Source of the DNA: Dudresnaya verticillata
Lineage: Eukaryota
Direction of reading: 5' to 3'
NCBI GenBank assembly: GCA_977862235.1
Contig: OZ374565.1
Coordinates: forward strand, 2,480,001-2,544,000
DNA: 64,000 nt
The position numbers were made by a program, and so were the translations under genes. Of the stretch, positions 1 to 64,000 are shown piece by piece. How positions within the stretch are numbered: the stretch's first letter is position 1; every line of letters begins with the position of its first letter. The notes beneath the pieces were generated by a model, which was not told where the DNA came from, did not search any database, and worked only from the letters and a program-made list of their open reading frames with translations.

Positions 1-1174
1 CAGGGATGGTCGGCAGCGGTTCGGACTGGTCAAGCTCGTGGTCCGCGTCGGTTTGCGGTACGGACTGCGGGTGCTTGTCCTTCATGGACTGTATCACCGA
101 GTCTGTGGCTGGCGCGATTCCATCAGAGTCTAGAGCTGCTGCTGCCTTACTGTAGGCGCCCTCCTTTGCAAGGCGAAGGGCTCGTGAGGCATTGATACGG
201 CGTTGCTCTTCTGCGGAAGGCGCAGTCTGCTCACGGAATGTCGAGCCTTTCAAGGCCTGCTGCCATAGGGCGTCGTAATCCTTGAGTCCCCAGCGTCGGA
301 TTCGATCGCGGAAGGTGCCGATCGAGGACGCAGAGGTTGACGCGCTGGCCCTTGCACTCGCCGCGGGAGGATTGGACAAGACGGCTGCTGGAAAGAGCAG
401 GAATGCAGTGAGCTCTTTGGTGGCTTCCTGAGAGTTGGTTGCGTTCGTAAAAGCCCATACCGTCTTGGACAGTGCGTCGCGCACCTCGGCGCGGACGCGA
501 GACGGTATATGTGTGACCATAGGGATATGCGAGCGACAGATATCTTCGACCGGCGGCAGAAGCTGCCCTCCTGGACCCCGCGCAACGGGTGGGGTTTGCG
601 CAGTTGGTACCTCTCGAGTAGCAGGTACCGGTGCAGGAGGCGGCTCCTGGCTGTCCGGGATTCGTCGCGGGGCTGGCAGGATATCGTCCGCTGGCTCGCC
701 GTCCTCGGGTTGCGTCTCCGTGACCGCGACCAGAGCAGGAGTCTGTGATGGCGCGGCTACAGTTTCTTCACGGCTCGGTGTCGTCAATTGGTTGGACGGG
801 ACGTGGGAGAACGCCGGAGTGCGAGTGGCGGGACATGCGCTGCAATTCTTGTACCGCATACTGTACATGCCTTCACTGTTCATGCGGGAGCTACAGTGCG
901 TAGGCATGTACTTGTTGTGAGTCACACAGTACCATACTCCATAGTCCAGGAGCTGCTGCTTGAGAGACTCGATGTCGGTCCTCGTCGGTGGTCCTCGCCT
1001 GCCAGGAACATGCATCTTCCGCAGGTGCATGAGTAGCGCTTCTACAGTAGGCAGTGAGGACGACTGGCAGCCCAGAGGACAGCTGGTACTGTTTGTCGGG
1101 CGGTGTTTTGCCAAAGGCATAAAGCATGGAGAGAGCCATACCTTCGGCATGTCGGGGTGCTGCTGACCAATCAT
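1..1174 (-). CDS. N-terminal part of the retrotransposon polyprotein (partial; runs off window)
   Basis: ATG (cat at 1172-1174) and downstream sequence colinear with the 1162-aa ORF of the other copies. Confidence 0.85.
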   Translation of the reverse strand, partial: MIGQQHPDMPKVWLSPCFMPLAKHRPTNSTSCPLGCQSSSLPTVEALLMHLRKMHVPGRRGPPTRTDIESLKQQLLDYGVWYCVTHNKYMPTHCSSRMNSEGMYSMRYKNCSACPATRTPAFSHVPSNQLTTPSREETVAAPSQTPALVAVTETQPEDGEPADDILPAPRRIPDSQEPPPAPVPATREVPTAQTPPVARGPGGQLLPPVEDICRSHIPMVTHIPSRVRAEVRDALSKTVWAFTNATNSQEATKELTAFLLFPAAVLSNPPAASARASASTSASSIGTFRDRIRRWGLKDYDALWQQALKGSTFREQTAPSAEEQRRINASRALRLAKEGAYSKAAAALDSDGIAPATDSVIQSMKDKHPQSVPQTDADHELDQSEPLPTIP

Positions 1175-2224
1175 GGTTACAGCGCTGGGTAAGGTACCTG
1201 TAAAGGTCCTCTACAGTAGGTTCCCACGGGGCACAGACCTCCTAACCGGGACGCAAGCCTGTCGTCCGTCGTCAGTCTGTTCGGGACACCTCCAGAGGGT
1301 GCTACAGGTGGCCTTGCTGCGAGATGAAGGCCTCTTCGCAGCGTAGGGCGCGAGATCGCGCAATTTGCGCACGAGCTCGCGCAAAAGGGCGCGCGTGTTA
1401 GCGTTCGTGCGCGTAGACTTATCGGACGTTCCCTTCCCTGCCGCAGCTGAGAAGACTCTCTTCACTGCGGTCCTGTAACGCGCGGTACTTCTCGTTTGCA
1501 CAAGCTCTCAATGGGGTCGCAGAACCACCGTTTACCTGTGAGTGCCCGCAGGATTTTTGGCCTCCCCCGAAGGTTCGCTGGCAGGACGTTCGCTCGATCT
1601 TAGAAGGGGTGGTTTCAAAACAGGATCCACCAGGCTTAAGCCACGTTACCCCAACTTCGACGTTGCTTGGCACGTTTCTGCGATGAGCTTGTGGGTCACG
1701 AGCCGCCTACCACTCAAGGTCGAGGGTCTTTGGCGATTCCCACACTTGTAGGTCTCTCGGCACTTCCCGAAGGAAGATTTTACAGGACAAGCCTGGCCTT
1801 TACCAATCTGTCAGTTGAAGGGTGTGAAACCCCTCTGTCGACAGTCCACGGCAGCCTAGACAGAGTCTAGGCTGTGCCGGGTACAAGCAAAACGCGTACA
1901 GGGCCAGGGAAAGAAAGACAAGTCAGTGGGGCCCGGGCAAATTTCAAGGTGAGGGATCACCTTAAAAGTAAGCGCAAAATAGGAAACGCGTGACCGTCGG
2001 CGACGACGGCGGCGGCGACGGCGGCGACGACGACGGCGTCGCGGCGCAGATCGGCGGCGCGGAAAGAGACAAAAGTAGACCGCGCTCGCCCGCCCGCGAA
2101 GGTGAAGGGCTGAAAAACCCCGCACCGACGCGCCGTCGCGCGCTCGAACAGGCGGCACCGCCGCCGAAAAGATCGGTGCAGAACTTGTTGAGATATCCGC
2201 GAAACAAAAATTTCGGCAGATCGC
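1..2224 (-). mobile_element. 5S-targeting RLE-type non-LTR retrotransposon, copy 0 (5' half; cut by window edge)
   Basis: Near-identical to the 5' half of copy 1 (offset 4655); ends ...GGCAGATCGC, then TCAGT and the target duplication CTGAGGTGAG (2230-2239). Confidence 0.93.
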
Positions 2225-2340
2225 TCAGTCTGAGGTGAGTTCAACTTTATAACAGGTGACCATATTCTAATATTTGTCGACGTACAATCTACTGTAGTAT
2301 CACAACAAAGTTAAACCCCAACTCAAAACAACCTGCACAT

Positions 2341-5300
2341 CTACACCTCCTGTTGGATCCCTTCCATCAGGCACTTGACGTTGTTCTGCACCAGTCGCGC
2401 CGCGTGCCTGTGGAACAGAGCCGCTCGCGAAACACCGCGAGTTACCATGGCCCGAGAAGCCACGGTATCCGCCAACTCTTGCATATACTTGTGCGCCTCC
2501 GGGTGCCAGCCACCTAGTGTGGTCATCGGCACCGGCACAAGCCTTGCCCCCGGTCCGGCAGCCTGGATGAAGCCACGGTAAGTCCGCACCTTGTCAGCGT
2601 GGGCGTTCTTCAGCGTCCCTTGCGGGTTTGTTATGCAGCTGAGAATGCGTTGTTCTGACGACAGTGGATGACTGATTGTGACGTCCAGGTAGTCCGTTCC
2701 TCCTTCTGTTCCAAGCGCCTTGATGTCCGGCCGATCCAAGTGAGCCCCCACAGGGCGGGGCTCCACAATCGGGGTGCGTGTCGCACGTTTCAGATCCGAA
2801 GCCAGCAGACGAACCTGAGAGTCGTGGCGCCACGACCGAGGAGATCCGCTGTTCCGCATGCCGTTCGGACAAATCAGCAGATGGTCGCCGTGAACATCCA
2901 TCATCTTCTTGCACCCGGCCCGAGGACACTCCGTGTCGGGTTCCAGCAGTGGAATCCGACAGTAGAATCGAAGCCATACGCGGTAGTCCCGATCCGCAAT
3001 GTACGTCTTCATGCCTGGTGCCGGCTGGCACTTGAGCCAGTCCTTGGCGCCCGGCACGCCAAGGGAAGCTCGGAAAGCTTGCGTCCGCCTGTCCCCGAGC
3101 GGCAGCTCGGCTTGCACTTTCTTCAGAACCAACCGCGTCAAGTCCCGCTGGCGCGGGCACTCGTCGCTGTCGATCTTCTCCAGGTCCAGGGCATCCTCAC
3201 TATGGCACTTGGCGCTCCAGTCTTCGTGCGCTTCTACTGCAAAAGGATCGTCAGAAAGAGCAGTGTTCACAGAAGCGGGTAAGATAGAACGCAGTAAGTT
3301 GCGGGTCAGTGAAAGGGACGCCAAAAACGCGCTCGAGTTCATGTCGCCAGCTCCCGAAATACCGATTCCGAAGCTGGGCTCTTTCGTGCGCAGGGGAAGC
3401 TGAAGTTCGCGGAAGGTGTCCCTCGGTAGGACTCCTCCCACGAGCTTGCGCATGCAAGCCTCAATCTTCTGGTCGAAGAGCTCGGCGCCCTTTGCCGTGG
3501 CGGATGATGGAACTACTCGCAGCAGGTAGTTCAGCCGGCAGACTCCGGCACAGTTGCGGAGTAGAGTGATGGCCACGTGTAGGTCTTCTAGTCCCGAAAT
3601 TGCGTCCAGCAGGGGCTGGATGGACTCGACATGGCCATTCACGCTCTCCTCCATGTAGTTCTGCGTTCCAATCGGAGCCTGAAGTACTGTAGTGCCTTCT
3701 CCGTAGCTCTGCCCAAGATCCGACGGGTAGGCAGCGCAGTCTTCTGGGTCGGGTGCAGTAGGCCACCAAACAGTACACTTGTCCATGCGCAGGTGGAAGC
3801 CATAGCCCTTAGCTTCCTCGGAGTCAAAGAAGGACAGAACCTTCCTGAGTACGGCGTGTTTCGCCACGATGACGCCGTCGTCCAGGTAGAACAGTGACAG
3901 CAGCAAGTTGTTCGCCCCCTCCGCTTGCTGATTGCGGCCCGAGCGCCGCAGGTCGGCGGTGAGTTCCTTCAACTGTTTGATCAGTGCCTGCAGCACCAAA
4001 GCAAACAGTAACGGCCCGAGCGGGTCACCTTGCTGTACACCAGTGACACTCCGCAGTAGAGTGTCACCCATCCACAGGTGCGGGCCCTCAGAGTCATAAC
4101 AGTATCTGACCCACGGTAGTAGTTCAGGCATATGTCGGCGGACCTCCTTCATGAATGCTTTGCGGCTGACAAGGTTGAAGGCATTCTTCAAGTCCACTTG
4201 TAGCAACCCGTAGGACTTGTCATGGCCGTGAGACTTCTGCAGCTTCCGGACCGCGTGTACAATGGCTTCTGTGCCGCCCGAGGTTGCGACCCCGAGCTGA
4301 AGCGGTTCGAGGTATGCCTTGGCCTTGGGAGCGACTCTGGTCATGAGCATAGAGCTCACGAGTCGTCGGATTGTCTCTCCTACAGCAATGGGGCGGACAC
4401 CGCCGGTGCGCTTCTTCAGAGCCGTGAGAGGAGCGCTGGCAATCCAAGGCGACAGCTCCGCAGGTCCTGCGCCGCTGGCCAGCACGTTGACCATTTTGGT
4501 GAGCCCGCCAAGCAGGCCCGTGTGCTCGTGAGTGGTCGGGACTGAGAGCAGTTCCTGCAGATGGGTCGGTGATAGTCCTGTTCCCCCCGAGGCCGAAGCC
4601 CGGGGGAACTTGGCCACTGCTTTTCGTACTTCGTCGGCTGTGAAAGGCACGAAGTCAGGCATGGTCGGCAGCGGTTCGGACTGGTCAAGCTCGTGGTCCG
4701 CGTCGGTTTGCAGTACGGACTGCGGGTGCTTGTCCTTCATGGACTGTATCACAGAGTCTGTGGCTGGGGCGATTCCATCAGAGTCTAGAGCTGCTGCTGC
4801 CTTACTGTAGGCGCCCTCCTTTGCAAGGCGAAGGGCTCGTGAGGCATTGATACGGCGTTGCTCTTCTGCGGAAGGCGCAGTCTGCTCACGGAATGTCGAG
4901 CCCTTCAAGGCCTCCTGCCATAGGGCGTCGTAATCCTTGAGTCCCCAGCGTCGGATTCGATCGCGGAAGGTGCCGATCGAGGACGCAGAGGTTGACGCGC
5001 TGGCCCTTGCACTCGCGGCGGGAGGATTGGACAAGACGGCTGCTGGAAAAAGCAGGAATGCAGTGAGCTCTTTGGTGGCTTCCTGAGAGTTGGTTGCGTT
5101 CGTAAAAGCCCATACCGTCTTGGACAGTGCGTCGCGCACCTCGGCGCGGACGCGAGACGGTATATGTGTGACCATAGGGATATGCGAGCGACAGATGTCT
5201 TCGACCGCCGGCAGAAGCTGCCCTCCTGGACCCCGCGCAACGGGTGGGGTTTGCGCAGTTGGTACCTCTCGAGTAGCAGGTACCGGTGCAGGAGGCGGCT

Positions 5301-5829
5301 CCTGGCTGTCCGGGATTCGTCGCGGGGCTGGCAGGATATCGTCCGCTGGCTCGCCGTCCTCGGGTTGCGTCTCCGTGACCGCGTCCAGAGCAGGAGACTG
5401 TGATGGCGCGGCTACAGTTTCTTCACGGCTCGGTGTCGTCAATTGGTTGGACGGGACGTGGGAGAACGCCGGAGTGCGAGTAGCGGGACATGCGCTGCAA
5501 TTCTTGTACCGCATACTGTACATGCCTTCACTGTTCATGCGGGAGCTACAGTGGGTGGGCATGTACTTGTTGTGAGTCACACAGTACCATACTCCATAGT
5601 CCAGGAGCTGCTGCTTGAGAGGCTCGATGTCGGTCCTCGTCGGTGGTCCTCGCCTGCCAGGAACATGCATCTTCCGCAGGTGCATGAGTAGCGCTTCTAC
5701 AGTAGGCAGTGAGGACGACTGGCAGCCCAGAGGACAGCTGGTACTGTTTGTCGGGCGGTGTTTTGCCGAAGGCATAAAGCATGGAGAGAGCCATACCTTC
5801 GGCATGTCGGGGTGCTGCTGACCAATCAT
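2341..5829 (-). CDS. 1162-aa polyprotein: CCHH zinc finger, reverse transcriptase, CCHC knuckle, restriction-like endonuclease (CRE-clade-like)
   Basis: C32-x3-C-x13-H-x4-H; RT motifs GGVRPIAVGE, QLGV, VDLKNAFN, GVQQGDPLGPLLF, YLDDG; C-x4-C-x9-H-x3-C followed by RHD, RPD, DVT and a downstream K. Confidence 0.95.
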   Translation of the reverse strand: MIGQQHPDMPKVWLSPCFMPSAKHRPTNSTSCPLGCQSSSLPTVEALLMHLRKMHVPGRRGPPTRTDIEPLKQQLLDYGVWYCVTHNKYMPTHCSSRMNSEGMYSMRYKNCSACPATRTPAFSHVPSNQLTTPSREETVAAPSQSPALDAVTETQPEDGEPADDILPAPRRIPDSQEPPPAPVPATREVPTAQTPPVARGPGGQLLPAVEDICRSHIPMVTHIPSRVRAEVRDALSKTVWAFTNATNSQEATKELTAFLLFPAAVLSNPPAASARASASTSASSIGTFRDRIRRWGLKDYDALWQEALKGSTFREQTAPSAEEQRRINASRALRLAKEGAYSKAAAALDSDGIAPATDSVIQSMKDKHPQSVLQTDADHELDQSEPLPTMPDFVPFTADEVRKAVAKFPRASASGGTGLSPTHLQELLSVPTTHEHTGLLGGLTKMVNVLASGAGPAELSPWIASAPLTALKKRTGGVRPIAVGETIRRLVSSMLMTRVAPKAKAYLEPLQLGVATSGGTEAIVHAVRKLQKSHGHDKSYGLLQVDLKNAFNLVSRKAFMKEVRRHMPELLPWVRYCYDSEGPHLWMGDTLLRSVTGVQQGDPLGPLLFALVLQALIKQLKELTADLRRSGRNQQAEGANNLLLSLFYLDDGVIVAKHAVLRKVLSFFDSEEAKGYGFHLRMDKCTVWWPTAPDPEDCAAYPSDLGQSYGEGTTVLQAPIGTQNYMEESVNGHVESIQPLLDAISGLEDLHVAITLLRNCAGVCRLNYLLRVVPSSATAKGAELFDQKIEACMRKLVGGVLPRDTFRELQLPLRTKEPSFGIGISGAGDMNSSAFLASLSLTRNLLRSILPASVNTALSDDPFAVEAHEDWSAKCHSEDALDLEKIDSDECPRQRDLTRLVLKKVQAELPLGDRRTQAFRASLGVPGAKDWLKCQPAPGMKTYIADRDYRVWLRFYCRIPLLEPDTECPRAGCKKMMDVHGDHLLICPNGMRNSGSPRSWRHDSQVRLLASDLKRATRTPIVEPRPVGAHLDRPDIKALGTEGGTDYLDVTISHPLSSEQRILSCITNPQGTLKNAHADKVRTYRGFIQAAGPGARLVPVPMTTLGGWHPEAHKYMQELADTVASRAMVTRGVSRAALFHRHAARLVQNNVKCLMEGIQQEV

Positions 5830-6569
5830 GGTTACAGCGCTGGGTAAGGTACCTGTAAAGGTCCTCTACAGTAGGTTCCCACGGGGCACAGGCCTCCTAA
5901 CCGGGACGCAAGCCTGTCGTCCGTCGTCAGTCTGTTCGGGACACCTCCAGAGGGTGCTACAGGTGGCCTTGCTGCGAGATGAGGGCCTCTTCGCAGCGTA
6001 GGGCGCGAGATCGCGCACTTTGCGCACGAGCTCGCGCAAAAGGGCGCGCGTGTTAGCGTTCGTGCGCGCAGAGTTATCGGACGTTCCCTTCCCTGCCGCA
6101 GCTGAGAAGACTCTCTTCACTGCGGTCCTGTAACGCGCGGTACTTCTCGTTTGCACAAGCTCTCAATGGGGTCGCAGAACCACCGTTTACCTGTGAGTGC
6201 CCACAGGATTTTTGGCCTCCCCCGAAGGTTCGCTGGCAGGACGTTCGCTCGATCTTAGAAGGGGTGGTTTCAAAACAGGATCCACCAGGCTTAAGCCACG
6301 TTACCCCAACTTCGACGTTGCTTGGCACGTTTCTGCGATGAGCTTGTGGGTCACGAGCCGCCTACCACTCAAGGTCGAGGGTCTTTGGCGATTCCCACAC
6401 TTGTAGGTCTCTCGGCACTTCCCGAAGGAAGATTTTACAGGACAAGCCTGGCCTTTACCAATCTGTCAGTTGAAGGGTGTGAAACCCCTCTGTCGACAGT
6501 CCACGGCAGCCTAGACAGAGTCTAGGCTGTGCCGGGTACAAGCAAAACGCGTACAGGGCCAGGGAAAGA

Positions 6570-6615
6570 AAGATAAGTCAGTGGGGCCCGGGCAAATTTC
6601 AAGGTGAGGGATCAC
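6570..6615 (+). promoter_or_regulatory. 5S internal-control-region/target mimic in the element's 5' region (also 1915-1960, 12445-12490, 17129-17174, 21813-21858, 26469-26514, 31128-31173, 35793-35838, 43984-44029, 53436-53481, 58096-58141)
   Basis: AAGATAAGTC-N22-AGGTGAGGGATCAC, with the same blocks and spacing as 5S +51..+60 and +83..+96. Function is inferred. Confidence 0.6.
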
Positions 6616-6652
6616 CTTAAAAGTAAGCGCAAAATAGGAAACGCGTGACCGT

Positions 6653-6693
6653 CGGCGACGACGGCGGCGGCGACGGCGGCGACGACGACGGCG
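6653..6693 (+). repeat. Mixed (GGC/GAC)n trinucleotide tract in the element's 5' region (in every copy with an intact 5' end)
   Basis: CGGCGACGACGGCGGCGGCGACGGCGGCGACGACGACGGCG. Confidence 0.8.
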
Positions 6694-6905
6694 TCGCGGC
6701 GCAGATCGGCGGCGCGGAAAGAGACAAAAGTAGACCGCGCTCGCCCGCCCGCGAAGGTGAAGGGCTGAAAAACCCCGCACCGACGCGCCGTCGCGCGCTC
6801 GAACAGGCGGCACCGCCGCCGAAAAGATCGGTGCAGAACTTGTTGAGATATCCGCGAAACAAAAATTTCGGCAGATCGCTGAGGGAGTACTCAGTCTGAG
6901 GTGAG

Positions 6906-6936
6906 GGATCACTCTGGAATCGCCAGTGCCGAATGT
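6906..6936 (+). rRNA. 5S rRNA: 5S rRNA gene, 3' fragment (+90..+120), interrupted
   Basis: GGATCACTCTGGAATCGCCAGTGCCGAATGT; terminal GCCGAATGT pairs perfectly with 5' ACATTCGGC (helix I); followed by T-runs. Confidence 0.93.
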
Positions 6937-6948
6937 TTTTATTTTTTT
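6936..6948 (+). terminator. RNA polymerase III terminator of 5S (T5-A-T7); also 38477-38489 and 61822-61834
   Basis: TTTTTATTTTTTT immediately after the helix I 3' strand. Confidence 0.85.
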
Positions 6949-8025
6949 GCACCTCATTCCTTCCTCCCCGCCGCCCTCTGCGTACATTGCTGCCTTGCAT
7001 ACCTCTCCCACAGAATCCCCGACCCACTGCCTCTGTACAGCGTATTCTTTTCACTCGCACTTTTCCCCTTTTCTTGTAAGTGGGAGGGAGTCTGAGAGTG
7101 TTTGCAGGTGTCTAGGGGTTGTTTAGGGTTAGGTCTAGGGTTAGTTTGGTTACTGTGGTACGCGAGGGGCATGATATTGGGAGGGTAAAGGGTCTAGTGT
7201 TGGTGCATGGAATGAATCATGGTGGTGGAAGGAATGGATCAGTGTGGTGGATGAATTGGATTTAGGGACATAGAATTGGATTAGATTTAGTACCCAGAAG
7301 ATTGGATCAAGGATCACCACAATCGGATCAAGTCTGGTGGCTGGGGTGAGGGTGGCTTGGACGTTTGTGCTCATAACTTTGGAACGGCTGGGGCTAGGGA
7401 GCTGCTCAGTAGCTGAATCGAAGCGTCTCGTTGCTGCGCATTGCGTAGCGCTCTTACCCTCCTAAATCGACTTTTTGGCGCGTTTCTATGGTGCAAAACG
7501 TCCCCACGGGCCGTCGGCAGCTTTTGAGCAGATCAAATAGGGGTTTGGGGCATGTATGGTTATGGGTGGGTTTAGGGGTGTTAGGGATGTGTCATTTTAA
7601 CGCGTTTAGGAGTGTAGGGAGTGGGAATGAAAGTAGTAAGGATGAGGAAATGGAAAGGGAAGGATGAGAAAGTATAGTACAATGCAGTAATACAAATCAC
7701 GGAATGCATCAGGTTGGGATCCAATAAGGGTGGATGGATTGGATCAACGGAAGTCAAGGCGTTATAGGATTGGATCTAGGGGCTCTGTAAATTAGATTGG
7801 GTGCTGGTTTCATTGAACCAAGGGGTCAGAACGTCCATGAGCTGGTTGACTGTATTTATATTGAATCCTGCGTTTAGAGTAAATGGTATACGGTTATGGG
7901 TCATTACTTTAATGCTCCACGTGTACACTACAGTCGGATGGACATTGGACGCAGGAGTCTTTAGTCGATGACGGGGAGTGCAGTTGATGGCGCATTTAAA
8001 TAGGGGTACGGCGGGAACAGCAAGC
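6937..8025 (+). repeat. 5S rDNA intergenic spacer (1089 bp)
   Basis: Lies between a 5S 3' end and the next 5S 5' end; recurs apparently unchanged four times. Confidence 0.9.
7994..8001 (+). promoter_or_regulatory. TATA-like element at -32..-25 of 5S (also 39535-39542, 48987-48994, 62880-62887)
   Basis: ATTTAAAT in a GC-richer context, at the usual upstream position for 5S genes. Confidence 0.6.
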
Positions 8026-8114
8026 ACATTCGGCCATACTACGCAGACATGCTCCGTATCCCATCCCGAACTGCGAAGATAAGTCTCGTCAGGCTGGTTT
8101 AGTACTGAGGTGAG
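8026..8114 (+). rRNA. 5S rRNA: 5S rRNA gene, 5' fragment (+1..+89), interrupted; its 3' part lies at 38447-38477
   Basis: ACATTCGGCCATAC...ATCCCATCCCGAACTGCGAAGATAAG...TTAGTACTGAGGTGAG; conserved 5S motifs GGCCATAC, CCCATC-CGAAC, TAGTACT; 89+31 = 120 nt. Confidence 0.93.
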
Positions 8115-11100
8115 TTCAACTTTATAACAGGTGACCATATTCTAATATTTGTCGACGTACAATCTACTGTAGTATCACAACAAAGTTAAACCCCAACTCA
8201 AAACAACCTGCACATCTACACCTCCTGTTGGATCCCTTCCATCAGGCACTTGACGTTGTTCTGCACCAGTCGCGCCGCGTGCCTGTGGAACAGAGCCGCT
8301 CGCGAAACACCGCGAGTTACCATGGCCCGAGAAGCCACGGTATCCGCCAACTCTTGCATATACTTGTGCGCCTCCGGGTGCCAGCCACCTAGTGTGGTCA
8401 TCGGCACCGGCACAAGCCTTGCCCCCGGTCCGGCAGCCTGGATGAAGCCACGATAAGTCCGCACCTTGTCAGCGTGGGCGTTCTTCAGCGTCCCTTGCGG
8501 GTTTGTTATGCAGCTGAGAATGCGTTGTTCTGACGACAGTGGATGACTGATTGTGACGTCCAGGTAGTCCGTTCCTCCTTCTGTTCCAAGCGCCTTGATG
8601 TCCGGCCGATCCAAGTGAGCCCCCACAGGGCGGGGCTCCACAATCGGGGTGCGTGTCGCACGTTTCAGATCCGAAGCCAGCAGACGAACCTGAGAGTCGT
8701 GGCGCCACGACCGAGGAGATCCGCTGTTCCGCATGCCGTTCGGACAAATCAGCAGATGGTCGCCGTGAACATCCATCATCTTCTTGCACCCGGCCCGAGG
8801 ACACTCCGTGTCGGGTTCCAGCAGTGGAATCCGACAGTAGAATCGAAGCCATACGCGGTAGTCCCGATCCGCAATGTACGTCTTCATGCCTGGTGCCGGC
8901 TGGCACTTGAGCCAGTCCTTGGCGCCCGGCACGCCAAGGGAAGCTCGGAAAGCTTGCGTCCGCCTGTCCCCGAGCGGCAGCTCGGCTTGCACTTTCTTCA
9001 GAACCAACCGCGTCAAGTCCCGCTGGCGCGGGCACTCGTCGCTGTCGATCTTCTCCAGGTCCAGGGCATCCTCACTATGGCACTTGGCGCTCCAGTCTTC
9101 GTGCGCTTCTACTGCAAAAGGATCGTCAGAAAGAGCAGTGTTCACAGAAGCGGGTAAGATAGAACGCAGTAAGTTGCGGGTCAGTGAAAGGGACGCCAAA
9201 AACGCGCTCGAGTTCATGTCGCCAGCTCCCGAAATACCGATTCCGAAGCTGGGCTCTTTCGTGCGCAGGGGAAGCTGAAGTTCGCGGAAGGTGTCCCTCG
9301 GTAGGACTCCTCCCACGAGCTTGCGCATGCAAGCCTCAATCTTCTGGTCGAAGAGCTCGGCGCCCTTTGCCGTGGCGGATGATGGAACTACTCGCAGCAG
9401 GTAGTTCAGCCGGCAGACTCCGGCACAGTTGCGGAGTAGAGTGATGGCCACGTGTAGGTCTTCTAGTCCCGAAATTGCGTCCAGCAGGGGCTGGATGGAC
9501 TCGACATGGCCATTCACGCTCTCCTCCATGTAGTTCTGCGTTCCAATCGGAGCCTGAAGTACTGTAGTGCCTTCTCCGTAGCTCTGCCCAAGATCCGACG
9601 GGTAGGCAGCGCAGTCTTCTGGGTCGGGTGCAGTAGGCCACCAAACAGTACACTTGTCCATGCGCAGGTGGAAGCCATAGCCCTTAGCTTCCTCGGAGTC
9701 AAAGAAGGACAGAACCTTCCTGAGTACGGCGTGTTTCGCCACGATGACGCCGTCGTCCAGGTAGAACAGTGACAGCAGCAAGTTGTTCGCCCCCTCCGCT
9801 TGCTGATTGCGGCCCGAGCGCCGCAGGTCGGCGGTGAGTTCCTTCAACTGTTTGATCAGTGCCTGCAGCACCAAAGCAAACAGTAACGGCCCGAGCGGGT
9901 CACCTTGCTGTACACCAGTGACACTCCGCAGTAGAGTGTCACCCATCCACAGGTGCGGGCCCTCAGAGTCATAACAGTATCTGACCCACGGTAGTAGTTC
10001 AGGCATATGTCGGCGGACCTCCTTCATGAATGCTTTGCGGCTGACAAGGTTGAAGGCATTCTTCAAGTCCACTTGTAGCAACCCGTAGGACTTGTCATGG
10101 CCGTGAGACTTCTGCAGCTTCCGGACCGCGTGTACAATGGCTTCTGTGCCGCCCGAGGTTGCGACCCCGAGCTGAAGCGGTTCGAGGTATGCCTTGGCCT
10201 TGGGAGCGACTCTGGTCATGAGCATAGAGCTCACGAGTCGTCGGATTGTCTCTCCTACAGCAATGGGGCGGACACCGCCGGTGCGCTTCTTCAGAGCCGT
10301 GAGAGGAGCGCTGGCAATCCAAGGCGACAGCTCCGCAGGTCCTGCGCCGCTGGCCAGCACGTTGACCATTTTGGTGAGCCCGCCAAGCAGGCCCGTGTGC
10401 TCGTGAGTGGTCGGGACTGAGAGCAGTTCCTGCAGATGCGTCGGTGATAGTCCTGTTCCCCCCGAGGCCGAAGCCCGGGGGAACTTGGCCACTGCTTTTC
10501 GTACTTCGTCGGCTGTGAAAGGCACGAAGTCAGGCATGGTCGGCAGCGGTTCGGACTGGTCAAGCTCGTGGTCCGCGTCGGTTTGCGGTACGGACTGCGG
10601 GTGCTTGTCCTTCATGGACTGTATCACAGAGTCTGTGGCTGGGGCGATTCCATCAGAGTCTAGAGCTGCTGCTGCCTTACTGTAGGCGCCCTCCTTTGCA
10701 AGGCGAAGGGCTCGTGAGGCATTGATACGGCGTTGCTCTTCTGCGGAAGGCGCAGTCTGCTCACGGAATGTCGAGCCCTTCAAGGCCTCCTGCCATAGGG
10801 CGTCGTAATCCTTGAGTCCCCAGCGTCGGATTCGATCGCGGAAGGTGCCGATCGAGGACGCAGAGGTTGACGCGCTGGCCCTTGCACTCGCGGCGGGAGG
10901 ATTGGACAAGACGGCTGCTGGAAAAAGCAGGAATGCAGTGAGCTCTTTGGTGGCTTCCTGAGAGTTGGTTGCGTTCGTAAAAGCCCATACCGTCTTGGAC
11001 AGTGCGTCGCGCACCTCGGCGCGGACGCGAGACGGTATATGTGTGACCATAGGGATATGCGAGCGACAGATGTCTTCGACCGCCGGCAGAAGCTGCCCTC

Positions 11101-12754
11101 CTGGACCCCGCGCAACGGGTGGGGTTTGCGCAGTTGGTACCTCTCGAGTAGCAGGTACCGGTGCAGGAGGCGGCTCCTGGCTGTCCGGGATTCGTCGCGG
11201 GGCTGGCAGGATATCGTCCGCTGGCTCGCCGTCCTCGGGTTGCGTCTCCGTGACCGCGTCCAGAGCAGGAGACTGTGATGGCGCGGCTACAGTTTCTTCA
11301 CGGCTCGGTGTCGTCAATTGGTTGGACGGGACGTGGGAGAACGCCGGAGTGCGAGTAGCGGGACATGCGCTGCAATTCTTGTACCGCATACTGTACATGC
11401 CTTCACTGTTCATGCGGGAGCTACAGTGGGTGGGCATGTACTTGTTGTGAGTCACACAGTACCATACTCCATAGTCCAGGAGCTGCTGCTTGAGAGGCTC
11501 GATGTCGGTCCTCGTCGGTGGTCCTCGCCTGCCAGGAACATGCATCTTCCGCAGGTGCATGAGTAGCGCTTCTACAGTAGGCAGTGAGGACGACTGGCAG
11601 CCCAGAGGACAGCTGGTACTGTTTGTCGGGCGGTGTTTTGCCGAAGGCATAAAGCATGGAGAGAGCCATACCTTCGGCATGTCGGGGTGCTGCTGACCAA
11701 TCATGGTTACAGCGCTGGGTAAGGTACCTGTAAAGGTCCTCTACAGTAGGTTCCCACGGGGCACAGACCTCCTAACCGGGACGCAAGCCTGTCGTCCGTC
11801 GTCAGTCTGTTCGGGACACCTCCAGAGGGTGCTACAGGTGGCCTTGCTGCGAGATGAGGGCCTCTTCGCAGCGTAGGGCGCGAGATCGCGCACTTTGCGC
11901 ACGAGCTCGCGCAAAAGGGCGCGCGTGTTAGCGTTCGTGCGCGCAGAGTTATCGGACGTTCCCTTCCCTGCCGCAGCTGAGAAGACTCTCTTCACTGCGG
12001 TCCTGTAACGCGCGGTACTTCTCGTTTGCACAAGCTCTCAATGGGGTCGCAGAACCACCGTTTACCTGTGAGTGCCCACAGGATTTTTGGCCTCCCCCGA
12101 AGGTTCGCTGGCAGGACGTTCGCTCGATCTTAGAAGGGGTGGTTTCAAAACAGGATCCACCAGGCTTAAGCCACGTTACCCCAACTTCGACGTTGCTTGG
12201 CACGTTTCTGCGATGAGCTTGTGGGTCACGAGCCGCCTACCACTCAAGGTCGAGGGTCTTTGGCGATTCCCACACTTGTAGGTCTCTCGGCACTTCCCGA
12301 AGGAAGATTTTACAGGACAAGCCTGGCCTTTACCAATCTGTCAGTTGAAGGGTGTGAAACCCCTCTGTCGACAGTCCACGGCAGCCTAGACAGAGTCTAG
12401 GCTGTGCCGGGTACAAGCAAAACGCGTACAGGGCCAGGGAAAGAAAGATAAGTCAGTGGGGCCCGGGCAAATTTCAAGGTGAGGGATCACCTTAAAAGTA
12501 AGCGCAAAATAGGAAACGCGTGACCGTCGGCGACGACGGCGGCGGCGACGGCGGCGACGACGACGGCGTCGCGGCGCAGATCGGCGGCGCGGAAAGAGAC
12601 AAAAGTAGACCGCGCTCGCCCGCCCGCGAAGGTGAAGGGCTGAAAAACCCCGCACCGACGCGCCGTCGCGCGCTCGAACAGGCGGCACCGCCGCCGAAAA
12701 GATCGGTGCAGAACTTGCTGAGAAATCTCCGAAACAAAAAATTCGGCAGATCGC
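8115..12754 (-). mobile_element. Full-length retrotransposon, copy 2
   Basis: 3' end joined directly to 5S +89; intact ORF. Confidence 0.95.
8216..11704 (-). CDS. 1162-aa RT/RLE polyprotein
   Basis: ORF track; same motifs as copy 1. Confidence 0.95.
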   Translation of the reverse strand: MIGQQHPDMPKVWLSPCFMPSAKHRPTNSTSCPLGCQSSSLPTVEALLMHLRKMHVPGRRGPPTRTDIEPLKQQLLDYGVWYCVTHNKYMPTHCSSRMNSEGMYSMRYKNCSACPATRTPAFSHVPSNQLTTPSREETVAAPSQSPALDAVTETQPEDGEPADDILPAPRRIPDSQEPPPAPVPATREVPTAQTPPVARGPGGQLLPAVEDICRSHIPMVTHIPSRVRAEVRDALSKTVWAFTNATNSQEATKELTAFLLFPAAVLSNPPAASARASASTSASSIGTFRDRIRRWGLKDYDALWQEALKGSTFREQTAPSAEEQRRINASRALRLAKEGAYSKAAAALDSDGIAPATDSVIQSMKDKHPQSVPQTDADHELDQSEPLPTMPDFVPFTADEVRKAVAKFPRASASGGTGLSPTHLQELLSVPTTHEHTGLLGGLTKMVNVLASGAGPAELSPWIASAPLTALKKRTGGVRPIAVGETIRRLVSSMLMTRVAPKAKAYLEPLQLGVATSGGTEAIVHAVRKLQKSHGHDKSYGLLQVDLKNAFNLVSRKAFMKEVRRHMPELLPWVRYCYDSEGPHLWMGDTLLRSVTGVQQGDPLGPLLFALVLQALIKQLKELTADLRRSGRNQQAEGANNLLLSLFYLDDGVIVAKHAVLRKVLSFFDSEEAKGYGFHLRMDKCTVWWPTAPDPEDCAAYPSDLGQSYGEGTTVLQAPIGTQNYMEESVNGHVESIQPLLDAISGLEDLHVAITLLRNCAGVCRLNYLLRVVPSSATAKGAELFDQKIEACMRKLVGGVLPRDTFRELQLPLRTKEPSFGIGISGAGDMNSSAFLASLSLTRNLLRSILPASVNTALSDDPFAVEAHEDWSAKCHSEDALDLEKIDSDECPRQRDLTRLVLKKVQAELPLGDRRTQAFRASLGVPGAKDWLKCQPAPGMKTYIADRDYRVWLRFYCRIPLLEPDTECPRAGCKKMMDVHGDHLLICPNGMRNSGSPRSWRHDSQVRLLASDLKRATRTPIVEPRPVGAHLDRPDIKALGTEGGTDYLDVTISHPLSSEQRILSCITNPQGTLKNAHADKVRTYRGFIQAAGPGARLVPVPMTTLGGWHPEAHKYMQELADTVASRAMVTRGVSRAALFHRHAARLVQNNVKCLMEGIQQEV

Positions 12755-12798
12755 GAGGGGTTCTCCGGGTACTGAGGTGAGGACTGAGGTCAGGTGAG

Positions 12799-15700
12799 TT
12801 CAACTTTATAACAGGTGACCATATTCTAATATTTGTCGACGTACAATCTACTGTAGTATCACAACAAAGTTAAACCCCAACTCAAAACAACCTGCACATC
12901 TACACCTCCTGTTGGATCCCTTCCATCAGGCACTTGACGTTGTTCTGCACCAGTCGCGCCGCGTGCCTGTGGAACAGAGCCGCTCGCGAAACACCGCGAG
13001 TTACCATGGCCCGAGAAGCCACGGTATCCGCCAACTCTTGCATATACTTGTGCGCCTCCGGGTGCCAGCCACCTAGTGTGGTCATCGGCACCGGCACAAG
13101 CCTTGCCCCCGGTCCGGCAGCCTGGATGAAGCCACGGTAAGTCCGCACCTTGTCAGCGTGGGCGTTCTTCAGCGTCCCTTGCGGGTTTGTTATGCAGCTG
13201 AGAATGCGTTGTTCTGACGACAGTGGATGACTGATTGTGACGTCCAGGTAGTCCGTTCCTCCTTCTGTTCCAAGCGCCTTGATGTCCGGCCGATCCAAGT
13301 GAGCCCCCACAGGGCGGGGCTCCACAATCGGGGTGCGTGTCGCACGTTTCAGATCCGAAGCCAGCAGACGAACCTGAGAGTCGTGGCGCCACGACCGAGG
13401 AGATCCGCTGTTCCGCATGCCGTTCGGACAAATCAGCAGATGGTCGCCGTGAACATCCATCATCTTCTTGCACCCGGCCCGAGGACACTCCGTGTCGGGT
13501 TCCAGCAGTGGAATCCGACAGTAGAATCGAAGCCATACGCGGTAGTCCCGATCCGCAATGTACGTCTTCATGCCTGGTGCCGGCTGGCACTTGAGCCAGT
13601 CCTTGGCGCCCGGCACGCCAAGGGAAGCTCGGAAAGCTTGCGTCCGCCTGTCCCCGAGCGGCAGCTCGGCTTGCACTTTCTTCAGAACCAACCGCGTCAA
13701 GTCCCGCTGGCGCGGGCACTCGTCGCTGTCGATCTTCTTCAGGTCCAGGGCATCCTCACTATGGCACTTGGCGCTCCAGTCTTCGTGCGCTTCTACTGCA
13801 AAAGGATCGTCAGAAAGAGCAGTGTTCACAGAAGCGGGTAAGATAGAACGCAGTAAGTTGCGGGTCAGTGAAAGGGACGCCAAAAACGCGCTCGAGTTCA
13901 TGTCGCCAGCTCCCGAAATACCGATTCCGAAGCTGGGCTCTTTCGTGCGCAGGGGAAGCTGAAGTTCGCGGAAGGTGTCCCTCGGTAGGACTCCTCCCAC
14001 GAGCTTGCGCATGCAAGCCTCAATCTTCTGGTCGAAGAGCTCGGCGCCCTTTGCCGTGGCGGATGATGGAACTACTCGCAGCAGGTAGTTCAGCCGGCAG
14101 ACTCCGGCACAGTTGCGGAGTAGAGTGATGGCCACGTGTAGGTCTTCTAGTCCCGAAATTGCGTCCAGCAGGGGCTGGATGGACTCGACATGGCCATTCA
14201 CGCTCTCCTCCATGTAGTTCTGCGTTCCAATCGGAGCCTGAAGTACTGTAGTGCCTTCTCCGTAGCTCTGCCCAAGATCCGACGGGTAGGCAGCGCAGTC
14301 TTCTGGGTCGGGTGCAGTAGGCCACCAAACAGTACACTTGTCCATGCGCAGGTGGAAGCCATAGCCCTTAGCTTCCTCGGAGTCAAAGAAGGACAGAACC
14401 TTCCTGAGTACGGCGTGTTTCGCCACGATGACGCCGTCGTCCAGGTAGAACAGTGACAGCAGCAAGTTGTTCGCCCCCTCCGCTTGCTGATTGCGGCCCG
14501 AGCGCCGCAGGTCGGCGGTGAGTTCCTTCAACTGTTTGATCAGTGCCTGCAGCACCAAAGCAAACAGTAACGGCCCGAGCGGGTCACCTTGCTGTACACC
14601 AGTGACACTCCGCAGTAGAGTGTCACCCATCCACAGGTGCGGGCCCTCAGAGTCATAACAGTATCTGACCCACGGTAGTAGTTCAGGCATATGTCGGCGG
14701 ACCTCCTTCATGAATGCTTTGCGGCTGACAAGGTTGAAGGCATTCTTCAAGTCCACTTGTAGCAACCCGTAGGACTTGTCATGGCCGTGAGACTTCTGCA
14801 GCTTCCGGACCGCGTGTACAATGGCTTCTGTGCCGCCCGAGGTTGCGACCCCGAGCTGAAGCGGTTCGAGGTATGCCTTGGCCTTGGGAGCGACTCTGGT
14901 CATGAGCATAGAGCTCACGAGTCGTCGGATTGTCTCTCCTACAGCAATGGGGCGGACACCGCCGGTGCGCTTCTTCAGAGCCGTGAGAGGAGCGCTGGCA
15001 ATCCAAGGCGACAGCTCCGCAGGTCCTGCGCCGCTGGCCAGCACGTTGACCATTTTGGTGAGCCCGCCAAGCAGGCCCGTGTGCTCGTGAGTGGTCGGGA
15101 CTGAGAGCAGTTCCTGCAGATGCGTCGGTGATAGTCCTGTTCCCCCCGAGGCCGAAGCCCGGGGGAACTTGGCCACTGCTTTTCGTACTTCGTCGGCTGT
15201 GAAAGGCACGAAGTCAGGCATGGTCGGCAGCGGTTCGGACTGGTCAAGCTCGTGGTCCGCGTCGGTTTGCGGTACGGACTGCGGGTGCTTGTCCTTCATG
15301 GACTGTATCACAGAGTCTGTGGCTGGGGCGATTCCATCAGAGTCTAGAGCTGCTGCTGCCTTACTGTAGGCGCCCTCCTTTGCAAGGCGAAGGGCTCGTG
15401 AGGCATTGATACGGCGTTGCTCTTCTGCGGAAGGCGCAGTCTGCTCACGGAATGTCGAGCCCTTCAAGGCCTCCTGCCATAGGGCGTCGTAATCCTTGAG
15501 TCCCCAGCGTCGGATTCGATCGCGGAAGGTGCCGATCGAGGACGCAGAGGTTGACGCGCTGGCCCTTGCACTCGCGGCGGGAGGATTGGACAAGACGGCT
15601 GCTGGAAAAAGCAGGAATGCAGTGAGCTCTTTGGTGGCTTCCTGAGAGTTGGTTGCGTTCGTAAAAGCCCATACCGTCTTGGACAGTGCGTCGCGCACCT

Positions 15701-17438
15701 CGGCGCGGACGCGAGACGGTATATGTGTGACCATAGGGATATGCGAGCGACAGATGTCTTCGACCGCCGGCAGAAGCTGCCCTCCTGGACCCCGCGCAAC
15801 GGGTGGGGTTTGCGCAGTTGGTACCTCTCGAGTAGCAGGTACCGGTGCAGGAGGCGGCTCCTGGCTGTCCGGGATTCGTCGCGGGGCTGGCAGGATATCG
15901 TCCGCTGGCTCGCCGTCCTCGGGTTGCGTCTCCGTGACCGCGTCCAGAGCAGGAGACTGTGATGGCGCGGCTACAGTTTCTTCACGGCTCGGTGTCGTCA
16001 ATTGGTTGGACGGGACGTGGGAGAACGCCGGAGTGCGAGTAGCGGGACATGCGCTGCAATTCTTGTACCGCATACTGTACATGCCTTCACTGTTCATGCG
16101 GGAGCTACAGTGGGTGGGCATGTACTTGTTGTGAGTCACACAGTACCATACTCCATAGTCCAGGAGCTGCTGCTTGAGAGGCTCGATGTCGGTCCTCGTC
16201 GGTGGTCCTCGCCTGCCAGGAACATGCATCTTCCGCAGGTGCATGAGTAGCGCTTCTACAGTAGGCAGTGAGGACGACTGGCAGCCCAGAGGACAGCTGG
16301 TACTGTTTGTCGGGCGGTGTTTTGCCGAAGGCATAAAGCATGGAGAGAGCCATACCTTCGGCATGTCGGGGTGCTGCTGACCAATCATGGTTACAGCGCT
16401 GGGTAAGGTACCTGTAAAGGTCCTCTACAGTAGGTTCCCACGGGGCACAGACCTCCTAACCGGGACGCAAGCCTGTCGTCCGTCGTCAGTCTGTTCGGGA
16501 CACCTCCAGAGGGTGCTACAGGTGGCCTTGCTGCGAGATGAGGGCCTCTTCGCAGCGTAGGGCGCGAGATCGCGCACTTTGCGCACGAGCTCGCGCAAAA
16601 GGGCGCGCGTGTTAGCGTTCGTGCGCGCAGAGTTATCGGACGTTCCCTTCCCTGCCGCAGCTGAGAAGACTCTCTTCACTGCGGTCCTGTAACGCGCGGT
16701 ACTTCTCGTTTGCACAAGCTCTCAATGGGGTCGCAGAACCACCGTTTACCTGTGAGTGCCCACAGGATTTTTGGCCTCCCCCGAAGGTTCGCTGGCAGGA
16801 CGTTCGCTCGATCTTAGAAGGGGTGGTTTCAAAACAGGATCCACCAGGCTTAAGCCACGTTACCCCAACTTCGACGTTGCTTGGCACGTTTCTGCGATGA
16901 GCTTGTGGGTCACGAGCCGCCTACCACTCAAGGTCGAGGGTCTTTGGCGATTCCCACACTTGTAGGTCTCTCGGCACTTCCCGAAGGAAGATTTTACAGG
17001 ACAAGCCTGGCCTTTACCAATCTGTCAGTTGAAGGGTGTGAAACCCCTCTGTCGACAGTCCACGGCAGCCTAGACAGAGTCTAGGCTGTGCCGGGTACAA
17101 GCAAAACGCGTACAGGGCCAGGGAAAGAAAGATAAGTCAGTGGGGCCCGGGCAAATTTCAAGGTGAGGGATCACCTTAAAAGTAAGCGCAAAATAGGAAA
17201 CGCGTGACCGTCGGCGACGACGGCGGCGGCGACGGCGGCGACGACGACGGCGTCGCGGCGCAGATCGGCGGCGCGGAAAGAGACAAAAGTAGACCGCGCT
17301 CGCCCGCCCGCGAAGGTGAAGGGCTGAAAAACCCCGCACCGACGCGCCGTCGCGCGCTCGAACAGGCGGCACCGCCGCCGAAAAGATCGGTGCAGAACTT
17401 GCTGAGAAATCTCCGAAACAAAAAATTCGGCAGATCGC
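12799..17438 (-). mobile_element. Full-length retrotransposon, copy 3
   Basis: Tandem copy bounded by target-derived junctions. Confidence 0.95.
12900..16388 (-). CDS. 1162-aa RT/RLE polyprotein (LDLKK variant)
   Basis: ORF track. Confidence 0.95.
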   Translation of the reverse strand: MIGQQHPDMPKVWLSPCFMPSAKHRPTNSTSCPLGCQSSSLPTVEALLMHLRKMHVPGRRGPPTRTDIEPLKQQLLDYGVWYCVTHNKYMPTHCSSRMNSEGMYSMRYKNCSACPATRTPAFSHVPSNQLTTPSREETVAAPSQSPALDAVTETQPEDGEPADDILPAPRRIPDSQEPPPAPVPATREVPTAQTPPVARGPGGQLLPAVEDICRSHIPMVTHIPSRVRAEVRDALSKTVWAFTNATNSQEATKELTAFLLFPAAVLSNPPAASARASASTSASSIGTFRDRIRRWGLKDYDALWQEALKGSTFREQTAPSAEEQRRINASRALRLAKEGAYSKAAAALDSDGIAPATDSVIQSMKDKHPQSVPQTDADHELDQSEPLPTMPDFVPFTADEVRKAVAKFPRASASGGTGLSPTHLQELLSVPTTHEHTGLLGGLTKMVNVLASGAGPAELSPWIASAPLTALKKRTGGVRPIAVGETIRRLVSSMLMTRVAPKAKAYLEPLQLGVATSGGTEAIVHAVRKLQKSHGHDKSYGLLQVDLKNAFNLVSRKAFMKEVRRHMPELLPWVRYCYDSEGPHLWMGDTLLRSVTGVQQGDPLGPLLFALVLQALIKQLKELTADLRRSGRNQQAEGANNLLLSLFYLDDGVIVAKHAVLRKVLSFFDSEEAKGYGFHLRMDKCTVWWPTAPDPEDCAAYPSDLGQSYGEGTTVLQAPIGTQNYMEESVNGHVESIQPLLDAISGLEDLHVAITLLRNCAGVCRLNYLLRVVPSSATAKGAELFDQKIEACMRKLVGGVLPRDTFRELQLPLRTKEPSFGIGISGAGDMNSSAFLASLSLTRNLLRSILPASVNTALSDDPFAVEAHEDWSAKCHSEDALDLKKIDSDECPRQRDLTRLVLKKVQAELPLGDRRTQAFRASLGVPGAKDWLKCQPAPGMKTYIADRDYRVWLRFYCRIPLLEPDTECPRAGCKKMMDVHGDHLLICPNGMRNSGSPRSWRHDSQVRLLASDLKRATRTPIVEPRPVGAHLDRPDIKALGTEGGTDYLDVTISHPLSSEQRILSCITNPQGTLKNAHADKVRTYRGFIQAAGPGARLVPVPMTTLGGWHPEAHKYMQELADTVASRAMVTRGVSRAALFHRHAARLVQNNVKCLMEGIQQEV

Positions 17439-17482
17439 GAGGGGTTCTCCGGGTACTGAGGTGAGGACTGAGGTCAGGTGAG

Positions 17483-20400
17483 TTCAACTTTATAACAGGT
17501 GACCATATTCTAATATTTGTCGACGTACAATCTACTGTAGTATCACAACAAAGTTAAACCCCAACTCAAAACAACCTGCACATCTACACCTCCTGTTGGA
17601 TCCCTTCCATCAGGCACTTGACGTTGTTCTGCACCAGTCGCGCCGCGTGCCTGTGGAACAGAGCCGCTCGCGAAACACCGCGAGTTACCATGGCCCGAGA
17701 AGCCACGGTATCCGCCAACTCTTGCATATACTTGTGCGCCTCCGGGTGCCAGCCACCTAGTGTGGTCATCGGCACCGGCACAAGCCTTGCCCCCGGTCCG
17801 GCAGCCTGGATGAAGCCACGGTAAGTCCGCACCTTGTCAGCGTGGGCGTTCTTCAGCGTCCCTTGCGGGTTTGTTATGCAGCTGAGAATGCGTTGTTCTG
17901 ACGACAGTGGATGACTGATTGTGACGTCCAGGTAGTCCGTTCCTCCTTCTGTTCCAAGCGCCTTGATGTCCGGCCGATCCAAGTGAGCCCCCACAGGGCG
18001 GGGCTCCACAATCGGGGTGCGTGTCGCACGTTTCAGATCCGAAGCCAGCAGACGAACCTGAGAGTCGTGGCGCCACGACCGAGGAGATCCGCTGTTCCGC
18101 ATGCCGTTCGGACAAATCAGCAGATGGTCGCCGTGAACATCCATCATCTTCTTGCACCCGGCCCGAGGACACTCCGTGTCGGGTTCCAGCAGTGGAATCC
18201 GACAGTAGAATCGAAGCCATACGCGGTAGTCCCGATCCGCAATGTACGTCTTCATGCCTGGTGCCGGCTGGCACTTGAGCCAGTCCTTGGCGCCCGGCAC
18301 GCCAAGGGAAGCTCGGAAAGCTTGCGTCCGCCTGTCCCCGAGCGGCAGCTCGGCTTGCACTTTCTTCAGAACCAACCGCGTCAAGTCCCGCTGGCGCGGG
18401 CACTCGTCGCTGTCGATCTTCTCCAGGTCCAGGGCATCCTCACTATGGCACTTGGCGCTCCAGTCTTCGTGCGCTTCTACTGCAAAAGGATCGTCAGAAA
18501 GAGCAGTGTTCACAGAAGCGGGTAAGATAGAACGCAGTAAGTTGCGGGTCAGTGAAAGGGACGCCAAAAACGCGCTCGAGTTCATGTCGCCAGCTCCCGA
18601 AATACCGATTCCGAAGCTGGGCTCTTTCGTGCGCAGGGGAAGCTGAAGTTCGCGGAAGGTGTCCCTCGGTAGGACTCCTCCCACGAGCTTGCGCATGCAA
18701 GCCTCAATCTTCTGGTCGAAGAGCTCGGCGCCCTTTGCCGTGGCGGATGATGGAACTACTCGCAGCAGGTAGTTCAGCCGGCAGACTCCGGCACAGTTGC
18801 GGAGTAGAGTGATGGCCACGTGTAGGTCTTCTAGTCCCGAAATTGCGTCCAGCAGGGGCTGGATGGACTCGACATGGCCATTCACGCTCTCCTCCATGTA
18901 GTTCTGCGTTCCAATCGGAGCCTGAAGTACTGTAGTGCCTTCTCCGTAGCTCTGCCCAAGATCCGACGGGTAGGCAGCGCAGTCTTCTGGGTCGGGTGCA
19001 GTAGGCCACCAAACAGTACACTTGTCCATGCGCAGGTGGAAGCCATAGCCCTTAGCTTCCTCGGAGTCAAAGAAGGACAGAACCTTCCTGAGTACGGCGT
19101 GTTTCGCCACGATGACGCCGTCGTCCAGGTAGAACAGTGACAGCAGCAAGTTGTTCGCCCCCTCCGCTTGCTGATTGCGGCCCGAGCGCCGCAGGTCGGC
19201 GGTGAGTTCCTTCAACTGTTTGATCAGTGCCTGCAGCACCAAAGCAAACAGTAACGGCCCGAGCGGGTCACCTTGCTGTACACCAGTGACACTCCGCAGT
19301 AGAGTGTCACCCATCCACAGGTGCGGGCCCTCAGAGTCATAACAGTATCTGACCCACGGTAGTAGTTCAGGCATATGTCGGCGGACCTCCTTCATGAATG
19401 CTTTGCGGCTGACAAGGTTGAAGGCATTCTTCAAGTCCACTTGTAGCAACCCGTAGGACTTGTCATGGCCGTGAGACTTCTGCAGCTTCCGGACCGCGTG
19501 TACAATGGCTTCTGTGCCGCCCGAGGTTGCGACCCCGAGCTGAAGCGGTTCGAGGTATGCCTTGGCCTTGGGAGCGACTCTGGTCATGAGCATAGAGCTC
19601 ACGAGTCGTCGGATTGTCTCTCCTACAGCAATGGGGCGGACACCGCCGGTGCGCTTCTTCAGAGCCGTGAGAGGAGCGCTGGCAATCCAAGGCGACAGCT
19701 CCGCAGGTCCTGCGCCGCTGGCCAGCACGTTGACCATTTTGGTGAGCCCGCCAAGCAGGCCCGTGTGCTCGTGAGTGGTCGGGACTGAGAGCAGTTCCTG
19801 CAGATGCGTCGGTGATAGTCCTGTTCCCCCCGAGGCCGAAGCCCGGGGGAACTTGGCCACTGCTTTTCGTACTTCGTCGGCTGTGAAAGGCACGAAGTCA
19901 GGCATGGTCGGCAGCGGTTCGGACTGGTCAAGCTCGTGGTCCGCGTCGGTTTGCGGTACGGACTGCGGGTGCTTGTCCTTCATGGACTGTATCACAGAGT
20001 CTGTGGCTGGGGCGATTCCATCAGAGTCTAGAGCTGCTGCTGCCTTACTGTAGGCGCCCTCCTTTGCAAGGCGAAGGGCTCGTGAGGCATTGATACGGCG
20101 TTGCTCTTCTGCGGAAGGCGCAGTCTGCTCACGGAATGTCGAGCCCTTCAAGGCCTCCTGCCATAGGGCGTCGTAATCCTTGAGTCCCCAGCGTCGGATT
20201 CGATCGCGGAAGGTGCCGATCGAGGACGCAGAGGTTGACGCGCTGGCCCTTGCACTCGCCGCGGGAGGATTGGACAAGACGGCTGCTGGAAAAAGCAGGA
20301 ATGCAGTGAGCTCTTTGGTGGCTTCCTGAGAGTTGGTTGCGTTCGTAAAAGCCCATACCGTCTTGGACAGTGCGTCGCGCACCTCGGCGCGGACGCGAGA

Positions 20401-22122
20401 CGGTATATGTGTGACCATAGGGATATGCGAGCGACAGATGTCTTCGACCGCCGGCAGAAGCTGCCCTCCTGGACCCCGCGCAACGGGTGGGGTTTGCGCA
20501 GTTGGTACCTCTCGAGTAGCAGGTACCGGTGCAGGAGGCGGCTCCTGGCTGTCCGGGATTCGTCGCGGGGCTGGCAGGATATCGTCCGCTGGCTCGCCGT
20601 CCTCGGGTTGCGTCTCCGTGACCGCGTCCAGAGCAGGAGACTGTGATGGCGCGGCTACAGTTTCTTCACGGCTCGGTGTCGTCAATTGGTTGGACGGGAC
20701 GTGGGAGAACGCCGGAGTGCGAGTAGCGGGACATGCGCTGCAATTCTTGTACCGCATACTGTACATGCCTTCACTGTTCATGCGGGAGCTACAGTGGGTG
20801 GGCATGTACTTGTTGTGAGTCACACAGTACCATACTCCATAGTCCAGGAGCTGCTGCTTGAGAGGCTCGATGTCGGTCCTCGTCGGTGGTCCTCGCCTGC
20901 CAGGAACATGCATCTTCCGCAGGTGCATGAGTAGCGCTTCTACAGTAGGCAGTGAGGACGACTGGCAGCCCAGAGGACAGCTGGTACTGTTTGTCGGGCG
21001 GTGTTTTGCCGAAGGCATAAAGCATGGAGAGAGCCATACCTTCGGCATGTCGGGGTGCTGCTGACCAATCATGGTTACAGCGCTGGGTAAGGTACCTGTA
21101 AAGGTCCTCTACAGTAGGTTCCCACGGGGCACAGACCTCCTAACCGGGACGCAAGCCTGTCGTCCGTCGTCAGTCTGTTCGGGACACCTCCAGAGGGTGC
21201 TACAGGTGGCCTTGCTGCGAGATGAGGGCCTCTTCGCAGCGTAGGGCGCGAGATCGCGCACTTTGCGCACGAGCTCGCGCAAAAGGGCGCGCGTGTTAGC
21301 GTTCGTGCGCGCAGAGTTATCGGACGTTCCCTTCCCTGCCGCAGCTGAGAAGACTCTCTTCACTGCGGTCCTGTAACGCGCGGTACTTCTCGTTTGCACA
21401 AGCTCTCAATGGGGTCGCAGAACCACCGTTTACCTGTGAGTGCCCACAGGATTTTTGGCCTCCCCCGAAGGTTCGCTGGCAGGACGTTCGCTCGATCTTA
21501 GAAGGGGTGGTTTCAAAACAGGATCCACCAGGCTTAAGCCACGTTACCCCAACTTCGACGTTGCTTGGCACGTTTCTGCGATGAGCTTGTGGGTCACGAG
21601 CCGCCTACCACTCAAGGTCGAGGGTCTTTGGCGATTCCCACACTTGTAGGTCTCTCGGCACTTCCCGAAGGAAGATTTTACAGGACAAGCCTGGCCTTTA
21701 CCAATCTGTCAGTTGAAGGGTGTGAAACCCCTCTGTCGACAGTCCACGGCAGCCTAGACAGAGTCTAGGCTGTGCCGGGTACAAGCAAAACGCGTACAGG
21801 GCCAGGGAAAGAAAGATAAGTCAGTGGGGCCCGGGCAAATTTCAAGGTGAGGGATCACCTTAAAAGTAAGCGCAAAATAGGAAACGCGTGACCGTCGGCG
21901 ACGACGGCGGCGGCGACGGCGGCGACGACGACGGCGTCGCGGCGCAGATCGGCGGCGCGGAAAGAGACAAAAGTAGACCGCGCTCGCCCGCCCGCGAAGG
22001 TGAAGGGCTGAAAAACCCCGCACCGACGCGCCGTCGCGCGCTCGAACAGGCGGCACCGCCGCCGAAAAGATCGGTGCAGAACTTGTTGAGATATCCGCGA
22101 AACAAAAATTTCGGCAGATCGC
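17483..22122 (-). mobile_element. Full-length retrotransposon, copy 4
   Basis: Tandem copy bounded by target-derived junctions. Confidence 0.95.
17584..21072 (-). CDS. 1162-aa RT/RLE polyprotein
   Basis: ORF track. Confidence 0.95.
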   Translation of the reverse strand: MIGQQHPDMPKVWLSPCFMPSAKHRPTNSTSCPLGCQSSSLPTVEALLMHLRKMHVPGRRGPPTRTDIEPLKQQLLDYGVWYCVTHNKYMPTHCSSRMNSEGMYSMRYKNCSACPATRTPAFSHVPSNQLTTPSREETVAAPSQSPALDAVTETQPEDGEPADDILPAPRRIPDSQEPPPAPVPATREVPTAQTPPVARGPGGQLLPAVEDICRSHIPMVTHIPSRVRAEVRDALSKTVWAFTNATNSQEATKELTAFLLFPAAVLSNPPAASARASASTSASSIGTFRDRIRRWGLKDYDALWQEALKGSTFREQTAPSAEEQRRINASRALRLAKEGAYSKAAAALDSDGIAPATDSVIQSMKDKHPQSVPQTDADHELDQSEPLPTMPDFVPFTADEVRKAVAKFPRASASGGTGLSPTHLQELLSVPTTHEHTGLLGGLTKMVNVLASGAGPAELSPWIASAPLTALKKRTGGVRPIAVGETIRRLVSSMLMTRVAPKAKAYLEPLQLGVATSGGTEAIVHAVRKLQKSHGHDKSYGLLQVDLKNAFNLVSRKAFMKEVRRHMPELLPWVRYCYDSEGPHLWMGDTLLRSVTGVQQGDPLGPLLFALVLQALIKQLKELTADLRRSGRNQQAEGANNLLLSLFYLDDGVIVAKHAVLRKVLSFFDSEEAKGYGFHLRMDKCTVWWPTAPDPEDCAAYPSDLGQSYGEGTTVLQAPIGTQNYMEESVNGHVESIQPLLDAISGLEDLHVAITLLRNCAGVCRLNYLLRVVPSSATAKGAELFDQKIEACMRKLVGGVLPRDTFRELQLPLRTKEPSFGIGISGAGDMNSSAFLASLSLTRNLLRSILPASVNTALSDDPFAVEAHEDWSAKCHSEDALDLEKIDSDECPRQRDLTRLVLKKVQAELPLGDRRTQAFRASLGVPGAKDWLKCQPAPGMKTYIADRDYRVWLRFYCRIPLLEPDTECPRAGCKKMMDVHGDHLLICPNGMRNSGSPRSWRHDSQVRLLASDLKRATRTPIVEPRPVGAHLDRPDIKALGTEGGTDYLDVTISHPLSSEQRILSCITNPQGTLKNAHADKVRTYRGFIQAAGPGARLVPVPMTTLGGWHPEAHKYMQELADTVASRAMVTRGVSRAALFHRHAARLVQNNVKCLMEGIQQEV

Positions 22123-22138
22123 TGAGTACTGAGGTGAG

Positions 22139-25100
22139 TTCAACTTTATAACAGGTGACCATATTCTAATATTTGTCGACGTACAATCTACTGTAGTATC
22201 ACAACAAAGTTAAACCCCAACTCAAAACAACCTGCACATCTACACCTCCTGTTGGATCCCTTCCATCAGGCACTTGACGTTGTTCTGCACCAGTCGCGCC
22301 GCGTGCCTGTGGAACAGAGCCGCTCGCGAAACACCGCGAGTTACCATGGCCCGAGAAGCCACGGTATCCGCCAACTCTTGCATATACTTGTGCGCCTCCG
22401 GGTGCCAGCCACCTAGTGTGGTCATCGGCACCGGCACAAGCCTTGCCCCCGGTCCGGCAGCCTGGATGAAGCCACGGTAAGTCCGCACCTTGTCAGCGTG
22501 GGCGTTCTTCAGCGTCCCTTGCGGGTTTGTTATGCAGCTGAGAATGCGTTGTTCTGACGACAGTGGATGACTGATTGTGACGTCCAGGTAGTCCGTTCCT
22601 CCTTCTGTTCCAAGCGCCTTGATGTCCGGCCGATCCAAGTGAGCCCCCACCGGGCGGGGCTCCACAATCGGGGTGCGTGTCGCACGTTTCAGATCCGAAG
22701 CCAGCAGACGAACCTGAGAGTCGTGGCGCCACGACCGAGGAGATCCGCTGTTCCGCATGCCGTTCGGACAAATCAGCAGATGGTCGCCGTGAACATCCAT
22801 CATCTTCTTGCACCCGGCCCGAGGACACTCCGTGTCGGGTTCCAGCAGTGGAATCCGACAGTAGAATCGAAGCCATACGCGGTAGTCCCGATCCGCAATG
22901 TACGTCTTCATGCCTGGTGCCGGCTGGCACTTGAGCCAGTCCTTGGCGCCCGGCACGCCAAGGGAAGCTCGGAAAGCTTGCGTCCGCCTGTCCCCGAGCG
23001 GCAGCTCGGCTTGCACTTTCTTCAGAACCAACCGCGTCAAGTCCCGCTGGCGCGGGCACTCGTCGCTGTCGATCTTCTCCAGGTCCAGGGCATCCTCACT
23101 ATGGCACTTGGCGCTCCAGTCTTCGTGCGCTTCTACTGCAAAAGGATCGTCAGAAAGAGCAGTGTTCACAGAAGCGGGTAAGATAGAACGCAGTAAGTTG
23201 CGGGTCAGTGAAAGGGACGCCAAAAACGCGCTCGAGTTCATGTCGCCAGCTCCCGAAATACCGATTCCGAAGCTGGGCTCTTTCGTGCGCAGGGGAAGCT
23301 GAAGTTCGCGGAAGGTGTCCCTCGGTAGGACTCCTCCCACGAGCTTGCGCATGCAAGCCTCAATCTTCTGGTCGAAGAGCTCGGCGCCCTTTGCCGTGGC
23401 GGATGATGGAACTACTCGCAGCAGGTAGTTCAGCCGGCAGACTCCGGCACAGTTGCGGAGTAGAGTGATGGCCACGTGTAGGTCTTCTAGTCCCGAAATT
23501 GCGTCCAGCAGGGGCTGGATGGACTCGACATGGCCATTCACGCTCTCCTCCATGTAGTTCTGCGTTCCAATCGGAGCCTGAAGTACTGTAGTGCCTTCTC
23601 CGTAGCTCTGCCCAAGATCCGACGGGTAGGCAGCGCAGTCTTCTGGGTCGGGTGCAGTAGGCCACCAAACAGTACACTTGTCCATGCGCAGGTGGAAGCC
23701 ATAGCCCTTAGCTTCCTCGGAGTCAAAGAAGGACAGAACCTTCCTGAGTACGGCGTGTTTCGCCACGATGACGCCGTCGTCCAGGTAGAACAGTGACAGC
23801 AGCAAGTTGTTCGCCCCCTCCGCTTGCTGATTGCGGCCCGAGCGCCGCAGGTCGGCGGTGAGTTCCTTCAACTGTTTGATCAGTGCCTGCAGCACCAAAG
23901 CAAACAGTAACGGCCCGAGCGGGTCACCTTGCTGTACACCAGTGACACTCCGCAGTAGAGTGTCACCCATCCACAGGTGCGGGCCCTCAGAGTCATAACA
24001 GTATCTGACCCACGGTAGTAGTTCAGGCATATGTCGGCGGACCTCCTTCATGAATGCTTTGCGGCTGACAAGGTTGAAGGCATTCTTCAAGTCCACTTGT
24101 AGCAACCCGTAGGACTTGTCATGGCCGTGAGACTTCTGCAGCTTCCGGACCGCGTGTACAATGGCTTCTGTGCCGCCCGAGGTTGCGACCCCGAGCTGAA
24201 GCGGTTCGAGGTATGCCTTGGCCTTGGGAGCGACTCTGGTCATGAGCATAGAGCTCACGAGTCGTCGGATTGTCTCTCCTACAGCAATGGGGCGGACACC
24301 GCCGGTGCGCTTCTTCAGAGCCGTGAGAGGAGCGCTGGCAATCCAAGGCGACAGCTCCGCAGGTCCTGCGCCGCTGGCCAGCACGTTGACCATTTTGGTG
24401 AGCCCGCCAAGCAGGCCCGTGTGCTCGTGAGTGGTCGGGACTGAGAGCAGTTCCTGCAGATGCGTCGGTGATAGTCCTGTTCCCCCCGAGGCCGAAGCCC
24501 GGGGGAACTTGGCCACTGCTTTTCGTACTTCGTCGGCTGTGAAAGGCACGAAGTCAGGCATGGTCGGCAGCGGTTCGGACTGGTCAAGCTCGTGGTCCGC
24601 GTCGGTTTGCGGTACGGACTGCGGGTGCTTGTCCTTCATGGACTGTATCACAGAGTCTGTGGCTGGGGCGATTCCATCAGAGTCTAGAGCTGCTGCTGCC
24701 TTACTGTAGGCGCCCTCCTTTGCAAGGCGAAGGGCTCGTGAGGCATTGATACGGCGTTGCTCTTCTGCGGAAGGCGCAGTCTGCTCACGGAATGTCGAGC
24801 CCTTCAAGGCCTCCTGCCATAGGGCGTCGTAATCCTTGAGTCCCCAGCGTCGGATTCGATCGCGGAAGGTGCCGATCGAGGACGCAGAGGTTGACGCGCT
24901 GGCCCTTGCACTCGCCGCGGGAGGATTGGACAAGACGGCTGCTGGAAAAAGCAGGAATGCAGTGAGCTCTTTGGTGGCTTCCTGAGAGTTGGTTGCGTTC
25001 GTAAAAGCCCATACCGTCTTGGACAGTGCGTCGCGCACCTCGGCGCGGACGCGAGACGGTATATGTGTGACCATAGGGATATGCGAGCGACAGATGTCTT

Positions 25101-26777
25101 CGACCGCCGGCAGAAGCTGCCCTCCTGGACCCCGCGCAACGGGTGGGGTTTGCGCAGTTGGTACCTCTCGAGTAGCAGGTACCGGTGCAGGAGGCGGCTC
25201 CTGGCTGTCCGGGATTCGTCGCGGGGCTGGCAGGATATCGTCCGCTGGCTCGCCGTCCTCGGGTTGCGTCTCCGTGACCGCGTCCAGAGCAGGAGACTGT
25301 GATGGCGCGGCTACAGTTTCTTCACGGCTCGGTGTCGTCAATTGGTTGGACGGGACGTGGGAGAACGCCGGAGTGCGAGTAGCGGGACATGCGCTGCAAT
25401 TCTTGTACCGCATACTGTACATGCCTTCACTGTTCATGCGGGAGCTACAGTGGGTGGGCATGTACTTGTTGTGAGTCACACAGTACCATACTCCATAGTC
25501 CAGGAGCTGCTGCTTGAGAGGCTCGATGTCGGTCCTCGTCGGTGGTCCTCGCCTGCCAGGAACATGCATCTTCCGCAGGTGCATGAGTAGCGCTTCTACA
25601 GTAGGCAGTGAGGACGACTGGCAGCCCAGAGGACAGCTGGTACTGTTTGTCGGGCGGTGTTTTGCCGAAGGCATAAAGCATGGAGAGAGCCATACCTTCG
25701 GCATGTCGGGGTGCTGCTGACCAATCATGGTTACAGCGCTGGGTAAGGTACCTGTAAAGGTCCTCTACAGTAGGTTCCCACGGGGCACAGACCTCCTAAC
25801 CGGGACGCAAGCCTGTCGTCCGTCGTCAGTCTGTTCGGGACACCTCCAGAGGGTGCTACAGGTGGCCTTGCTGCGAGATGAGGGCCTCTTCGCAGCGTAG
25901 GGCGCGAGATCGCGCACTTTGCGCACGAGCTCGCGCAAAAGGGCGCGCGTGTTAGCGTTCGTGCGCGCAGAGTTATCGGACGTTCCCTTCCCTGCCGCAG
26001 CTGAGAAGACTCTCTTCACTGCGGTCCTGTAACGCGCGGTACTTCTCGTTTGCACAAGCTCTCAATGGGGTCGCAGAACCACCGTTTACCTGTGAGTGCC
26101 CACAGGATTTTTGGCCTCCCCCGAAGGTTCGCTGGCAGGACGTTCGCTCGATCTTAGAAGGGGTGGTTTCAAAACAGGATCCACCAGGCTTAAGCCACGT
26201 TACCCCAACTTCGACGTTGCTTGGCACGTTTCTGCGATGAGCTTGTGGGTCACGAGCCGCCTACCACTCAAGGTCGAGGGTCTTTGGCGATTCCCACACT
26301 TGTAGGTCTCTCGGCACTTCCCGAAGGAAGATTTTACAGGACAAGCCTGGCCTTTACCAATCTGTCAGTTGAAGGGTGTGAAACCCCTCTGTCGACAGTC
26401 CACGGCAGCCTAGACAGAGTCTAGGCTGTGCCGGGTACAAGCAAAACGCGTACAGGGCCAGGGAAAGAAAGATAAGTCAGTGGGGCCCGGGCAAATTTCA
26501 AGGTGAGGGATCACCTTAAAAGTAAGCGCAAAATAGGAAACGCGTGACCGTCGGCGACGACGGCGGCGGCGACGGCGGCGACGACGACGGCGTCGCGGCG
26601 CAGATCGGCGGCGCGGAAAGAGACAAAAGTAGACCGCGCTCGCCCGCCCGCGAAGGTGAAGGGCTGAAAAACCCCGCACCGACGCGCCGTCGCGCGCTCG
26701 AACAGGCGGCACCGCCGCCGAAAAGATCGGTGCAGAACTTGCTGAGAAATCTCCGAAACAAAAAATTCGGCAGATCG
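22139..26777 (-). mobile_element. Full-length retrotransposon, copy 5
   Basis: Tandem copy flanked by AGTACTGAGGTGAG on both sides. Confidence 0.95.
22240..25728 (-). CDS. 1162-aa RT/RLE polyprotein
   Basis: ORF track. Confidence 0.95.
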   Translation of the reverse strand: MIGQQHPDMPKVWLSPCFMPSAKHRPTNSTSCPLGCQSSSLPTVEALLMHLRKMHVPGRRGPPTRTDIEPLKQQLLDYGVWYCVTHNKYMPTHCSSRMNSEGMYSMRYKNCSACPATRTPAFSHVPSNQLTTPSREETVAAPSQSPALDAVTETQPEDGEPADDILPAPRRIPDSQEPPPAPVPATREVPTAQTPPVARGPGGQLLPAVEDICRSHIPMVTHIPSRVRAEVRDALSKTVWAFTNATNSQEATKELTAFLLFPAAVLSNPPAASARASASTSASSIGTFRDRIRRWGLKDYDALWQEALKGSTFREQTAPSAEEQRRINASRALRLAKEGAYSKAAAALDSDGIAPATDSVIQSMKDKHPQSVPQTDADHELDQSEPLPTMPDFVPFTADEVRKAVAKFPRASASGGTGLSPTHLQELLSVPTTHEHTGLLGGLTKMVNVLASGAGPAELSPWIASAPLTALKKRTGGVRPIAVGETIRRLVSSMLMTRVAPKAKAYLEPLQLGVATSGGTEAIVHAVRKLQKSHGHDKSYGLLQVDLKNAFNLVSRKAFMKEVRRHMPELLPWVRYCYDSEGPHLWMGDTLLRSVTGVQQGDPLGPLLFALVLQALIKQLKELTADLRRSGRNQQAEGANNLLLSLFYLDDGVIVAKHAVLRKVLSFFDSEEAKGYGFHLRMDKCTVWWPTAPDPEDCAAYPSDLGQSYGEGTTVLQAPIGTQNYMEESVNGHVESIQPLLDAISGLEDLHVAITLLRNCAGVCRLNYLLRVVPSSATAKGAELFDQKIEACMRKLVGGVLPRDTFRELQLPLRTKEPSFGIGISGAGDMNSSAFLASLSLTRNLLRSILPASVNTALSDDPFAVEAHEDWSAKCHSEDALDLEKIDSDECPRQRDLTRLVLKKVQAELPLGDRRTQAFRASLGVPGAKDWLKCQPAPGMKTYIADRDYRVWLRFYCRIPLLEPDTECPRAGCKKMMDVHGDHLLICPNGMRNSGSPRSWRHDSQVRLLASDLKRATRTPIVEPRPVGAHLDRPDIKALGTEGGTDYLDVTISHPLSSEQRILSCITNPQGTLKNAHADKVRTYRGFIQAAGPGARLVPVPMTTLGGWHPEAHKYMQELADTVASRAMVTRGVSRAALFHRHAARLVQNNVKCLMEGIQQEV

Positions 26778-26797
26778 GTACTGAGTACTGAGGTGAG

Positions 26798-29700
26798 TTC
26801 AACTTTATAACAGGTGACCATATTCTAATATTTGTCGACGTACAATCTACTGTAGTATCACAACAAAGTTAAACCCCAACTCAAAACAACTTGCACATCT
26901 ACACCTCCTGTTGGATCCCTTCCATCAGGCACTTGACGTTGTTCTGCACCAGTCGCGCCGCGTGCCTGTGGAACAGAGCCGCTCGCGAAACACCGCGAGT
27001 TACCATGGCCCGAGAAGCCACGGTATCCGCCAACTCTTGCATATACTTGTGCGCCTCCGGGTGCCAGCCACCTAGTGTGGTCATCGGCACCGGCACAAGC
27101 CTTGCCCCCGGTCCGGCAGCCTGGATGAAGCCACGGTAAGTCCGCACCTTGTCAGCGTGGGCGTTCTTCAGCGTCCCTTGCGGGTTTGTTATGCAGCTGA
27201 GAATGCGTTGTTCTGACGACAGTGGATGACTGATTGTGACGTCCAGGTAGTCCGTTCCTCCTTCTGTTCCAAGCGCCTTGATGTCCGGCCGATCCAAGTG
27301 AGCCCCCACCGGGCGGGGCTCCACAATCGGGGTGCGTGTCGCACGTTTCAGATCCGAAGCCAGCAGACGAACCTGAGAGTCGTGGCGCCACGACCGAGGA
27401 GATCCGCTGTTCCGCATGCCGTTCGGACAAATCAGCAGATGGTCGCCGTGAACATCCATCATCTTCTTGCACCCGGCCCGAGGACACTCCGTGTCGGGTT
27501 CCAGCAGTGGAATCCGACAGTAGAATCGAAGCCATACGCGGTAGTCCCGATCCGCAATGTACGTCTTCATGCCTGGTGCCGGCTGGCACTTGAGCCAGTC
27601 CTTGGCGCCCGGCACGCCAAGGGAAGCTCGGAAAGCTTGCGTCCGCCTGTCCCCGAGCGGCAGCTCGGCTTGCACTTTCTTCAGAACCAACCGCGTCAAG
27701 TCCCGCTGGCGCGGGCACTCGTCGCTGTCGATCTTCTCCAGGTCCAGGGCATCCTCACTATGGCACTTGGCGCTCCAGTCTTCGTGCGCTTCTACTGCAA
27801 AAGGATCGTCAGAAAGAGCAGTGTTCACAGAAGCGGGTAAGATAGAACGCAGTAAGTTGCGGGTCAGTGAAAGGGACGCCAAAAACGCGCTCGAGTTCAT
27901 GTCGCCAGCTCCCGAAATACCGATTCCGAAGCTGGGCTCTTTCGTGCGCAGGGGAAGCTGAAGTTCGCGGAAGGTGTCCCTCGGTAGGACTCCTCCCACG
28001 AGCTTGCGCATGCAAGCCTCAATCTTCTGGTCGAAGAGCTCGGCGCCCTTTGCCGTGGCGGATGATGGAACTACTCGCAGCAGGTAGTTCAGCCGGCAGA
28101 CTCCGGCACAGTTGCGGAGTAGAGTGATGGCCACGTGTAGGTCTTCTAGTCCCGAAATTGCGTCCAGCAGGGGCTGGATGGACTCGACATGGCCATTCAC
28201 GCTCTCCTCCATGTAGTTCTGCGTTCCAATCGGAGCCTGAAGTACTGTAGTGCCTTCTCCGTAGCTCTGCCCAAGATCCGACGGGTAGGCAGCGCAGTCT
28301 TCTGGGTCGGGTGCAGTAGGCCACCAAACAGTACACTTGTCCATGCGCAGGTGGAAGCCATAGCCCTTAGCTTCCTCGGAGTCAAAGAAGGACAGAACCT
28401 TCCTGAGTACGGCGTGTTTCGCCACGATGACGCCGTCGTCCAGGTAGAACAGTGACAGCAGCAAGTTGTTCGCCCCCTCCGCTTGCTGATTGCGGCCCGA
28501 GCGCCGCAGGTCGGCGGTGAGTTCCTTCAACTGTTTGATCAGTGCCTGCAGCACCAAAGCAAACAGTAACGGCCCGAGCGGGTCACCTTGCTGTACACCA
28601 GTGACACTCCGCAGTAGAGTGTCACCCATCCACAGGTGCGGGCCCTCAGAGTCATAACAGTATCTGACCCACGGTAGTAGTTCAGGCATATGTCGGCGGA
28701 CCTCCTTCATGAATGCTTTGCGGCTGACAAGGTTGAAGGCATTCTTCAAGTCCACTTGTAGCAACCCGTAGGACTTGTCATGGCCGTGAGACTTCTGCAG
28801 CTTCCGGACCGCGTGTACAATGGCTTCTGTGCCGCCCGAGGTTGCGACCCCGAGCTGAAGCGGTTCGAGGTATGCCTTGGCCTTGGGAGCGACTCTGGTC
28901 ATGAGCATAGAGCTCACGAGTCGTCGGATTGTCTCTCCTACAGCAATGGGGCGGACACCGCCGGTGCGCTTCTTCAGAGCCGTGAGAGGAGCGCTGGCAA
29001 TCCAAGGCGACAGCTCCGCAGGTCCTGCGCCGCTGGCCAGCACGTTGACCATTTTGGTGAGCCCGCCAAGCAGGCCCGTGTGCTCGTGAGTGGTCGGGAC
29101 TGAGAGCAGTTCCTGCAGATGGGTCGGTGATAGTCCTGTTCCCCCCGAGGCCGAAGCCCGGGGGAACTTGGCCACTGCTTTTCGTACTTCGTCGGCTGTG
29201 AAAGGCACGAAGTCAGGCATGGTCGGCAGCGGTTCGGACTGGTCAAGCTCGTGGTCCGCGTCGGTTTGCGGTACGGACTGCGGGTGCTTGTCCTTCATGG
29301 ACTGTATCACAGAGTCTGTGGCTGGGGCGATTCCATCAGAGTCTAGAGCTGCTGCTGCCTTACTGTAGGCGCCCTCCTTTGCAAGGCGAAGGGCTCGTGA
29401 GGCATTGATACGGCGTTGCTCTTCTGCGGAAGGCGCAGTCTGCTCACGGAATGTCGAGCCCTTCAAGGCCTCCTGCCATAGGGCGTCGTAATCCTTGAGT
29501 CCCCAGCGTCGGATTCGATCGCGGAAGGTGCCGATCGAGGACGCAGAGGTTGACGCGCTGGCCCTTGCACTCGCGGCGGGAGGATTGGACAAGACGGCTG
29601 CTGGAAAAAGCAGGAATGCAGTGAGCTCTTTGGTGGCTTCCTGAGAGTTGGTTGCGTTCGTAAAAGCCCATACCGTCTTGGACAGTGCGTCGCGCACCTC

Positions 29701-31437
29701 GGCGCGGACGCGAGACGGTATATGTGTGACCATAGGGATATGCGAGCGACAGATGTCTTCGACCGCCGGCAGAAGCTGCCCTCCTGGACCCCGCGCAACG
29801 GGTGGGGTTTGCGCAGTTGGTACCTCTCGAGTAGCAGGTACCGGTGCAGGAGGCGGCTCCTGGCTGTCCGGGATTCGTCGCGGGGCTGGCAGGATATCGT
29901 CCGCTGGCTCGCCGTCCTCGGGTTGCGTCTCCGTGACCGCGTCCAGAGCAGGAGACTGTGATGGCGCGGCTACAGTTTCTTCACGGCTCGGTGTCGTCAA
30001 TTGGTTGGACGGGACGTGGGAGAACGCCGGAGTGCGAGTAGCGGGACATGCGCTGCAATTCTTGTACCGCATACTGTACATGCCTTCACTGTTCATGCGG
30101 GAGCTACAGTGGGTGGGCATGTACTTGTTGTGAGTCACACAGTACCATACTCCATAGTCCAGGAGCTGCTGCTTGAGAGGCTCGATGTCGGTCCTCGTCG
30201 GTGGTCCTCGCCTGCCAGGAACATGCATCTTCCGCAGGTGCATGAGTAGCGCTTCTACAGTAGGCAGTGAGGACGACTGGCAGCCCAGAGGACAGCTGGT
30301 ACTGTTTGTCGGGCGGTGTTTTGCCGAAGGCATAAAGCATGGAGAGAGCCATACCTTCGGCATGTCGGGGTGCTGCTGACCAATCATGGTTACAGCGCTG
30401 GGTAAGGTACCTGTAAAGGTCCTCTACAGTAGGTTCCCACGGGGCACAGACCTCCTAACCGGGACGCAAGCCTGTCGTCCGTCGTCAGTCTGTTCGGGAC
30501 ACCTCCAGAGGGTGCTACAGGTGGCCTTGCTGCGAGATGAGGGCCTCTTCGCAGCGTAGGGCGCGAGATCGCGCACTTTGCGCACGAGCTCGCGCAAAAG
30601 GGCGCGCGTGTTAGCGTTCGTGCGCGCAGAGTTATCGGACGTTCCCTTCCCTGCCGCAGCTGAGAAGACTCTCTTCACTGCGGTCCTGTAACGCGCGGTA
30701 CTTCTCGTTTGCACAAGCTCTCAATGGGGTCGCAGAACCACCGTTTACCTGTGAGTGCCCACAGGATTTTTGGCCTCCCCCGAAGGTTCGCTGGCAGGAC
30801 GTTCGCTCGATCTTAGAAGGGGTGGTTTCAAAACAGGATCCACCAGGCTTAAGCCACGTTACCCCAACTTCGACGTTGCTTGGCACGTTTCTGCGATGAG
30901 CTTGTGGGTCACGAGCCGCCTACCACTCAAGGTCGAGGGTCTTTGGCGATTCCCACACTTGTAGGTCTCTCGGCACTTCCCGAAGGAAGATTTTACAGGA
31001 CAAGCCTGGCCTTTACCAATCTGTCAGTTGAAGGGTGTGAAACCCCTCTGTCGACAGTCCACGGCAGCCTAGACAGAGTCTAGGCTGTGCCGGGTACAAG
31101 CAAAACGCGTACAGGGCCAGGGAAAGAAAGATAAGTCAGTGGGGCCCGGGCAAATTTCAAGGTGAGGGATCACCTTAAAAGTAAGCGCAAAATAGGAAAC
31201 GCGTGACCGTCGGCGACGACGGCGGCGGCGACGGCGGCGACGACGACGGCGTCGCGGCGCAGATCGGCGGCGCGGAAAGAGACAAAAGTAGACCGCGCTC
31301 GCCCGCCCGCGAAGGTGAAGGGCTGAAAAACCCCGCACCGACGCGCCGTCGCGCGCTCGAACAGGCGGCACCGCCGCCGAAAAGATCGGTGCAGAACTTG
31401 CTGAGAAATCTCCGAAACAAAAAATTCGGCAGATCGC
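26798..31437 (-). mobile_element. Full-length retrotransposon, copy 6
   Basis: Tandem copy flanked by AGTACTGAGGTGAG on both sides. Confidence 0.95.
26899..30387 (-). CDS. 1162-aa RT/RLE polyprotein
   Basis: ORF track. Confidence 0.95.
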   Translation of the reverse strand: MIGQQHPDMPKVWLSPCFMPSAKHRPTNSTSCPLGCQSSSLPTVEALLMHLRKMHVPGRRGPPTRTDIEPLKQQLLDYGVWYCVTHNKYMPTHCSSRMNSEGMYSMRYKNCSACPATRTPAFSHVPSNQLTTPSREETVAAPSQSPALDAVTETQPEDGEPADDILPAPRRIPDSQEPPPAPVPATREVPTAQTPPVARGPGGQLLPAVEDICRSHIPMVTHIPSRVRAEVRDALSKTVWAFTNATNSQEATKELTAFLLFPAAVLSNPPAASARASASTSASSIGTFRDRIRRWGLKDYDALWQEALKGSTFREQTAPSAEEQRRINASRALRLAKEGAYSKAAAALDSDGIAPATDSVIQSMKDKHPQSVPQTDADHELDQSEPLPTMPDFVPFTADEVRKAVAKFPRASASGGTGLSPTHLQELLSVPTTHEHTGLLGGLTKMVNVLASGAGPAELSPWIASAPLTALKKRTGGVRPIAVGETIRRLVSSMLMTRVAPKAKAYLEPLQLGVATSGGTEAIVHAVRKLQKSHGHDKSYGLLQVDLKNAFNLVSRKAFMKEVRRHMPELLPWVRYCYDSEGPHLWMGDTLLRSVTGVQQGDPLGPLLFALVLQALIKQLKELTADLRRSGRNQQAEGANNLLLSLFYLDDGVIVAKHAVLRKVLSFFDSEEAKGYGFHLRMDKCTVWWPTAPDPEDCAAYPSDLGQSYGEGTTVLQAPIGTQNYMEESVNGHVESIQPLLDAISGLEDLHVAITLLRNCAGVCRLNYLLRVVPSSATAKGAELFDQKIEACMRKLVGGVLPRDTFRELQLPLRTKEPSFGIGISGAGDMNSSAFLASLSLTRNLLRSILPASVNTALSDDPFAVEAHEDWSAKCHSEDALDLEKIDSDECPRQRDLTRLVLKKVQAELPLGDRRTQAFRASLGVPGAKDWLKCQPAPGMKTYIADRDYRVWLRFYCRIPLLEPDTECPRAGCKKMMDVHGDHLLICPNGMRNSGSPRSWRHDSQVRLLASDLKRATRTPIVEPRPVGAHLDRPDIKALGTEGGTDYLDVTISHPLSSEQRILSCITNPQGTLKNAHADKVRTYRGFIQAAGPGARLVPVPMTTLGGWHPEAHKYMQELADTVASRAMVTRGVSRAALFHRHAARLVQNNVKCLMEGIQQEV

Positions 31438-31462
31438 GAGGGGTTCTCAGTACTGAGGTGAG

Positions 31463-34400
31463 TTCAACTTTATAACAGGTGACCATATTCTAATATTTGT
31501 CGACGTACAATCTACTGTAGTATCACAACAAAGTTAAACCCCAACTCAAAACAACCTGCACATCTACACCTCCTGTTGGATCCCTTCCATCAGGCACTTG
31601 ACGTTGTTCTGCACCAGTCGCGCCGCGTGCCTGTGGAACAGAGCCGCTCGCGAAACACCGCGAGTTACCATGGCCCGAGAAGCCACGGTATCCGCCAACT
31701 CTTGCATATACTTGTGCGCCTCCGGGTGCCAGCCACCTAGTGTGGTCATCGGCACCGGCACAAGCCTTGCCCCCGGTCCGGCAGCCTGGATGAAGCCACG
31801 GTAAGTCCGCACCTTGTCAGCGTGGGCGTTCTTCAGCGTCCCTTGCGGGTTTGTTATGCAGCTGAGAATGCGTTGTTCTGACGACAGTGGATGACTGATT
31901 GTGACGTCCAGGTAGTCCGTTCCTCCTTCTGTTCCAAGCGCCTTGATGTCCGGCCGATCCAAGTGAGCCCCCACAGGGCGGGGCTCCACAATCGGGGTGC
32001 GTGTCGCACGTTTCAGATCCGAAGCCAGCAGACGAACCTGAGAGTCGTGGCGCCACGACCGAGGAGATCCGCTGTTCCGCATGCCGTTCGGACAAATCAG
32101 CAGATGGTCGCCGTGAACATCCATCATCTTCTTGCACCCGGCCCGAGGACACTCCGTGTCGGGTTCCAGCAGTGGAATCCGACAGTAGAATCGAAGCCAT
32201 ACGCGGTAGTCCCGATCCGCAATGTACGTCTTCATGCCTGGTGCCGGCTGGCACTTGAGCCAGTCCTTGGCGCCCGGCACGCCAAGGGAAGCTCGGAAAG
32301 CTTGCGTCCGCCTGTCCCCGAGCGGCAGCTCGGCTTGCACTTTCTTCAGTACCAACCGCGTCAAGTCCCGCTGGCGCGGGCACTCGTCGCTGTCGATCTT
32401 CTCCAGGTCCAGGGCATCCTCACTATGGCACTTGGCGCTCCAGTCTTCGTGCGCTTCTACTGCAAAAGGATCGTCAGAAAGAGCAGTGTTCACAGAAGCG
32501 GGTAAGATAGAACGCAGTAAGTTGCGGGTCAGTGAAAGGGACGCCAAAAACGCGCTCGAGTTCATGTCGCCAGCTCCCGAAATACCGATTCCGAAGCTGG
32601 GCTCTTTCGTGCGCAGGGGAAGCTGAAGTTCGCGGAAGGTGTCCCTCGGTAGGACTCCTCCCACGAGCTTGCGCATGCAAGCCTCAATCTTCTGGTCGAA
32701 GAGCTCGGCGCCCTTTGCCGTGGCGGATGATGGAACTACTCGCAGCAGGTAGTTCAGCCGGCAGACTCCGGCACAGTTGCGGAGTAGAGTGATGGCCACG
32801 TGTAGGTCTTCTAGTCCCGAAATTGCGTCCAGCAGGGGCTGGATGGACTCGACATGGCCATTCACGCTCTCCTCCATGTAGTTCTGCGTTCCAATCGGAG
32901 CCTGAAGTACTGTAGTGCCTTCTCCGTAGCTCTGCCCAAGATCCGACGGGTAGGCAGCGCAGTCTTCTGGGTCGGGTGCAGTAGGCCACCAAACAGTACA
33001 CTTGTCCATTCGCAGGTGGAAGCCATAGCCCTTAGCTTCCTCGGAGTCAAAGAAGGACAGAACCTTCCTGAGTACGGCGTGTTTCGCCACGATGACGCCG
33101 TCGTCCAGGTAGAACAGTGACAGCAGCAAGTTGTTCGCCCCCTCCGCTTGCTGATTGCGGCCCGAGCGCCGCAGGTCGGCGGTGAGTTCCTTCAACTGTT
33201 TGATCAGTGCCTGCAGCACCAAAGCAAACAGTAACGGCCCGAGCGGGTCACCTTGCTGTACACCAGTGACACTCCGCAGTAGAGTGTCACCCATCCACAG
33301 GTGCGGGCCCTCAGAGTCATAACAGTATCTGACCCACGGTAGTAGTTCAGGCATATGTCGGCGGACCTCCTTCATGAATGCTTTGCGGCTGACAAGGTTG
33401 AAGGCATTCTTCAAGTCCACTTGTAGCAACCCGTAGGACTTGTCATGGCCGTGAGACTTCTGCAGCTTCCGGACCGCGTGTACAATGGCTTCTGTGCCGC
33501 CCGAGGTTGCGACCCCGAGCTGAAGCGGTTCGAGGTATGCCTTGGCCTTGGGAGCGACTCTGGTCATGAGCATAGAGCTCACGAGTCGTCGGATTGTCTC
33601 TCCTACAGCAATGGGGCGGACACCGCCGGTGCGCTTCTTCAGAGCCGTGAGAGGAGCGCTGGCAATCCAAGGCGACAGCTCCGCAGGTCCTGCGCCGCTG
33701 GCCAGCACGTTGACCATTTTGGTGAGCCCGCCAAGCAGGCCCGTGTGCTCGTGAGTGGTCGGGACTGAGAGCAGTTCCTGCAGATGGGTCGGTGATAGTC
33801 CTGTTCCCCCCGAGGCCGAAGCCCGGGGGAACTTGGCCACTGCTTTTCGTACTTCGTCGGCTGTGAAAGGCACGAAGTCAGGCATGGTCGGCAGCGGTTC
33901 GGACTGGTCAAGCTCGTGGTCCGCGTCGGTTTGCGGTACGGACTGCGGGTGCTTGTCCTTCATGGACTGTATCACAGAGTCTGTGGCTGGGGCGATTCCA
34001 TCAGAGTCTAGAGCTGCTGCTGCCTTACTGTAGGCGCCCTCCTTTGCAAGGCGAAGGGCTCGTGAGGCATTGATACGGCGTTGCTCTTCTGCGGAAGGCG
34101 CAGTCTGCTCACGGAATGTCGAGCCCTTCAAGGCCTCCTGCCATAGGGCGTCGTAATCCTTGAGTCCCCAGCGTCGGATTCGATCGCGGAAGGTGCCGAT
34201 CGAGGACGCAGAGGTTGACGCGCTGGCCCTTGCACTCGCGGCGGGAGGATTGGACAAGACGGCTGCTGGAAAAAGCAGGAATGCAGTGAGCTCTTTGGTG
34301 GCTTCCTGAGAGTTGGTTGCGTTCGTAAAAGCCCATACCGTCTTGGACAGTGCGTCGCGCACCTCGGCGCGGACGCGAGACGGTATATGTGTGACCATAG

Positions 34401-36102
34401 GGATATGCGAGCGACAGATGTCTTCGACCGCCGGCAGAAGCTGCCCTCCTGGACCCCGCGCAACGGGTGGGGTTTGCGCAGTTGGTACCTCTCGAGTAGC
34501 AGGTACCGGTGCAGGAGGCGGCTCCTGGCTGTCCGGGATTCGTCGCGGGGCTGGCAGGATATCGTCCGCTGGCTCGCCGTCCTCGGGTTGCGTCTCCGTG
34601 ACCGCGTCCAGAGCAGGAGACTGTGATGGCGCGGCTACAGTTTCTTCACGGCTCGGTGTCGTCAATTGGTTGGACGGGACGTGGGAGAACGCCGGAGTGC
34701 GAGTAGCGGGACATGCGCTGCAATTCTTGTACCGCATACTGTACATGCCTTCACTGTTCATGCGGGAGCTACAGTGGGTGGGCATGTACTTGTTGTGAGT
34801 CACATAGTACCATACTCCATAGTCCAGGAGCTGCTGCTTGAGAGGCTCGATGTCGGTCCTCGTCGGTGGTCCTCGCCTGCCAGGAACATGCATCTTCCGC
34901 AGGTGCATGAGTAGCGCTTCTACAGTAGGCAGTGAGGACGACTGGCAGCCCAGAGGACAGCTGGTACTGTTTGTCGGGCGGTGTTTTGCCGAAGGCATAA
35001 AGCATGGAGAGAGCCATACCTTCGGCATGTCGGGGTGCTGCTGACCAATCATGGTTACAGCGCTGGGTAAGGTACCTGTAAAGGTCCTCTACAGTAGGTT
35101 CCCACGGGGCACAGGCCTCCTAACCGGGACGCAAGCCTGTCGTCCGTCGTCAGTCTGTTCGGGACACCTCCAGAGGGTGCTACAGGTGGCCTTGCTGCGA
35201 GATGAGGGCCTCTTCGCAGCGTAGGGCGCGAGATCGCGCACTTTGCGCACGAGCTCGCGCAAAAGGGCGCGCGTGTTAGCGTTCGTGCGCGCAGAGTTAT
35301 CGGACGTTCCCTTCCCTGCCGCAGCTGAGAAGACTCTCTTCACTGCGGTCCTGTAACGCGCGGTACTTCTCGTTTGCACAAGCTCTCAATGGGGTCGCAG
35401 AACCACCGTTTACCTGTGAGTGCCCACAGGATTTTTGGCCTCCCCCGAAGGTTCGCTGGCAGGACGTTCGCTCGATCTTAGAAGGGGTGGTTTCAAAACA
35501 GGATCCACCAGGCTTAAGCCACGTTACCCCAACTTCGACGTTGCTTGGCACGTTTCTGCGATGAGCTTGTGGGTCACGAGCCGCCTACCACTCAAGGTCG
35601 AGGGTCTTTGGCGATTCCCACACTTGTAGGTCTCTCGGCACTTCCCGAAGGAAGATTTTACAGGACAAGCCTGGCCTTTACCAATCTGTCAGTTGAAGGG
35701 TGTGAAACCCCTCTGTCGACAGTCCACGGCAGCCTAGACAGAGTCTAGGCTGTGCCGGGTACAAGCAAAACGCGTACAGGGCCAGGGAAAGAAAGATAAG
35801 TCAGTGGGGCCCGGGCAAATTTCAAGGTGAGGGATCACCTTAAAAGTAAGCGCAAAATAGGAAACGCGTGACCGTCGGCGACGACGGCGGCGGCGACGGC
35901 GGCGACGACGACGGCGTCGCGGCGCAGATCGGCGGCGCGGAAAGAGACAAAAGTAGACCGCGCTCGCCCGCCCGCGAAGGTGAAGGGCTGAAAAACCCCG
36001 CACCGACGCGCCGTCGCGCGCTCGAACAGGCGGCACCGCCGCCGAAAAGATCGGTGCAGAACTTGTTGAGATATCCGCGAAACAAAAATTTCGGCAGATC
36101 GC
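31463..36102 (-). mobile_element. Full-length retrotransposon, copy 7
   Basis: Tandem copy; clean 5' junction CAGATCG-CTGAGGTGAG. Confidence 0.95.
31564..35052 (-). CDS. 1162-aa RT/RLE polyprotein (C83Y variant)
   Basis: ORF track (WYYVTH instead of WYCVTH). Confidence 0.95.
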   Translation of the reverse strand: MIGQQHPDMPKVWLSPCFMPSAKHRPTNSTSCPLGCQSSSLPTVEALLMHLRKMHVPGRRGPPTRTDIEPLKQQLLDYGVWYYVTHNKYMPTHCSSRMNSEGMYSMRYKNCSACPATRTPAFSHVPSNQLTTPSREETVAAPSQSPALDAVTETQPEDGEPADDILPAPRRIPDSQEPPPAPVPATREVPTAQTPPVARGPGGQLLPAVEDICRSHIPMVTHIPSRVRAEVRDALSKTVWAFTNATNSQEATKELTAFLLFPAAVLSNPPAASARASASTSASSIGTFRDRIRRWGLKDYDALWQEALKGSTFREQTAPSAEEQRRINASRALRLAKEGAYSKAAAALDSDGIAPATDSVIQSMKDKHPQSVPQTDADHELDQSEPLPTMPDFVPFTADEVRKAVAKFPRASASGGTGLSPTHLQELLSVPTTHEHTGLLGGLTKMVNVLASGAGPAELSPWIASAPLTALKKRTGGVRPIAVGETIRRLVSSMLMTRVAPKAKAYLEPLQLGVATSGGTEAIVHAVRKLQKSHGHDKSYGLLQVDLKNAFNLVSRKAFMKEVRRHMPELLPWVRYCYDSEGPHLWMGDTLLRSVTGVQQGDPLGPLLFALVLQALIKQLKELTADLRRSGRNQQAEGANNLLLSLFYLDDGVIVAKHAVLRKVLSFFDSEEAKGYGFHLRMDKCTVWWPTAPDPEDCAAYPSDLGQSYGEGTTVLQAPIGTQNYMEESVNGHVESIQPLLDAISGLEDLHVAITLLRNCAGVCRLNYLLRVVPSSATAKGAELFDQKIEACMRKLVGGVLPRDTFRELQLPLRTKEPSFGIGISGAGDMNSSAFLASLSLTRNLLRSILPASVNTALSDDPFAVEAHEDWSAKCHSEDALDLEKIDSDECPRQRDLTRLVLKKVQAELPLGDRRTQAFRASLGVPGAKDWLKCQPAPGMKTYIADRDYRVWLRFYCRIPLLEPDTECPRAGCKKMMDVHGDHLLICPNGMRNSGSPRSWRHDSQVRLLASDLKRATRTPIVEPRPVGAHLDRPDIKALGTEGGTDYLDVTISHPLSSEQRILSCITNPQGTLKNAHADKVRTYRGFIQAAGPGARLVPVPMTTLGGWHPEAHKYMQELADTVASRAMVTRGVSRAALFHRHAARLVQNNVKCLMEGIQQEV

Positions 36103-36111
36103 TGAGGTGAG

Positions 36112-38437
36112 TTCAACTTTATAACAGGTGACCATATTCTAATATTTGTCGACGTACAATCTACTGTAGTATCACAACAAAGTTAAACCCCAACTCAAAA
36201 CAACCTGCACATCTACACCTCCTGTTGGATCCCTTCCATCAGGCACTTGACGTTGTTCTGCACCAGTCGCGCCGCGTGCCTGTGGAACAGAGCCGCTCGC
36301 GAAACACCGCGAGTTACCATGGCCCGAGAAGCCACGGTATCCGCCAACTCTTGCATATACTTGTGCGCCTCCGGGTGCCAGCCACCTAGTGTGGTCATCG
36401 GCACCGGCACAAGCCTTGCCCCCGGTCCGGCAGCCTGGATGAAGCCACGGTAAGTCCGCACCTTGTCAGCGTGGGCGTTCTTCAGCGTCCCTTGCGGGTT
36501 TGTTATGCAGCTGAGAATGCGTTGTTCTGACGACAGTGGATGACTGATTGTGACGTCCAGGTAGTCCGTTCCTCCTTCTGTTCCAAGCGCCTTGATGTCC
36601 GGCCGATCCAAGTGAGCCCCCACAGGGCGGGGCTCCACAATCGGGGTGCGTGTCGCACGTTTCAGATCCGAAGCCAGCAGACGAACCTGAGAGTCGTGGC
36701 GCCACGACCGAGGAGATCCGCTGTTCCGCATGCCGTTCGGACAAATCAGCAGATGGTCGCCGTGAACATCCATCATCTTCTTGCACCCGGCCCGAGGACA
36801 CTCCGTGTCGGGTTCCAGCAGTGGAATCCGACAGTAGAATCGAAGCCATACGCGGTAGTCCCGATCCGCAATGTACGTCTTCATGCCTGGTGCCGGCTGG
36901 CACTTGAGCCAGTCCTTGGCGCCCGGCACGCCAAGGGAAGCTCGGAAAGCTTGCGTCCGCCTGTCCCCGAGCGGCAGCTCGGCTTGCACTTTCTTCAGAA
37001 CCAACCGCGTCAAGTCCCGCTGGCGCGGGCACTCGTCGCTGTCGATCTTCTCCAGGTCCAGGGCATCCTCACTATGGCACTTGGCGCTCCAGTCTTCGTG
37101 CGCTTCTACTGCAAAAGGATCGTCAGAAAGAGCAGTGTTCACAGAAGCGGGTAAGATAGAACGCAGTAAGTTGCGGGTCAGTGAAAGGGACGCCAAAAAC
37201 GCGCTCGAGTTCATGTCGCCAGCTCCCGAAATACCGATTCCGAAGCTGGGCTCTTTCGTGCGCAGGGGAAGCTGAAGTTCGCGGAAGGTGTCCCTCGGTA
37301 GGACTCCTCCCACGAGCTTGCGCATGCAAGCCTCAATCTTCTGGTCGAAGAGCTCGGCGCCCTTTGCCGTGGCGGATGATGGAACTACTCGCAGCAGGTA
37401 GTTCAGCCGGCAGACTCCGGCACAGTTGCGGAGTAGAGTGATGGCCACGTGTAGGTCTTCTAGTCCCGAAATTGCGTCCAGCAGGGGCTGGATGGACTCG
37501 ACATGGCCATTCACGCTCTCCTCCATGTAGTTCTGCGTTCCAATCGGAGCCTGAAGTACTGTAGTGCCTTCTCCGTAGCTCTGCCCAAGATCCGACGGGT
37601 AGGCAGCGCAGTCTTCTGGGTCGGGTGCAGTAGGCCACCAAACAGTACACTTGTCCATTCGCAGGTGGAAGCCATAGCCCTTAGCTTCCTCGGAGTCAAA
37701 GAAGGACAGAACCTTCCTGAGTACGGCGTGTTTCGCCACGATGACGCCGTCGTCCAGGTAGAACAGTGACAGCAGCAAGTTGTTCGCCCCCTCCGCTTGC
37801 TGATTGCGGCCCGGGCGCCGCAGGTCGGCGGTGAGTTCCTTCAACTGTTTGATCAGTGCCTGCAGCACCAAAGCAAACAGTAACGGCCCGAGCGGGTCAC
37901 CTTGCTGTACACCAGTGACACTCCGCAGTAGAGTGTCACCCATCCACAGGTGCGGGCCCTCAGAGTCATAACAGTATCTGACCCACGGTAGTAGTTCAGG
38001 CATATGTCGGCGGACCTCCTTCATGAATGCTTTGCGGCTGACAAGGTTGAAGGCATTCTTCAAGTCCACTTGTAGCAACCCGTAGGACTTGTCATGGCCG
38101 TGAGACTTCTGCAGCTTCCGGACCGCGTGTACAATGGCTTCTGTGCCGCCCGAGGTTGCGACCCCGAGCTGAAGCGGTTCGAGGTATGCCTTGGCCTTGG
38201 GATCGACTCTGGTCATGAGCATAGAGCTCACGAGTCGTCGGATTGTCTCTCCTACAGCAATGGGGCGGACACCGCCGGTGCGCTTCTTCAGAGCCGTGAG
38301 AGGAGCGCTGGCAATCCAAGGCGACAGCTCCGCAGGTCCTGCGCCGCTGGCCAGCACGTTGACCATTTTGGTGAGCCCGCCAAGCAGGCCCGTGTGCTCG
38401 TGAGTGGTCGGGACTGAGAGCAGTTCCTGCAGATCGC
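36112..38437 (-). mobile_element. 5'-truncated retrotransposon, copy 8 (~2.3 kb)
   Basis: Element sequence stops at internal CCTGCAGAT, then CG, CTGAGGTGAG and the 5S 3' half. Confidence 0.93.
36213..38434 (-). pseudogene. N-terminally truncated polyprotein ORF (from LQELL; RT core and RLE); frame stays open into antisense 5S/spacer to 38552
   Basis: The 779-aa ORF call is a chimera of spacer/5S antisense sequence and element. Confidence 0.85.
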
Positions 38438-38446
38438 TGAGGTGAG

Positions 38447-38477
38447 GGATCACTCTGGAATCGCCAGTGCCGAATGT
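38447..38477 (+). rRNA. 5S rRNA: 5S rRNA gene, 3' fragment (+90..+120)
   Basis: Identical to 6906-6936. Confidence 0.93.
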
Positions 38478-39566
38478 TTTTATTTTTTTGCACCTCATTC
38501 CTTCCTCCCCGCCGCCCTCTGCGTACATTGCTGCCTTGCATACCTCTCCCACAGAATCCCCGACCCACTGCCTCTGTACAGCGTATTCTTTTCACTCGCA
38601 CTTTTCCCCTTTTCTTGTAAGTGGGAGGGAGTCTGAGAGTGTTTGCAGGTGTCTAGGGGTTGTTTAGGGTTAGGTCTAGGGTTAGTTTGGTTACTGTGGT
38701 ACGCGAGGGGCATGATATTGGGAGGGTAAAGGGTCTAGTGTTGGTGCATGGAATGAATCATGGTGGTGGAAGGAATGGATCAGTGTGGTGGATGAATTGG
38801 ATTTAGGGACATAGAATTGGATTAGATTTAGTACCCAGAAGATTGGATCAAGGATCACCACAATCGGATCAAGTCTGGTGGCTGGGGTGAGGGTGGCTTG
38901 GACGTTTGTGCTCATAACTTTGGAACGGCTGGGGCTAGGGAGCTGCTCAGTAGCTGAATCGAAGCGTCTCGTTGCTGCGCATTGCGTAGCGCTCTTACCC
39001 TCCTAAATCGACTTTTTGGCGCGTTTCTATGGTGCAAAACGTCCCCACGGGCCGTCGGCAGCTTTTGAGCAGATCAAATAGGGGTTTGGGGCATGTATGG
39101 TTATGGGTGGGTTTAGGGGTGTTAGGGATGTGTCATTTTAACGCGTTTAGGAGTGTAGGGAGTGGGAATGAAAGTAGTAAGGATGAGGAAATGGAAAGGG
39201 AAGGATGAGAAAGTATAGTACAATGCAGTAATACAAATCACGGAATGCATCAGGTTGGGATCCAATAAGGGTGGATGGATTGGATCAACGGAAGTCAAGG
39301 CGTTATAGGATTGGATCTAGGGGCTCTGTAAATTAGATTGGGTGCTGGTTTCATTGAACCAAGGGGTCAGAACGTCCATGAGCTGGTTGACTGTATTTAT
39401 ATTGAATCCTGCGTTTAGAGTAAATGGTATACGGTTATGGGTCATTACTTTAATGCTCCACGTGTACACTACAGTCGGATGGACATTGGACGCAGGAGTC
39501 TTTAGTCGATGACGGGGAGTGCAGTTGATGGCGCATTTAAATAGGGGTACGGCGGGAACAGCAAGC
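38478..39566 (+). repeat. 5S rDNA intergenic spacer
   Basis: Copy of 6937-8025. Confidence 0.9.
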
Positions 39567-39655
39567 ACATTCGGCCATACTACGCAGACATGCTCCGTAT
39601 CCCATCCCGAACTGCGAAGATAAGTCTCGTCAGGCTGGTTTAGTACTGAGGTGAG
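39567..39655 (+). rRNA. 5S rRNA: 5S rRNA gene, 5' fragment (+1..+89); no matching 3' fragment before the next spacer
   Basis: Identical to 8026-8114. Confidence 0.93.
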
Positions 39656-42600
39656 TTCAACTTTATAACAGGTGACCATATTCTAATATTTGTCGACGTA
39701 CAATCTACTGTAGTATCACAACAAAGTTAAACCCCAACTCAAAACAACCTGCACATCTACACCTCCTGTTGGATCCCTTCCATCAGGCACTTGACGTTGT
39801 TCTGCACCAGTCGCGCCGCGTGCCTGTGGAACAGAGCCGCTCGCGAAACACCGCGAGTTACCATGGCCCGAGAAGCCACGGTATCCGCCAACTCTTGCAT
39901 ATACTTGTGCGCCTCCGGGTGCCAGCCACCTAGTGTGGTCATCGGCACCGGCACAAGCCTTGCCCCCGGTCCGGCAGCCTGGATGAAGCCACGATAAGTC
40001 CGCACCTTGTCAGCGTGGGCGTTCTTCAGCGTCCCTTGCGGGTTTGTTATGCAGCTGAGAATGCGTTGTTCTGACGACAGTGGATGACTGATTGTGACGT
40101 CCAGGTAGTCCGTTCCTCCTTCTGTTCCAAGCGCCTTGATGTCCGGCCGATCCAAGTGAGCCCCCACCGGGCGGGGCTCCACAATCGGGGTGCGTGTCGC
40201 ACGTTTCAGATCCGAAGCCAGCAGACGAACCTGAGAGTCGTGGCGCCACGACCGAGGAGATCCGCTGTTCCGCATGCCGTTCGGACAAATCAGCAGATGG
40301 TCGCCGTGAACATCCATCATCTTCTTGCACCCGGCCCGAGGACACTCCGTGTCGGGTTCCAGCAGTGGAATCCGACAGTAGAATCGAAGCCATACGCGGT
40401 AGTCCCGATCCGCAATGTACGTCTTCATGCCTGGTGCCGGCTGGCACTTGAGCCAGTCCTTGGCGCCCGGCACGCCAAGGGAAGCTCGGAAAGCTTGCGT
40501 CCGCCTGTCCCCGAGCGGCAGCTCGGCTTGCACTTTCTTCAGAACCAACCGCGTCAAGTCCCGCTGGCGCGGGCACTCGTCGCTGTCGATCTTCTCCAGG
40601 TCCAGGGCATCCTCACTATGGCACTTGGCGCTCCAGTCTTCGTGCGCTTCTACTGCAAAAGGATCGTCAGAAAGAGCAGTGTTCACAGAAGCGGGTAAGA
40701 TAGAACGCAGTAAGTTGCGGGTCAGTGAAAGGGACGCCAAAAACGCGCTCGAGTTCATGTCGCCAGCTCCCGAAATACCGATTCCGAAGCTGGGCTCTTT
40801 CGTGCGCAGGGGAAGCTGAAGTTCGCGGAAGGTGTCCCTCGGTAGGACTCCTCCCACGAGCTTGCGCATGCAAGCCTCAATCTTCTGGTCGAAGAGCTCG
40901 GCGCCCTTCGCCGTGGCGGATGATGGAACTACTCGCAGCAGGTAGTTCAGCCGGCAGACTCCGGCACAGTTGCGGAGTAGAGTGATGGCCACGTGTAGGT
41001 CTTCTAGTCCCGAAATTGCGTCCAGCAGGGGCTGGATGGACTCGACATGGCCATTCACGCTCTCCTCCATGTAGTTCTGCGTTCCAATCGGAGCCTGAAG
41101 TGCTGTAGTGCCTTCTCCGTAGCTCTGCCCAAGATCCGACGGGTAGGCAGCGCAGTCTTCTGGGTCGGGTGCAGTAGGCCACCAAACAGTACACTTGTCC
41201 ATGCGCAGGTGGAAGCCATAGCCCTTAGCTTCCTCGGAGTCAAAGAAGGACAGAACCTTCCTGAGTACGGCGTGTTTCGCCACGATGACGCCGTCGTCCA
41301 GGTAGAACAGTGACAGCAGCAAGTTGTTCGCCCCCTCCGCTTGCTGATTGCGGCCCGAGCGCCGCAGGTCGGCGGTGAGTTCCTTCAACTGTTTGATCAG
41401 TGCCTGCAGCACCAAAGCAAACAGTAACGGCCCGAGCGGGTCACCTTGCTGTACACCAGTGACACTCCGCAGTAGAGTGTCACCCATCCACAGGTGCGGG
41501 CCCTCAGAGTCATAACAGTATCTGACCCACGGTAGTAGTTCAGGCATATGTCGGCGGACCTCCTTCATGAATGCTTTGCGGCTGACAAGGTTGAAGGCAT
41601 TCTTCAAGTCCACTTGTAGCAACCCGTAGGACTTGTCATGGCCGTGAGACTTCTGCAGCTTCCGGACCGCGTGTACAATGGCTTCTGTGCCGCCCGAGGT
41701 TGCGACCCCGAGCTGAAGCGGTTCGAGGTATGCCTTGGCCTTGGGAGCGACTCTGGTCATGAGCATAGAGCTCACGAGTCGTCGGATTGTCTCTCCTACA
41801 GCAATGGGGCGGACACCGCCGGTGCGCTTCTTCAGAGCCGTGAGAGGAGCGCTGGCAATCCAAGGCGACAGCTCCGCAGGTCCTGCGCCGCTGGCCAGCA
41901 CGTTGACCATTTTGGTGAGCCCGCCAAGCAGGCCCGTGTGCTCGTGAGTGGTCGGGACTGAGAGCAGTTCCTGCAGATGCGTCGGTGATAGTCCTGTGCC
42001 CCCCGAGGCCGAAGCCCGGGGGAACTTGGCCACTGCTTTTCGTACTTCGTCGGCTGTGAAAGGCACAAAGTCAGGCATGGTCGGCAGCGGTTCGGACTGG
42101 TCAAGCTCGTGGTCCGCGTCGGTTTGCGGTACGGACTGTGGGTGCTTGTCCTTCATGGACTGTATCACAGAGTCTGTGGCTGGCGCGATTCCATCAGAGT
42201 CTAGAGCTGCTGCTGCCTTACTGTAGGCGCCCTCCTTTGCGAGGCGAAGGGCTCGTGAGGCGTTGATACGGCGTTGCTCTTCTGCGGAAGGCGCAGTCTG
42301 CTCACGGAATGTCGAGCCCTTCAAGGCCTCCTGCCATAGGGCGTCGTAATCCTTGAGTCCCCAGCGGCGGATTCGATCGCGGAAGGTGCCGATCGAGGAC
42401 GCAGAGGTTGACGCGCCGGCCCTTGCACTCGCCGCGGGAGGATTGGACAAGACGGCTGCTGGAAAAAGCAGGAATGCAGTGAGCTCTTTGGTGGCTTCCT
42501 GAGAGTTGTTTGCGTTCGTAAAAGCCCATACCGTCTTGGACAGTGCGTCGCGCACCTCTGCGCGCACGCGAGACGGTATATGTGTGACCATAGGGATATG

Positions 42601-44293
42601 CGAGCGACAGATATCTTCGACCGCCGGCAGAAGCTGCCCTCCTGGACCCCGCGCAGCGTGTCGGGTTTGCGCAGTTGGTACCACTTGAGTAGCTGGTACC
42701 GGTGCAGGAGGCGGCTCCTGGCTGTCCGGGATTCGTCGCGGGGCTGGCAGGATATCGTCCGCCGGCTCGCCGTCCTCGGGTTGCGTCTCCGTGACCGCGT
42801 CCAGAGCAGGAGTCTGTGATGGCGCGGCTACAGTTTCTTCACGGCTCGGTGTCGTCAATTGGTTGGACGGGACGTGGGAGAACGCCGGAGTGCGAGTGGC
42901 GGGACATGCGCTGCAATTCTTGTACCGCATACTGTACATGCCTTCACTGTTCATGCGGGAGCTACAGTGGGTAGGCATGTACTTGTTGTGAGTCACACAG
43001 TACCATACTCCATAGTCCAGGAGCTGCTGCTTGAGAGGCTCGATGTCGGTCCTCGTCGGTGGTCCTCGCCTGCCAGGAACATGCATCTTCCGCAGGTGCA
43101 TGAGTAGCGCTTCTACAGTAGGCAGTGAGGACGACTGGCAGCCCAGAGGACAGCTGGTACTGTTTGTCGGGCGGTGTTTTGCCGAAGGCATAAAGCATGG
43201 AGAGAGCCATACCTTCGGCATGTCGGGGTGCTGCTGACCAATCATGGTTACAGCGCTGGGTAAGGTACCTGTAAAGGTCCTCTACAGTAGGTTCCCTCGG
43301 GGCACAGACCTCCTAACCGGGACGCAAGCCTGTCGTCCGTCGTCAGTCTGTTCGGGACACCTCCAGAGGGTGCTACAGGTGGCCTTGCTGCGAGATGAAG
43401 GCCTCTTCGCAGCGTAGGGCGTGAGATTGCGCAATTTGCGCACGAGCTCGCGCAAAAGGGCGCACGTGTTAGCGTTCGCGCGTAGACTTATCGGACGTTC
43501 CCTTCCCTGCCGCAGCTGAGAAGAGTCTCTTCACTGCGGTCCTGTAACGCGCGGTACTTCTCGTTTGCACAAGCTCTCAATGGGGTCGCAGAACCACCGT
43601 TTACCTGTGAGTGCCCACAGGATTTTTGGCCTCCCCCGAAGGTTCGCTGGCAGGACGTTCGCTCGATCTTAGAAGGGGTGGTTTCAAAACAGGATCCACC
43701 AGGCTTAAGCCACGTTACCCCAACTTCGACGTTGCTTGGCACGTTTCTGCGATGAGCTTGTGGGTCACGAGCCGCCTACCACTCAAGGTCGAGGGTCTTT
43801 GGCGATTCCCACACTTGTAGGTCTCTCGGCACTTCCCGAAGGAAGATTTTACAGGACAAGCCTGGCCTTTACCAATCTGTCAGTTGAAGGGTGTGAAACC
43901 CCTCTGTCGACAGTCCACGGCAGCCTAGACAGAGTCTAGGCTGTGCCGGGTACAAGCAAAACGCGTACAGGGCCAGGGAAAGAAAGATAAGTCAGTGGGG
44001 CCCGGGCAAATTTCAAGGTGAGGGATCACCTTAAAAGTAAGCGCAAAATAGGAAACGCGTGACCGTCGGCGACGACGGCGGCGGCGACGGCGGCGACGAC
44101 GACGGCGTCGCGGCGCAGATCGACGGCGCAAAAAGAGACAAAAGTAGACCGCGCTCGCCCGCCGTCAAAGGTGAAGGGCTGAAAAACCCCGCACCGACGC
44201 GCCGTCGCGCGCTCGAACAGGCGGCACCGCCGCCGAAAAGATCGGTGCAGAACTTGTTGAGATATCCGCGAAACAAAATTTTCGGCAGATCGC
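39656..44293 (-). mobile_element. Full-length retrotransposon, copy 9 (divergent subtype; 2-bp deletion in 5' region)
   Basis: Diagnostic QVVPTAQTRHA, NANN, TTAL. Confidence 0.95.
39757..43245 (-). CDS. 1162-aa RT/RLE polyprotein (variant)
   Basis: ORF track. Confidence 0.95.
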   Translation of the reverse strand: MIGQQHPDMPKVWLSPCFMPSAKHRPTNSTSCPLGCQSSSLPTVEALLMHLRKMHVPGRRGPPTRTDIEPLKQQLLDYGVWYCVTHNKYMPTHCSSRMNSEGMYSMRYKNCSACPATRTPAFSHVPSNQLTTPSREETVAAPSQTPALDAVTETQPEDGEPADDILPAPRRIPDSQEPPPAPVPATQVVPTAQTRHAARGPGGQLLPAVEDICRSHIPMVTHIPSRVRAEVRDALSKTVWAFTNANNSQEATKELTAFLLFPAAVLSNPPAASARAGASTSASSIGTFRDRIRRWGLKDYDALWQEALKGSTFREQTAPSAEEQRRINASRALRLAKEGAYSKAAAALDSDGIAPATDSVIQSMKDKHPQSVPQTDADHELDQSEPLPTMPDFVPFTADEVRKAVAKFPRASASGGTGLSPTHLQELLSVPTTHEHTGLLGGLTKMVNVLASGAGPAELSPWIASAPLTALKKRTGGVRPIAVGETIRRLVSSMLMTRVAPKAKAYLEPLQLGVATSGGTEAIVHAVRKLQKSHGHDKSYGLLQVDLKNAFNLVSRKAFMKEVRRHMPELLPWVRYCYDSEGPHLWMGDTLLRSVTGVQQGDPLGPLLFALVLQALIKQLKELTADLRRSGRNQQAEGANNLLLSLFYLDDGVIVAKHAVLRKVLSFFDSEEAKGYGFHLRMDKCTVWWPTAPDPEDCAAYPSDLGQSYGEGTTALQAPIGTQNYMEESVNGHVESIQPLLDAISGLEDLHVAITLLRNCAGVCRLNYLLRVVPSSATAKGAELFDQKIEACMRKLVGGVLPRDTFRELQLPLRTKEPSFGIGISGAGDMNSSAFLASLSLTRNLLRSILPASVNTALSDDPFAVEAHEDWSAKCHSEDALDLEKIDSDECPRQRDLTRLVLKKVQAELPLGDRRTQAFRASLGVPGAKDWLKCQPAPGMKTYIADRDYRVWLRFYCRIPLLEPDTECPRAGCKKMMDVHGDHLLICPNGMRNSGSPRSWRHDSQVRLLASDLKRATRTPIVEPRPVGAHLDRPDIKALGTEGGTDYLDVTISHPLSSEQRILSCITNPQGTLKNAHADKVRTYRGFIQAAGPGARLVPVPMTTLGGWHPEAHKYMQELADTVASRAMVTRGVSRAALFHRHAARLVQNNVKCLMEGIQQEV

Positions 44294-44312
44294 GAGGGGG
44301 TACTGAGGTGAG

Positions 44313-47300
44313 TTCAACTTTATAACAGGGGACCATATTCTAATATTTGTCGACGTACAATCTACTGTAGTATCACAACAAAGTTAAACCCCCAACTCAA
44401 AACAACTTGCACATCTACACCTCCTGTTGGATCCCTTCCATCAGGCACTTGACGTTGTTCTGTACCAGTCGCGCCGCGTGCCTGTGGAATAGAGCCGCTC
44501 GCGAAACACCGCGAGTTACCATGGCCCGAGAAGCCACGGTATCCGCCAACTCTTGCATATACTTGTGCGCCTCCGGGTGCCAGCCACCTAGTGTGGTCAT
44601 CGGCACCGGCACAAGCCTTGCCCCCGGTCCGGCAGCCTGGATGAAGCCACGGTAAGTCCGCACCTTGTCAGCGTGGGCGTTCTTCAGCGTCCCTTGCGGG
44701 TTTGTTATGCAGCTGAGAATGCGTTGTTCTGACGACAGTGGATGACTTATTGTGACGTCCAGGTAGTCCGTTCCTCCTTCTGTTCCAAGCGCCTTGATGT
44801 CTGGCCGATCCAGGTGAGCCCCCACCGGGCGGGGCTCCACAATCGGGGTGCGTGTCGCACGTTTCAGATCCGAAGCCAGCAGACGAACCTGAGAGTCGTG
44901 GCGCCACGACCGAGGAGAACCGCTGTTCCGCATGCCGTTCGGACAAATCAGCAGATGGTCGCCGTGAACATCCATCTTCTTCTTGCACCCGGCCCGAGGA
45001 CACTCCGTGTCGGGTTCCAGCAGTGGGATCTGACAGTAGAATCGAAGCCATACGCGGTAGTCCCGATCCGCAATGTACGTCTTCATGCCTGGTGCCGGCT
45101 GGCACTTGAGCCAGTCCTTGGCGCCCGGCACGCCAAGGGAAGCTCGGAAAGCTTGAGTCCGCCTGTCCCCGAGCGGCAGCTCGGCTTGCACTTTCTTCAG
45201 TACCAACCGCGTCAAGTCCCGCTGGCGCGGGCACTCGTCGCTGTCGATCTTCTCCAGGTCCAGGGCATCCTCACTATGGCACTTGGCGCTCCAGGCTTCG
45301 TGCGCTTCTACTGCAAAAGGATCGTCAGAAAGAGCAGTGTTCACAGAAGCGGGTAAGATAGAACGCAGTAAGTTGCGGGTCAGTGAAAGGGATGCCAAAA
45401 ACGCGCTCGAGTTCATGTCTCCAGCTCCCGAAATACCGATTCCGAAGCTGGGCTCTTTCGTGCGCAGGGGAAGCTGAAGTTCGCGGAAGGTGTCCCTCGG
45501 TAGGACTCCTCCCACGAGCTTGCGCGTGCAAGCCTCAATCTTCTGGTCGAAGAGCTCGGCGCCCTTTGCCGTGGCGGATGATGGAACTACTCGCAGCAGG
45601 TAGTTCAGCCGGCAGACTCCGGCACAGTTGCGGAGTAGAGTGATGGCCACGTGTAGGTCTTCTAGTCCCGAAATTGCGTCCAGCAGGGGCTGGATGGACT
45701 CGACATGGCCATTCACGCTCTCCTCCATGTAGTTCTGCGTTCCAATCGGAGCCTGAAGTACTGTAGTGCCTTCTCCGTAGCTCTGCCCAAGATCCGACGG
45801 GTAGGCAGCGCAGTCTTCTGGGTCGGGTGCAGTAGGCCACCAAACAGTACACTTGTCCATGCGCAGGTGGAAGCCATAGCCCTTAGCTTCCTCGGAGTCA
45901 AAGAAGGACAGAACCTTCCTGAGTACGGCGTGTTTCGCCACGATGACGCCGTCGTCCAGGTAGAACAGTGACAGCAGCAAGTTGTTCGCCCCCTCCGCTT
46001 GCTGATTGCGGCCCGAGCGCCGCAGGTCGGCGGTGAGTTCCTTCAACTGTTTGATCAGTGCCTGCAGCACCAAAGCAAACAGTAACGGCCCGAGCGGGTC
46101 ACCTTGCTGTACACCAGTGACACTCCGCAGTAGAGTGTCACCCATCCACAGGTGCGGGCCCTCAGAGTCATAACAGTATCTGACCCACGGTAGTAGTTCA
46201 GGCATATGTCGGCGGACCTCCTTCATGAATGCTTTGCGGCTGACAAGGTTGAAGGCATTCTTCAAGTCCACTTGTAGCAACCCGTAGGACTTGTCATGGC
46301 CGTGAGACTTCTGCAGCTTCCGGACCGCGTGTACAATGGCTTCTGTGCCGCCCGAGGTTGCGACCCCGAGCTGAAGCGGTTCGAGGTATGCCTTGGCCTT
46401 GGGAGCGACTCTGGTCATGAGCATAGAGCTCACGAGTCGTCGGATTGTCTCTCCTACAGCAATGGGGCGGACACCGCCGGTGCGCTTCTTCAGAGCCGTG
46501 AGAGGAGCGCTGGCAATCCAAGGCGACAGCTCCGCAGGTCCTGCGCCGCTGGCCAGCACGTTGACCATTTTGGTGAGCCCGCCAAGCAGGCCCGTGTGCT
46601 CGTGAGTGGTCGGGACTGAGAGCAGTTCCTGCAGATGCGTCGGTGATAGTCCTGTTCCCCCCGAGGCCGAAGCCCGGGGGAACTTGGCCACTGCTTTTCG
46701 TACTTCGTCGGCTGTGAAAGGCACAAAGTCAGGCATGGTCGGCAGCGGTTCGGACTGGTCAAGCTCGTGGTCCGCGTCGGTTTCCGGTACGGACTGCGGG
46801 TGCTTGTCCTTCATGGACTGTATCACAGAGTCTGTGGCTGGGGCGATTCCATCAGAGTCTAGAGCTGCTGCTGCCTTACTGTAGGCGCCCTCCTTTGCAA
46901 GGCGAAGGGCTCGTGAGGCATTGATACGGCGTTGCTCTTCTGCGGAAGGCGCAGTCTGCTCACGGAATGTCGAGCCCTTCAAGGCCTCCTGCCATAGGGC
47001 GTCGTAATCCTTGAGTCCCCAGCGTCGGATTCGATCGCGGAAGGTGCCGATCGAGGACGCAGAGGTTGACGCGCTGGCCCTTGCACTCGCCGCGGGAGGA
47101 TTGGACAAGACGGCTGCTGGAAAAAGCAGGAATGCAGTGAGCTCTTTGGTGGCTTCCTGAGAGTTGGTTGCGTTCGTAAAAGCCCATACCGTCTTGGACA
47201 GTGCGTCGCGCACCTCGGCGCGGACGCGAGACGGTATATGTGTGACCATAGGGATATGCGAGCGACAGATGTCTTCGACCGCCGGCAGAAGCTGCCCTCC

Positions 47301-47953
47301 TGGACCCCGCGCAACGGGTGGGGTTTGCGCAGTTGGTACCTCTCGAGTAGCAGGTACCGGTGCAGGAGGCGGCTCCTGGCTGTCCGGGATTCGTCGCGGG
47401 GCTGGCAGGATATCGTCCGCTGGCTCGCCGTCCTCGGGTTGCGTCTCCGTGACCGCGTCCAGAGCAGGAGTCTGTGATGGCGCGGCTACAGTTTCTTCAC
47501 GGCTCGGTGTCGTCAATTGGTTGGACGGGACGTGGGAGAACGCCGGAGTGCGAGTAGCGGGACATGCGCTGCAATTCTTGTACCGCATACTGTACATGCC
47601 TTCACTGTTCATGCGGGAGCTACAGTGGGTAGGCATGTACTTGTTGTGAGTCACACAGTACCATACTCCATAGTCCAGGAGCTGCTGCTTGAGAGGCTCG
47701 ATGTCGGTCCTCGTCGGTGGTCCTCGCCTGCCAGGAACATGCATCTTCCGCAGGTGCATGAGTAGCGCTTCTACAGTAGGCAGTGAGGACGACTGGCAGC
47801 CCAGAGGACAGCTGGTACTGTTTGTCGGGCGGTGTTTTGCCGAAGGCATAAAGCATGGAGAGAGCCATACCTTCGGCATGTCGGGGTGCTGCTGACCAAT
47901 CATGGTTACAGCGCTGGGTAAGGTACCTGTAAAGGTCCTCTACAGTAGGTTCC
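44313..47953 (-). mobile_element. Retrotransposon copy 10: intact ORF but ~1 kb of the 5' region missing; fused to 5S spacer at TTCC
   Basis: ...TACAGTAGG-TTCC-TTCCTCCCCG...; no target duplication or 5S 3' half at this junction. Confidence 0.93.
44415..47903 (-). CDS. 1162-aa RT/RLE polyprotein (variant ACTRK, EAWS, CQIP, KKKM)
   Basis: ORF track. Confidence 0.93.
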   Translation of the reverse strand: MIGQQHPDMPKVWLSPCFMPSAKHRPTNSTSCPLGCQSSSLPTVEALLMHLRKMHVPGRRGPPTRTDIEPLKQQLLDYGVWYCVTHNKYMPTHCSSRMNSEGMYSMRYKNCSACPATRTPAFSHVPSNQLTTPSREETVAAPSQTPALDAVTETQPEDGEPADDILPAPRRIPDSQEPPPAPVPATREVPTAQTPPVARGPGGQLLPAVEDICRSHIPMVTHIPSRVRAEVRDALSKTVWAFTNATNSQEATKELTAFLLFPAAVLSNPPAASARASASTSASSIGTFRDRIRRWGLKDYDALWQEALKGSTFREQTAPSAEEQRRINASRALRLAKEGAYSKAAAALDSDGIAPATDSVIQSMKDKHPQSVPETDADHELDQSEPLPTMPDFVPFTADEVRKAVAKFPRASASGGTGLSPTHLQELLSVPTTHEHTGLLGGLTKMVNVLASGAGPAELSPWIASAPLTALKKRTGGVRPIAVGETIRRLVSSMLMTRVAPKAKAYLEPLQLGVATSGGTEAIVHAVRKLQKSHGHDKSYGLLQVDLKNAFNLVSRKAFMKEVRRHMPELLPWVRYCYDSEGPHLWMGDTLLRSVTGVQQGDPLGPLLFALVLQALIKQLKELTADLRRSGRNQQAEGANNLLLSLFYLDDGVIVAKHAVLRKVLSFFDSEEAKGYGFHLRMDKCTVWWPTAPDPEDCAAYPSDLGQSYGEGTTVLQAPIGTQNYMEESVNGHVESIQPLLDAISGLEDLHVAITLLRNCAGVCRLNYLLRVVPSSATAKGAELFDQKIEACTRKLVGGVLPRDTFRELQLPLRTKEPSFGIGISGAGDMNSSAFLASLSLTRNLLRSILPASVNTALSDDPFAVEAHEAWSAKCHSEDALDLEKIDSDECPRQRDLTRLVLKKVQAELPLGDRRTQAFRASLGVPGAKDWLKCQPAPGMKTYIADRDYRVWLRFYCQIPLLEPDTECPRAGCKKKMDVHGDHLLICPNGMRNSGSPRSWRHDSQVRLLASDLKRATRTPIVEPRPVGAHLDRPDIKALGTEGGTDYLDVTISHPLSSEQRILSCITNPQGTLKNAHADKVRTYRGFIQAAGPGARLVPVPMTTLGGWHPEAHKYMQELADTVASRAMVTRGVSRAALFHRHAARLVQNNVKCLMEGIQQEV

Positions 47954-49018
47954 TTCCTCCCCGCCGCCCTCTGCGTACATTGCTGCCTTGCATACCTCTC
48001 CCACAGAATCCCCGACCCACTGCCTCTGTACAGCGTATTCTTTTCACTCGCACTTTTCCCCTTTTCTTGTAAGTGGGAGGGAGTCTGAGAGTGTTTGCAG
48101 GTGTCTAGGGGTTGTTTAGGGTTAGGTCTAGGGTTAGTTTGGTTACTGTGGTACGCGAGGGGCATGATATTGGGAGGGTAAAGGGTCTAGTGTTGGTGCA
48201 TGGAATGAATCATGGTGGTGGAAGGAATGGATCAGTGTGGTGGATGAATTGGATTTAGGGACATAGAATTGGATTAGATTTAGTACCCAGAAGATTGGAT
48301 CAAGGATCACCACAATCGGATCAAGTCTGGTGGCTGGGGTGAGGGTGGCTTGGACGTTTGTGCTCATAACTTTGGAACGGCTGGGGCTAGGGAGCTGCTC
48401 AGTAGCTGAATCGAAGCGTCTCGTTGCTGCGCATTGCGTAGCGCTCTTACCCTCCTAAATCGACTTTTTGGCGCGTTTCTATGGTGCAAAACGTCCCCAC
48501 GGGCCGTCGGCAGCTTTTGAGCAGATCAAATAGGGGTTTGGGGCATGTATGGTTATGGGTGGGTTTAGGGGTGTTAGGGATGTGTCATTTTAACGCGTTT
48601 AGGAGTGTAGGGAGTGGGAATGAAAGTAGTAAGGATGAGGAAATGGAAAGGGAAGGATGAGAAAGTATAGTACAATGCAGTAATACAAATCACGGAATGC
48701 ATCAGGTTGGGATCCAATAAGGGTGGATGGATTGGATCAACGGAAGTCAAGGCGTTATAGGATTGGATCTAGGGGCTCTGTAAATTAGATTGGGTGCTGG
48801 TTTCATTGAACCAAGGGGTCAGAACGTCCATGAGCTGGTTGACTGTATTTATATTGAATCCTGCGTTTAGAGTAAATGGTATACGGTTATGGGTCATTAC
48901 TTTAATGCTCCACGTGTACACTACAGTCGGATGGACATTGGACGCAGGAGTCTTTAGTCGATGACGGGGAGTGCAGTTGATGGCGCATTTAAATAGGGGT
49001 ACGGCGGGAACAGCAAGC
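47950..49018 (+). repeat. 5S rDNA intergenic spacer lacking its first 20 bp
   Basis: Copy of 6957-8025. Confidence 0.9.
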
Positions 49019-49107
49019 ACATTCGGCCATACTACGCAGACATGCTCCGTATCCCATCCCGAACTGCGAAGATAAGTCTCGTCAGGCTGGTTTAGTACTG
49101 AGGTGAG
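49019..49107 (+). rRNA. 5S rRNA: 5S rRNA gene, 5' fragment (+1..+89); its 3' part lies at 61792-61822
   Basis: Identical to 8026-8114. Confidence 0.93.
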
Positions 49108-52100
49108 TTCAACTTTATAACAGGTGACCATATTCTAATATTTGTCGACGTACAATCTACTGTAGTATCACAACAAAGTTAAACCCCAACTCAAAACAAC
49201 CTGCACATCTACACCTCCTGTTGGATCCCTTCCATCAGGCACTTGACGTTGTTCTGCACCAGTCGCGCCGCGTGCCTGTGGAACAGAGCCGCTCGCGAAA
49301 CACCGCGAGTTACCATGGCCCGAGAAGCCACGGTATCCGCCAACTCTTGCATATACTTGTGCGCCTCCGGGTGCCAGCCACCTAGTGTGGTCATCGGCAC
49401 CGGCACAAGCCTTGCCCCCGGTCCGGCAGCCTGGATGAAGCCACGATAAGTCCGCACCTTGTCAGCGTGGGCGTTCTTCAGCGTCCCTTGCGGGTTTGTT
49501 ATGCAGCTGAGAATGCGTTGTTCTGACGACAGTGGATGACTGATTGTGACGTCCAGGTAGTCCGTTCCTCCTTCTGTTCCAAGCGCCTTGATGTCCGGCC
49601 GATCCAAGTGAGCCCCCACCGGGCGGGGCTCCACAATCGGGGTGCGTGTCGCACGTTTCAGATCCGAAGCCAGCAGACGAACCTGAGAGTCGTGGCGCCA
49701 CGACCGAGGAGATCCGCTGTTCCGCATGCCGTTCGGACAAATCAGCAGATGGTCGCCGTGAACATCCATCATCTTCTTGCACCCGGCCCGAGGACACTCC
49801 GTGTCGGGTTCCAGCAGTGGAATCCGACAGTAGAATCGAAGCCATACGCGGTAGTCCCGATCCGCAATGTACGTCTTCATGCCTGGTGCCGGCTGGCACT
49901 TGAGCCAGTCCTTGGCGCCCGGCACGCCAAGGGAAGCTCGGAAAGCTTGCGTCCGCCTGTCCCCGAGCGGCAGCTCGGCTTGCACTTTCTTCAGAACCAA
50001 CCGCGTCAAGTCCCGCTGGCGCGGGCACTCGTCGCTGTCGATCTTCTCCAGGTCCAGGGCATCCTCACTATGGCACTTGGCGCTCCAGTCTTCGTGCGCT
50101 TCTACTGCAAAAGGATCGTCAGAAAGAGCAGTGTTCACAGAAGCGGGTAAGATAGAACGCAGTAAGTTGCGGGTCAGTGAAAGGGACGCCAAAAACGCGC
50201 TCGAGTTCATGTCGCCAGCTCCCGAAATACCGATTCCGAAGCTGGGCTCTTTCGTGCGCAGGGGAAGCTGAAGTTCGCGGAAGGTGTCCCTCGGTAGGAC
50301 TCCTCCCACGAGCTTGCGCATGCAAGCCTCAATCTTCTGGTCGAAGAGCTCGGCGCCCTTCGCCGTGGCGGATGATGGAACTACTCGCAGCAGGTAGTTC
50401 AGCCGGCAGACTCCGGCACAGTTGCGGAGTAGAGTGATGGCCACGTGTAGGTCTTCTAGTCCCGAAATTGCGTCCAGCAGGGGCTGGATGGACTCGACAT
50501 GGCCATTCACGCTCTCCTCCATGTAGTTCTGCGTTCCAATCGGAGCCTGAAGTGCTGTAGTGCCTTCTCCGTAGCTCTGCCCAAGATCCGACGGGTAGGC
50601 AGCGCAGTCTTCTGGGTCGGGTGCAGTAGGCCACCAAACAGTACACTTGTCCATGCGCAGGTGGAAGCCATAGCCCTTAGCTTCCTCGGAGTCAAAGAAG
50701 GACAGAACCTTCCTGAGTACGGCGTGTTTCGCCACGATGACGCCGTCGTCCAGGTAGAACAGTGACAGCAGCAAGTTGTTCGCCCCCTCCGCTTGCTGAT
50801 TGCGGCCCGAGCGCCGCAGGTCGGCGGTGAGTTCCTTCAACTGTTTGATCAGTGCCTGCAGCACCAAAGCAAACAGTAACGGCCCGAGCGGGTCACCTTG
50901 CTGTACACCAGTGACACTCCGCAGTAGAGTGTCACCCATCCACAGGTGCGGGCCCTCAGAGTCATAACAGTATCTGACCCACGGTAGTAGTTCAGGCATA
51001 TGTCGGCGGACCTCCTTCATGAATGCTTTGCGGCTGACAAGGTTGAAGGCATTCTTCAAGTCCACTTGTAGCAACCCGTAGGACTTGTCATGGCCGTGAG
51101 ACTTCTGCAGCTTCCGGACCGCGTGTACAATGGCTTCTGTGCCGCCCGAGGTTGCGACCCCGAGCTGAAGCGGTTCGAGGTATGCCTTGGCCTTGGGAGC
51201 GACTCTGGTCATGAGCATAGAGCTCACGAGTCGTCGGATTGTCTCTCCTACAGCAATGGGGCGGACACCGCCGGTGCGCTTCTTCAGAGCCGTGAGAGGA
51301 GCGCTGGCAATCCAAGGCGACAGCTCCGCAGGTCCTGCGCCGCTGGCCAGCACGTTGACCATTTTGGTGAGCCCGCCAAGCAGGCCCGTGTGCTCGTGAG
51401 TGGTCGGGACTGAGAGCAGTTCCTGCAGATGCGTCGGTGATAGTCCTGTGCCCCCCGAGGCCGAAGCCCGGGGGAACTTGGCCACTGCTTTTCGTACTTC
51501 GTCGGCTGTGAAAGGCACAAAGTCAGGCATGGTCGGCAGCGGTTCGGACTGGTCAAGCTCGTGGTCCGCGTCGGTTTGCGGTACGGACTGTGGGTGCTTG
51601 TCCTTCATGGACTGTATCACAGAGTCTGTGGCTGGCGCGATTCCATCAGAGTCTAGAGCTGCTGCTGCCTTACTGTAGGCGCCCTCCTTTGCGAGGCGAA
51701 GGGCTCGTGAGGCGTTGATACGGCGTTGCTCTTCTGCGGAAGGCGCAGTCTGCTCACGGAATGTCGAGCCCTTCAAGGCCTCCTGCCATAGGGCGTCGTA
51801 ATCCTTGAGTCCCCAGCGGCGGATTCGATCGCGGAAGGTGCCGATCGAGGACGCAGAGGTTGACGCGCCGGCCCTTGCACTCGCCGCGGGAGGATTGGAC
51901 AAGACGGCTGCTGGAAAAAGCAGGAATGCAGTGAGCTCTTTGGTGGCTTCCTGAGAGTTGTTTGCGTTCGTAAAAGCCCATACCGTCTTGGACAGTGCGT
52001 CGCGCACCTCTGCGCGCACGCGAGACGGTATATGTGTGACCATAGGGATATGCGAGCGACAGATATCTTCGACCGCCGGCAGAAGCTGCCCTCCTGGACC

Positions 52101-53745
52101 CCGCGCAGCGTGTCGGGTTTGCGCAGTTGGTACCACTTGAGTAGCTGGTACCGGTGCAGGAGGCGGCTCCTGGCTGTCCGGGATTCGTCGCGGGGCTGGC
52201 AGGATATCGTCCGCCGGCTCGCCGTCCTCGGGTTGCGTCTCCGTGACCGCGTCCAGAGCAGGAGTCTGTGATGGCGCGGCTACAGTTTCTTCACGGCTCG
52301 GTGTCGTCAATTGGTTGGACGGGACGTGGGAGAACGCCGGAGTGCGAGTGGCGGGACATGCGCTGCAATTCTTGTACCGCATACTGTACATGCCTTCACT
52401 GTTCATGCGGGAGCTACAGTGGGTAGGCATGTACTTGTTGTGAGTCACACAGTACCATACTCCATAGTCCAGGAGCTGCTGCTTGAGAGGCTCGATGTCG
52501 GTCCTCGTCGGTGGTCCTCGCCTGCCAGGAACATGCATCTTCCGCAGGTGCATGAGTAGCGCTTCTACAGTAGGCAGTGAGGACGACTGGCAGCCCAGAG
52601 GACAGCTGGTACTGTTTGTCGGGCGGTGTTTTGCCGAAGGCATAAAGCATGGAGAGAGCCATACCTTCGGCATGTCGGGGTGCTGCTGACCAATCATGGT
52701 TACAGCGCTGGGTAAGGTACCTGTAAAGGTCCTCTACAGTAGGTTCCCTCGGGGCACAGACCTCCTAACCGGGACGCAAGCCTGTCGTCCGTCGTCAGTC
52801 TGTTCGGGACACCTCCAGAGGGTGCTACAGGTGGCCTTGCTGCGAGATGAAGGCCTCTTCGCAGCGTAGGGCGTGAGATTGCGCAATTTGCGCACGAGCT
52901 CGCGCAAAAGGGCGCACGTGTTAGCGTTCGCGCGTAGACTTATCGGACGTTCCCTTCCCTGCCGCAGCTGAGAAGAGTCTCTTCACTGCGGTCCTGTAAC
53001 GCGCGGTACTTCTCGTTTGCACAAGCTCTCAATGGGGTCGCAGAACCACCGTTTACCTGTGAGTGCCCACAGGATTTTTGGCCTCCCCCGAAGGTTCGCT
53101 GGCAGGACGTTCGCTCGATCTTAGAAGGGGTGGTTTCAAAACAGGATCCACCAGGCTTAAGCCACGTTACCCCAACTTCGACGTTGCTTGGCACGTTTCT
53201 GCGATGAGCTTGTGGGTCACGAGCCGCCTACCACTCAAGGTCGAGGGTCTTTGGCGATTCCCACACTTGTAGGTCTCTCGGCACTTCCCGAAGGAAGATT
53301 TTACAGGACAAGCCTGGCCTTTACCAATCTGTCAGTTGAAGGGTGTGAAACCCCTCTGTCGACAGTCCACGGCAGCCTAGACAGAGTCTAGGCTGTGCCG
53401 GGTACAAGCAAAACGCGTACAGGGCCAGGGAAAGAAAGATAAGTCAGTGGGGCCCGGGCAAATTTCAAGGTGAGGGATCACCTTAAAAGTAAGCGCAAAA
53501 TAGGAAACGCGTGACCGTCGGCGACGACGGCGGCGGCGACGGCGGCGACGACGACGGCGTCGCGGCGCAGATCGACGGCGCAAAAAGAGACAAAAGTAGA
53601 CCGCGCTCGCCCGCCGTCAAAGGTGAAGGGCTGAAAAACCCCGCACCGACGCGCCGTCGCGCGCTCGAACAGGCGGCACCGCCGCCGAAAAGATCGGTGC
53701 AGAACTTGTTGAGATATCCGCGAAACAAAATTTTCGGCAGATCGC
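49108..53745 (-). mobile_element. Full-length retrotransposon, copy 11 (duplicate of copy 9)
   Basis: Same diagnostic variants and same junction as copy 9 at offset 9452. Confidence 0.95.
49209..52697 (-). CDS. 1162-aa RT/RLE polyprotein (variant)
   Basis: ORF track. Confidence 0.95.
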   Translation of the reverse strand: MIGQQHPDMPKVWLSPCFMPSAKHRPTNSTSCPLGCQSSSLPTVEALLMHLRKMHVPGRRGPPTRTDIEPLKQQLLDYGVWYCVTHNKYMPTHCSSRMNSEGMYSMRYKNCSACPATRTPAFSHVPSNQLTTPSREETVAAPSQTPALDAVTETQPEDGEPADDILPAPRRIPDSQEPPPAPVPATQVVPTAQTRHAARGPGGQLLPAVEDICRSHIPMVTHIPSRVRAEVRDALSKTVWAFTNANNSQEATKELTAFLLFPAAVLSNPPAASARAGASTSASSIGTFRDRIRRWGLKDYDALWQEALKGSTFREQTAPSAEEQRRINASRALRLAKEGAYSKAAAALDSDGIAPATDSVIQSMKDKHPQSVPQTDADHELDQSEPLPTMPDFVPFTADEVRKAVAKFPRASASGGTGLSPTHLQELLSVPTTHEHTGLLGGLTKMVNVLASGAGPAELSPWIASAPLTALKKRTGGVRPIAVGETIRRLVSSMLMTRVAPKAKAYLEPLQLGVATSGGTEAIVHAVRKLQKSHGHDKSYGLLQVDLKNAFNLVSRKAFMKEVRRHMPELLPWVRYCYDSEGPHLWMGDTLLRSVTGVQQGDPLGPLLFALVLQALIKQLKELTADLRRSGRNQQAEGANNLLLSLFYLDDGVIVAKHAVLRKVLSFFDSEEAKGYGFHLRMDKCTVWWPTAPDPEDCAAYPSDLGQSYGEGTTALQAPIGTQNYMEESVNGHVESIQPLLDAISGLEDLHVAITLLRNCAGVCRLNYLLRVVPSSATAKGAELFDQKIEACMRKLVGGVLPRDTFRELQLPLRTKEPSFGIGISGAGDMNSSAFLASLSLTRNLLRSILPASVNTALSDDPFAVEAHEDWSAKCHSEDALDLEKIDSDECPRQRDLTRLVLKKVQAELPLGDRRTQAFRASLGVPGAKDWLKCQPAPGMKTYIADRDYRVWLRFYCRIPLLEPDTECPRAGCKKMMDVHGDHLLICPNGMRNSGSPRSWRHDSQVRLLASDLKRATRTPIVEPRPVGAHLDRPDIKALGTEGGTDYLDVTISHPLSSEQRILSCITNPQGTLKNAHADKVRTYRGFIQAAGPGARLVPVPMTTLGGWHPEAHKYMQELADTVASRAMVTRGVSRAALFHRHAARLVQNNVKCLMEGIQQEV

Positions 53746-53764
53746 GAGGGGGTACTGAGGTGAG

Positions 53765-56700
53765 TTCAACTTTATAACAGGGGACCATATTCTAATATTT
53801 GTCGACGTACAATCTACTGTAGTATCACAACAAAGTTAAACCCCCAACTCAAAACAACTTGCACATCTACACCTCCTGTTGGATCCCTTCCATCAGGCAC
53901 TTGACGTTGTTCTGTACCAGTCGCGCCGCGTGCCTGTGGAATAGAGCCGCTCGCGAAACACCGCGAGTTACCATGGCCCGAGAAGCCACGGTATCCGCCA
54001 ACTCTTGCATATACTTGTGCGCCTCCGGGTGCCAGCCACCTAGTGTGGTCATCGGCACCGGCACAAGCCTTGCCCCCGGTCCGGCAGCCTGGATGAAGCC
54101 ACGGTAAGTCCGCACCTTGTCAGCGTGGGCGTTCTTCAGCGTCCCTTGCGGGTTTGTTATGCAGCTGAGAATGCGTTGTTCTGACGACAGTGGATGACTT
54201 ATTGTGACGTCCAGGTAGTCCGTTCCTCCTTCTGTTCCAAGCGCCTTGATGTCTGGCCGATCCAGGTGAGCCCCCACCGGGCGGGGCTCCACAATCGGGG
54301 TGCGTGTCGCACGTTTCAGATCCGAAGCCAGCAGACGAACCTGAGAGTCGTGGCGCCACGACCGAGGAGAACCGCTGTTCCGCATGCCGTTCGGACAAAT
54401 CAGCAGATGGTCGCCGTGAACATCCATCTTCTTCTTGCACCCGGCCCGAGGACACTCCGTGTCGGGTTCCAGCAGTGGGATCTGACAGTAGAATCGAAGC
54501 CATACGCGGTAGTCCCGATCCGCAATGTACGTCTTCATGCCTGGTGCCGGCTGGCACTTGAGCCAGTCCTTGGCGCCCGGCACGCCAAGGGAAGCTCGGA
54601 AAGCTTGAGTCCGCCTGTCCCCGAGCGGCAGCTCGGCTTGCACTTTCTTCAGTACCAACCGCGTCAAGTCCCGCTGGCGCGGGCACTCGTCGCTGTCGAT
54701 CTTCTCCAGGTCCAGGGCATCCTCACTATGGCACTTGGCGCTCCAGGCTTCGTGCGCTTCTACTGCAAAAGGATCGTCAGAAAGAGCAGTGTTCACAGAA
54801 GCGGGTAAGATAGAACGCAGTAAGTTGCGGGTCAGTGAAAGGGATGCCAAAAACGCGCTCGAGTTCATGTCTCCAGCTCCCGAAATACCGATTCCGAAGC
54901 TGGGCTCTTTCGTGCGCAGGGGAAGCTGAAGTTCGCGGAAGGTGTCCCTCGGTAGGACTCCTCCCACGAGCTTGCGCGTGCAAGCCTCAATCTTCTGGTC
55001 GAAGAGCTCGGCGCCCTTTGCCGTGGCGGATGATGGAACTACTCGCAGCAGGTAGTTCAGCCGGCAGACTCCGGCACAGTTGCGGAGTAGAGTGATGGCC
55101 ACGTGTAGGTCTTCTAGTCCCGAAATTGCGTCCAGCAGGGGCTGGATGGACTCGACATGGCCATTCACGCTCTCCTCCATGTAGTTCTGCGTTCCAATCG
55201 GAGCCTGAAGTACTGTAGTGCCTTCTCCGTAGCTCTGCCCAAGATCCGACGGGTAGGCAGCGCAGTCTTCTGGGTCGGGTGCAGTAGGCCACCAAACAGT
55301 ACACTTGTCCATGCGCAGGTGGAAGCCATAGCCCTTAGCTTCCTCGGAGTCAAAGAAGGACAGAACCTTCCTGAGTACGGCGTGTTTCGCCACGATGACG
55401 CCGTCGTCCAGGTAGAACAGTGACAGCAGCAAGTTGTTCGCCCCCTCCGCTTGCTGATTGCGGCCCGAGCGCCGCAGGTCGGCGGTGAGTTCCTTCAACT
55501 GTTTGATCAGTGCCTGCAGCACCAAAGCAAACAGTAACGGCCCGAGCGGGTCACCTTGCTGTACACCAGTGACACTCCGCAGTAGAGTGTCACCCATCCA
55601 CAGGTGCGGGCCCTCAGAGTCATAACAGTATCTGACCCACGGTAGTAGTTCAGGCATATGTCGGCGGACCTCCTTCATGAATGCTTTGCGGCTGACAAGG
55701 TTGAAGGCATTCTTCAAGTCCACTTGTAGCAACCCGTAGGACTTGTCATGGCCGTGAGACTTCTGCAGCTTCCGGACCGCGTGTACAATGGCTTCTGTGC
55801 CGCCCGAGGTTGCGACCCCGAGCTGAAGCGGTTCGAGGTATGCCTTGGCCTTGGGAGCGACTCTGGTCATGAGCATAGAGCTCACGAGTCGTCGGATTGT
55901 CTCTCCTACAGCAATGGGGCGGACACCGCCGGTGCGCTTCTTCAGAGCCGTGAGAGGAGCGCTGGCAATCCAAGGCGACAGCTCCGCAGGTCCTGCGCCG
56001 CTGGCCAGCACGTTGACCATTTTGGTGAGCCCGCCAAGCAGGCCCGTGTGCTCGTGAGTGGTCGGGACTGAGAGCAGTTCCTGCAGATGCGTCGGTGATA
56101 GTCCTGTTCCCCCCGAGGCCGAAGCCCGGGGGAACTTGGCCACTGCTTTTCGTACTTCGTCGGCTGTGAAAGGCACAAAGTCAGGCATGGTCGGCAGCGG
56201 TTCGGACTGGTCAAGCTCGTGGTCCGCGTCGGTTTGCGGTACGGACTGCGGGTGCTTGTCCTTCATGGACTGTATCACAGAGTCTGTGGCTGGGGCGATT
56301 CCATCAGAGTCTAGAGCTGCTGCTGCCTTACTGTAGGCGCCCTCCTTTGCAAGGCGAAGGGCTCGTGAGGCATTGATACGGCGTTGCTCTTCTGCGGAAG
56401 GCGCAGTCTGCTCACGGAATGTCGAGCCCTTCAAGGCCTCCTGCCATAGGGCGTCGTAATCCTTGAGTCCCCAGCGTCGGATTCGATCGCGGAAGGTGCC
56501 GATCGAGGACGCAGAGGTTGACGCGCTGGCCCTTGCACTCGCCGCGGGAGGATTGGACAAGACGGCTGCTGGAAAAAGCAGGAATGCAGTGAGCTCTTTG
56601 GTGGCTTCCTGAGAGTTGGTTGCGTTCGTAAAAGCCCATACCGTCTTGGACAGTGCGTCGCGCACCTCGGCGCGGACGCGAGACGGTATATGTGTGACCA

Positions 56701-58405
56701 TAGGGATATGCGAGCGACAGATGTCTTCGACCGCCGGCAGAAGCTGCCCTCCTGGACCCCGCGCAACGGGTGGGGTTTGCGCAGTTGGTACCTCTCGAGT
56801 AGCAGGTACCGGTGCAGGAGGCGGCTCCTGGCTGTCCGGGATTCGTCGCGGGGCTGGCAGGATATCGTCCGCTGGCTCGCCGTCCTCGGGTTGCGTCTCC
56901 GTGACCGCGTCCAGAGCAGGAGACTGTGATGGCGCGGCTACAGTTTCTTCACGGCTCGGTGTCGTCAATTGGTTGGACGGGACGTGGGAGAACGCCGGAG
57001 TGCGAGTAGCGGGACATGCGCTGCAATTCTTGTACCGCATACTGTACATGCCTTCACTGTTCATGCGGGAGCTACAGTGGGTGGGCATGTACTTGTTGTG
57101 AGTCACACAGTACCATACTCCATAGTCCAGGAGCTGCTGCTTGAGAGGCTCGATGTCGGTCCTCGTCGGTGGTCCTCGCCTGCCAGGAACATGCATCTTC
57201 CGCAGGTGCATGAGTAGCGCTTCTACAGTAGGCAGTGAGGACGACTGGCAGCCCAGAGGACAGCTGGTACTGTTTGTCGGGCGGTGTTTTGCCGAAGGCA
57301 TAAAGCATGGAGAGAGCCATACCTTCGGCATGTCGGGGTGCTGCTGACCAATCATGGTTACAGCGCTGGGTAAGGTACCTGTAAAGGTCCTCTACAGTAG
57401 GTTCCCACGGGGCACAGACCTCCTAACCGGGACGCAAGCCTGTCGTCCGTCGTCAGTCTGTTCGGGACACCTCCAGAGGGTGCTACAGGTGGCCTTGCTG
57501 CGAGATGAGGGCCTCTTCGCAGCGTAGGGCGCGAGATCGCGCACTTTGCGCACGAGCTCGCGCAAAAGGGCGCGCGTGTTAGCGTTCGTGCGCGCAGAGT
57601 TATCGGACGTTCCCTTCCCTGCCGCAGCTGAGAAGACTCTCTTCACTGCGGTCCTGTAACGCGCGGTACTTCTCGTTTGCACAAGCTCTCAATGGGGTCG
57701 CAGAACCACCGTTTACCTGTGAGTGCCCACAGGATTTTTGGCCTCCCCCGAAGGTTCGCTGGCAGGACGTTCGCTCGATCTTAGAAGGGGTGGTTTCAAA
57801 ACAGGATCCACCAGGCTTAAGCCACGTTACCCCAACTTCGACGTTGCTTGGCACGTTTCTGCGATGAGCTTGTGGGTCACGAGCCGCCTACCACTCAAGG
57901 TCGAGGGTCTTTGGCGATTCCCACACTTGTAGGTCTCTCGGCACTTCCCGAAGGAAGATTTTACAGGACAAGCCTGGCCTTTACCAATCTGTCAGTTGAA
58001 GGGTGTGAAACCCCTCTGTCGACAGTCCACGGCAGCCTAGACAGAGTCTAGGCTGTGCCGGGTACAAGCAAAACGCGTACAGGGCCAGGGAAAGAAAGAT
58101 AAGTCAGTGGGGCCCGGGCAAATTTCAAGGTGAGGGATCACCTTAAAAGTAAGCGCAAAATAGGAAACGCGTGACCGTCGGCGACGACGGCGGCGGCGAC
58201 GGCGGCGACGACGACGGCGTCGCGGCGCAGATCGGCGGCGCGGAAAGAGACAAAAGTAGACCGCGCTCGCCCGCCCGCGAAGGTGAAGGGCTGAAAAACC
58301 CCGCACCGACGCGCCGTCGCGCGCTCGAACAGGCGGCACCGCCGCCGAAAAGATCGGTGCAGAACTTGTTGAGATATCCGCGAAACAAAAATTTCGGCAG
58401 ATCGC
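53765..58405 (-). mobile_element. Full-length retrotransposon, copy 12
   Basis: 3' half shares the variants of copy 10; 5' part is the common type. Confidence 0.95.
53867..57355 (-). CDS. 1162-aa RT/RLE polyprotein (variant)
   Basis: ORF track. Confidence 0.95.
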   Translation of the reverse strand: MIGQQHPDMPKVWLSPCFMPSAKHRPTNSTSCPLGCQSSSLPTVEALLMHLRKMHVPGRRGPPTRTDIEPLKQQLLDYGVWYCVTHNKYMPTHCSSRMNSEGMYSMRYKNCSACPATRTPAFSHVPSNQLTTPSREETVAAPSQSPALDAVTETQPEDGEPADDILPAPRRIPDSQEPPPAPVPATREVPTAQTPPVARGPGGQLLPAVEDICRSHIPMVTHIPSRVRAEVRDALSKTVWAFTNATNSQEATKELTAFLLFPAAVLSNPPAASARASASTSASSIGTFRDRIRRWGLKDYDALWQEALKGSTFREQTAPSAEEQRRINASRALRLAKEGAYSKAAAALDSDGIAPATDSVIQSMKDKHPQSVPQTDADHELDQSEPLPTMPDFVPFTADEVRKAVAKFPRASASGGTGLSPTHLQELLSVPTTHEHTGLLGGLTKMVNVLASGAGPAELSPWIASAPLTALKKRTGGVRPIAVGETIRRLVSSMLMTRVAPKAKAYLEPLQLGVATSGGTEAIVHAVRKLQKSHGHDKSYGLLQVDLKNAFNLVSRKAFMKEVRRHMPELLPWVRYCYDSEGPHLWMGDTLLRSVTGVQQGDPLGPLLFALVLQALIKQLKELTADLRRSGRNQQAEGANNLLLSLFYLDDGVIVAKHAVLRKVLSFFDSEEAKGYGFHLRMDKCTVWWPTAPDPEDCAAYPSDLGQSYGEGTTVLQAPIGTQNYMEESVNGHVESIQPLLDAISGLEDLHVAITLLRNCAGVCRLNYLLRVVPSSATAKGAELFDQKIEACTRKLVGGVLPRDTFRELQLPLRTKEPSFGIGISGAGDMNSSAFLASLSLTRNLLRSILPASVNTALSDDPFAVEAHEAWSAKCHSEDALDLEKIDSDECPRQRDLTRLVLKKVQAELPLGDRRTQAFRASLGVPGAKDWLKCQPAPGMKTYIADRDYRVWLRFYCQIPLLEPDTECPRAGCKKKMDVHGDHLLICPNGMRNSGSPRSWRHDSQVRLLASDLKRATRTPIVEPRPVGAHLDRPDIKALGTEGGTDYLDVTISHPLSSEQRILSCITNPQGTLKNAHADKVRTYRGFIQAAGPGARLVPVPMTTLGGWHPEAHKYMQELADTVASRAMVTRGVSRAALFHRHAARLVQNNVKCLMEGIQQEV

Positions 58406-58421
58406 TGAGTACTGAGGTGAG

Positions 58422-59437
58422 TTCAACTTTATAACAGGTGACCATATTCTAATATTTGTCGACGTACAATCTACTGTAGTATCACAACAAAGTTAAACCC
58501 CAACTCAAAACAACCTGCACATCTACACCTCCTGTTGGATCCCTTCCATCAGGCACTTGACGTTGTTCTGCACCAGTCGCGCCGCGTGCCTGTGGAACAG
58601 AGCCGCTCGCGAAACACCGCGAGTTACCATGGCCCGAGAAGCCACGGTATCCGCCAACTCTTGCATATACTTGTGCGCCTCCGGGTGCCAGCCACCTAGT
58701 GTGGTCATCGGCACCGGCACAAGCCTTGCCCCCGGTCCGGCAGCCTGGATGAAGCCACGGTAAGTCCGCACCTTGTCAGCGTGGGCGTTCTTCAGCGTCC
58801 CTTGCGGGTTTGTTATGCAGCTGAGAATGCGTTGTTCTGACGACAGTGGATGACTGATTGTGACGTCCAGGTAGTCCGTTCCTCCTTCTGTTCCAAGCGC
58901 CTTGATGTCCGGCCGATCCAAGTGAGCCCCCACCGGGCGGGGCTCCACAATCGGGGTGCGTGTCGCACGTTTCAGATCCGAAGCCAGCAGACGAACCTGA
59001 GAGTCGTGGCGCCACGACCGAGGAGATCCGCTGTTCCGCATGCCGTTCGGACAAATCAGCAGATGGTCGCCGTGAACATCCATCATCTTCTTGCACCCGG
59101 CCCGAGGACACTCCGTGTCGGGTTCCAGCAGTGGAATCCGACAGTAGAATCGAAGCCATACGCGGTAGTCCCGATCCGCAATGTACGTCTTCATGCCTGG
59201 TGCCGGCTGGCACTTGAGCCAGTCCTTGGCGCCCGGCACGCCAAGGGAAGCTCGGAAAGCTTGCGTCCGCCTGTCCCCGAGCGGCAGCTCGGCTTGCACT
59301 TTCTTCAGAACCAACCGCGTCAAGTCCCGCTGGCGCGGGCACTCGTCGCTGTCGATCTTCTCCAGGTCCAGGGCATCCTCACTATGGCACTTGGCGCTCC
59401 AGTCTTCGTGCGCTTCTACTGCAAAAGGATCGTCAGA
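58422..59437 (-). mobile_element. Strongly 5'-truncated retrotransposon, copy 13 (~1.0 kb)
   Basis: Stops at GGATCGTCAGA, then TCGTC and AGTACTGAGGTGAG. Confidence 0.93.
58523..59437 (-). pseudogene. C-terminal ORF remnant (CCHC and endonuclease only)
   Basis: The 266-aa ORF call matches the polyprotein C-terminus. Confidence 0.85.
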
Positions 59438-59456
59438 TCGTCAGTACTGAGGTGAG

Positions 59457-61782
59457 TTCAACTTTATAACAGGTGACCATATTCTAATATTTGTCGACGT
59501 ACAATCTACTGTAGTATCACAACAAAGTTAAACCCCAACTCAAAACAACTTGCACATCTACACCTCCTGTTGGATCCCTTCCATCAGGCACTTGACGTTG
59601 TTCTGCACCAGTCGCGCCGCGTGCCTGTGGAACAGAGCCGCTCGCGAAACACCGCGAGTTACCATGGCCCGAGAAGCCACGGTATCCGCCAACTCTTGCA
59701 TATACTTGTGCGCCTCCGGGTGCCAGCCACCTAGTGTGGTCATCGGCACCGGCACAAGCCTTGCCCCCGGTCCGGCAGCCTGGATGAAGCCACGGTAAGT
59801 CCGCACCTTGTCAGCGTGGGCGTTCTTCAGCGTCCCTTGCGGGTTTGTTATGCAGCTGAGAATGCGTTGTTCTGACGACAGTGGATGACTGATTGTGACG
59901 TCCAGGTAGTCCGTTCCTCCTTCTGTTCCAAGCGCCTTGATGTCCGGCCGATCCAAGTGAGCCCCCACCGGGCGGGGCTCCACAATCGGGGTGCGTGTCG
60001 CACGTTTCAGATCCGAAGCCAGCAGACGAACCTGAGAGTCGTGGCGCCACGACCGAGGAGATCCGCTGTTCCGCATGCCGTTCGGACAAATCAGCAGATG
60101 GTCGCCGTGAACATCCATCATCTTCTTGCACCCGGCCCGAGGACACTCCGTGTCGGGTTCCAGCAGTGGAATCCGACAGTAGAATCGAAGCCATACGCGG
60201 TAGTCCCGATCCGCAATGTACGTCTTCATGCCTGGTGCCGGCTGGCACTTGAGCCAGTCCTTGGCGCCCGGCACGCCAAGGGAAGCTCGGAAAGCTTGCG
60301 TCCGCCTGTCCCCGAGCGGCAGCTCGGCTTGCACTTTCTTCAGAACCAACCGCGTCAAGTCCCGCTGGCGCGGGCACTCGTCGCTGTCGATCTTCTCCAG
60401 GTCCAGGGCATCCTCACTATGGCACTTGGCGCTCCAGTCTTCGTGCGCTTCTACTGCAAAAGGATCGTCAGAAAGAGCAGTGTTCACAGAAGCGGGTAAG
60501 ATAGAACGCAGTAAGTTGCGGGTCAGTGAAAGGGACGCCAAAAACGCGCTCGAGTTCATGTCGCCAGCTCCCGAAATACCGATTCCGAAGCTGGGCTCTT
60601 TCGTGCGCAGGGGAAGCTGAAGTTCGCGGAAGGTGTCCCTCGGTAGGACTCCTCCCACGAGCTTGCGCATGCAAGCCTCAATCTTCTGGTCGAAGAGCTC
60701 GGCGCCCTTTGCCGTGGCGGATGATGGAACTACTCGCAGCAGGTAGTTCAGCCGGCAGACTCCGGCACAGTTGCGGAGTAGAGTGATGGCCACGTGTAGG
60801 TCTTCTAGTCCCGAAATTGCGTCCAGCAGGGGCTGGATGGACTCGACATGGCCATTCACGCTCTCCTCCATGTAGTTCTGCGTTCCAATCGGAGCCTGAA
60901 GTACTGTAGTGCCTTCTCCGTAGCTCTGCCCAAGATCCGACGGGTAGGCAGCGCAGTCTTCTGGGTCGGGTGCAGTAGGCCACCAAACAGTACACTTGTC
61001 CATGCGCAGGTGGAAGCCATAGCCCTTAGCTTCCTCGGAGTCAAAGAAGGACAGAACCTTCCTGAGTACGGCGTGTTTCGCCACGATGACGCCGTCGTCC
61101 AGGTAGAACAGTGACAGCAGCAAGTTGTTCGCCCCCTCCGCTTGCTGATTGCGGCCCGAGCGCCGCAGGTCGGCGGTGAGTTCCTTCAACTGTTTGATCA
61201 GTGCCTGCAGCACCAAAGCAAACAGTAACGGCCCGAGCGGGTCACCTTGCTGTACACCAGTGACACTCCGCAGTAGAGTGTCACCCATCCACAGGTGCGG
61301 GCCCTCAGAGTCATAACAGTATCTGACCCACGGTAGTAGTTCAGGCATATGTCGGCGGACCTCCTTCATGAATGCTTTGCGGCTGACAAGGTTGAAGGCA
61401 TTCTTCAAGTCCACTTGTAGCAACCCGTAGGACTTGTCATGGCCGTGAGACTTCTGCAGCTTCCGGACCGCGTGTACAATGGCTTCTGTGCCGCCCGAGG
61501 TTGCGACCCCGAGCTGAAGCGGTTCGAGGTATGCCTTGGCCTTGGGAGCGACTCTGGTCATGAGCATAGAGCTCACGAGTCGTCGGATTGTCTCTCCTAC
61601 AGCAATGGGGCGGACACCGCCGGTGCGCTTCTTCAGAGCCGTGAGAGGAGCGCTGGCAATCCAAGGCGACAGCTCCGCAGGTCCTGCGCCGCTGGCCAGC
61701 ACGTTGACCATTTTGGTGAGCCCGCCAAGCAGGCCCGTGTGCTCGTGAGTGGTCGGGACTGAGAGCAGTTCCTGCAGATCGC
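59457..61782 (-). mobile_element. 5'-truncated retrotransposon, copy 14 (same breakpoint as copy 8)
   Basis: Identical junction CCTGCAGATCGCTGAGGTGAGGGATC. Confidence 0.93.
59558..61779 (-). pseudogene. N-terminally truncated polyprotein ORF (RT core and RLE)
   Basis: 779-aa chimeric ORF call. Confidence 0.85.
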
Positions 61783-61791
61783 TGAGGTGAG

Positions 61792-61822
61792 GGATCACTC
61801 TGGAATCGCCAGTGCCGAATGT
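61792..61822 (+). rRNA. 5S rRNA: 5S rRNA gene, 3' fragment (+90..+120)
   Basis: Identical to 6906-6936. Confidence 0.93.
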
Positions 61823-62911
61823 TTTTATTTTTTTGCACCTCATTCCTTCCTCCCCGCCGCCCTCTGCGTACATTGCTGCCTTGCATACCTCTCCCACAGA
61901 ATCCCCGACCCACTGCCTCTGTACAGCGTATTCTTTTCACTCGCACTTTTCCCCTTTTCTTGTAAGTGGGAGGGAGTCTGAGAGTGTTTGCAGGTGTCTA
62001 GGGGTTGTTTAGGGTTAGGTCTAGGGTTAGTTTGGTTACTGTGGTACGCGAGGGGCATGATATTGGGAGGGTAAAGGGTCTAGTGTTGGTGCATGGAATG
62101 AATCATGGTGGTGGAAGGAATGGATCAGTGTGGTGGATGAATTGGATTTAGGGACATAGAATTGGATTAGATTTAGTACCCAGAAGATTGGATCAAGGAT
62201 CACCACAATCGGATCAAGTCTGGTGGCTGGGGTGAGGGTGGCTTGGACGTTTGTGCTCATAACTTTGGAACGGCTGGGGCTAGGGAGCTGCTCAGTAGCT
62301 GAATCGAAGCGTCTCGTTGCTGCGCATTGCGTAGCGCTCTTACCCTCCTAAATCGACTTTTTGGCGCGTTTCTATGGTGCAAAACGTCCCCACGGGCCGT
62401 CGGCAGCTTTTGAGCAGATCAAATAGGGGTTTGGGGCATGTATGGTTATGGGTGGGTTTAGGGGTGTTAGGGATGTGTCATTTTAACGCGTTTAGGAGTG
62501 TAGGGAGTGGGAATGAAAGTAGTAAGGATGAGGAAATGGAAAGGGAAGGATGAGAAAGTATAGTACAATGCAGTAATACAAATCACGGAATGCATCAGGT
62601 TGGGATCCAATAAGGGTGGATGGATTGGATCAACGGAAGTCAAGGCGTTATAGGATTGGATCTAGGGGCTCTGTAAATTAGATTGGGTGCTGGTTTCATT
62701 GAACCAAGGGGTCAGAACGTCCATGAGCTGGTTGACTGTATTTATATTGAATCCTGCGTTTAGAGTAAATGGTATACGGTTATGGGTCATTACTTTAATG
62801 CTCCACGTGTACACTACAGTCGGATGGACATTGGACGCAGGAGTCTTTAGTCGATGACGGGGAGTGCAGTTGATGGCGCATTTAAATAGGGGTACGGCGG
62901 GAACAGCAAGC
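61823..62911 (+). repeat. 5S rDNA intergenic spacer
   Basis: Copy of 6937-8025. Confidence 0.9.
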
Positions 62912-63000
62912 ACATTCGGCCATACTACGCAGACATGCTCCGTATCCCATCCCGAACTGCGAAGATAAGTCTCGTCAGGCTGGTTTAGTACTGAGGTGAG
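62912..63000 (+). rRNA. 5S rRNA: 5S rRNA gene, 5' fragment (+1..+89)
   Basis: Identical to 8026-8114. Confidence 0.93.
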
Positions 63001-64000
63001 TTCAACTTTATAACAGGTGATCATATTCTAATATTTGTCGACGTACAATCTACTGTAGTATCACAACAAAGTTAAACCCCAACTCAAACAACTTGCACAT
63101 CTACACCTCCTGTTGGATCCCTTCCATCAGGCACTTGACGTTGTTCTGCACCAGTCGCGCCGCGTGCCTGTGGAACAGAGCCGCTCGCGAAACACCGCGA
63201 GTTACCATGGCCCGAGAAGCCACGGTATCCGCCAACTCTTGCATATACTTGTGCGCCTCCGGGTGCCAGCCACCTAGTGTGGTCATCGGCACCGGCACAA
63301 GCCTTGCCCCCGGTCCGGCAGCCTGGATGAAGCCACGGTAAGTCCGCACCTTGTCAGCGTGGGCGTTCTTCAGCGTCCCTTGCGGGTTTGTTATGCAGCT
63401 GAGAATGCGTTGTTCTGACGACAGTGGATGACTGATTGTGACGTCCAGGTAGTCCGTTCCTCCTTCTGTTCCAAGCGCCTTGATGTCCGGCCGATCCAGG
63501 TGAGCCCCCACAGGGCGGGGCTCCACAATCGGGGTGCGTGTCGCACGTTTCAGATCCGAAGCCAGCAGACGAACCTGAGAGTCGTGGCGCCACGACCGAG
63601 GAGATCCGCTGTTCCGCATGCCGTTCGGACAAATCAGCAGATGGTCGCCGTGAACATCCATCATCTTCTTGCACCCGGCCCGAGGACACTCCGTGTCGGG
63701 TTCCAGCAGTGGAATCCGACAGTAGAATCGAAGCCATACGCGGTAGTCCCGATCCGCAATGTACGTCTTCATGCCTGGTGCCGGCTGGCACTTGAGCCAG
63801 TCCTTGGCGCCCGGCGCGCCAAGGGAAGCTCGGAAAGCTTGCGTCCGCCTGTCCCCGAGCGGCAGCTCGGCTTGCACTTTCTTCAGTACCAACCGCGTCA
63901 AGTCCCTCTGGCGTGGGCACTCGTCGCTGTCGATCTTCTCCAGGTCCAGAGCATCCTCACTATGGCACTTGGCGCTCCAGTCTTCGTGCGCTTCTACTGC
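63001..64000 (-). mobile_element. Retrotransposon copy 15, 3' part (cut by window edge; several private SNPs)
   Basis: 3' UTR and C-terminal ORF joined to 5S +89. Confidence 0.93.
63101..64000 (-). CDS. C-terminal part of the polyprotein (partial)
   Basis: ORF track, 266-aa call. Confidence 0.8.
   Translation of the reverse strand, partial: AVEAHEDWSAKCHSEDALDLEKIDSDECPRQRDLTRLVLKKVQAELPLGDRRTQAFRASLGAPGAKDWLKCQPAPGMKTYIADRDYRVWLRFYCRIPLLEPDTECPRAGCKKMMDVHGDHLLICPNGMRNSGSPRSWRHDSQVRLLASDLKRATRTPIVEPRPVGAHLDRPDIKALGTEGGTDYLDVTISHPLSSEQRILSCITNPQGTLKNAHADKVRTYRGFIQAAGPGARLVPVPMTTLGGWHPEAHKYMQELADTVASRAMVTRGVSRAALFHRHAARLVQNNVKCLMEGIQQEV

What the first reader, a model, noticed from the sequence alone, without database searches (positions are those of the whole stretch)
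1..64000. A CRE-like non-LTR retrotransposon that inserts site-specifically into the 5S rRNA gene (+89/+90), antisense to it
Seen: joining the right end of the 1.2-kb unit (8026-8114) to its left end (6906-6936) rebuilds a 120-nt 5S rRNA with perfect 9-bp helix I, a TATA-like box at about -30 and a T-run terminator. All 15 visible element 3' ends abut ...GGTGAG (5S +89, in the helix IV/loop D, box C region). Established: RLE-type non-LTR elements are often target-specific. CRE-clade members I know target spliced-leader genes (CRE1/2, SLACS, CZAR) or telomeric regions (MoTeR, Cnl1), R2/R4/R5 target 28S, and the 5S-specific family I know (Mutsu) is a Tx1/APE-type element. Inference: an RLE/CRE-type 5S-specific family may be undescribed. 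It would be a compact single-ORF integrase for a conserved multicopy locus.
Basis: partly seen in the sequence, partly recalled or inferred. Interest (0 to 1): 0.92.

Follow-up and report, generated by a model that had tools for sequence, protein, structure and literature searches.

The report
Retrotransposon stacking inside 5S rRNA genes
A compact jumping gene with a reverse transcriptase and a restriction-like nuclease motif sits backwards at one exact base of the 5S ribosomal RNA gene in every copy seen here, and likely piles up there because each landing rebuilds the site; this pairing of enzyme type and target appears to be undescribed.

Summary
Confirmed. 92% of the window is 16 copies of one 4.64-kb single-ORF non-LTR retrotransposon (two N-terminal zinc fingers, RT, CCHC knuckle, restriction-like endonuclease), antisense in a 5S rDNA array. 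All 15 visible 3' ends follow 5S base +89, in the GNRA loop D. 14 of 15 5' ends carry 7-14 nt of duplicated target, in 11 different junction sequences. Eleven ORFs are intact, pN/pS 0.18. Best reading: target-primed reverse transcription at +89/+90; the duplication rebuilds a site beside the 5S 3' half, so copies stack head to tail (3 junctions support this, 2 go against), and recombination then copies blocks. New here: the element's 5' UTR holds a 14-nt copy of the target centred on the cut, in a hairpin, and no copy has inserted there. Limits: only 4 ends touch a full 5S half (3 haplotypes), no genome was held, and CRE membership rests on motifs, not on a tree with named members. Nine literature searches found 5S targeting only by Mutsu (two-ORF) and Dada-5S. 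Repbase and the Fell 2025 survey were not seen. The scan noted APE-type 5S LINEs on other DNA.

The parts
8026..8114 (+). 5S rRNA gene, +1..+89 (same piece at 39567-39655, 49019-49107, 62912-63000)
   Evidence: Rfam RF00001; blastn of the unit, 100% identical
6906..6936 (+). 5S rRNA gene, +90..+120 (also 38447-38477, 61792-61822; missing at 47950)
   Evidence: X1 loose end
6937..6948 (+). T-run, Pol III terminator-like
   Evidence: sequence
7995..8002 (+). TATA-like box at -31..-24 of 5S
   Evidence: sequence; function inferred
6906..8114 (+). 1209-bp 5S repeat unit opened at +89/+90; copies at 38447-39655, 47950-49107 (first 51 nt lost), 61792-63000
1..2223 (-). element e01, 5' half (3' end outside the window)
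2240..6878 (-). element e02, full length 4639 bp, reference copy; 3' UTR 101 nt without poly(A), 5' UTR about 1.05 kb
8115..36101 (-). stack of six full-length elements e03-e08 (8115-12753, 12799-17437, 17483-22121, 22139-26777, 26798-31436, 31463-36101)
36112..38434 (-). e09, 5'-truncated at 2323 nt; junction repeats 18 nt of its own left flank, including the end of e08
39656..47953 (-). e10 (39656-44292, full length) and e11 (44313-47953, 3640 nt, ORF intact; junction, 5S 3' half and terminator deleted at a 4-nt microhomology)
49108..61779 (-). e12 (49108-53744, same as e10), e13 (53765-58404), e14 (58422-59437, truncated), e15 (59457-61779, same truncation and junction as e09)
63001..64000 (-). 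e16, 3' part (cut by the window end), a further haplotype at a full 5S half
8216..11740 (-). ORF of e03, 1174 aa stop to stop (first ATG at codon 13, 11702-11704); intact in 11 copies
11363..11611 (-). two N-terminal zinc-finger motifs (C2H2, aa 44-67; C/H/C/C, aa 95-126)
   Evidence: kept in P0003, P0004, P0006, P0007
9641..10291 (-). reverse transcriptase core (RVT_1, aa 484-700; QGDP, YLDD)
   Evidence: Pfam 61.4 bits
8558..8803 (-). CCHC knuckle and restriction-like endonuclease core (C-x4-C-x9-H-x3-C-x13-RHD-x19-E-x9-RPD-x13-D)
   Evidence: aligns to the R2 RLE
6879..6905 (+). 5' junction of e02: extra bases plus target duplication, 16 nt of which equal the e01/e02 junction (2224-2239)
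12754..12798 (+). 45-nt junction with a 13-nt target duplication followed by further partial target copies; repeated exactly at 17438-17482
6597..6622 (-). 5' UTR hairpin (11-bp stem on the element strand) holding a 14-mer identical to 5S +83..+96 (6602-6615); present in all 11 copies that reach this far

Best explanation
This is a single-ORF non-LTR retrotransposon of the restriction-like-endonuclease group, likely CRE-related, whose copies sit antisense at base +89/+90 of 5S rRNA genes, and which likely inserts there by target-primed reverse transcription and stacks head to tail because each insertion rebuilds the site. SHOWN: architecture, orientation, the fixed 3' junction, 7-14-nt target duplications, variable 5' junctions, 5' truncations, intact ORFs under purifying selection. 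INFERRED by analogy with R2: (1) the protein nicks the 5S sense strand after G89, in loop D/box C; (2) the free 3' end primes cDNA on the element RNA's 3' end, with no poly(A) left in the DNA; (3) a second nick about 10-18 nt upstream on the other strand gives the duplication; (4) the 5' junction forms by annealing, with short added or slipped bases; (5) the duplication plus the untouched +90..+120 half is a new target, so the next copy lands on the 5' side of the last. Recognition would need more than the 14-nt core, probably bases beyond +96. Recombination and gene conversion then duplicate and mix blocks. As the element is antisense to 5S it would need its own promoter or read-through from the copy upstream. 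Interrupted 5S genes are probably dead; intact ones must lie outside this window.
For: 15 of 15 3' ends at +89, and 14 of 15 5' ends with 7-14 nt of 5S ending at +89. 11 distinct 5' junction sequences; 11 5' ends stop at the same base and 4 are truncated. Stacking test on 13 elements (e11 has no junction; e01 and e16 are cut): in e02, e06 and e09 the right junction matches the element's own left flank over 16, 17 and 18 nt, non-5S letters included, against 10, 14 and 10 nt for pristine 5S. Three haplotypes (e03, e10/e12, e16) sit at full 5S halves. 11 intact ORFs, 10 of them distinct; 31 synonymous and 17 non-synonymous variants, pN/pS 0.18, and 0.11 from residue 400 on. RT by Pfam; RLE motifs align to R2; the AF2 model (pLDDT 84.7) matches R2 structures best, at 15-17% identity, ahead of L1. 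The 14-nt core in the 5' UTR is unused in 11 of 11 copies. Near-identical element and spacer pieces occur in run X1.
Against: In the stacking test 7 of 13 are neutral, 1 is a whole duplicate (e04), and 2 match pristine 5S better (e05 14 vs 7 nt; e13 14 vs 13 nt). Four junction pairs are identical and several copies are mosaics, so part of the array is recombination, not insertion. Only 4 ends touch a full 5S half, and the window is inside the array, so specificity is ascertained. No genome was held. Clade members with flanking DNA are not in 5S: L002 with 6 kb on both sides, L036 with a 326-nt 3' flank. No X1 contig bridges a junction. No biochemistry.
Confidence: 0.8

Rival explanations
1. 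The family prefers 5S but is not restricted to it; most copies lie elsewhere at short look-alike sites, and this window shows only the 5S share.
For: The window is ascertained on the array; no genome. Related elements L002 and L036 have no 5S in their flanks. An earlier scan note describes such a pattern for an APE LINE (unchecked).
Against: The 14-nt exact core in the element's own 5' UTR is unused in 11 of 11 copies, so a short look-alike does not suffice. L002 and L036 are only 39-45% identical and lie in a different subclade.
Confidence: 0.2
2. One or a few insertions were amplified by unequal crossing-over and gene conversion, so the 15 junctions are not independent events.
For: Identical junctions e03/e04, e05/e13, e09/e15, e10/e12; e10 and e12 are the same haplotype; e13 is a mosaic. 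The four spacer copies are 100% identical.
Against: 11 different junction sequences, three different truncation points, and junctions that copy the altered flank of the neighbour are hard to get from recombination alone.
Confidence: 0.12
3. Junction letters are inherited with the RNA's 5' end (transcripts starting in the upstream junction, or template jumps between RNAs), and new copies land next to the 5S 5' half, not next to the 3' half.
For: The same extra bases recur at the 5' ends of e03, e04, e07, e10 and e12; e05 carries a 14-nt pristine duplication that its left flank lacks.
Against: The truncated e09 repeats 18 nt of its left flank, including the last 8 nt of e08, which a truncated cDNA cannot inherit from the RNA's 5' end. 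An internal deletion at a 6-nt microhomology could give the same picture.
Confidence: 0.15
4. The element belongs to another RLE clade (NeSL/Utopia-like) and not to CRE.
For: Clade members P0006, P0127 and P0007 carry a Ulp1 protease between the zinc fingers and the RT, as NeSL and one Utopia family do (PMC4640811, passages).
Against: RLE spacing is close to the published SLACS/CRE consensus. The next relatives are sponge and plant proteins at about 30%. The YLDD and RPIAVGE motifs are CRE-type by my recall, not by a call.
Confidence: 0.15
5. The array is an assembly artefact.
For: Some copies and junctions are exact duplicates.
Against: 94 variable sites in structured haplotypes, an excess of synonymous changes and 11 junction types.
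Confidence: 0.03

Closest known systems
CRE-clade elements: CRE1/CRE2, SLACS, CZAR, Cnl1, MoTeR1, FoTeR
   Same: Single long ORF with N-terminal C2H2 fingers, RT and C-terminal CCHC-RHD-E-RPD-D endonuclease; FoTeR lengths 4.3-7.3 kb with 3.5-kb ORFs; multi-copy arrays at one target, as in MoTeR (PMC12857005 and PMC7367193, passages).
   Different: Their targets are telomeres (from those passages) and spliced-leader genes (miniexon titles, otherwise recalled). This one is in 5S, with clear 7-14-nt duplications. Its C-to-H and C-to-RHD spacers are longer (9 and 13) than the consensus (7-8 and 9-10).
R2 (and R4, R5, R8, R9) rDNA-specific RLE elements
   Same: RT plus RLE in one ORF, an rRNA gene as target, TPRT; best structural matches.
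   Different: 15-17% identity; target is Pol III-transcribed 5S, antisense, so no co-transcription with the target. No HDV-like ribozyme was found at the 5' end. R4, R5, R8 and R9 details are recalled.
Mutsu (zebrafish 5S-specific LINE)
   Same: Non-LTR element interrupting 5S genes in tandem arrays, many copies intact (PMC5340908, passages).
   Different: Two ORFs, about 5.5 kb, poly(A), first-described sites about 20 nt from the 5S 5' end. APE/Tx1-type endonuclease (recalled; the Tx1 tree legend in PMC4494074 lists a 5S target).
Dada-5S (fish DNA transposon)
   Same: Targets a fixed site in 5S genes (PMC8869645, passages and section 4.2).
   Different: DDE DNA transposon, no RT; its stated target sequence differs from the one here.
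NeSL and Utopia
   Same: RLE elements that target small-RNA genes; some have a Ulp1 protease, as relatives of this element do.
   Different: Targets are U2 snRNA genes and spliced-leader genes (recalled); Utopia rarely shows target duplications.

Membership tests
RLE-group non-LTR retrotransposon | Non-LTR-type RT domain | tested here: met
   RVT_1 61.4 bits; profile hits R2 at 70 bits and L1 at 28
RLE-group non-LTR retrotransposon | C-terminal CCHC knuckle and PD-(D/E)xK endonuclease; no APE domain | tested here: met
   motif at aa 980-1061, aligned to the R2 RLE; Pfam shows no APE family
RLE-group non-LTR retrotransposon | No LTRs; fixed 3' end, variable or truncated 5' ends, variable target duplications | tested here: met
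RLE-group non-LTR retrotransposon | TPRT activity | not testable with these tools
   needs biochemistry
CRE clade | RT phylogeny groups with CRE1/2, SLACS, CZAR, Cnl1, MoTeR | not testable with these tools
   no named member was returned; the tree has no named reference
CRE clade | Endonuclease consensus C-x1-3-C-x7-8-H-x3-4-C-x9-10-RH(D/N)-x19-33-E-x9-21-(R/K)PD-x12-14-(D/E) | tested here: inconclusive
   all residues present; spacers 4, 9, 3, 13, 19, 9, 13: four within range, three longer by 1-3; the motif is shared with other RLE clades
CRE clade | N-terminal zinc fingers in a single ORF | tested here: met
CRE clade | Known targets: spliced-leader genes or telomeric repeats | tested here: not met
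   target is 5S +89/+90; target is not a clade criterion, it marks the variant
R2 clade | Insertion in 28S rDNA | tested here: not met
   Rfam finds only 5S in the window
R2 clade | 5' self-cleaving HDV-like ribozyme | tested here: inconclusive
   no Rfam hit and no descriptor match, but the descriptor had no positive control
Mutsu | Two ORFs and a poly(A) tail | tested here: not met
   one ORF, no poly(A)
Target-specific family (Kojima criterion: over 20% of flanks are one sequence type) | Genome-wide share of copies at the target | not testable with these tools
   15 of 15 in the window, but no genome held
5S rRNA gene (RF00001) | Covariance-model hit above the gathering score | tested here: met
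   4 hits, 51.8-54.3 bits, carried by the +1..+89 part; rejoined form checked by helix tests only

The most novel reading that the evidence does not exclude
An undescribed algal CRE-related lineage that targets 5S loop D, and whose 5' UTR carries a working copy of its own target: the 14-nt sequence centred on the cut, held in an RNA hairpin, serves as a guide that pairs with the nicked strand, or as a target mimic or operator that the protein binds. Target choice would then be partly written in the element's RNA and could be reprogrammed.
Probability: 0.12. Interest if true: 0.92.

Novelty: new variant of a known kind. Interest (0 to 1): 0.7.

Why it matters
It adds the 5S gene to the targets of restriction-like-endonuclease retrotransposons and would be a third independent arrival at 5S after Mutsu and Dada-5S, by a different enzyme. 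RLE elements are being developed as RNA-delivered gene-insertion tools, and the native-target platforms listed in a 2026 review all use 28S rDNA (PMC13708176, table passage). A compact 1160-aa enzyme with 11 intact copies, a precise 3' junction without poly(A) and a site that survives insertion offers a second conserved multicopy landing site. No CRE-type protein came up among solved structures. The junction series gives a natural read-out of second-strand cleavage and of the minimal target, and the target copy in the 5' UTR is a direct test of whether element RNA helps to choose the site.

Tried and rejected
No whole genome was held, so copies outside 5S could not be counted. Rfam on 20 of the 80 and on 19 of 19 found no RNA family; blastn and nhmmer of the 5S against all 80 gave only chance-level 17-20-mers. 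No relative closer than 48% came with DNA, so conservation of the target is untested. Sequencing runs: one low-share DNA holder, no RNA holder listed; neither laying bridged a junction. HDV-like ribozyme: none by Rfam or by my own descriptor without a positive control. The 3' UTR folds no better than shuffles (z -0.64); the first 311 nt of the 5' region do (z -3.2). No upstream ORF joins the main ORF in frame. A homologue search with the zinc-finger region alone found nothing; the short-protein search gave 6 hits and no algal or CRE name. The ESM Atlas did not complete. My recollection that a Chlamydomonas Dualen LINE targets 5S was not borne out by the passages read in PMC9940879 and PMC9977147. 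Fell et al. 2025 is not held; two reviews say it screened 4,464 animal assemblies and included CRE elements, and neither contains the term '5S r'. The FoTeR supplements gave accession numbers only. The full-length Rfam alignment across the element's 3' end was rejected as mimicry: helix I fails there.
Full report
Layout. blastn of one element and one spacer against the window resolves it into 16 copies of a 4639-bp element on the minus strand (98.9-100% identical; 10 complete, 4 shortened at the 5' end, 2 cut by the window edges) and 4 copies of a 1209-bp unit (100% identical; one lacks its first 51 nt). Elements cover 58,913 of 64,000 bases. No whole genome was held.

The target. Rfam finds RF00001 at 8026, 39567, 49019 and 62912 (51.8-54.3 bits, gathering 38) and nothing else up to E 0.1. 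These are the right ends of the 1209-bp units. The true match is +1..+89; the rest of the alignment is forced onto the element. The left end of the unit supplies +90..+120: together the halves give 120 nt with a 9/9-bp helix I, helix V, and helix IV closed by a GGGA loop at +89..+92, whereas the 5S half with the element end has no helix I. The folding energy alone is weak evidence (z -1.5). The rejoined sequence was not scanned with Rfam, and the short 3' piece gave no hit on its own. Two contigs of another organism's 5S in run X1 continue from 8114 with letters matching 6906-6928 at 21 of 23, which fixes the join independently. So the unit is a 5S repeat opened between G89 and G90, inside loop D and, by established knowledge, inside box C of the internal promoter. 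The window has no uninterrupted 5S gene.

The element. One ORF of 1174 aa stop to stop, first ATG at codon 13, intact in 11 copies. It has two N-terminal zinc-finger motifs, a disordered linker, an RT (Pfam RVT_1, 61.4 bits) and a C-terminal C-x4-C-x9-H-x3-C-x13-RHD-x19-E-x9-RPD-x13-D endonuclease. A profile of 25 relatives hits R2 proteins best among solved structures (70 bits; L1 28) and aligns the endonuclease to that of R2. The AlphaFold model (pLDDT 84.7) matches seven R2 structures first, at 15-17% identity. Across the 11 intact ORFs pN/pS is 0.18 (31 synonymous, 17 non-synonymous), 0.11 from residue 400 on and 0.57 in the first 215 residues. The 3' UTR is 101 nt and ends without poly(A).

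Junctions. All 15 visible 3' ends follow GGTGAG. Four follow a whole 5S half, and these are three haplotypes (e03, e10 = e12, e16). Eleven follow a short remnant behind another element. Of 15 visible 5' ends, 14 carry 7-14 nt of 5S ending at +89, mostly with extra bases; one (e11) has lost the junction, the 5S 3' half and the terminator at a 4-nt microhomology. There are 11 distinct junction sequences. One 45-nt junction holds a 13-nt duplication followed by further partial target copies, which may record repeated cutting without insertion (inference).

Stacking. If a new copy lands in the site rebuilt by the previous duplication, its own duplication should copy the altered flank. Of 13 elements that could be tested, three do so (e02, e06, e09: 16, 17, 18 nt against 10, 14, 10 for pristine 5S), seven are neutral, one is a whole duplicate of its neighbour, and two match pristine 5S better (e05, e13). 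I read this as sequential insertion next to the 5S 3' half overlaid by recombination, at about 0.6 for this step. Recombination is plain from four identical junction pairs and mosaic haplotypes. MoTeR arrays are described with both routes: most have differing spacers, one arose by amplification (PMC7367193, passages).

Target copy in the 5' UTR. The longest match between element and 5S is a 14-mer equal to +83..+96, seven bases on each side of the insertion point, 263-276 nt from the element's 5' end. It is present in all 11 copies that reach that far, and the best match spanning the cut in 300 shuffles was 12 (the hairpin makes this null generous). It lies in an 11-bp stem whose U-G pair forms only on the element strand. 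No copy has inserted there, so the core alone is not a sufficient target. It may be a relic of an old junction, a protein-binding site, or a guide; nothing here decides.

Relatives and host. A search with residues 400-1174 gave 401 hits, of which 120 were listed; 24 stand apart at 36-58% identity, then sponge, plant and unnamed proteins near 30%. In an RT tree of 59 sequences, none dropped, these 24 with P0001, P0127 and four loci form one clade (support 1.00), with P0001 next to P0002 and P0003. The tree is midpoint-rooted and has no named reference. Three members carry a Ulp1 protease. The clade members with flanks, L002 and L036, show no 5S, so the target may belong to a subclade only. The host is probably a red alga: this rests on my recall of florideophyte 5S sequences and of the gene-name style of P0014, not on a call. 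Run X1 holds three short contigs on the RT region with 0-3 differences and three on the spacer with 1-6, at depth 2-3, without bridging a junction.

What is in print. Nine searches found no RLE or CRE element in 5S. Seen as passages: Mutsu, two ORFs, poly(A), site near the 5S 5' end (PMC5340908); Dada-5S (PMC8869645, section 4.2 in full); a review table of TEs in rDNA whose shown rows give Mutsu and Rex3 for 5S (PMC10946416); Jockey-like LINEs in Tribolium 5S arrays (PMC11202950); RLE clades and Ulp1 (PMC4640811); the CRE endonuclease consensus (PMC12857005; supplements searched); Tx1 targets (PMC4494074); R2 tool reviews (PMC13708176, PMC13199778, PMC13586686, PMC13580325); PMC3747384, PMC9940879 and PMC9977147 gave nothing relevant. 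Not seen: Fell et al. 2025 and its supplements, which mined RLE elements including CRE from animal assemblies and which I recall, unverified, may list 5S among targets; Repbase and Dfam; subscription papers. I put the chance that an RLE-type 5S family at this site is undescribed at about 0.65. The scan's earlier notes hold two APE-type 5S LINEs and a fungal CRE element in rDNA on other genomes, and no match to this protein.

Verdict. It works like R2/CRE; it is not R2 or Mutsu. New variant of a known kind; interest 0.70.

Noticed in passing
window 6597-6622 and the same place in 10 other copies: 14-nt copy of the target centred on the cut, inside a 5' UTR hairpin whose wobble pair fits the element strand; never used as an insertion site.
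   Followed up: partly
L036:2940-3030: A relative ends in nearly the same TGTTATAAAG-type 3' motif and is followed by about 66 nt that align to our 5' UTR positions 140-208 (score 50; best of 300 mononucleotide and 200 dinucleotide shuffles 42 and 44). It may be a head-to-tail array and a conserved 5' UTR element; no 5S lies between.
   Followed up: partly
proteins P0006, P0127, P0007: Members of the same clade carry a Ulp1 (Peptidase_C48) domain between the zinc fingers and the RT; P0127 is 2541 aa with about 1000 further N-terminal residues without a Pfam match.
   Followed up: partly
window 47950-47953: A deletion at a TTCC microhomology removes about 1 kb of 5' UTR, the junction, the 5S 3' half and the terminator but leaves the ORF intact.
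   Followed up: yes
window 12754-12798 and 17438-17482: Junction with several partial target copies in a row, possibly traces of repeated nicking without insertion.
   Followed up: no
window 6640-6880: The 5' end has GC-rich trinucleotide-like repeats, three AGATCG motifs, and folds better than shuffles (z -3.2); a promoter or structured leader is possible.
   Followed up: no
window 31463-36101 (e08): This copy has C95Y in the second zinc-finger motif.
   Followed up: no
L081-L099: Eukaryote-type RLE retrotransposon ORFs lie in contigs of prokaryote MAGs, several from one MAG; probably host contamination of the bins.
   Followed up: no

Follow-up and report, generated by a model that had tools for sequence, protein, structure and literature searches.

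A retrotransposon that inserts into the 5S rRNA genes of Dudresnaya verticillata carries, in its 5′ untranslated region (UTR) and antisense to itself, two blocks of the gene that it targets, set at their native spacing. The motif (6570–6615) lies 263–308 nt inside the 5′ end of the element. Judged from its sequence, it is a genuine, non-random feature that has the form of a retained 5S internal control region. Its descent from 5S is, on these grounds, secure, because both a two-block score and the probability of the in-register 10-mer lie beyond chance. As to its role, we consider the chances to be about even that it represents a captured 5S internal control region that has been kept by selection as a candidate TFIIIA/TFIIIC site.

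The window, by which we mean the whole 64-kb stretch of DNA that was analyzed, contains four 5S rRNA genes (detected with Rfam at 8026, 39567, 49019, and 62912), with a repeat unit of 1209 bp as determined by self-BLAST of the window. All four are cut at +89/+90, each by an antisense retrotransposon, and no uninterrupted 5S gene is present within the 64 kb. The native host 5S sequence used for comparison was rebuilt from two halves (8026–8114 and 6906–6935), and this reconstruction is supported because the 14-mer that spans the insertion point is contiguous, via target duplication, at three 5′ junctions (6899, 38440, and 61785), and because contigs from run X2 extend from the 14-mer segment upstream into 5S-like sequence. 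Two DNA sequencing runs gave just traces, with nothing that crosses the motif. The motif-bearing element and the 5S halves used here are laid out as follows.

7995 to 8002: TATA-like box of the host 5S gene (−31 to −24), from the upstream sequence
8026 to 8114, plus strand: upstream half of a split 5S gene (+1 to +89; RF00001, 54.3 bits)
2240 to 6878, minus strand: full-length non-LTR retrotransposon carrying the motif (4.64 kb; self-BLAST and junction map)
2341 to 5865, minus strand: single open reading frame (ORF) of 1174 aa between stops, in which the first ATG is at 5829 (ORF translation)
6879 to 6905, plus strand: 5′ junction, composed of a filler and a 10-bp target duplication (6896–6905; junction map)
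6906 to 6948, plus strand: remainder of the 5S gene split by this copy, namely its downstream half (+90 to +119) and, from 6936, its T-run terminator

Self-BLAST revealed 16 copies or part-copies of the 4.64-kb element in the window, 98.8–100% identical, arranged in head-to-tail stacks and oriented antisense relative to the 5S gene; as many as seven copies are stacked within one 5S gene. The motif-bearing copy runs from a 5′ end at 6878 to a 3′ end at 2240 that lacks poly(A), and the 1174-aa minus-strand frame is intact in 11 copies. The predicted protein comprises, in order, an N-terminal C2H2-like finger (residues 44–67, shared with its closest protein relatives), a reverse transcriptase (RT) domain (RVT_1, E 1.2e-16), a CCHC knuckle, and a restriction-like endonuclease (RLE), and R2 proteins are its top PDB matches (E 4e-20). 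The closest proteins (P0002–P0004) are 50–58% identical to the element ORF, and a viral scan with P0002 returned no match. A close relative (P0006, 47%) has an additional PF02902 protease domain, as in NeSL and one Utopia element.

We provisionally take the element to be CRE-like, a label that rests on its motifs. As in that clade, there is a single ORF with an RT and a C-terminal RLE catalytic motif, one N-terminal zinc-finger-like motif, and target duplications of variable length (7–14 bp); the poly(A) tail that is general but not strict in the clade is absent here, with all 15 element 3′ ends flush and free of an A-run. The endonuclease motif, counted by hand from the translation, reads RHD-X19-E-X9-RPD-X13-D, a spacing that falls inside the SLACS/CRE endonuclease ranges (PMC12857005). 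The knuckle, C-X4-C-X9-H-X3-C-X13-RHD, is slightly wider than the published CRE-clade pattern of C-X1-3-C-X7-8-H-X3-4-C-X9-10-RHD (PMC12278014; PMC4640811), and a widened regular expression for the CRE knuckle found no match in the element ORF.

Fixed sites in tandem repeats and variable target duplications are shared by the present element and CRE-clade elements, of which SLACS, CRE1/2, CZAR, MoTeR, FoTeR, and Cnl1 likewise have a single ORF with an N-terminal finger, RT, and C-terminal RLE, but the known targets of that clade are spliced-leader genes and telomeres rather than 5S (PMC12278014; PMC12857005). Mutsu of zebrafish is, like the present element, an autonomous non-LTR element that is sequence-specific for 5S genes, but it encodes two ORFs, terminates in poly(A), and enters the gene about 20 nt in from its 5′ end; the excerpted account describes no internal copy of the 5S promoter (PMC5340908). 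The present element thus differs from Mutsu, a member of the Tx1 clade, in having one ORF with an RLE, no poly(A), and an antisense insertion at +89/+90. Mutsu and Rex3 are the non-LTR insertions into 5S genes that appear in the table of a review of rDNA transposons, as excerpted (PMC10946416). The literature that was searched, which excludes Repbase and most subscription journals, yielded neither an RLE-type 5S-specific element nor an autonomous non-LTR element with a copy of the 5S promoter within it; a described family may exist.

The motif itself and the predicted structures around it comprise the following features.

6570 to 6579, plus strand: box A-like block with the same letters as host 5S +51 to +60 (10/10; register from the Rfam alignment)
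6587 to 6593, plus strand: intermediate element (IE)-like spot in the diverged linker (3/3 with the IE consensus in both registers)
6602 to 6615, plus strand: box C-like block with the same letters as host 5S +83 to +96, spanning the element's own insertion point (14/14)
6597 to 6622, minus strand: 11-bp hairpin around box C on the element strand (10 Watson-Crick pairs and one G.U)
6507 to 6529, no strand assigned: 10-bp perfect hairpin, with a right arm that starts at 6520, the equivalent of 5S +1

The initial annotation had described a 10-nt and a 14-nt block identical to 5S, separated by 22 nt in both, with a diverged linker between them, and this description holds: in an ungapped comparison with the host gene the linker (+61 to +82) matches at 6/22 positions, with 9/50 at +1 to +50 and 6/23 at +97 to +119, and these linker and flank matches are at chance level. 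The pattern of two blocks with a 22-nt gap occurs 11 times in the window, ten times exactly and once (1915–1960) with one mismatch within the 10-mer, bearing out the claim that all 11 copies carry it and that one has a single change. None were expected from 100 shuffles, and the 11 copies, being 98.8–100% identical, were counted as one observation.

Could such a resemblance have arisen by chance? By conventional measures the alignment is unremarkable, as the best ungapped score (23) was reached by 13/300 shuffles and the longest single run (14) by 2/300; the total of 30 matches in 46 was reached in 0/300 (maximum 29). The two-block score (the two longest exact runs on one diagonal), a statistic picked after the motif had been noticed, is 24; the 300 shuffles reached no more than 19 by this measure, and the 427,399 bases of 104 related loci no more than 18. 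Even when the 14-mer is granted free as a junction relic, the in-register exact 10-mer has p <=6.6e-5. Moreover, the gene that is matched is the very one that the element targets, and the matches fall at the insertion point and at the promoter boxes; we therefore assign chance next to no probability.

The edges of the blocks follow the promoter boxes of the 5S gene. Using published box A, IE, and box C consensus sequences (PMC3369914), with an assumed relative placing of the three boxes, we found the motif to be identical to the host at 20/21 consensus-specified positions versus 10/27 others (Fisher p 2.5e-5, which is optimistic because positions within a block are not independent). For box C, motif and host agree at 12/12 specified positions and both fit the consensus at 9/12, with the best register in the host gene (+82) found unaided. 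For box A they agree at 6/6 and both fit the published consensus at 4/6; the register used (+52) rests on the Rfam alignment and is not the best-scoring one in the host. The IE match is weak, with a chance probability of 0.33 in either register and 0.06 in both. The native spacing of the boxes is kept without gaps, 22 nt in both motif and host, and at seven positions (by eye) the blocks carry the host letters where the host differs from the Rfam consensus.

Positions that matter to the 5S RNA have meanwhile been lost: the conserved AGUA (+76 to +79) and the 5S 5′ domain are gone, no 5S-like fold was detected at the motif (z −0.71), and RF00001 gave no match there at E values up to 5. Given this lack of both a 5S fold and an Rfam match, we rejected the motif as a 5S rRNA gene or pseudogene with an RNA function. 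When matches were spread at random over +1 to +119 or +51 to +119, two such runs arose in 0/200,000 permutations, and when spread within +51 to +96 they arose in 35/200,000. Uniform decay cannot account for a linker that matches at just 6/22 positions between two blocks without a mismatch.

Boxes that persist while the RNA structure is lost are, by analogy, the pattern known from Cassandra and Ajax, which are miniature retrotransposons with terminal repeats (TRIMs). In Cassandra the boxes and their spacing are kept and the short motifs between them vary (PMC10853983), and in Ajax the promoter region alone is kept, without a 5S fold (PMC10886601). Of the 5S segment, both retain box A, the IE, and box C, much as the present motif retains box A, box C, and a weak IE-like match, and in all three the boxes mirror the host 5S and the sequence between them varies without large indels; Cassandra and Ajax, however, are non-autonomous LTR elements in which the 5S promoter drives their own transcript (PMC10853983; PMC10886601). 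The Cassandra 5S core is about 70 bp (PMC10853983), whereas the present motif consists of two exact antisense blocks, and its carrier, unlike Cassandra and Ajax, is an autonomous non-LTR element that also inserts into box C. Membership of the Cassandra/Ajax group (TRIMp3) was rejected, given the 1174-aa RT frame, the lack of terminal repeats, and the antisense motif. SINE3 elements also carry a 5S-derived Pol III promoter within a retroelement, but are non-autonomous, with a sense 5S head at the 5′ end (PMC10886601; PMC10946416); SINE3 membership was rejected too, as +1 to +50 matches at 9/50 and the motif is internal, reversed, and without a flanking target duplication.

Against this background, we propose that the motif originated from 5S sequence (+51 to +96), either captured as a fragment or left as the fossil of a 5′ junction, that later became buried about 260 nt inside the element 5′ end, and that selection would since have held the protein-contact boxes and their spacing alone while the linker randomized. 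TFIIIA would bind at the motif and recruit TFIIIC, and the bound complex would most likely act at the DNA level on the promoter region of the element itself, serving as a platform, for open chromatin or as a barrier, in place of the box C that each insertion cuts. Within TFIIIA, fingers 1–3 read box C and finger 5 reads the IE, box A being read weakly, and TFIIIC may bind without transcription and act as a barrier (PMC12409998). TFIIIC-only (ETC) sites thus offer a barrier precedent for Pol III factors (PMC12409998), and TRE5-A, whose promoter is boosted by the adjoining tRNA gene, shows that Pol III factors can enhance an adjacent, oppositely oriented retrotransposon promoter (PMC5911963). 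These precedents depend on host genes that lie beyond the element, or on B boxes, whereas here a TFIIIA-type site would lie inside it (PMC12409998; PMC5911963).

The interpretation in the initial annotation is supported in part. Of the roles that it suggested, a captured TFIIIA/Pol III site fits best, in that the block edges fit box A and box C and RNA-structure positions were lost, but the version with a divergent transcript is weaker. Antisense Pol III transcription from about 6520 would be the lesser form of the mechanism. No TATA-like box was found in the 45 nt upstream of the motif, where the host gene has one at −31 to −24, although some 5S genes lack such a box. A T4 stop is first reached 416 nt away in the 2240–6878 copy, 345 nt away in two copies, and 2623–3665 nt away in eight, and with no common stop distance, no defined antisense Pol III product is predicted. 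Nor, as far as the sequence indicates, could the motif transcribe the element, because it is reversed and because the element strand carries T runs, namely a T5 run 12 nt into the 5′ end and seven runs of T4 or longer between 6544 and 6865. A bound, mostly silent TFIIIA/TFIIIC platform would thus fit better than an antisense Pol III gene.

The layout of the motif is, we presume, reminiscent of the L1 antisense promoter. We also note ACGCGT on both sides of the motif (6547 and 6640) and what we take to be an E2F-like 8-mer at 6852–6860, near the element 5′ end; together these raise the possibility of cell-cycle control of the element promoter.

Some observations sit less comfortably with a TFIIIA/TFIIIC site. 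The only variant in 6204–6708 among the 11 copies falls within box A, for which the host itself fits the consensus at only 4/6, and the long box C hairpin is unneeded for DNA binding and favors the element strand. Sequence invariance around the motif, which counts in favor of such a site, is also open to another reading. Two element sub-types (39656–44292 versus 2240–6878) differ at 48 sites, which are clustered, with 4 in 2240–4563, 37 in 4564–6111, 0 in 6112–6708 (which includes the motif), and 7 in 6709–6865; the copies are mosaic. Since 2753–3492 is invariant between the sub-types as well, the invariant 6112–6708 stretch may reflect a recombination mosaic.

The initial annotation had placed the 14-mer in a perfect hairpin, AAGGTGA-GGGA-TCACCTT. 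The hairpin is present, but on the element strand it is longer than was claimed (10 Watson-Crick pairs plus the G.U), whereas the plus strand has a C.A mismatch and 7 contiguous pairs. Pair probabilities are 0.75–1.0, the predicted energies are −11.4 kcal/mol for the element strand versus −8.9 kcal/mol for the other, and the site is one of four hairpins with at least 9 pairs in the element. The 5S gene itself, compared ungapped, has just 4 contiguous pairs at this position. Random UTR flanks extended the 5S core to the length of the box C hairpin in 307/200,000 trials, a figure that is too strong, as two of the extra pairs may have been inherited if the captured 5S lacked the T97 of the host, a base with no counterpart in the Rfam 5S consensus. 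In the predicted antisense RNA, 10/14 bases of the 14-mer have an unpaired probability <=0.17, and box A is mostly unpaired (8/10 bases at 0.77–0.98). The element UTR is hairpin-rich in general (z down to −4.6), and 6440–6539 folds strongly on both strands (z −4.5 plus, −3.5 minus). An Rfam search of 5700–8300 at E values up to 5 found no ribozyme or other family beyond 5S and two weak matches.

Insertion junctions provide a further line of evidence. All 15 element 3′ ends lie flush after the target bases ...GTGAG, without poly(A), and the three intact downstream 5S halves begin GGATCAC, which places the cut at +89/+90 and agrees with the earlier statement that the 14-mer straddles the insertion point. 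The statement that no insertion occurs at any of the motifs is likewise borne out, with 0/15 element 3′ ends within one. Target duplications are 7–14 bp and are accompanied by short fillers at 5′ junctions, and all 18 junctions have at least 7 bases in common with the native upstream sequence, in agreement with the suggestion in the initial annotation that the linker may be required for cleavage. The fillers vary (6879–6905, 12754–12798, 26778–26797, and others) and consist of repeated or folded-back target fragments, and nine of the 14 non-native junctions share 13–14 bases with the native upstream target, or a patch of it. The junctions at 22139 and 58422 resemble the native upstream sequence more than they do the neighboring junction (14 versus 7 and 14 versus 13 bases). 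New copies may thus arrive on the side of a stack that faces the 5S gene, from which +90 to +96 is missing; the hint is a weak one, because junction sequence may travel in RNA or be copied as DNA; two neighboring junctions are identical over 60 bases.

Truncated copies (38436, 61781, 59437, and 47953) end at short homologies. In two, the end lies at an internal 6 bp that match the 5′ end of the full-length element; one has a small duplication, and one copy has a deletion through a 4-bp match, with loss of the 5S 3′ half as well. We also considered whether the element 3′ end (8115–8143, plus strand), which in a forced Rfam alignment fits loosely to the 3′ part of the 5S model, rebuilds the 5S 3′ half; this was rejected, as the chimera is not 5S-like (−21.0 versus −36.0 kcal/mol).

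The main rival to a TFIIIA/TFIIIC site is that the motif mimics the target for the element's own protein, either as a DNA site for the N-terminal fingers, allowing autoregulation as the initial annotation had suggested, or as a hairpin in the 5′ UTR RNA, whose stem would present the duplex just upstream of the nick and act as an integration switch. We regard this as rather unlikely overall, but it has several attractions: the 14-mer spans the nick site, the element strand gives the better stem (11 pairs against 7), which, subject to the correction for T97, is seldom reached with random flanks, the ORF and its closest relatives possess a C2H2-like finger, and in Bombyx mori R2 the folded 5′ RNA binds protein surfaces for target DNA (PMC12503042). 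An RNA stem nevertheless leaves box A, at its exact distance, unexplained; the motif lacks +73 to +82, which is part of most target duplications, and is never cut, and the hint from junctions 22139 and 58422, weak as it is, has new copies landing where +90 to +96 is missing. The two functions could also be combined, such that a host-tracking promoter copy would recruit TFIIIA/TFIIIC backwards to license or tune element transcription within stacks that lack any intact 5S promoter, while box C additionally forms a target-mimic hairpin in the RNA, a reading that we hold tentatively and with some doubt.

Distinctly less probable is that the motif has no present function and is a fossil junction, the relic of a captured 5S fragment, with blocks that have survived by chance or because the structure of the UTR RNA requires them, or that RT template switching onto 5S has refreshed. 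Copying of short target patches and fold-backs at 5′ junctions is indeed evident from the fillers, hairpins abound in the UTR, and one of the 11 copies has a change in box A, all of which would suit a relic. Yet the contrast between the linker and the two perfect blocks contradicts uniform decay, in-register patches of 10 and 14 nt would require prior homology, and neither the 5′ end nor the other end of the element shows any likeness to the present 5S spacer. The initial annotation had further suggested a target-pairing segment; on such a reading, element RNA or cDNA would use the blocks to pair with the 5S target or with 5S rRNA. The element strand is indeed complementary to the 5S sense strand, and antisense box A is predicted to be largely available, but antisense box C is locked in its predicted stem, the motif is 4.3 kb away from the priming 3′ end, and annealing of cDNA predicts truncation at the motif, which is seen in 0/4 truncated or deleted copies; this suggestion is thus disfavored, and we consider it highly improbable.

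The motif was also sought in related loci (n = 104; 80 metagenomic, 1 viral, and 23 from a genome collection). The two-block motif was detected by script in 0/104, but these loci show no sign of 5S insertion and so provide no test among homologs; they are distant (24–49% best-segment protein identity), and among the six closest, more than 350 bases upstream are present only in L002 and L060. No 5S gene was found at the element ends of any of the 104 by script, and Rfam, run on 20 of them, gave no match. The 33 viral matches to box C matched box A at no more than 4/10 positions, and a degenerate two-box pattern search returned 0 matches. A decayed 5S-like segment (L069, 5404–5451; 28/48 matches to the internal control region) lies 1.3 kb downstream of a distant relative and is possibly a SINE3-type insert without relation to the motif.

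Taken at its present strength, a captured 5S internal control region that serves as a candidate TFIIIA/TFIIIC site would extend what is known of such captures. Known cases of 5S-promoter capture concern non-autonomous elements that make their own RNA, whereas here the promoter copy is reversed and resides in an autonomous element. The carrier is notable in itself, as an intact, recently copied RLE-type element specific to 5S genes. Because the insertion site is the same box C, the motif would point to a further way in which a site-specific retrotransposon uses Pol III factors, and it may bear on how elements that are inserted antisense and stacked within their target genes come to be transcribed.

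Follow-up and report, generated by a model that had tools for sequence, protein, structure and literature searches.

Judging from the sequence, every 5S gene in the window that we analysed (64,000 nt, positions 2,480,001-2,544,000 of contig OZ374565.1, Dudresnaya verticillata) carries a young, single-ORF, R2-like element inserted antisense between gene positions +89 and +90. The stacks in which its copies lie were probably built by repeated target-primed insertion into a rebuilt target beside the intact 5S 3' part, followed by partial copying through unequal recombination.

Four 5S matches were detected in the window (Rfam; starting at 8026, 39567, 49019 and 62912). In all four, identity to 5S ends at +89 (...CTGAGGTGAG) and TTCAACTTTATAACAGG follows each time, and the same phosphodiester bond (+89/+90) is occupied in each of these 5' parts. 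The 31-nt 3' part of the gene (GGATCACTCTGG...GCCGAATGT), with a T-run next to it, is found at 6906, 38447 and 61792. Positions 8026-8034 are exactly complementary to 38469-38477 (helix I), and 8026-8114 plus 38447-38477 add up to 89 + 31 = 120 nt, indicating that the two pieces are the halves of one gene. All five 5S gene units seen in the window are interrupted, and the three complete spacers (about 1.09 kb; 1118 bp) are identical to each other. The features of the window are as follows.

1..2239, minus strand: E0, 5' part of a copy cut by the window edge; junction jA ends at 2239
2240..6905, minus strand: E1, full-length, junction jI, last of its stack; 16-nt direct repeat CTCAGTCTGAGGTGAG on its flanks
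6906..6936, plus strand: 5S 3' part (+90..+120) of the gene holding E0 and E1; then T-run and spacer
8026..8114, plus strand: 5S 5' part (+1..+89) of the gene holding the seven-copy stack
8115..12798, minus strand: E2, full-length, 4684 bp, junction jB; ORF at 8216-11740, 1174 aa (P0001)
12799..17482, minus strand: E3, full-length, junction jB as in E2; 2 substitutions relative to E2
17483..22138, minus strand: E4, full-length, junction jC
22139..26797, minus strand: E5, full-length, junction jD; 17-nt direct repeat on its flanks, 14 nt of it 5S
26798..31462, minus strand: E6, full-length, junction jE
31463..36111, minus strand: E7, full-length, junction jF (...GGCAGATCG+CTGAGGTGAG)
36112..38446, minus strand: E8t, 5'-truncated, 2335 bp, joined at internal GCAGAT; 18-nt direct repeat GCAGATCGCTGAGGTGAG that includes the E7 5' end
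38447..38477, plus strand: 5S 3' part (+90..+120) of the gene starting at 8026; then T-run
38498..47949, no strand: first copy of a 9452-bp tandem segmental duplication (second copy 47950-57401), containing spacer, 5S 5' part (39567-39655), E9 (39656-44312) and E10t (44313-47949)
49019..49107, plus strand: 5S 5' part of the gene holding E11 to E14t
49108..53764, minus strand: E11, full-length, junction jG
53765..58421, minus strand: E12, full-length, junction jC
58422..59456, minus strand: E13t, 5'-truncated, 1035 bp, internal CAGA joined to ...TCGTCAGTACTGAGGTGAG (junction jH)
59457..61791, minus strand: E14t, duplicate of E8t, with junction jJ in both and 5 substitutions
61792..61822, plus strand: 5S 3' part of the gene starting at 49019
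62912..63000, plus strand: further 5S 5' part
63001..64000, minus strand: E15, 3' end of a copy cut by the window edge

A preliminary description of this DNA had placed seven copies (30.3 kb) between +89 (8114) and +90 (38447) of one 5S gene and four more between 49107 and 61792. Both stacks were recovered. The first fills 30,332 bp with seven copies lying head to tail (six measure 4649-4684 bp, the other 2335 bp), whose 3' ends begin at 8115, 12799, 17483, 22139, 26798, 31463 and 36112; the second lies at 49108-61791 (4657, 4657, 1035 and 2335 bp). The 5' junctions listed there (12755, 22123, 26778, 31438, 36102 and 38437) all coincide with junctions that we observed.

The join of the element 3' end to ...GGTGAG is exact in all 15 cases in the window. 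At the 5' junctions, 7-14 nt from 5S +76..+89 are accompanied by extra letters that vary, and each of the 11 inter-element junctions closes with 7-14 nt of 5S up to +89; the preliminary description assigned this duplicated piece to box C, a label from the Xenopus 5S control region that presumably applies here. A 15-nt 5' extension (CCGGAGAACCCCTCG) is present at three junction types. Shortening at the 5' end takes three different forms, and in two of these the join shows microhomology to the flank. Similarity between copies is 98.7% or higher (0-60 substitutions between copies, 113 variable columns). The ten distinct 5' junction types in the window imply at least ten integrations and, together with at least three sequence haplotypes among the copies, bear out the earlier proposal of several independent integrations, in which an occupied 5S gene is still a target. 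Divergence showed no gradient with position in the stack among the copies in the window, and two 5' UTR variants alternate along the first stack, so that its copies cannot be ordered by age.

The full-length element is about 4.65 kb long and has one ORF of 1174 aa; the 11 copies with sufficient length for this ORF all have it intact. No long frame was found in the 1.03-kb 5' region. The element has no terminal repeats, and its 3' end (...GTTGAA) has no A-run or poly(A). In the ORF, a zinc-finger-like part at the N-terminus is followed by a reverse transcriptase and, at the C-terminus, by a CCHC motif with a restriction-like endonuclease. RVT_1 was matched at residues 484-700 (Pfam, E 1.2e-16), and YLDDG and GVQQGDPLGPLLF are conserved in the reverse transcriptase. 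The set C-x4-C...GDH-x3-C, RH, E, PD, D and K is conserved in 80% or more of the 54 relatives compared; the conserved endonuclease residues that we take to be catalytic are those named in the R2 literature. Pfam revealed no AP-endonuclease domain in the ORF, and the domain search found no protease domain in its 1174 aa. By its reverse transcriptase, precise 3' ends and variable 5' ends, the element is classified as a non-LTR (LINE) retrotransposon of the target-primed reverse transcription type.

The AlphaFold model of the ORF (pLDDT 86.5) retrieved R2 proteins at Foldseek ranks 1-7, with E values from 1e-22 to 1e-19. Model residues 331-1173 aligned with chain residues 308-1107 of R2Bm (Z 22.4), and the model aligned with R2 proteins as far as their C-terminal ends; the predicted fold is also similar to L1 ORF2p. 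The element is thus a LINE with a predicted restriction-like endonuclease, as are R2, NeSL, R4, CRE and HERO, and is R2-like by modelled fold and motifs. It shares with R2 (structures 8gh6, 9dou, 9nl2 and 9nl3) the single ORF, the N-terminal zinc-finger region, the reverse transcriptase, the C-terminal CCHC and endonuclease, the whole-protein fold, the absence of poly(A), the precise 3' junction and the variable 5' junction, but identity in the structural alignments is only 16-17%. R2 proper lies in sense at the 28S R2 site, whereas the element described here lies antisense at 5S +89/+90, an orientation that makes co-transcription with the target impossible. R2 proper also has a 5' HDV-like self-cleaving ribozyme, whereas no ribozyme or other RNA family was found here at E <= 1 in 31400-39700, a search that divergent ribozymes can escape. 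The 3' UTR fold was no better than those of shuffles (z = -0.63). The duplicates are 10-18 nt here, compared with mostly small deletions or none at R2 junctions according to PMC2718515.

To locate where the copies landed, we compared 13 flank pairs, each flank with the other and with 5S. The repeat common to both flanks was longer than its 5S-matching part in E1 (16 vs 10 nt), E8t (18 vs 10 nt) and E5 (17 vs 14 nt). In E1 and E8t the remainder of the repeat comes from the left neighbour's 5' junction, and the non-5S letters in common with the left junction number 6 in E1, 3 in E5 and 8 in E8t. E8t is cut at internal ...CCTGCAGAT and continues with CGCTGAGGTGAG, reproducing its left neighbour's junction GCAGATCGCTGAGGTGAG; E13t, the other independent truncated copy, likewise has CAGA joined to TCG. 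The 5'-terminal heptamer of the resident element, CAGATCG, is at the 5' junction of both independent 5'-truncated insertions; per event, it would arise at such a junction with a chance of about 7.6e-4. We rejected internal deletion in full-length copies as a source of E8t and E13t, since both deletions would need ends in the final 7 nt of the element.

As the E1 and E8t repeats include non-5S junction letters of the neighbour, both copies seem to have entered next to the 5S 3' part, where a duplication of 10-14 nt had rebuilt the target. We infer that their entry site was the resident 5' end with its 10-nt duplicate, directly followed by 5S from +90 onwards. Upstream of such a site no more than 10 nt of 5S are left, and the downstream 5S is complete. 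At internal junctions, entry beside the 5S 3' part and entry into an inter-element junction are indistinguishable. The six non-5S letters common to both E1 flanks, CTCAGT, are the reverse complement of 5S ACTGAG, and fold-back copying could have produced them on two occasions.

The opposite direction was seen in two of the 13 flank pairs. E4 has 7 nt in common with its left flank, yet a 14-nt 5S match at its right junction, and the corresponding values for E12 are 13 vs 14 nt. The E4 exception may be due to a 3.26-kb tract across junction jC that is present twice without a difference (19895-23154 and 56178-59437); the E12-jC-E13t arrangement equals E4-jC-E5 over this length. Junctions jB, jC, jG and jJ each occur twice, and 38498-46783 is identical to 47950-56235 (an 8.3-kb block). 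The 9452-bp duplication has its breakpoint at a TTCC microhomology, and its unit is without a 5S 3' part. E3, with its 2 substitutions from E2 and the common junction jB, is a local duplicate. The identical junction pairs and identical multi-kb blocks indicate unequal recombination as a further process that duplicated stack segments, and recombination is required as well by E13t and E14t, which are now not adjacent to the junction recorded in their own 5' junctions. The preliminary description had omitted unequal recombination, which clearly copied stack parts.

In the mechanism that we propose, the endonuclease would nick the 5S sense strand after +89, the freed 3' OH would prime cDNA synthesis from the element 3' end, and the second strand would be cut 10-18 bp upstream. 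The cDNA end would then be joined to the overhang, often via microhomology, leaving a ...CTGAGGTGAG duplicate immediately before 5S +90. The rebuilt site could be cut again, and the stack would extend toward the 5S 3' half. More tentatively, the enzyme might make do with the 5S 3' part and 10 bp or fewer on the primed side, and might represent the first lineage of LINEs with a restriction-like endonuclease specialised on 5S; an occupied gene might then be an open-ended, polar stack growing 3'-ward, with array stretches serving as nurseries of intact, active copies.

The preliminary description had proposed growth in the opposite direction, with an enzyme that reads only the 5S sequence upstream of the nick and re-cuts the join between 5S +1..+89 and the element 3' end, so that the newest copy lies beside the 5S 5' half; occupied genes might then, as sinks, draw insertions away from intact ones. 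Intact 5S +1..+89 does directly precede the element 3' end in every stack, and this model predicts E4 (14 nt on the right vs 7 on the left) and E12 (14 vs 13). We consider it unlikely, however. Recognition from upstream sequence only is not supported by the E1 and E8t entry site, and the repeats of these copies place entry beside the 5S 3' part. The model leaves unexplained both the non-5S letters that E1, E5 and E8t have in common with the left junctions and the CAGATCG in the two truncated insertions, and it is contrary to the R1 precedent in PMC2718515.

The R2 enzyme is capable of end-to-end template jumping in vitro, and stacks could in principle arise as single-event concatemers, in which the reverse transcriptase, on reaching the 5' end of one RNA, switches to the 3' end of a second that has a tail reading into 5S, and copies lying 10-14 nt of 5S apart enter together. 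The layout of the junctions (5' end, extra letters, 5S to +89, next 3' end) fits such jumps, and a dimeric template could also yield the correspondence between E12-jC-E13t and E4-jC-E5. Concatemers cannot make the terminal junctions of E1 and E8t, though, where a neighbour-derived repeat stands directly before 5S +90, and the copies of one stack fall in different haplotypes; this origin is decidedly unlikely. Template jumping by R2 in vitro is referred to in PMC2718515.

The stacks are read here from the assembly, in which the number or order of near-identical 4.65-kb copies could have been mis-built; the high similarity of the copies and the 8.3-kb block repeated without one difference are compatible with such an artefact. 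The one public run that was available (X1) gave sparse short contigs and 12% of the sampled words; on 44001-64000 it contributed 16 short contigs, with no joint and none spanning a junction, a coverage too sparse to weigh either way. On the other side, the junction types and many copy-specific substitutions are unique, and assemblers do not invent such features. Tandem R1 copies with target duplicates between them are also well documented (PMC2718515). A mis-count could alter E2/E3 and the 9452-bp duplication but would leave stacks as such in place, and an artefact is very unlikely as their explanation.

Enlargement of one dimer by unequal crossing-over only, with no repeated targeting of occupied genes, as in the large D. 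melanogaster R1 array, is extremely unlikely: the junction pairs, identical multi-kb blocks and identical spacers fit it, but crossing-over copies junctions and cannot create them, so the ten different 5' junctions, with duplicates of 7, 10, 13 and 14 nt and differing extra letters, exclude it as the sole cause and leave it as a contributing process, and bioRxiv 10.1101/158386 gives the D. melanogaster array a single uniform 33-nt spacer.

By analogy, stack growth through repeated insertion at the rebuilt target is likely a new example of a known behaviour, that of fly R1 elements. Growth of tandem R1 toward the target 3' half was proposed by Stage and Eickbush 2009 (PMC2718515), and a double-insertion model was given by McGurk and Barbash (bioRxiv 10.1101/158386). 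As described there, R1 is likewise a site-specific non-LTR element found head to tail, at its canonical 28S site, with a target-site duplicate between copies (14 bp in ancestral-type R1, 7-14 nt here), microhomologies and extra letters at 5' junctions, and later array expansion by unequal exchange. New R1 copies enter the duplicate at the resident 5' end; E1, E5, E8t and E13t agree with this, and E4 and E12 are contrary or blurred by recombination. R1 differs in its AP-type endonuclease, two ORFs and sense orientation in 28S, compared with one ORF, a restriction-like endonuclease and antisense orientation in 5S here. R1 has on average two to three copies per inserted unit, plus one large amplified array (PMC2718515; bioRxiv 10.1101/158386), whereas the deepest stack here has seven.

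Two other groups share traits with the element. NeSL/Utopia elements, as described in PMC4640811, are LINEs with a restriction-like endonuclease in small multicopy RNA genes, among them U2 snRNA and spliced-leader genes. Their 3' boundaries are precise, their 5' boundaries vary, and the duplicates measure 0-20 bp; Utopia-1_NVit shows occasional tandem insertion in U2 genes. That description mentions no 5S target. An Ulp1-type protease is present in NeSL and Utopia-1_TSP (same source) and in two close relatives of our ORF, unlike the ORF itself; the domain (PF02902) was found in P0006 (47% identity) and P0007 (45%), 2 of 120 among the matches listed, and hints at a possible affinity of the family with this clade. 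Mutsu of zebrafish is a non-LTR element specific to 5S genes in tandem arrays (PMC5340908). It is ~5.5 kb long with two ORFs, a poly(A) stretch and L1 names in Repbase, and its site is about 20 nt from the 5S 5' end, in contrast to +89/+90, one ORF and no poly(A) here.

Relatives of the ORF were encoded in 469 of 598 matched metagenome stretches, and we examined the loci of the best 80 of these 469. No match was found with blastn in any of the 80 using the 5S parts, both UTRs and the spacer, or with Rfam at gathering scores in 20 of the 80, the closest or longest. The contigs of the closest relatives (40-58% identity) stop at the element, and L002 (39% identity) showed no tandem structure. A 31%-identical family occurs on long contigs (L007, L009, L039, L011 and L010), where flanks differ from copy to copy, indicating that this family is not site-specific.

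The new points are the target (5S) and the element type. No LINE with a restriction-like endonuclease in 5S was found in the literature, with Repbase and subscription journals outside the search. R2-type site-specific LINEs are under development as safe-harbour gene-insertion tools, and a relative whose target (5S +89/+90) is different, very short and highly conserved would widen this tool set. The flanking repeats could serve as a read-out, from sequence only, of which target half is needed, pointing to at most 10 bp of 5S on the primed side. With all five gene units interrupted while the long parasite copies keep intact ORFs, the question arises of where the functional 5S genes are. Each split gene obtains the Rfam score of a full-length 5S (model positions 1-120, 52-54 bits), so that annotation by Rfam would tally these split, dead genes as intact.

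The window is a portion of a eukaryotic 5S rDNA array (G+C ~0.52-0.60) with four Rfam matches to 5S, starting at 8026, 39567, 49019 and 62912. In all four, the genuine 5S sequence ends at +89 (...GTACTGAGGTGAG) and the same foreign sequence, TTCAACTTTATAACAGG..., follows. The remaining 31 nt of 5S (GGATCACTCTGG...GCCGAATGT, then a T-run) are present at 6906, 38447 and 61792. Positions 8026-8034 are exactly complementary to 38469-38477 (helix I) and the part lengths add up (89 + 31 = 120 nt), so a single gene is split into 8026-8114 and 38447-38477, which are separated by 30,332 bp. Between them, we found seven starts of the foreign sequence (8115, 12799, 17483, 22139, 26798, 31463 and 36112), and four more copies are located at 49108-61791, confirming the seven-element stack inside one 5S gene and the four further copies of the preliminary description. 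In total, the window has 16 copies or part copies of the element (E0-E15 from left to right, with t for shortened copies). Rfam took the first 29 nt of the element for the 5S 3' end and so called each split gene a full-length 5S (52-54 bits, model positions 1-120), and dead split 5S genes would pass as intact in automatic annotation. Each 5S spacer has a 22-bp tandem repeat (AGTGTGGTGGATGGAATGGATC) in three copies, and no RNA family match to the spacer was obtained.

8026-8143, 39567-39684, 49019-49136, 62912-63029: split 5S genes called full-length by Rfam
7196-7261, 38737-38802, 48189-48254, 62082-62147: triplets of the 22-bp repeat in the 5S spacer

The element and 5S are in antisense orientation, with the element on the minus strand. 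Full copies are 4649-4684 bp in length and have three parts, i.e., a 5' region of ~1.03 kb without a long frame but including a (CGGCGACGACGG)n run, a single frame, and a 101-nt 3' UTR that ends in ...GTTGAA without poly(A). The haplotype of copies E9 and E11 has a different repeat pattern of the (CGGCGACGACGG)n run (44067-44128 and 53519-53580).

12528-12589: (CGGCGACGACGG)n run in the element 5' region, at the same place in every copy
8216-11740, minus strand: ORF P0001 in copy E2, the single frame, 1174 aa

The only Pfam domain detected in the ORF was a reverse transcriptase (RVT_1, residues 484-700, E 1.2e-16). An AlphaFold model was obtained from an alignment of 54 relatives (pLDDT 86.5, pTM 0.81), and its top seven Foldseek matches in PDB were all R2 proteins (915-1044 aligned columns, E 1e-22 to 1e-19), with L1 ORF2p next in the list. 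Based on VIA-align, model residues 331-1173 matched residues 308-1107 of the R2Bm chain (Z 22.4, 710 aligned) and the match to zebra-finch R2 (Z 23.1) reached model residue 1174, thus including the C-terminal nuclease. L1 ORF2p had a slightly higher Z (26.4) than the R2 proteins, owing to the polymerase core. C-x4-C...GDH-x3-C, RH, E, PD, D, and K are conserved in 80% or more of the 54 alignment rows, and C-x3-C-x13-H-x4-H was found near the N-terminus by reading the translated sequence. The predicted layout of the ORF is that of LINEs with a restriction-like endonuclease. The frame is intact in each of the 11 copies whose length can accommodate it (ten full-length copies and E10t), with 0-9 amino acid differences from E2, and 0-60 substitutions (≤1.3%) separate the copies. 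The element family is a young one that looks active.

One and the same bond joins each of the 15 element 3' ends to ...GGTGAG. By the orientation of the element and the way such elements generally move, the 5S sense strand would be nicked after +89 and the freed 3' OH would prime the cDNA. At the 5' junctions, the element end ...TTCGGCAGATCG(C) is followed by 0-16 other letters and then by 7, 10, 13 or 14 nt of 5S up to +89. Ten distinct junction types (jA-jJ) were identified in the window, which could not be generated by copying and thus require at least ten integrations in the gene units seen, as expected from the several independent integrations proposed earlier. The types jB, jE and jG have 6-14 letters of one extra sequence in common (GAGGGGTTCTCCGG on the plus strand, CCGGAGAACCCCTCG on the sense strand), suggesting that the RNA sometimes started at least 15 nt further upstream; CCGGAGAACCCCTCG was not found elsewhere in the window. 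Junction jB is a compound one, with three partial target copies in series (GTACTGAGGTGAG, GACTGAGGTC and AGGTGAG), and aborted insertion attempts at a rebuilt site, or ones of near-zero length, may have left this series.

12755, 17439, 31438, 44292, 53744: junctions where extra sequence extends past the usual element 5' end (jB, jE, jG)
12755-12798 and 17439-17482: junction jB

The 5' duplicate of a new copy would be drawn from the letters immediately left of the nick. With re-cutting at 5S(+1..+89)/element, the site assumed in the preliminary description, the duplicate would be limited to 5S letters, whereas re-cutting between the resident 5' end plus its duplicate and 5S +90 would allow it to include the junction letters of the resident. 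For 13 copies, we compared the left and right flanks with each other and with 5S. In E1 and E8t, which both adjoin the 5S 3' part, the flank repeats are 16 and 18 nt, versus 10 nt matching 5S in each, and E5 has 17 nt versus 14 nt. The flank pairs were equal and uninformative in 7 of the 13, E3 simply duplicates E2, and the opposite direction was found in E4 (7 vs 14) and E12 (13 vs 14). The excess over the 5S match indicates that at least E8t and E1 were inserted beside the 5S 3' part, where no more than 10 nt of upstream 5S is kept.

The clearest case of likely growth at a rebuilt site is E8t. At its breakpoint, the full element reads ...CAGTTCCTGCAGAT/GCGTCGG while E8t reads ...CAGTTCCTGCAGAT/CGCTGAGGTGAG/GGATCAC, with ...TTCGGCAGATCGCTGAGGTGAG at the junction to its left. 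These letters suggest that the cDNA end annealed via GCAGAT to an overhang holding the 5' end of E7 and its 10-nt duplicate. The same pattern (internal ...GTCAGA, TCG, duplicate) is seen in E13t, the only other independent truncated insertion, and the probability of CAGATCG from random truncation and random filler is 7.6e-4. The origin of E8t and E13t by internal deletion of a full copy was rejected, as both deletions would require an endpoint in the final 7 nt of the element. The preliminary description had placed the newest copy at the 5S 5' half, with recognition of the upstream sequence only; its polarity and its recognition rule are both contradicted for E8t and E1, and both are most likely to be reversed. 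Its proposal that an occupied gene remains a target was right.

One-step concatemers formed through template jumping would be expected to have similar internal junctions, but the terminal ones seen in E1 and E8t would not be produced in this way. Assembly error could have altered the copy numbers, but it cannot make unique junctions. The junctions are too varied for unequal crossing-over to have been the only cause. Judged from the sequences, the history of the array is one of repeated insertion combined with concerted evolution. Two positions distinguish E2 from E3, which both have junction jB, no difference was found among the three complete 1118-bp spacers, and 38498-46783 is the same as 47950-56235 with zero differences.

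38498-47949 and 47950-57401: 9452-bp tandem segmental duplication, identical for its first 8.3 kb, with 3 differences after that

The join of this duplication at 47949/47950 is a TTCC microhomology shared by an element and the spacer and removes one 5S 3' part, its terminator and ~20 bp of spacer, and therefore the unit 38498-47949 has no 5S 3' part. E10t marks this duplication breakpoint rather than being a truncated insertion. The tract 19895-23154 is identical to 56178-59437 and spans junction jC, which can account for the flank disagreement of E4. The stretch that starts with E8t and extends to the following 5S 5' part is repeated at 59447-63020 with 5 differences, all within the element, suggesting gene conversion among element copies; E8t and E14t (59457-61791) have their junctions in common. 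The five differences are at 36205, 36624, 37659, 37814 and 38203, and the 1.2 kb of 5S and spacer next to the element has none.

Tandem R1 elements are known from seven Drosophila species, with two to three per inserted unit in some Drosophila species and 1-5-nt microhomologies at truncated 5' junctions (Stage and Eickbush, PMC2718515). New R1 copies were proposed there to land in the target duplicate at the 5' end of the resident copy. McGurk and Barbash described the same double-insertion route with unequal exchange afterwards (bioRxiv 10.1101/158386). With Utopia-1_NVit also sometimes in tandem within U2 genes (PMC4640811), the stacking behavior is already known. The published 5S-specific LINE, Mutsu, has two ORFs, poly(A) and a target ~20 nt from the 5S 5' end (PMC5340908), and is a different element from that in the window. 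According to a 2024 review, its authors know of no report of TE insertion within a 5S gene, though its table nevertheless includes Mutsu (PMC10946416). The literature searched, with Repbase outside its scope, gave no case of a LINE with a restriction-like endonuclease inserted in 5S. The whole is a new, well-preserved case of R1-type stacking, by an R2-like element at a new target.

Among the matches listed, the closest public proteins are metagenome or assembly products with at most 58% identity to the ORF. The relatives P0006 and P0007 (47% and 45% identity, 1552 and 2035 aa) have a Ulp1-type protease domain (PF02902) that is absent from P0001 itself; this trait was reported for NeSL and Utopia-1_TSP (PMC4640811), and in P0006 and P0007 it hints at kinship with the NeSL/Utopia group. 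Similar 5S or element UTRs were found at none of the best 80 of 469 related metagenome loci, the loci of close relatives being without flanks, and Rfam genes at none of the 20 scanned related loci. A 3.3-kb family with 31% protein identity was detected at five loci (L007, L009, L039, L011 and L010) of an A+T-rich organism, with copies 97-99% alike, flanks that differ at each copy, and some A-rich tails. This family is a non-site-specific branch of the ORF's protein family, dispersed at unrelated sites.
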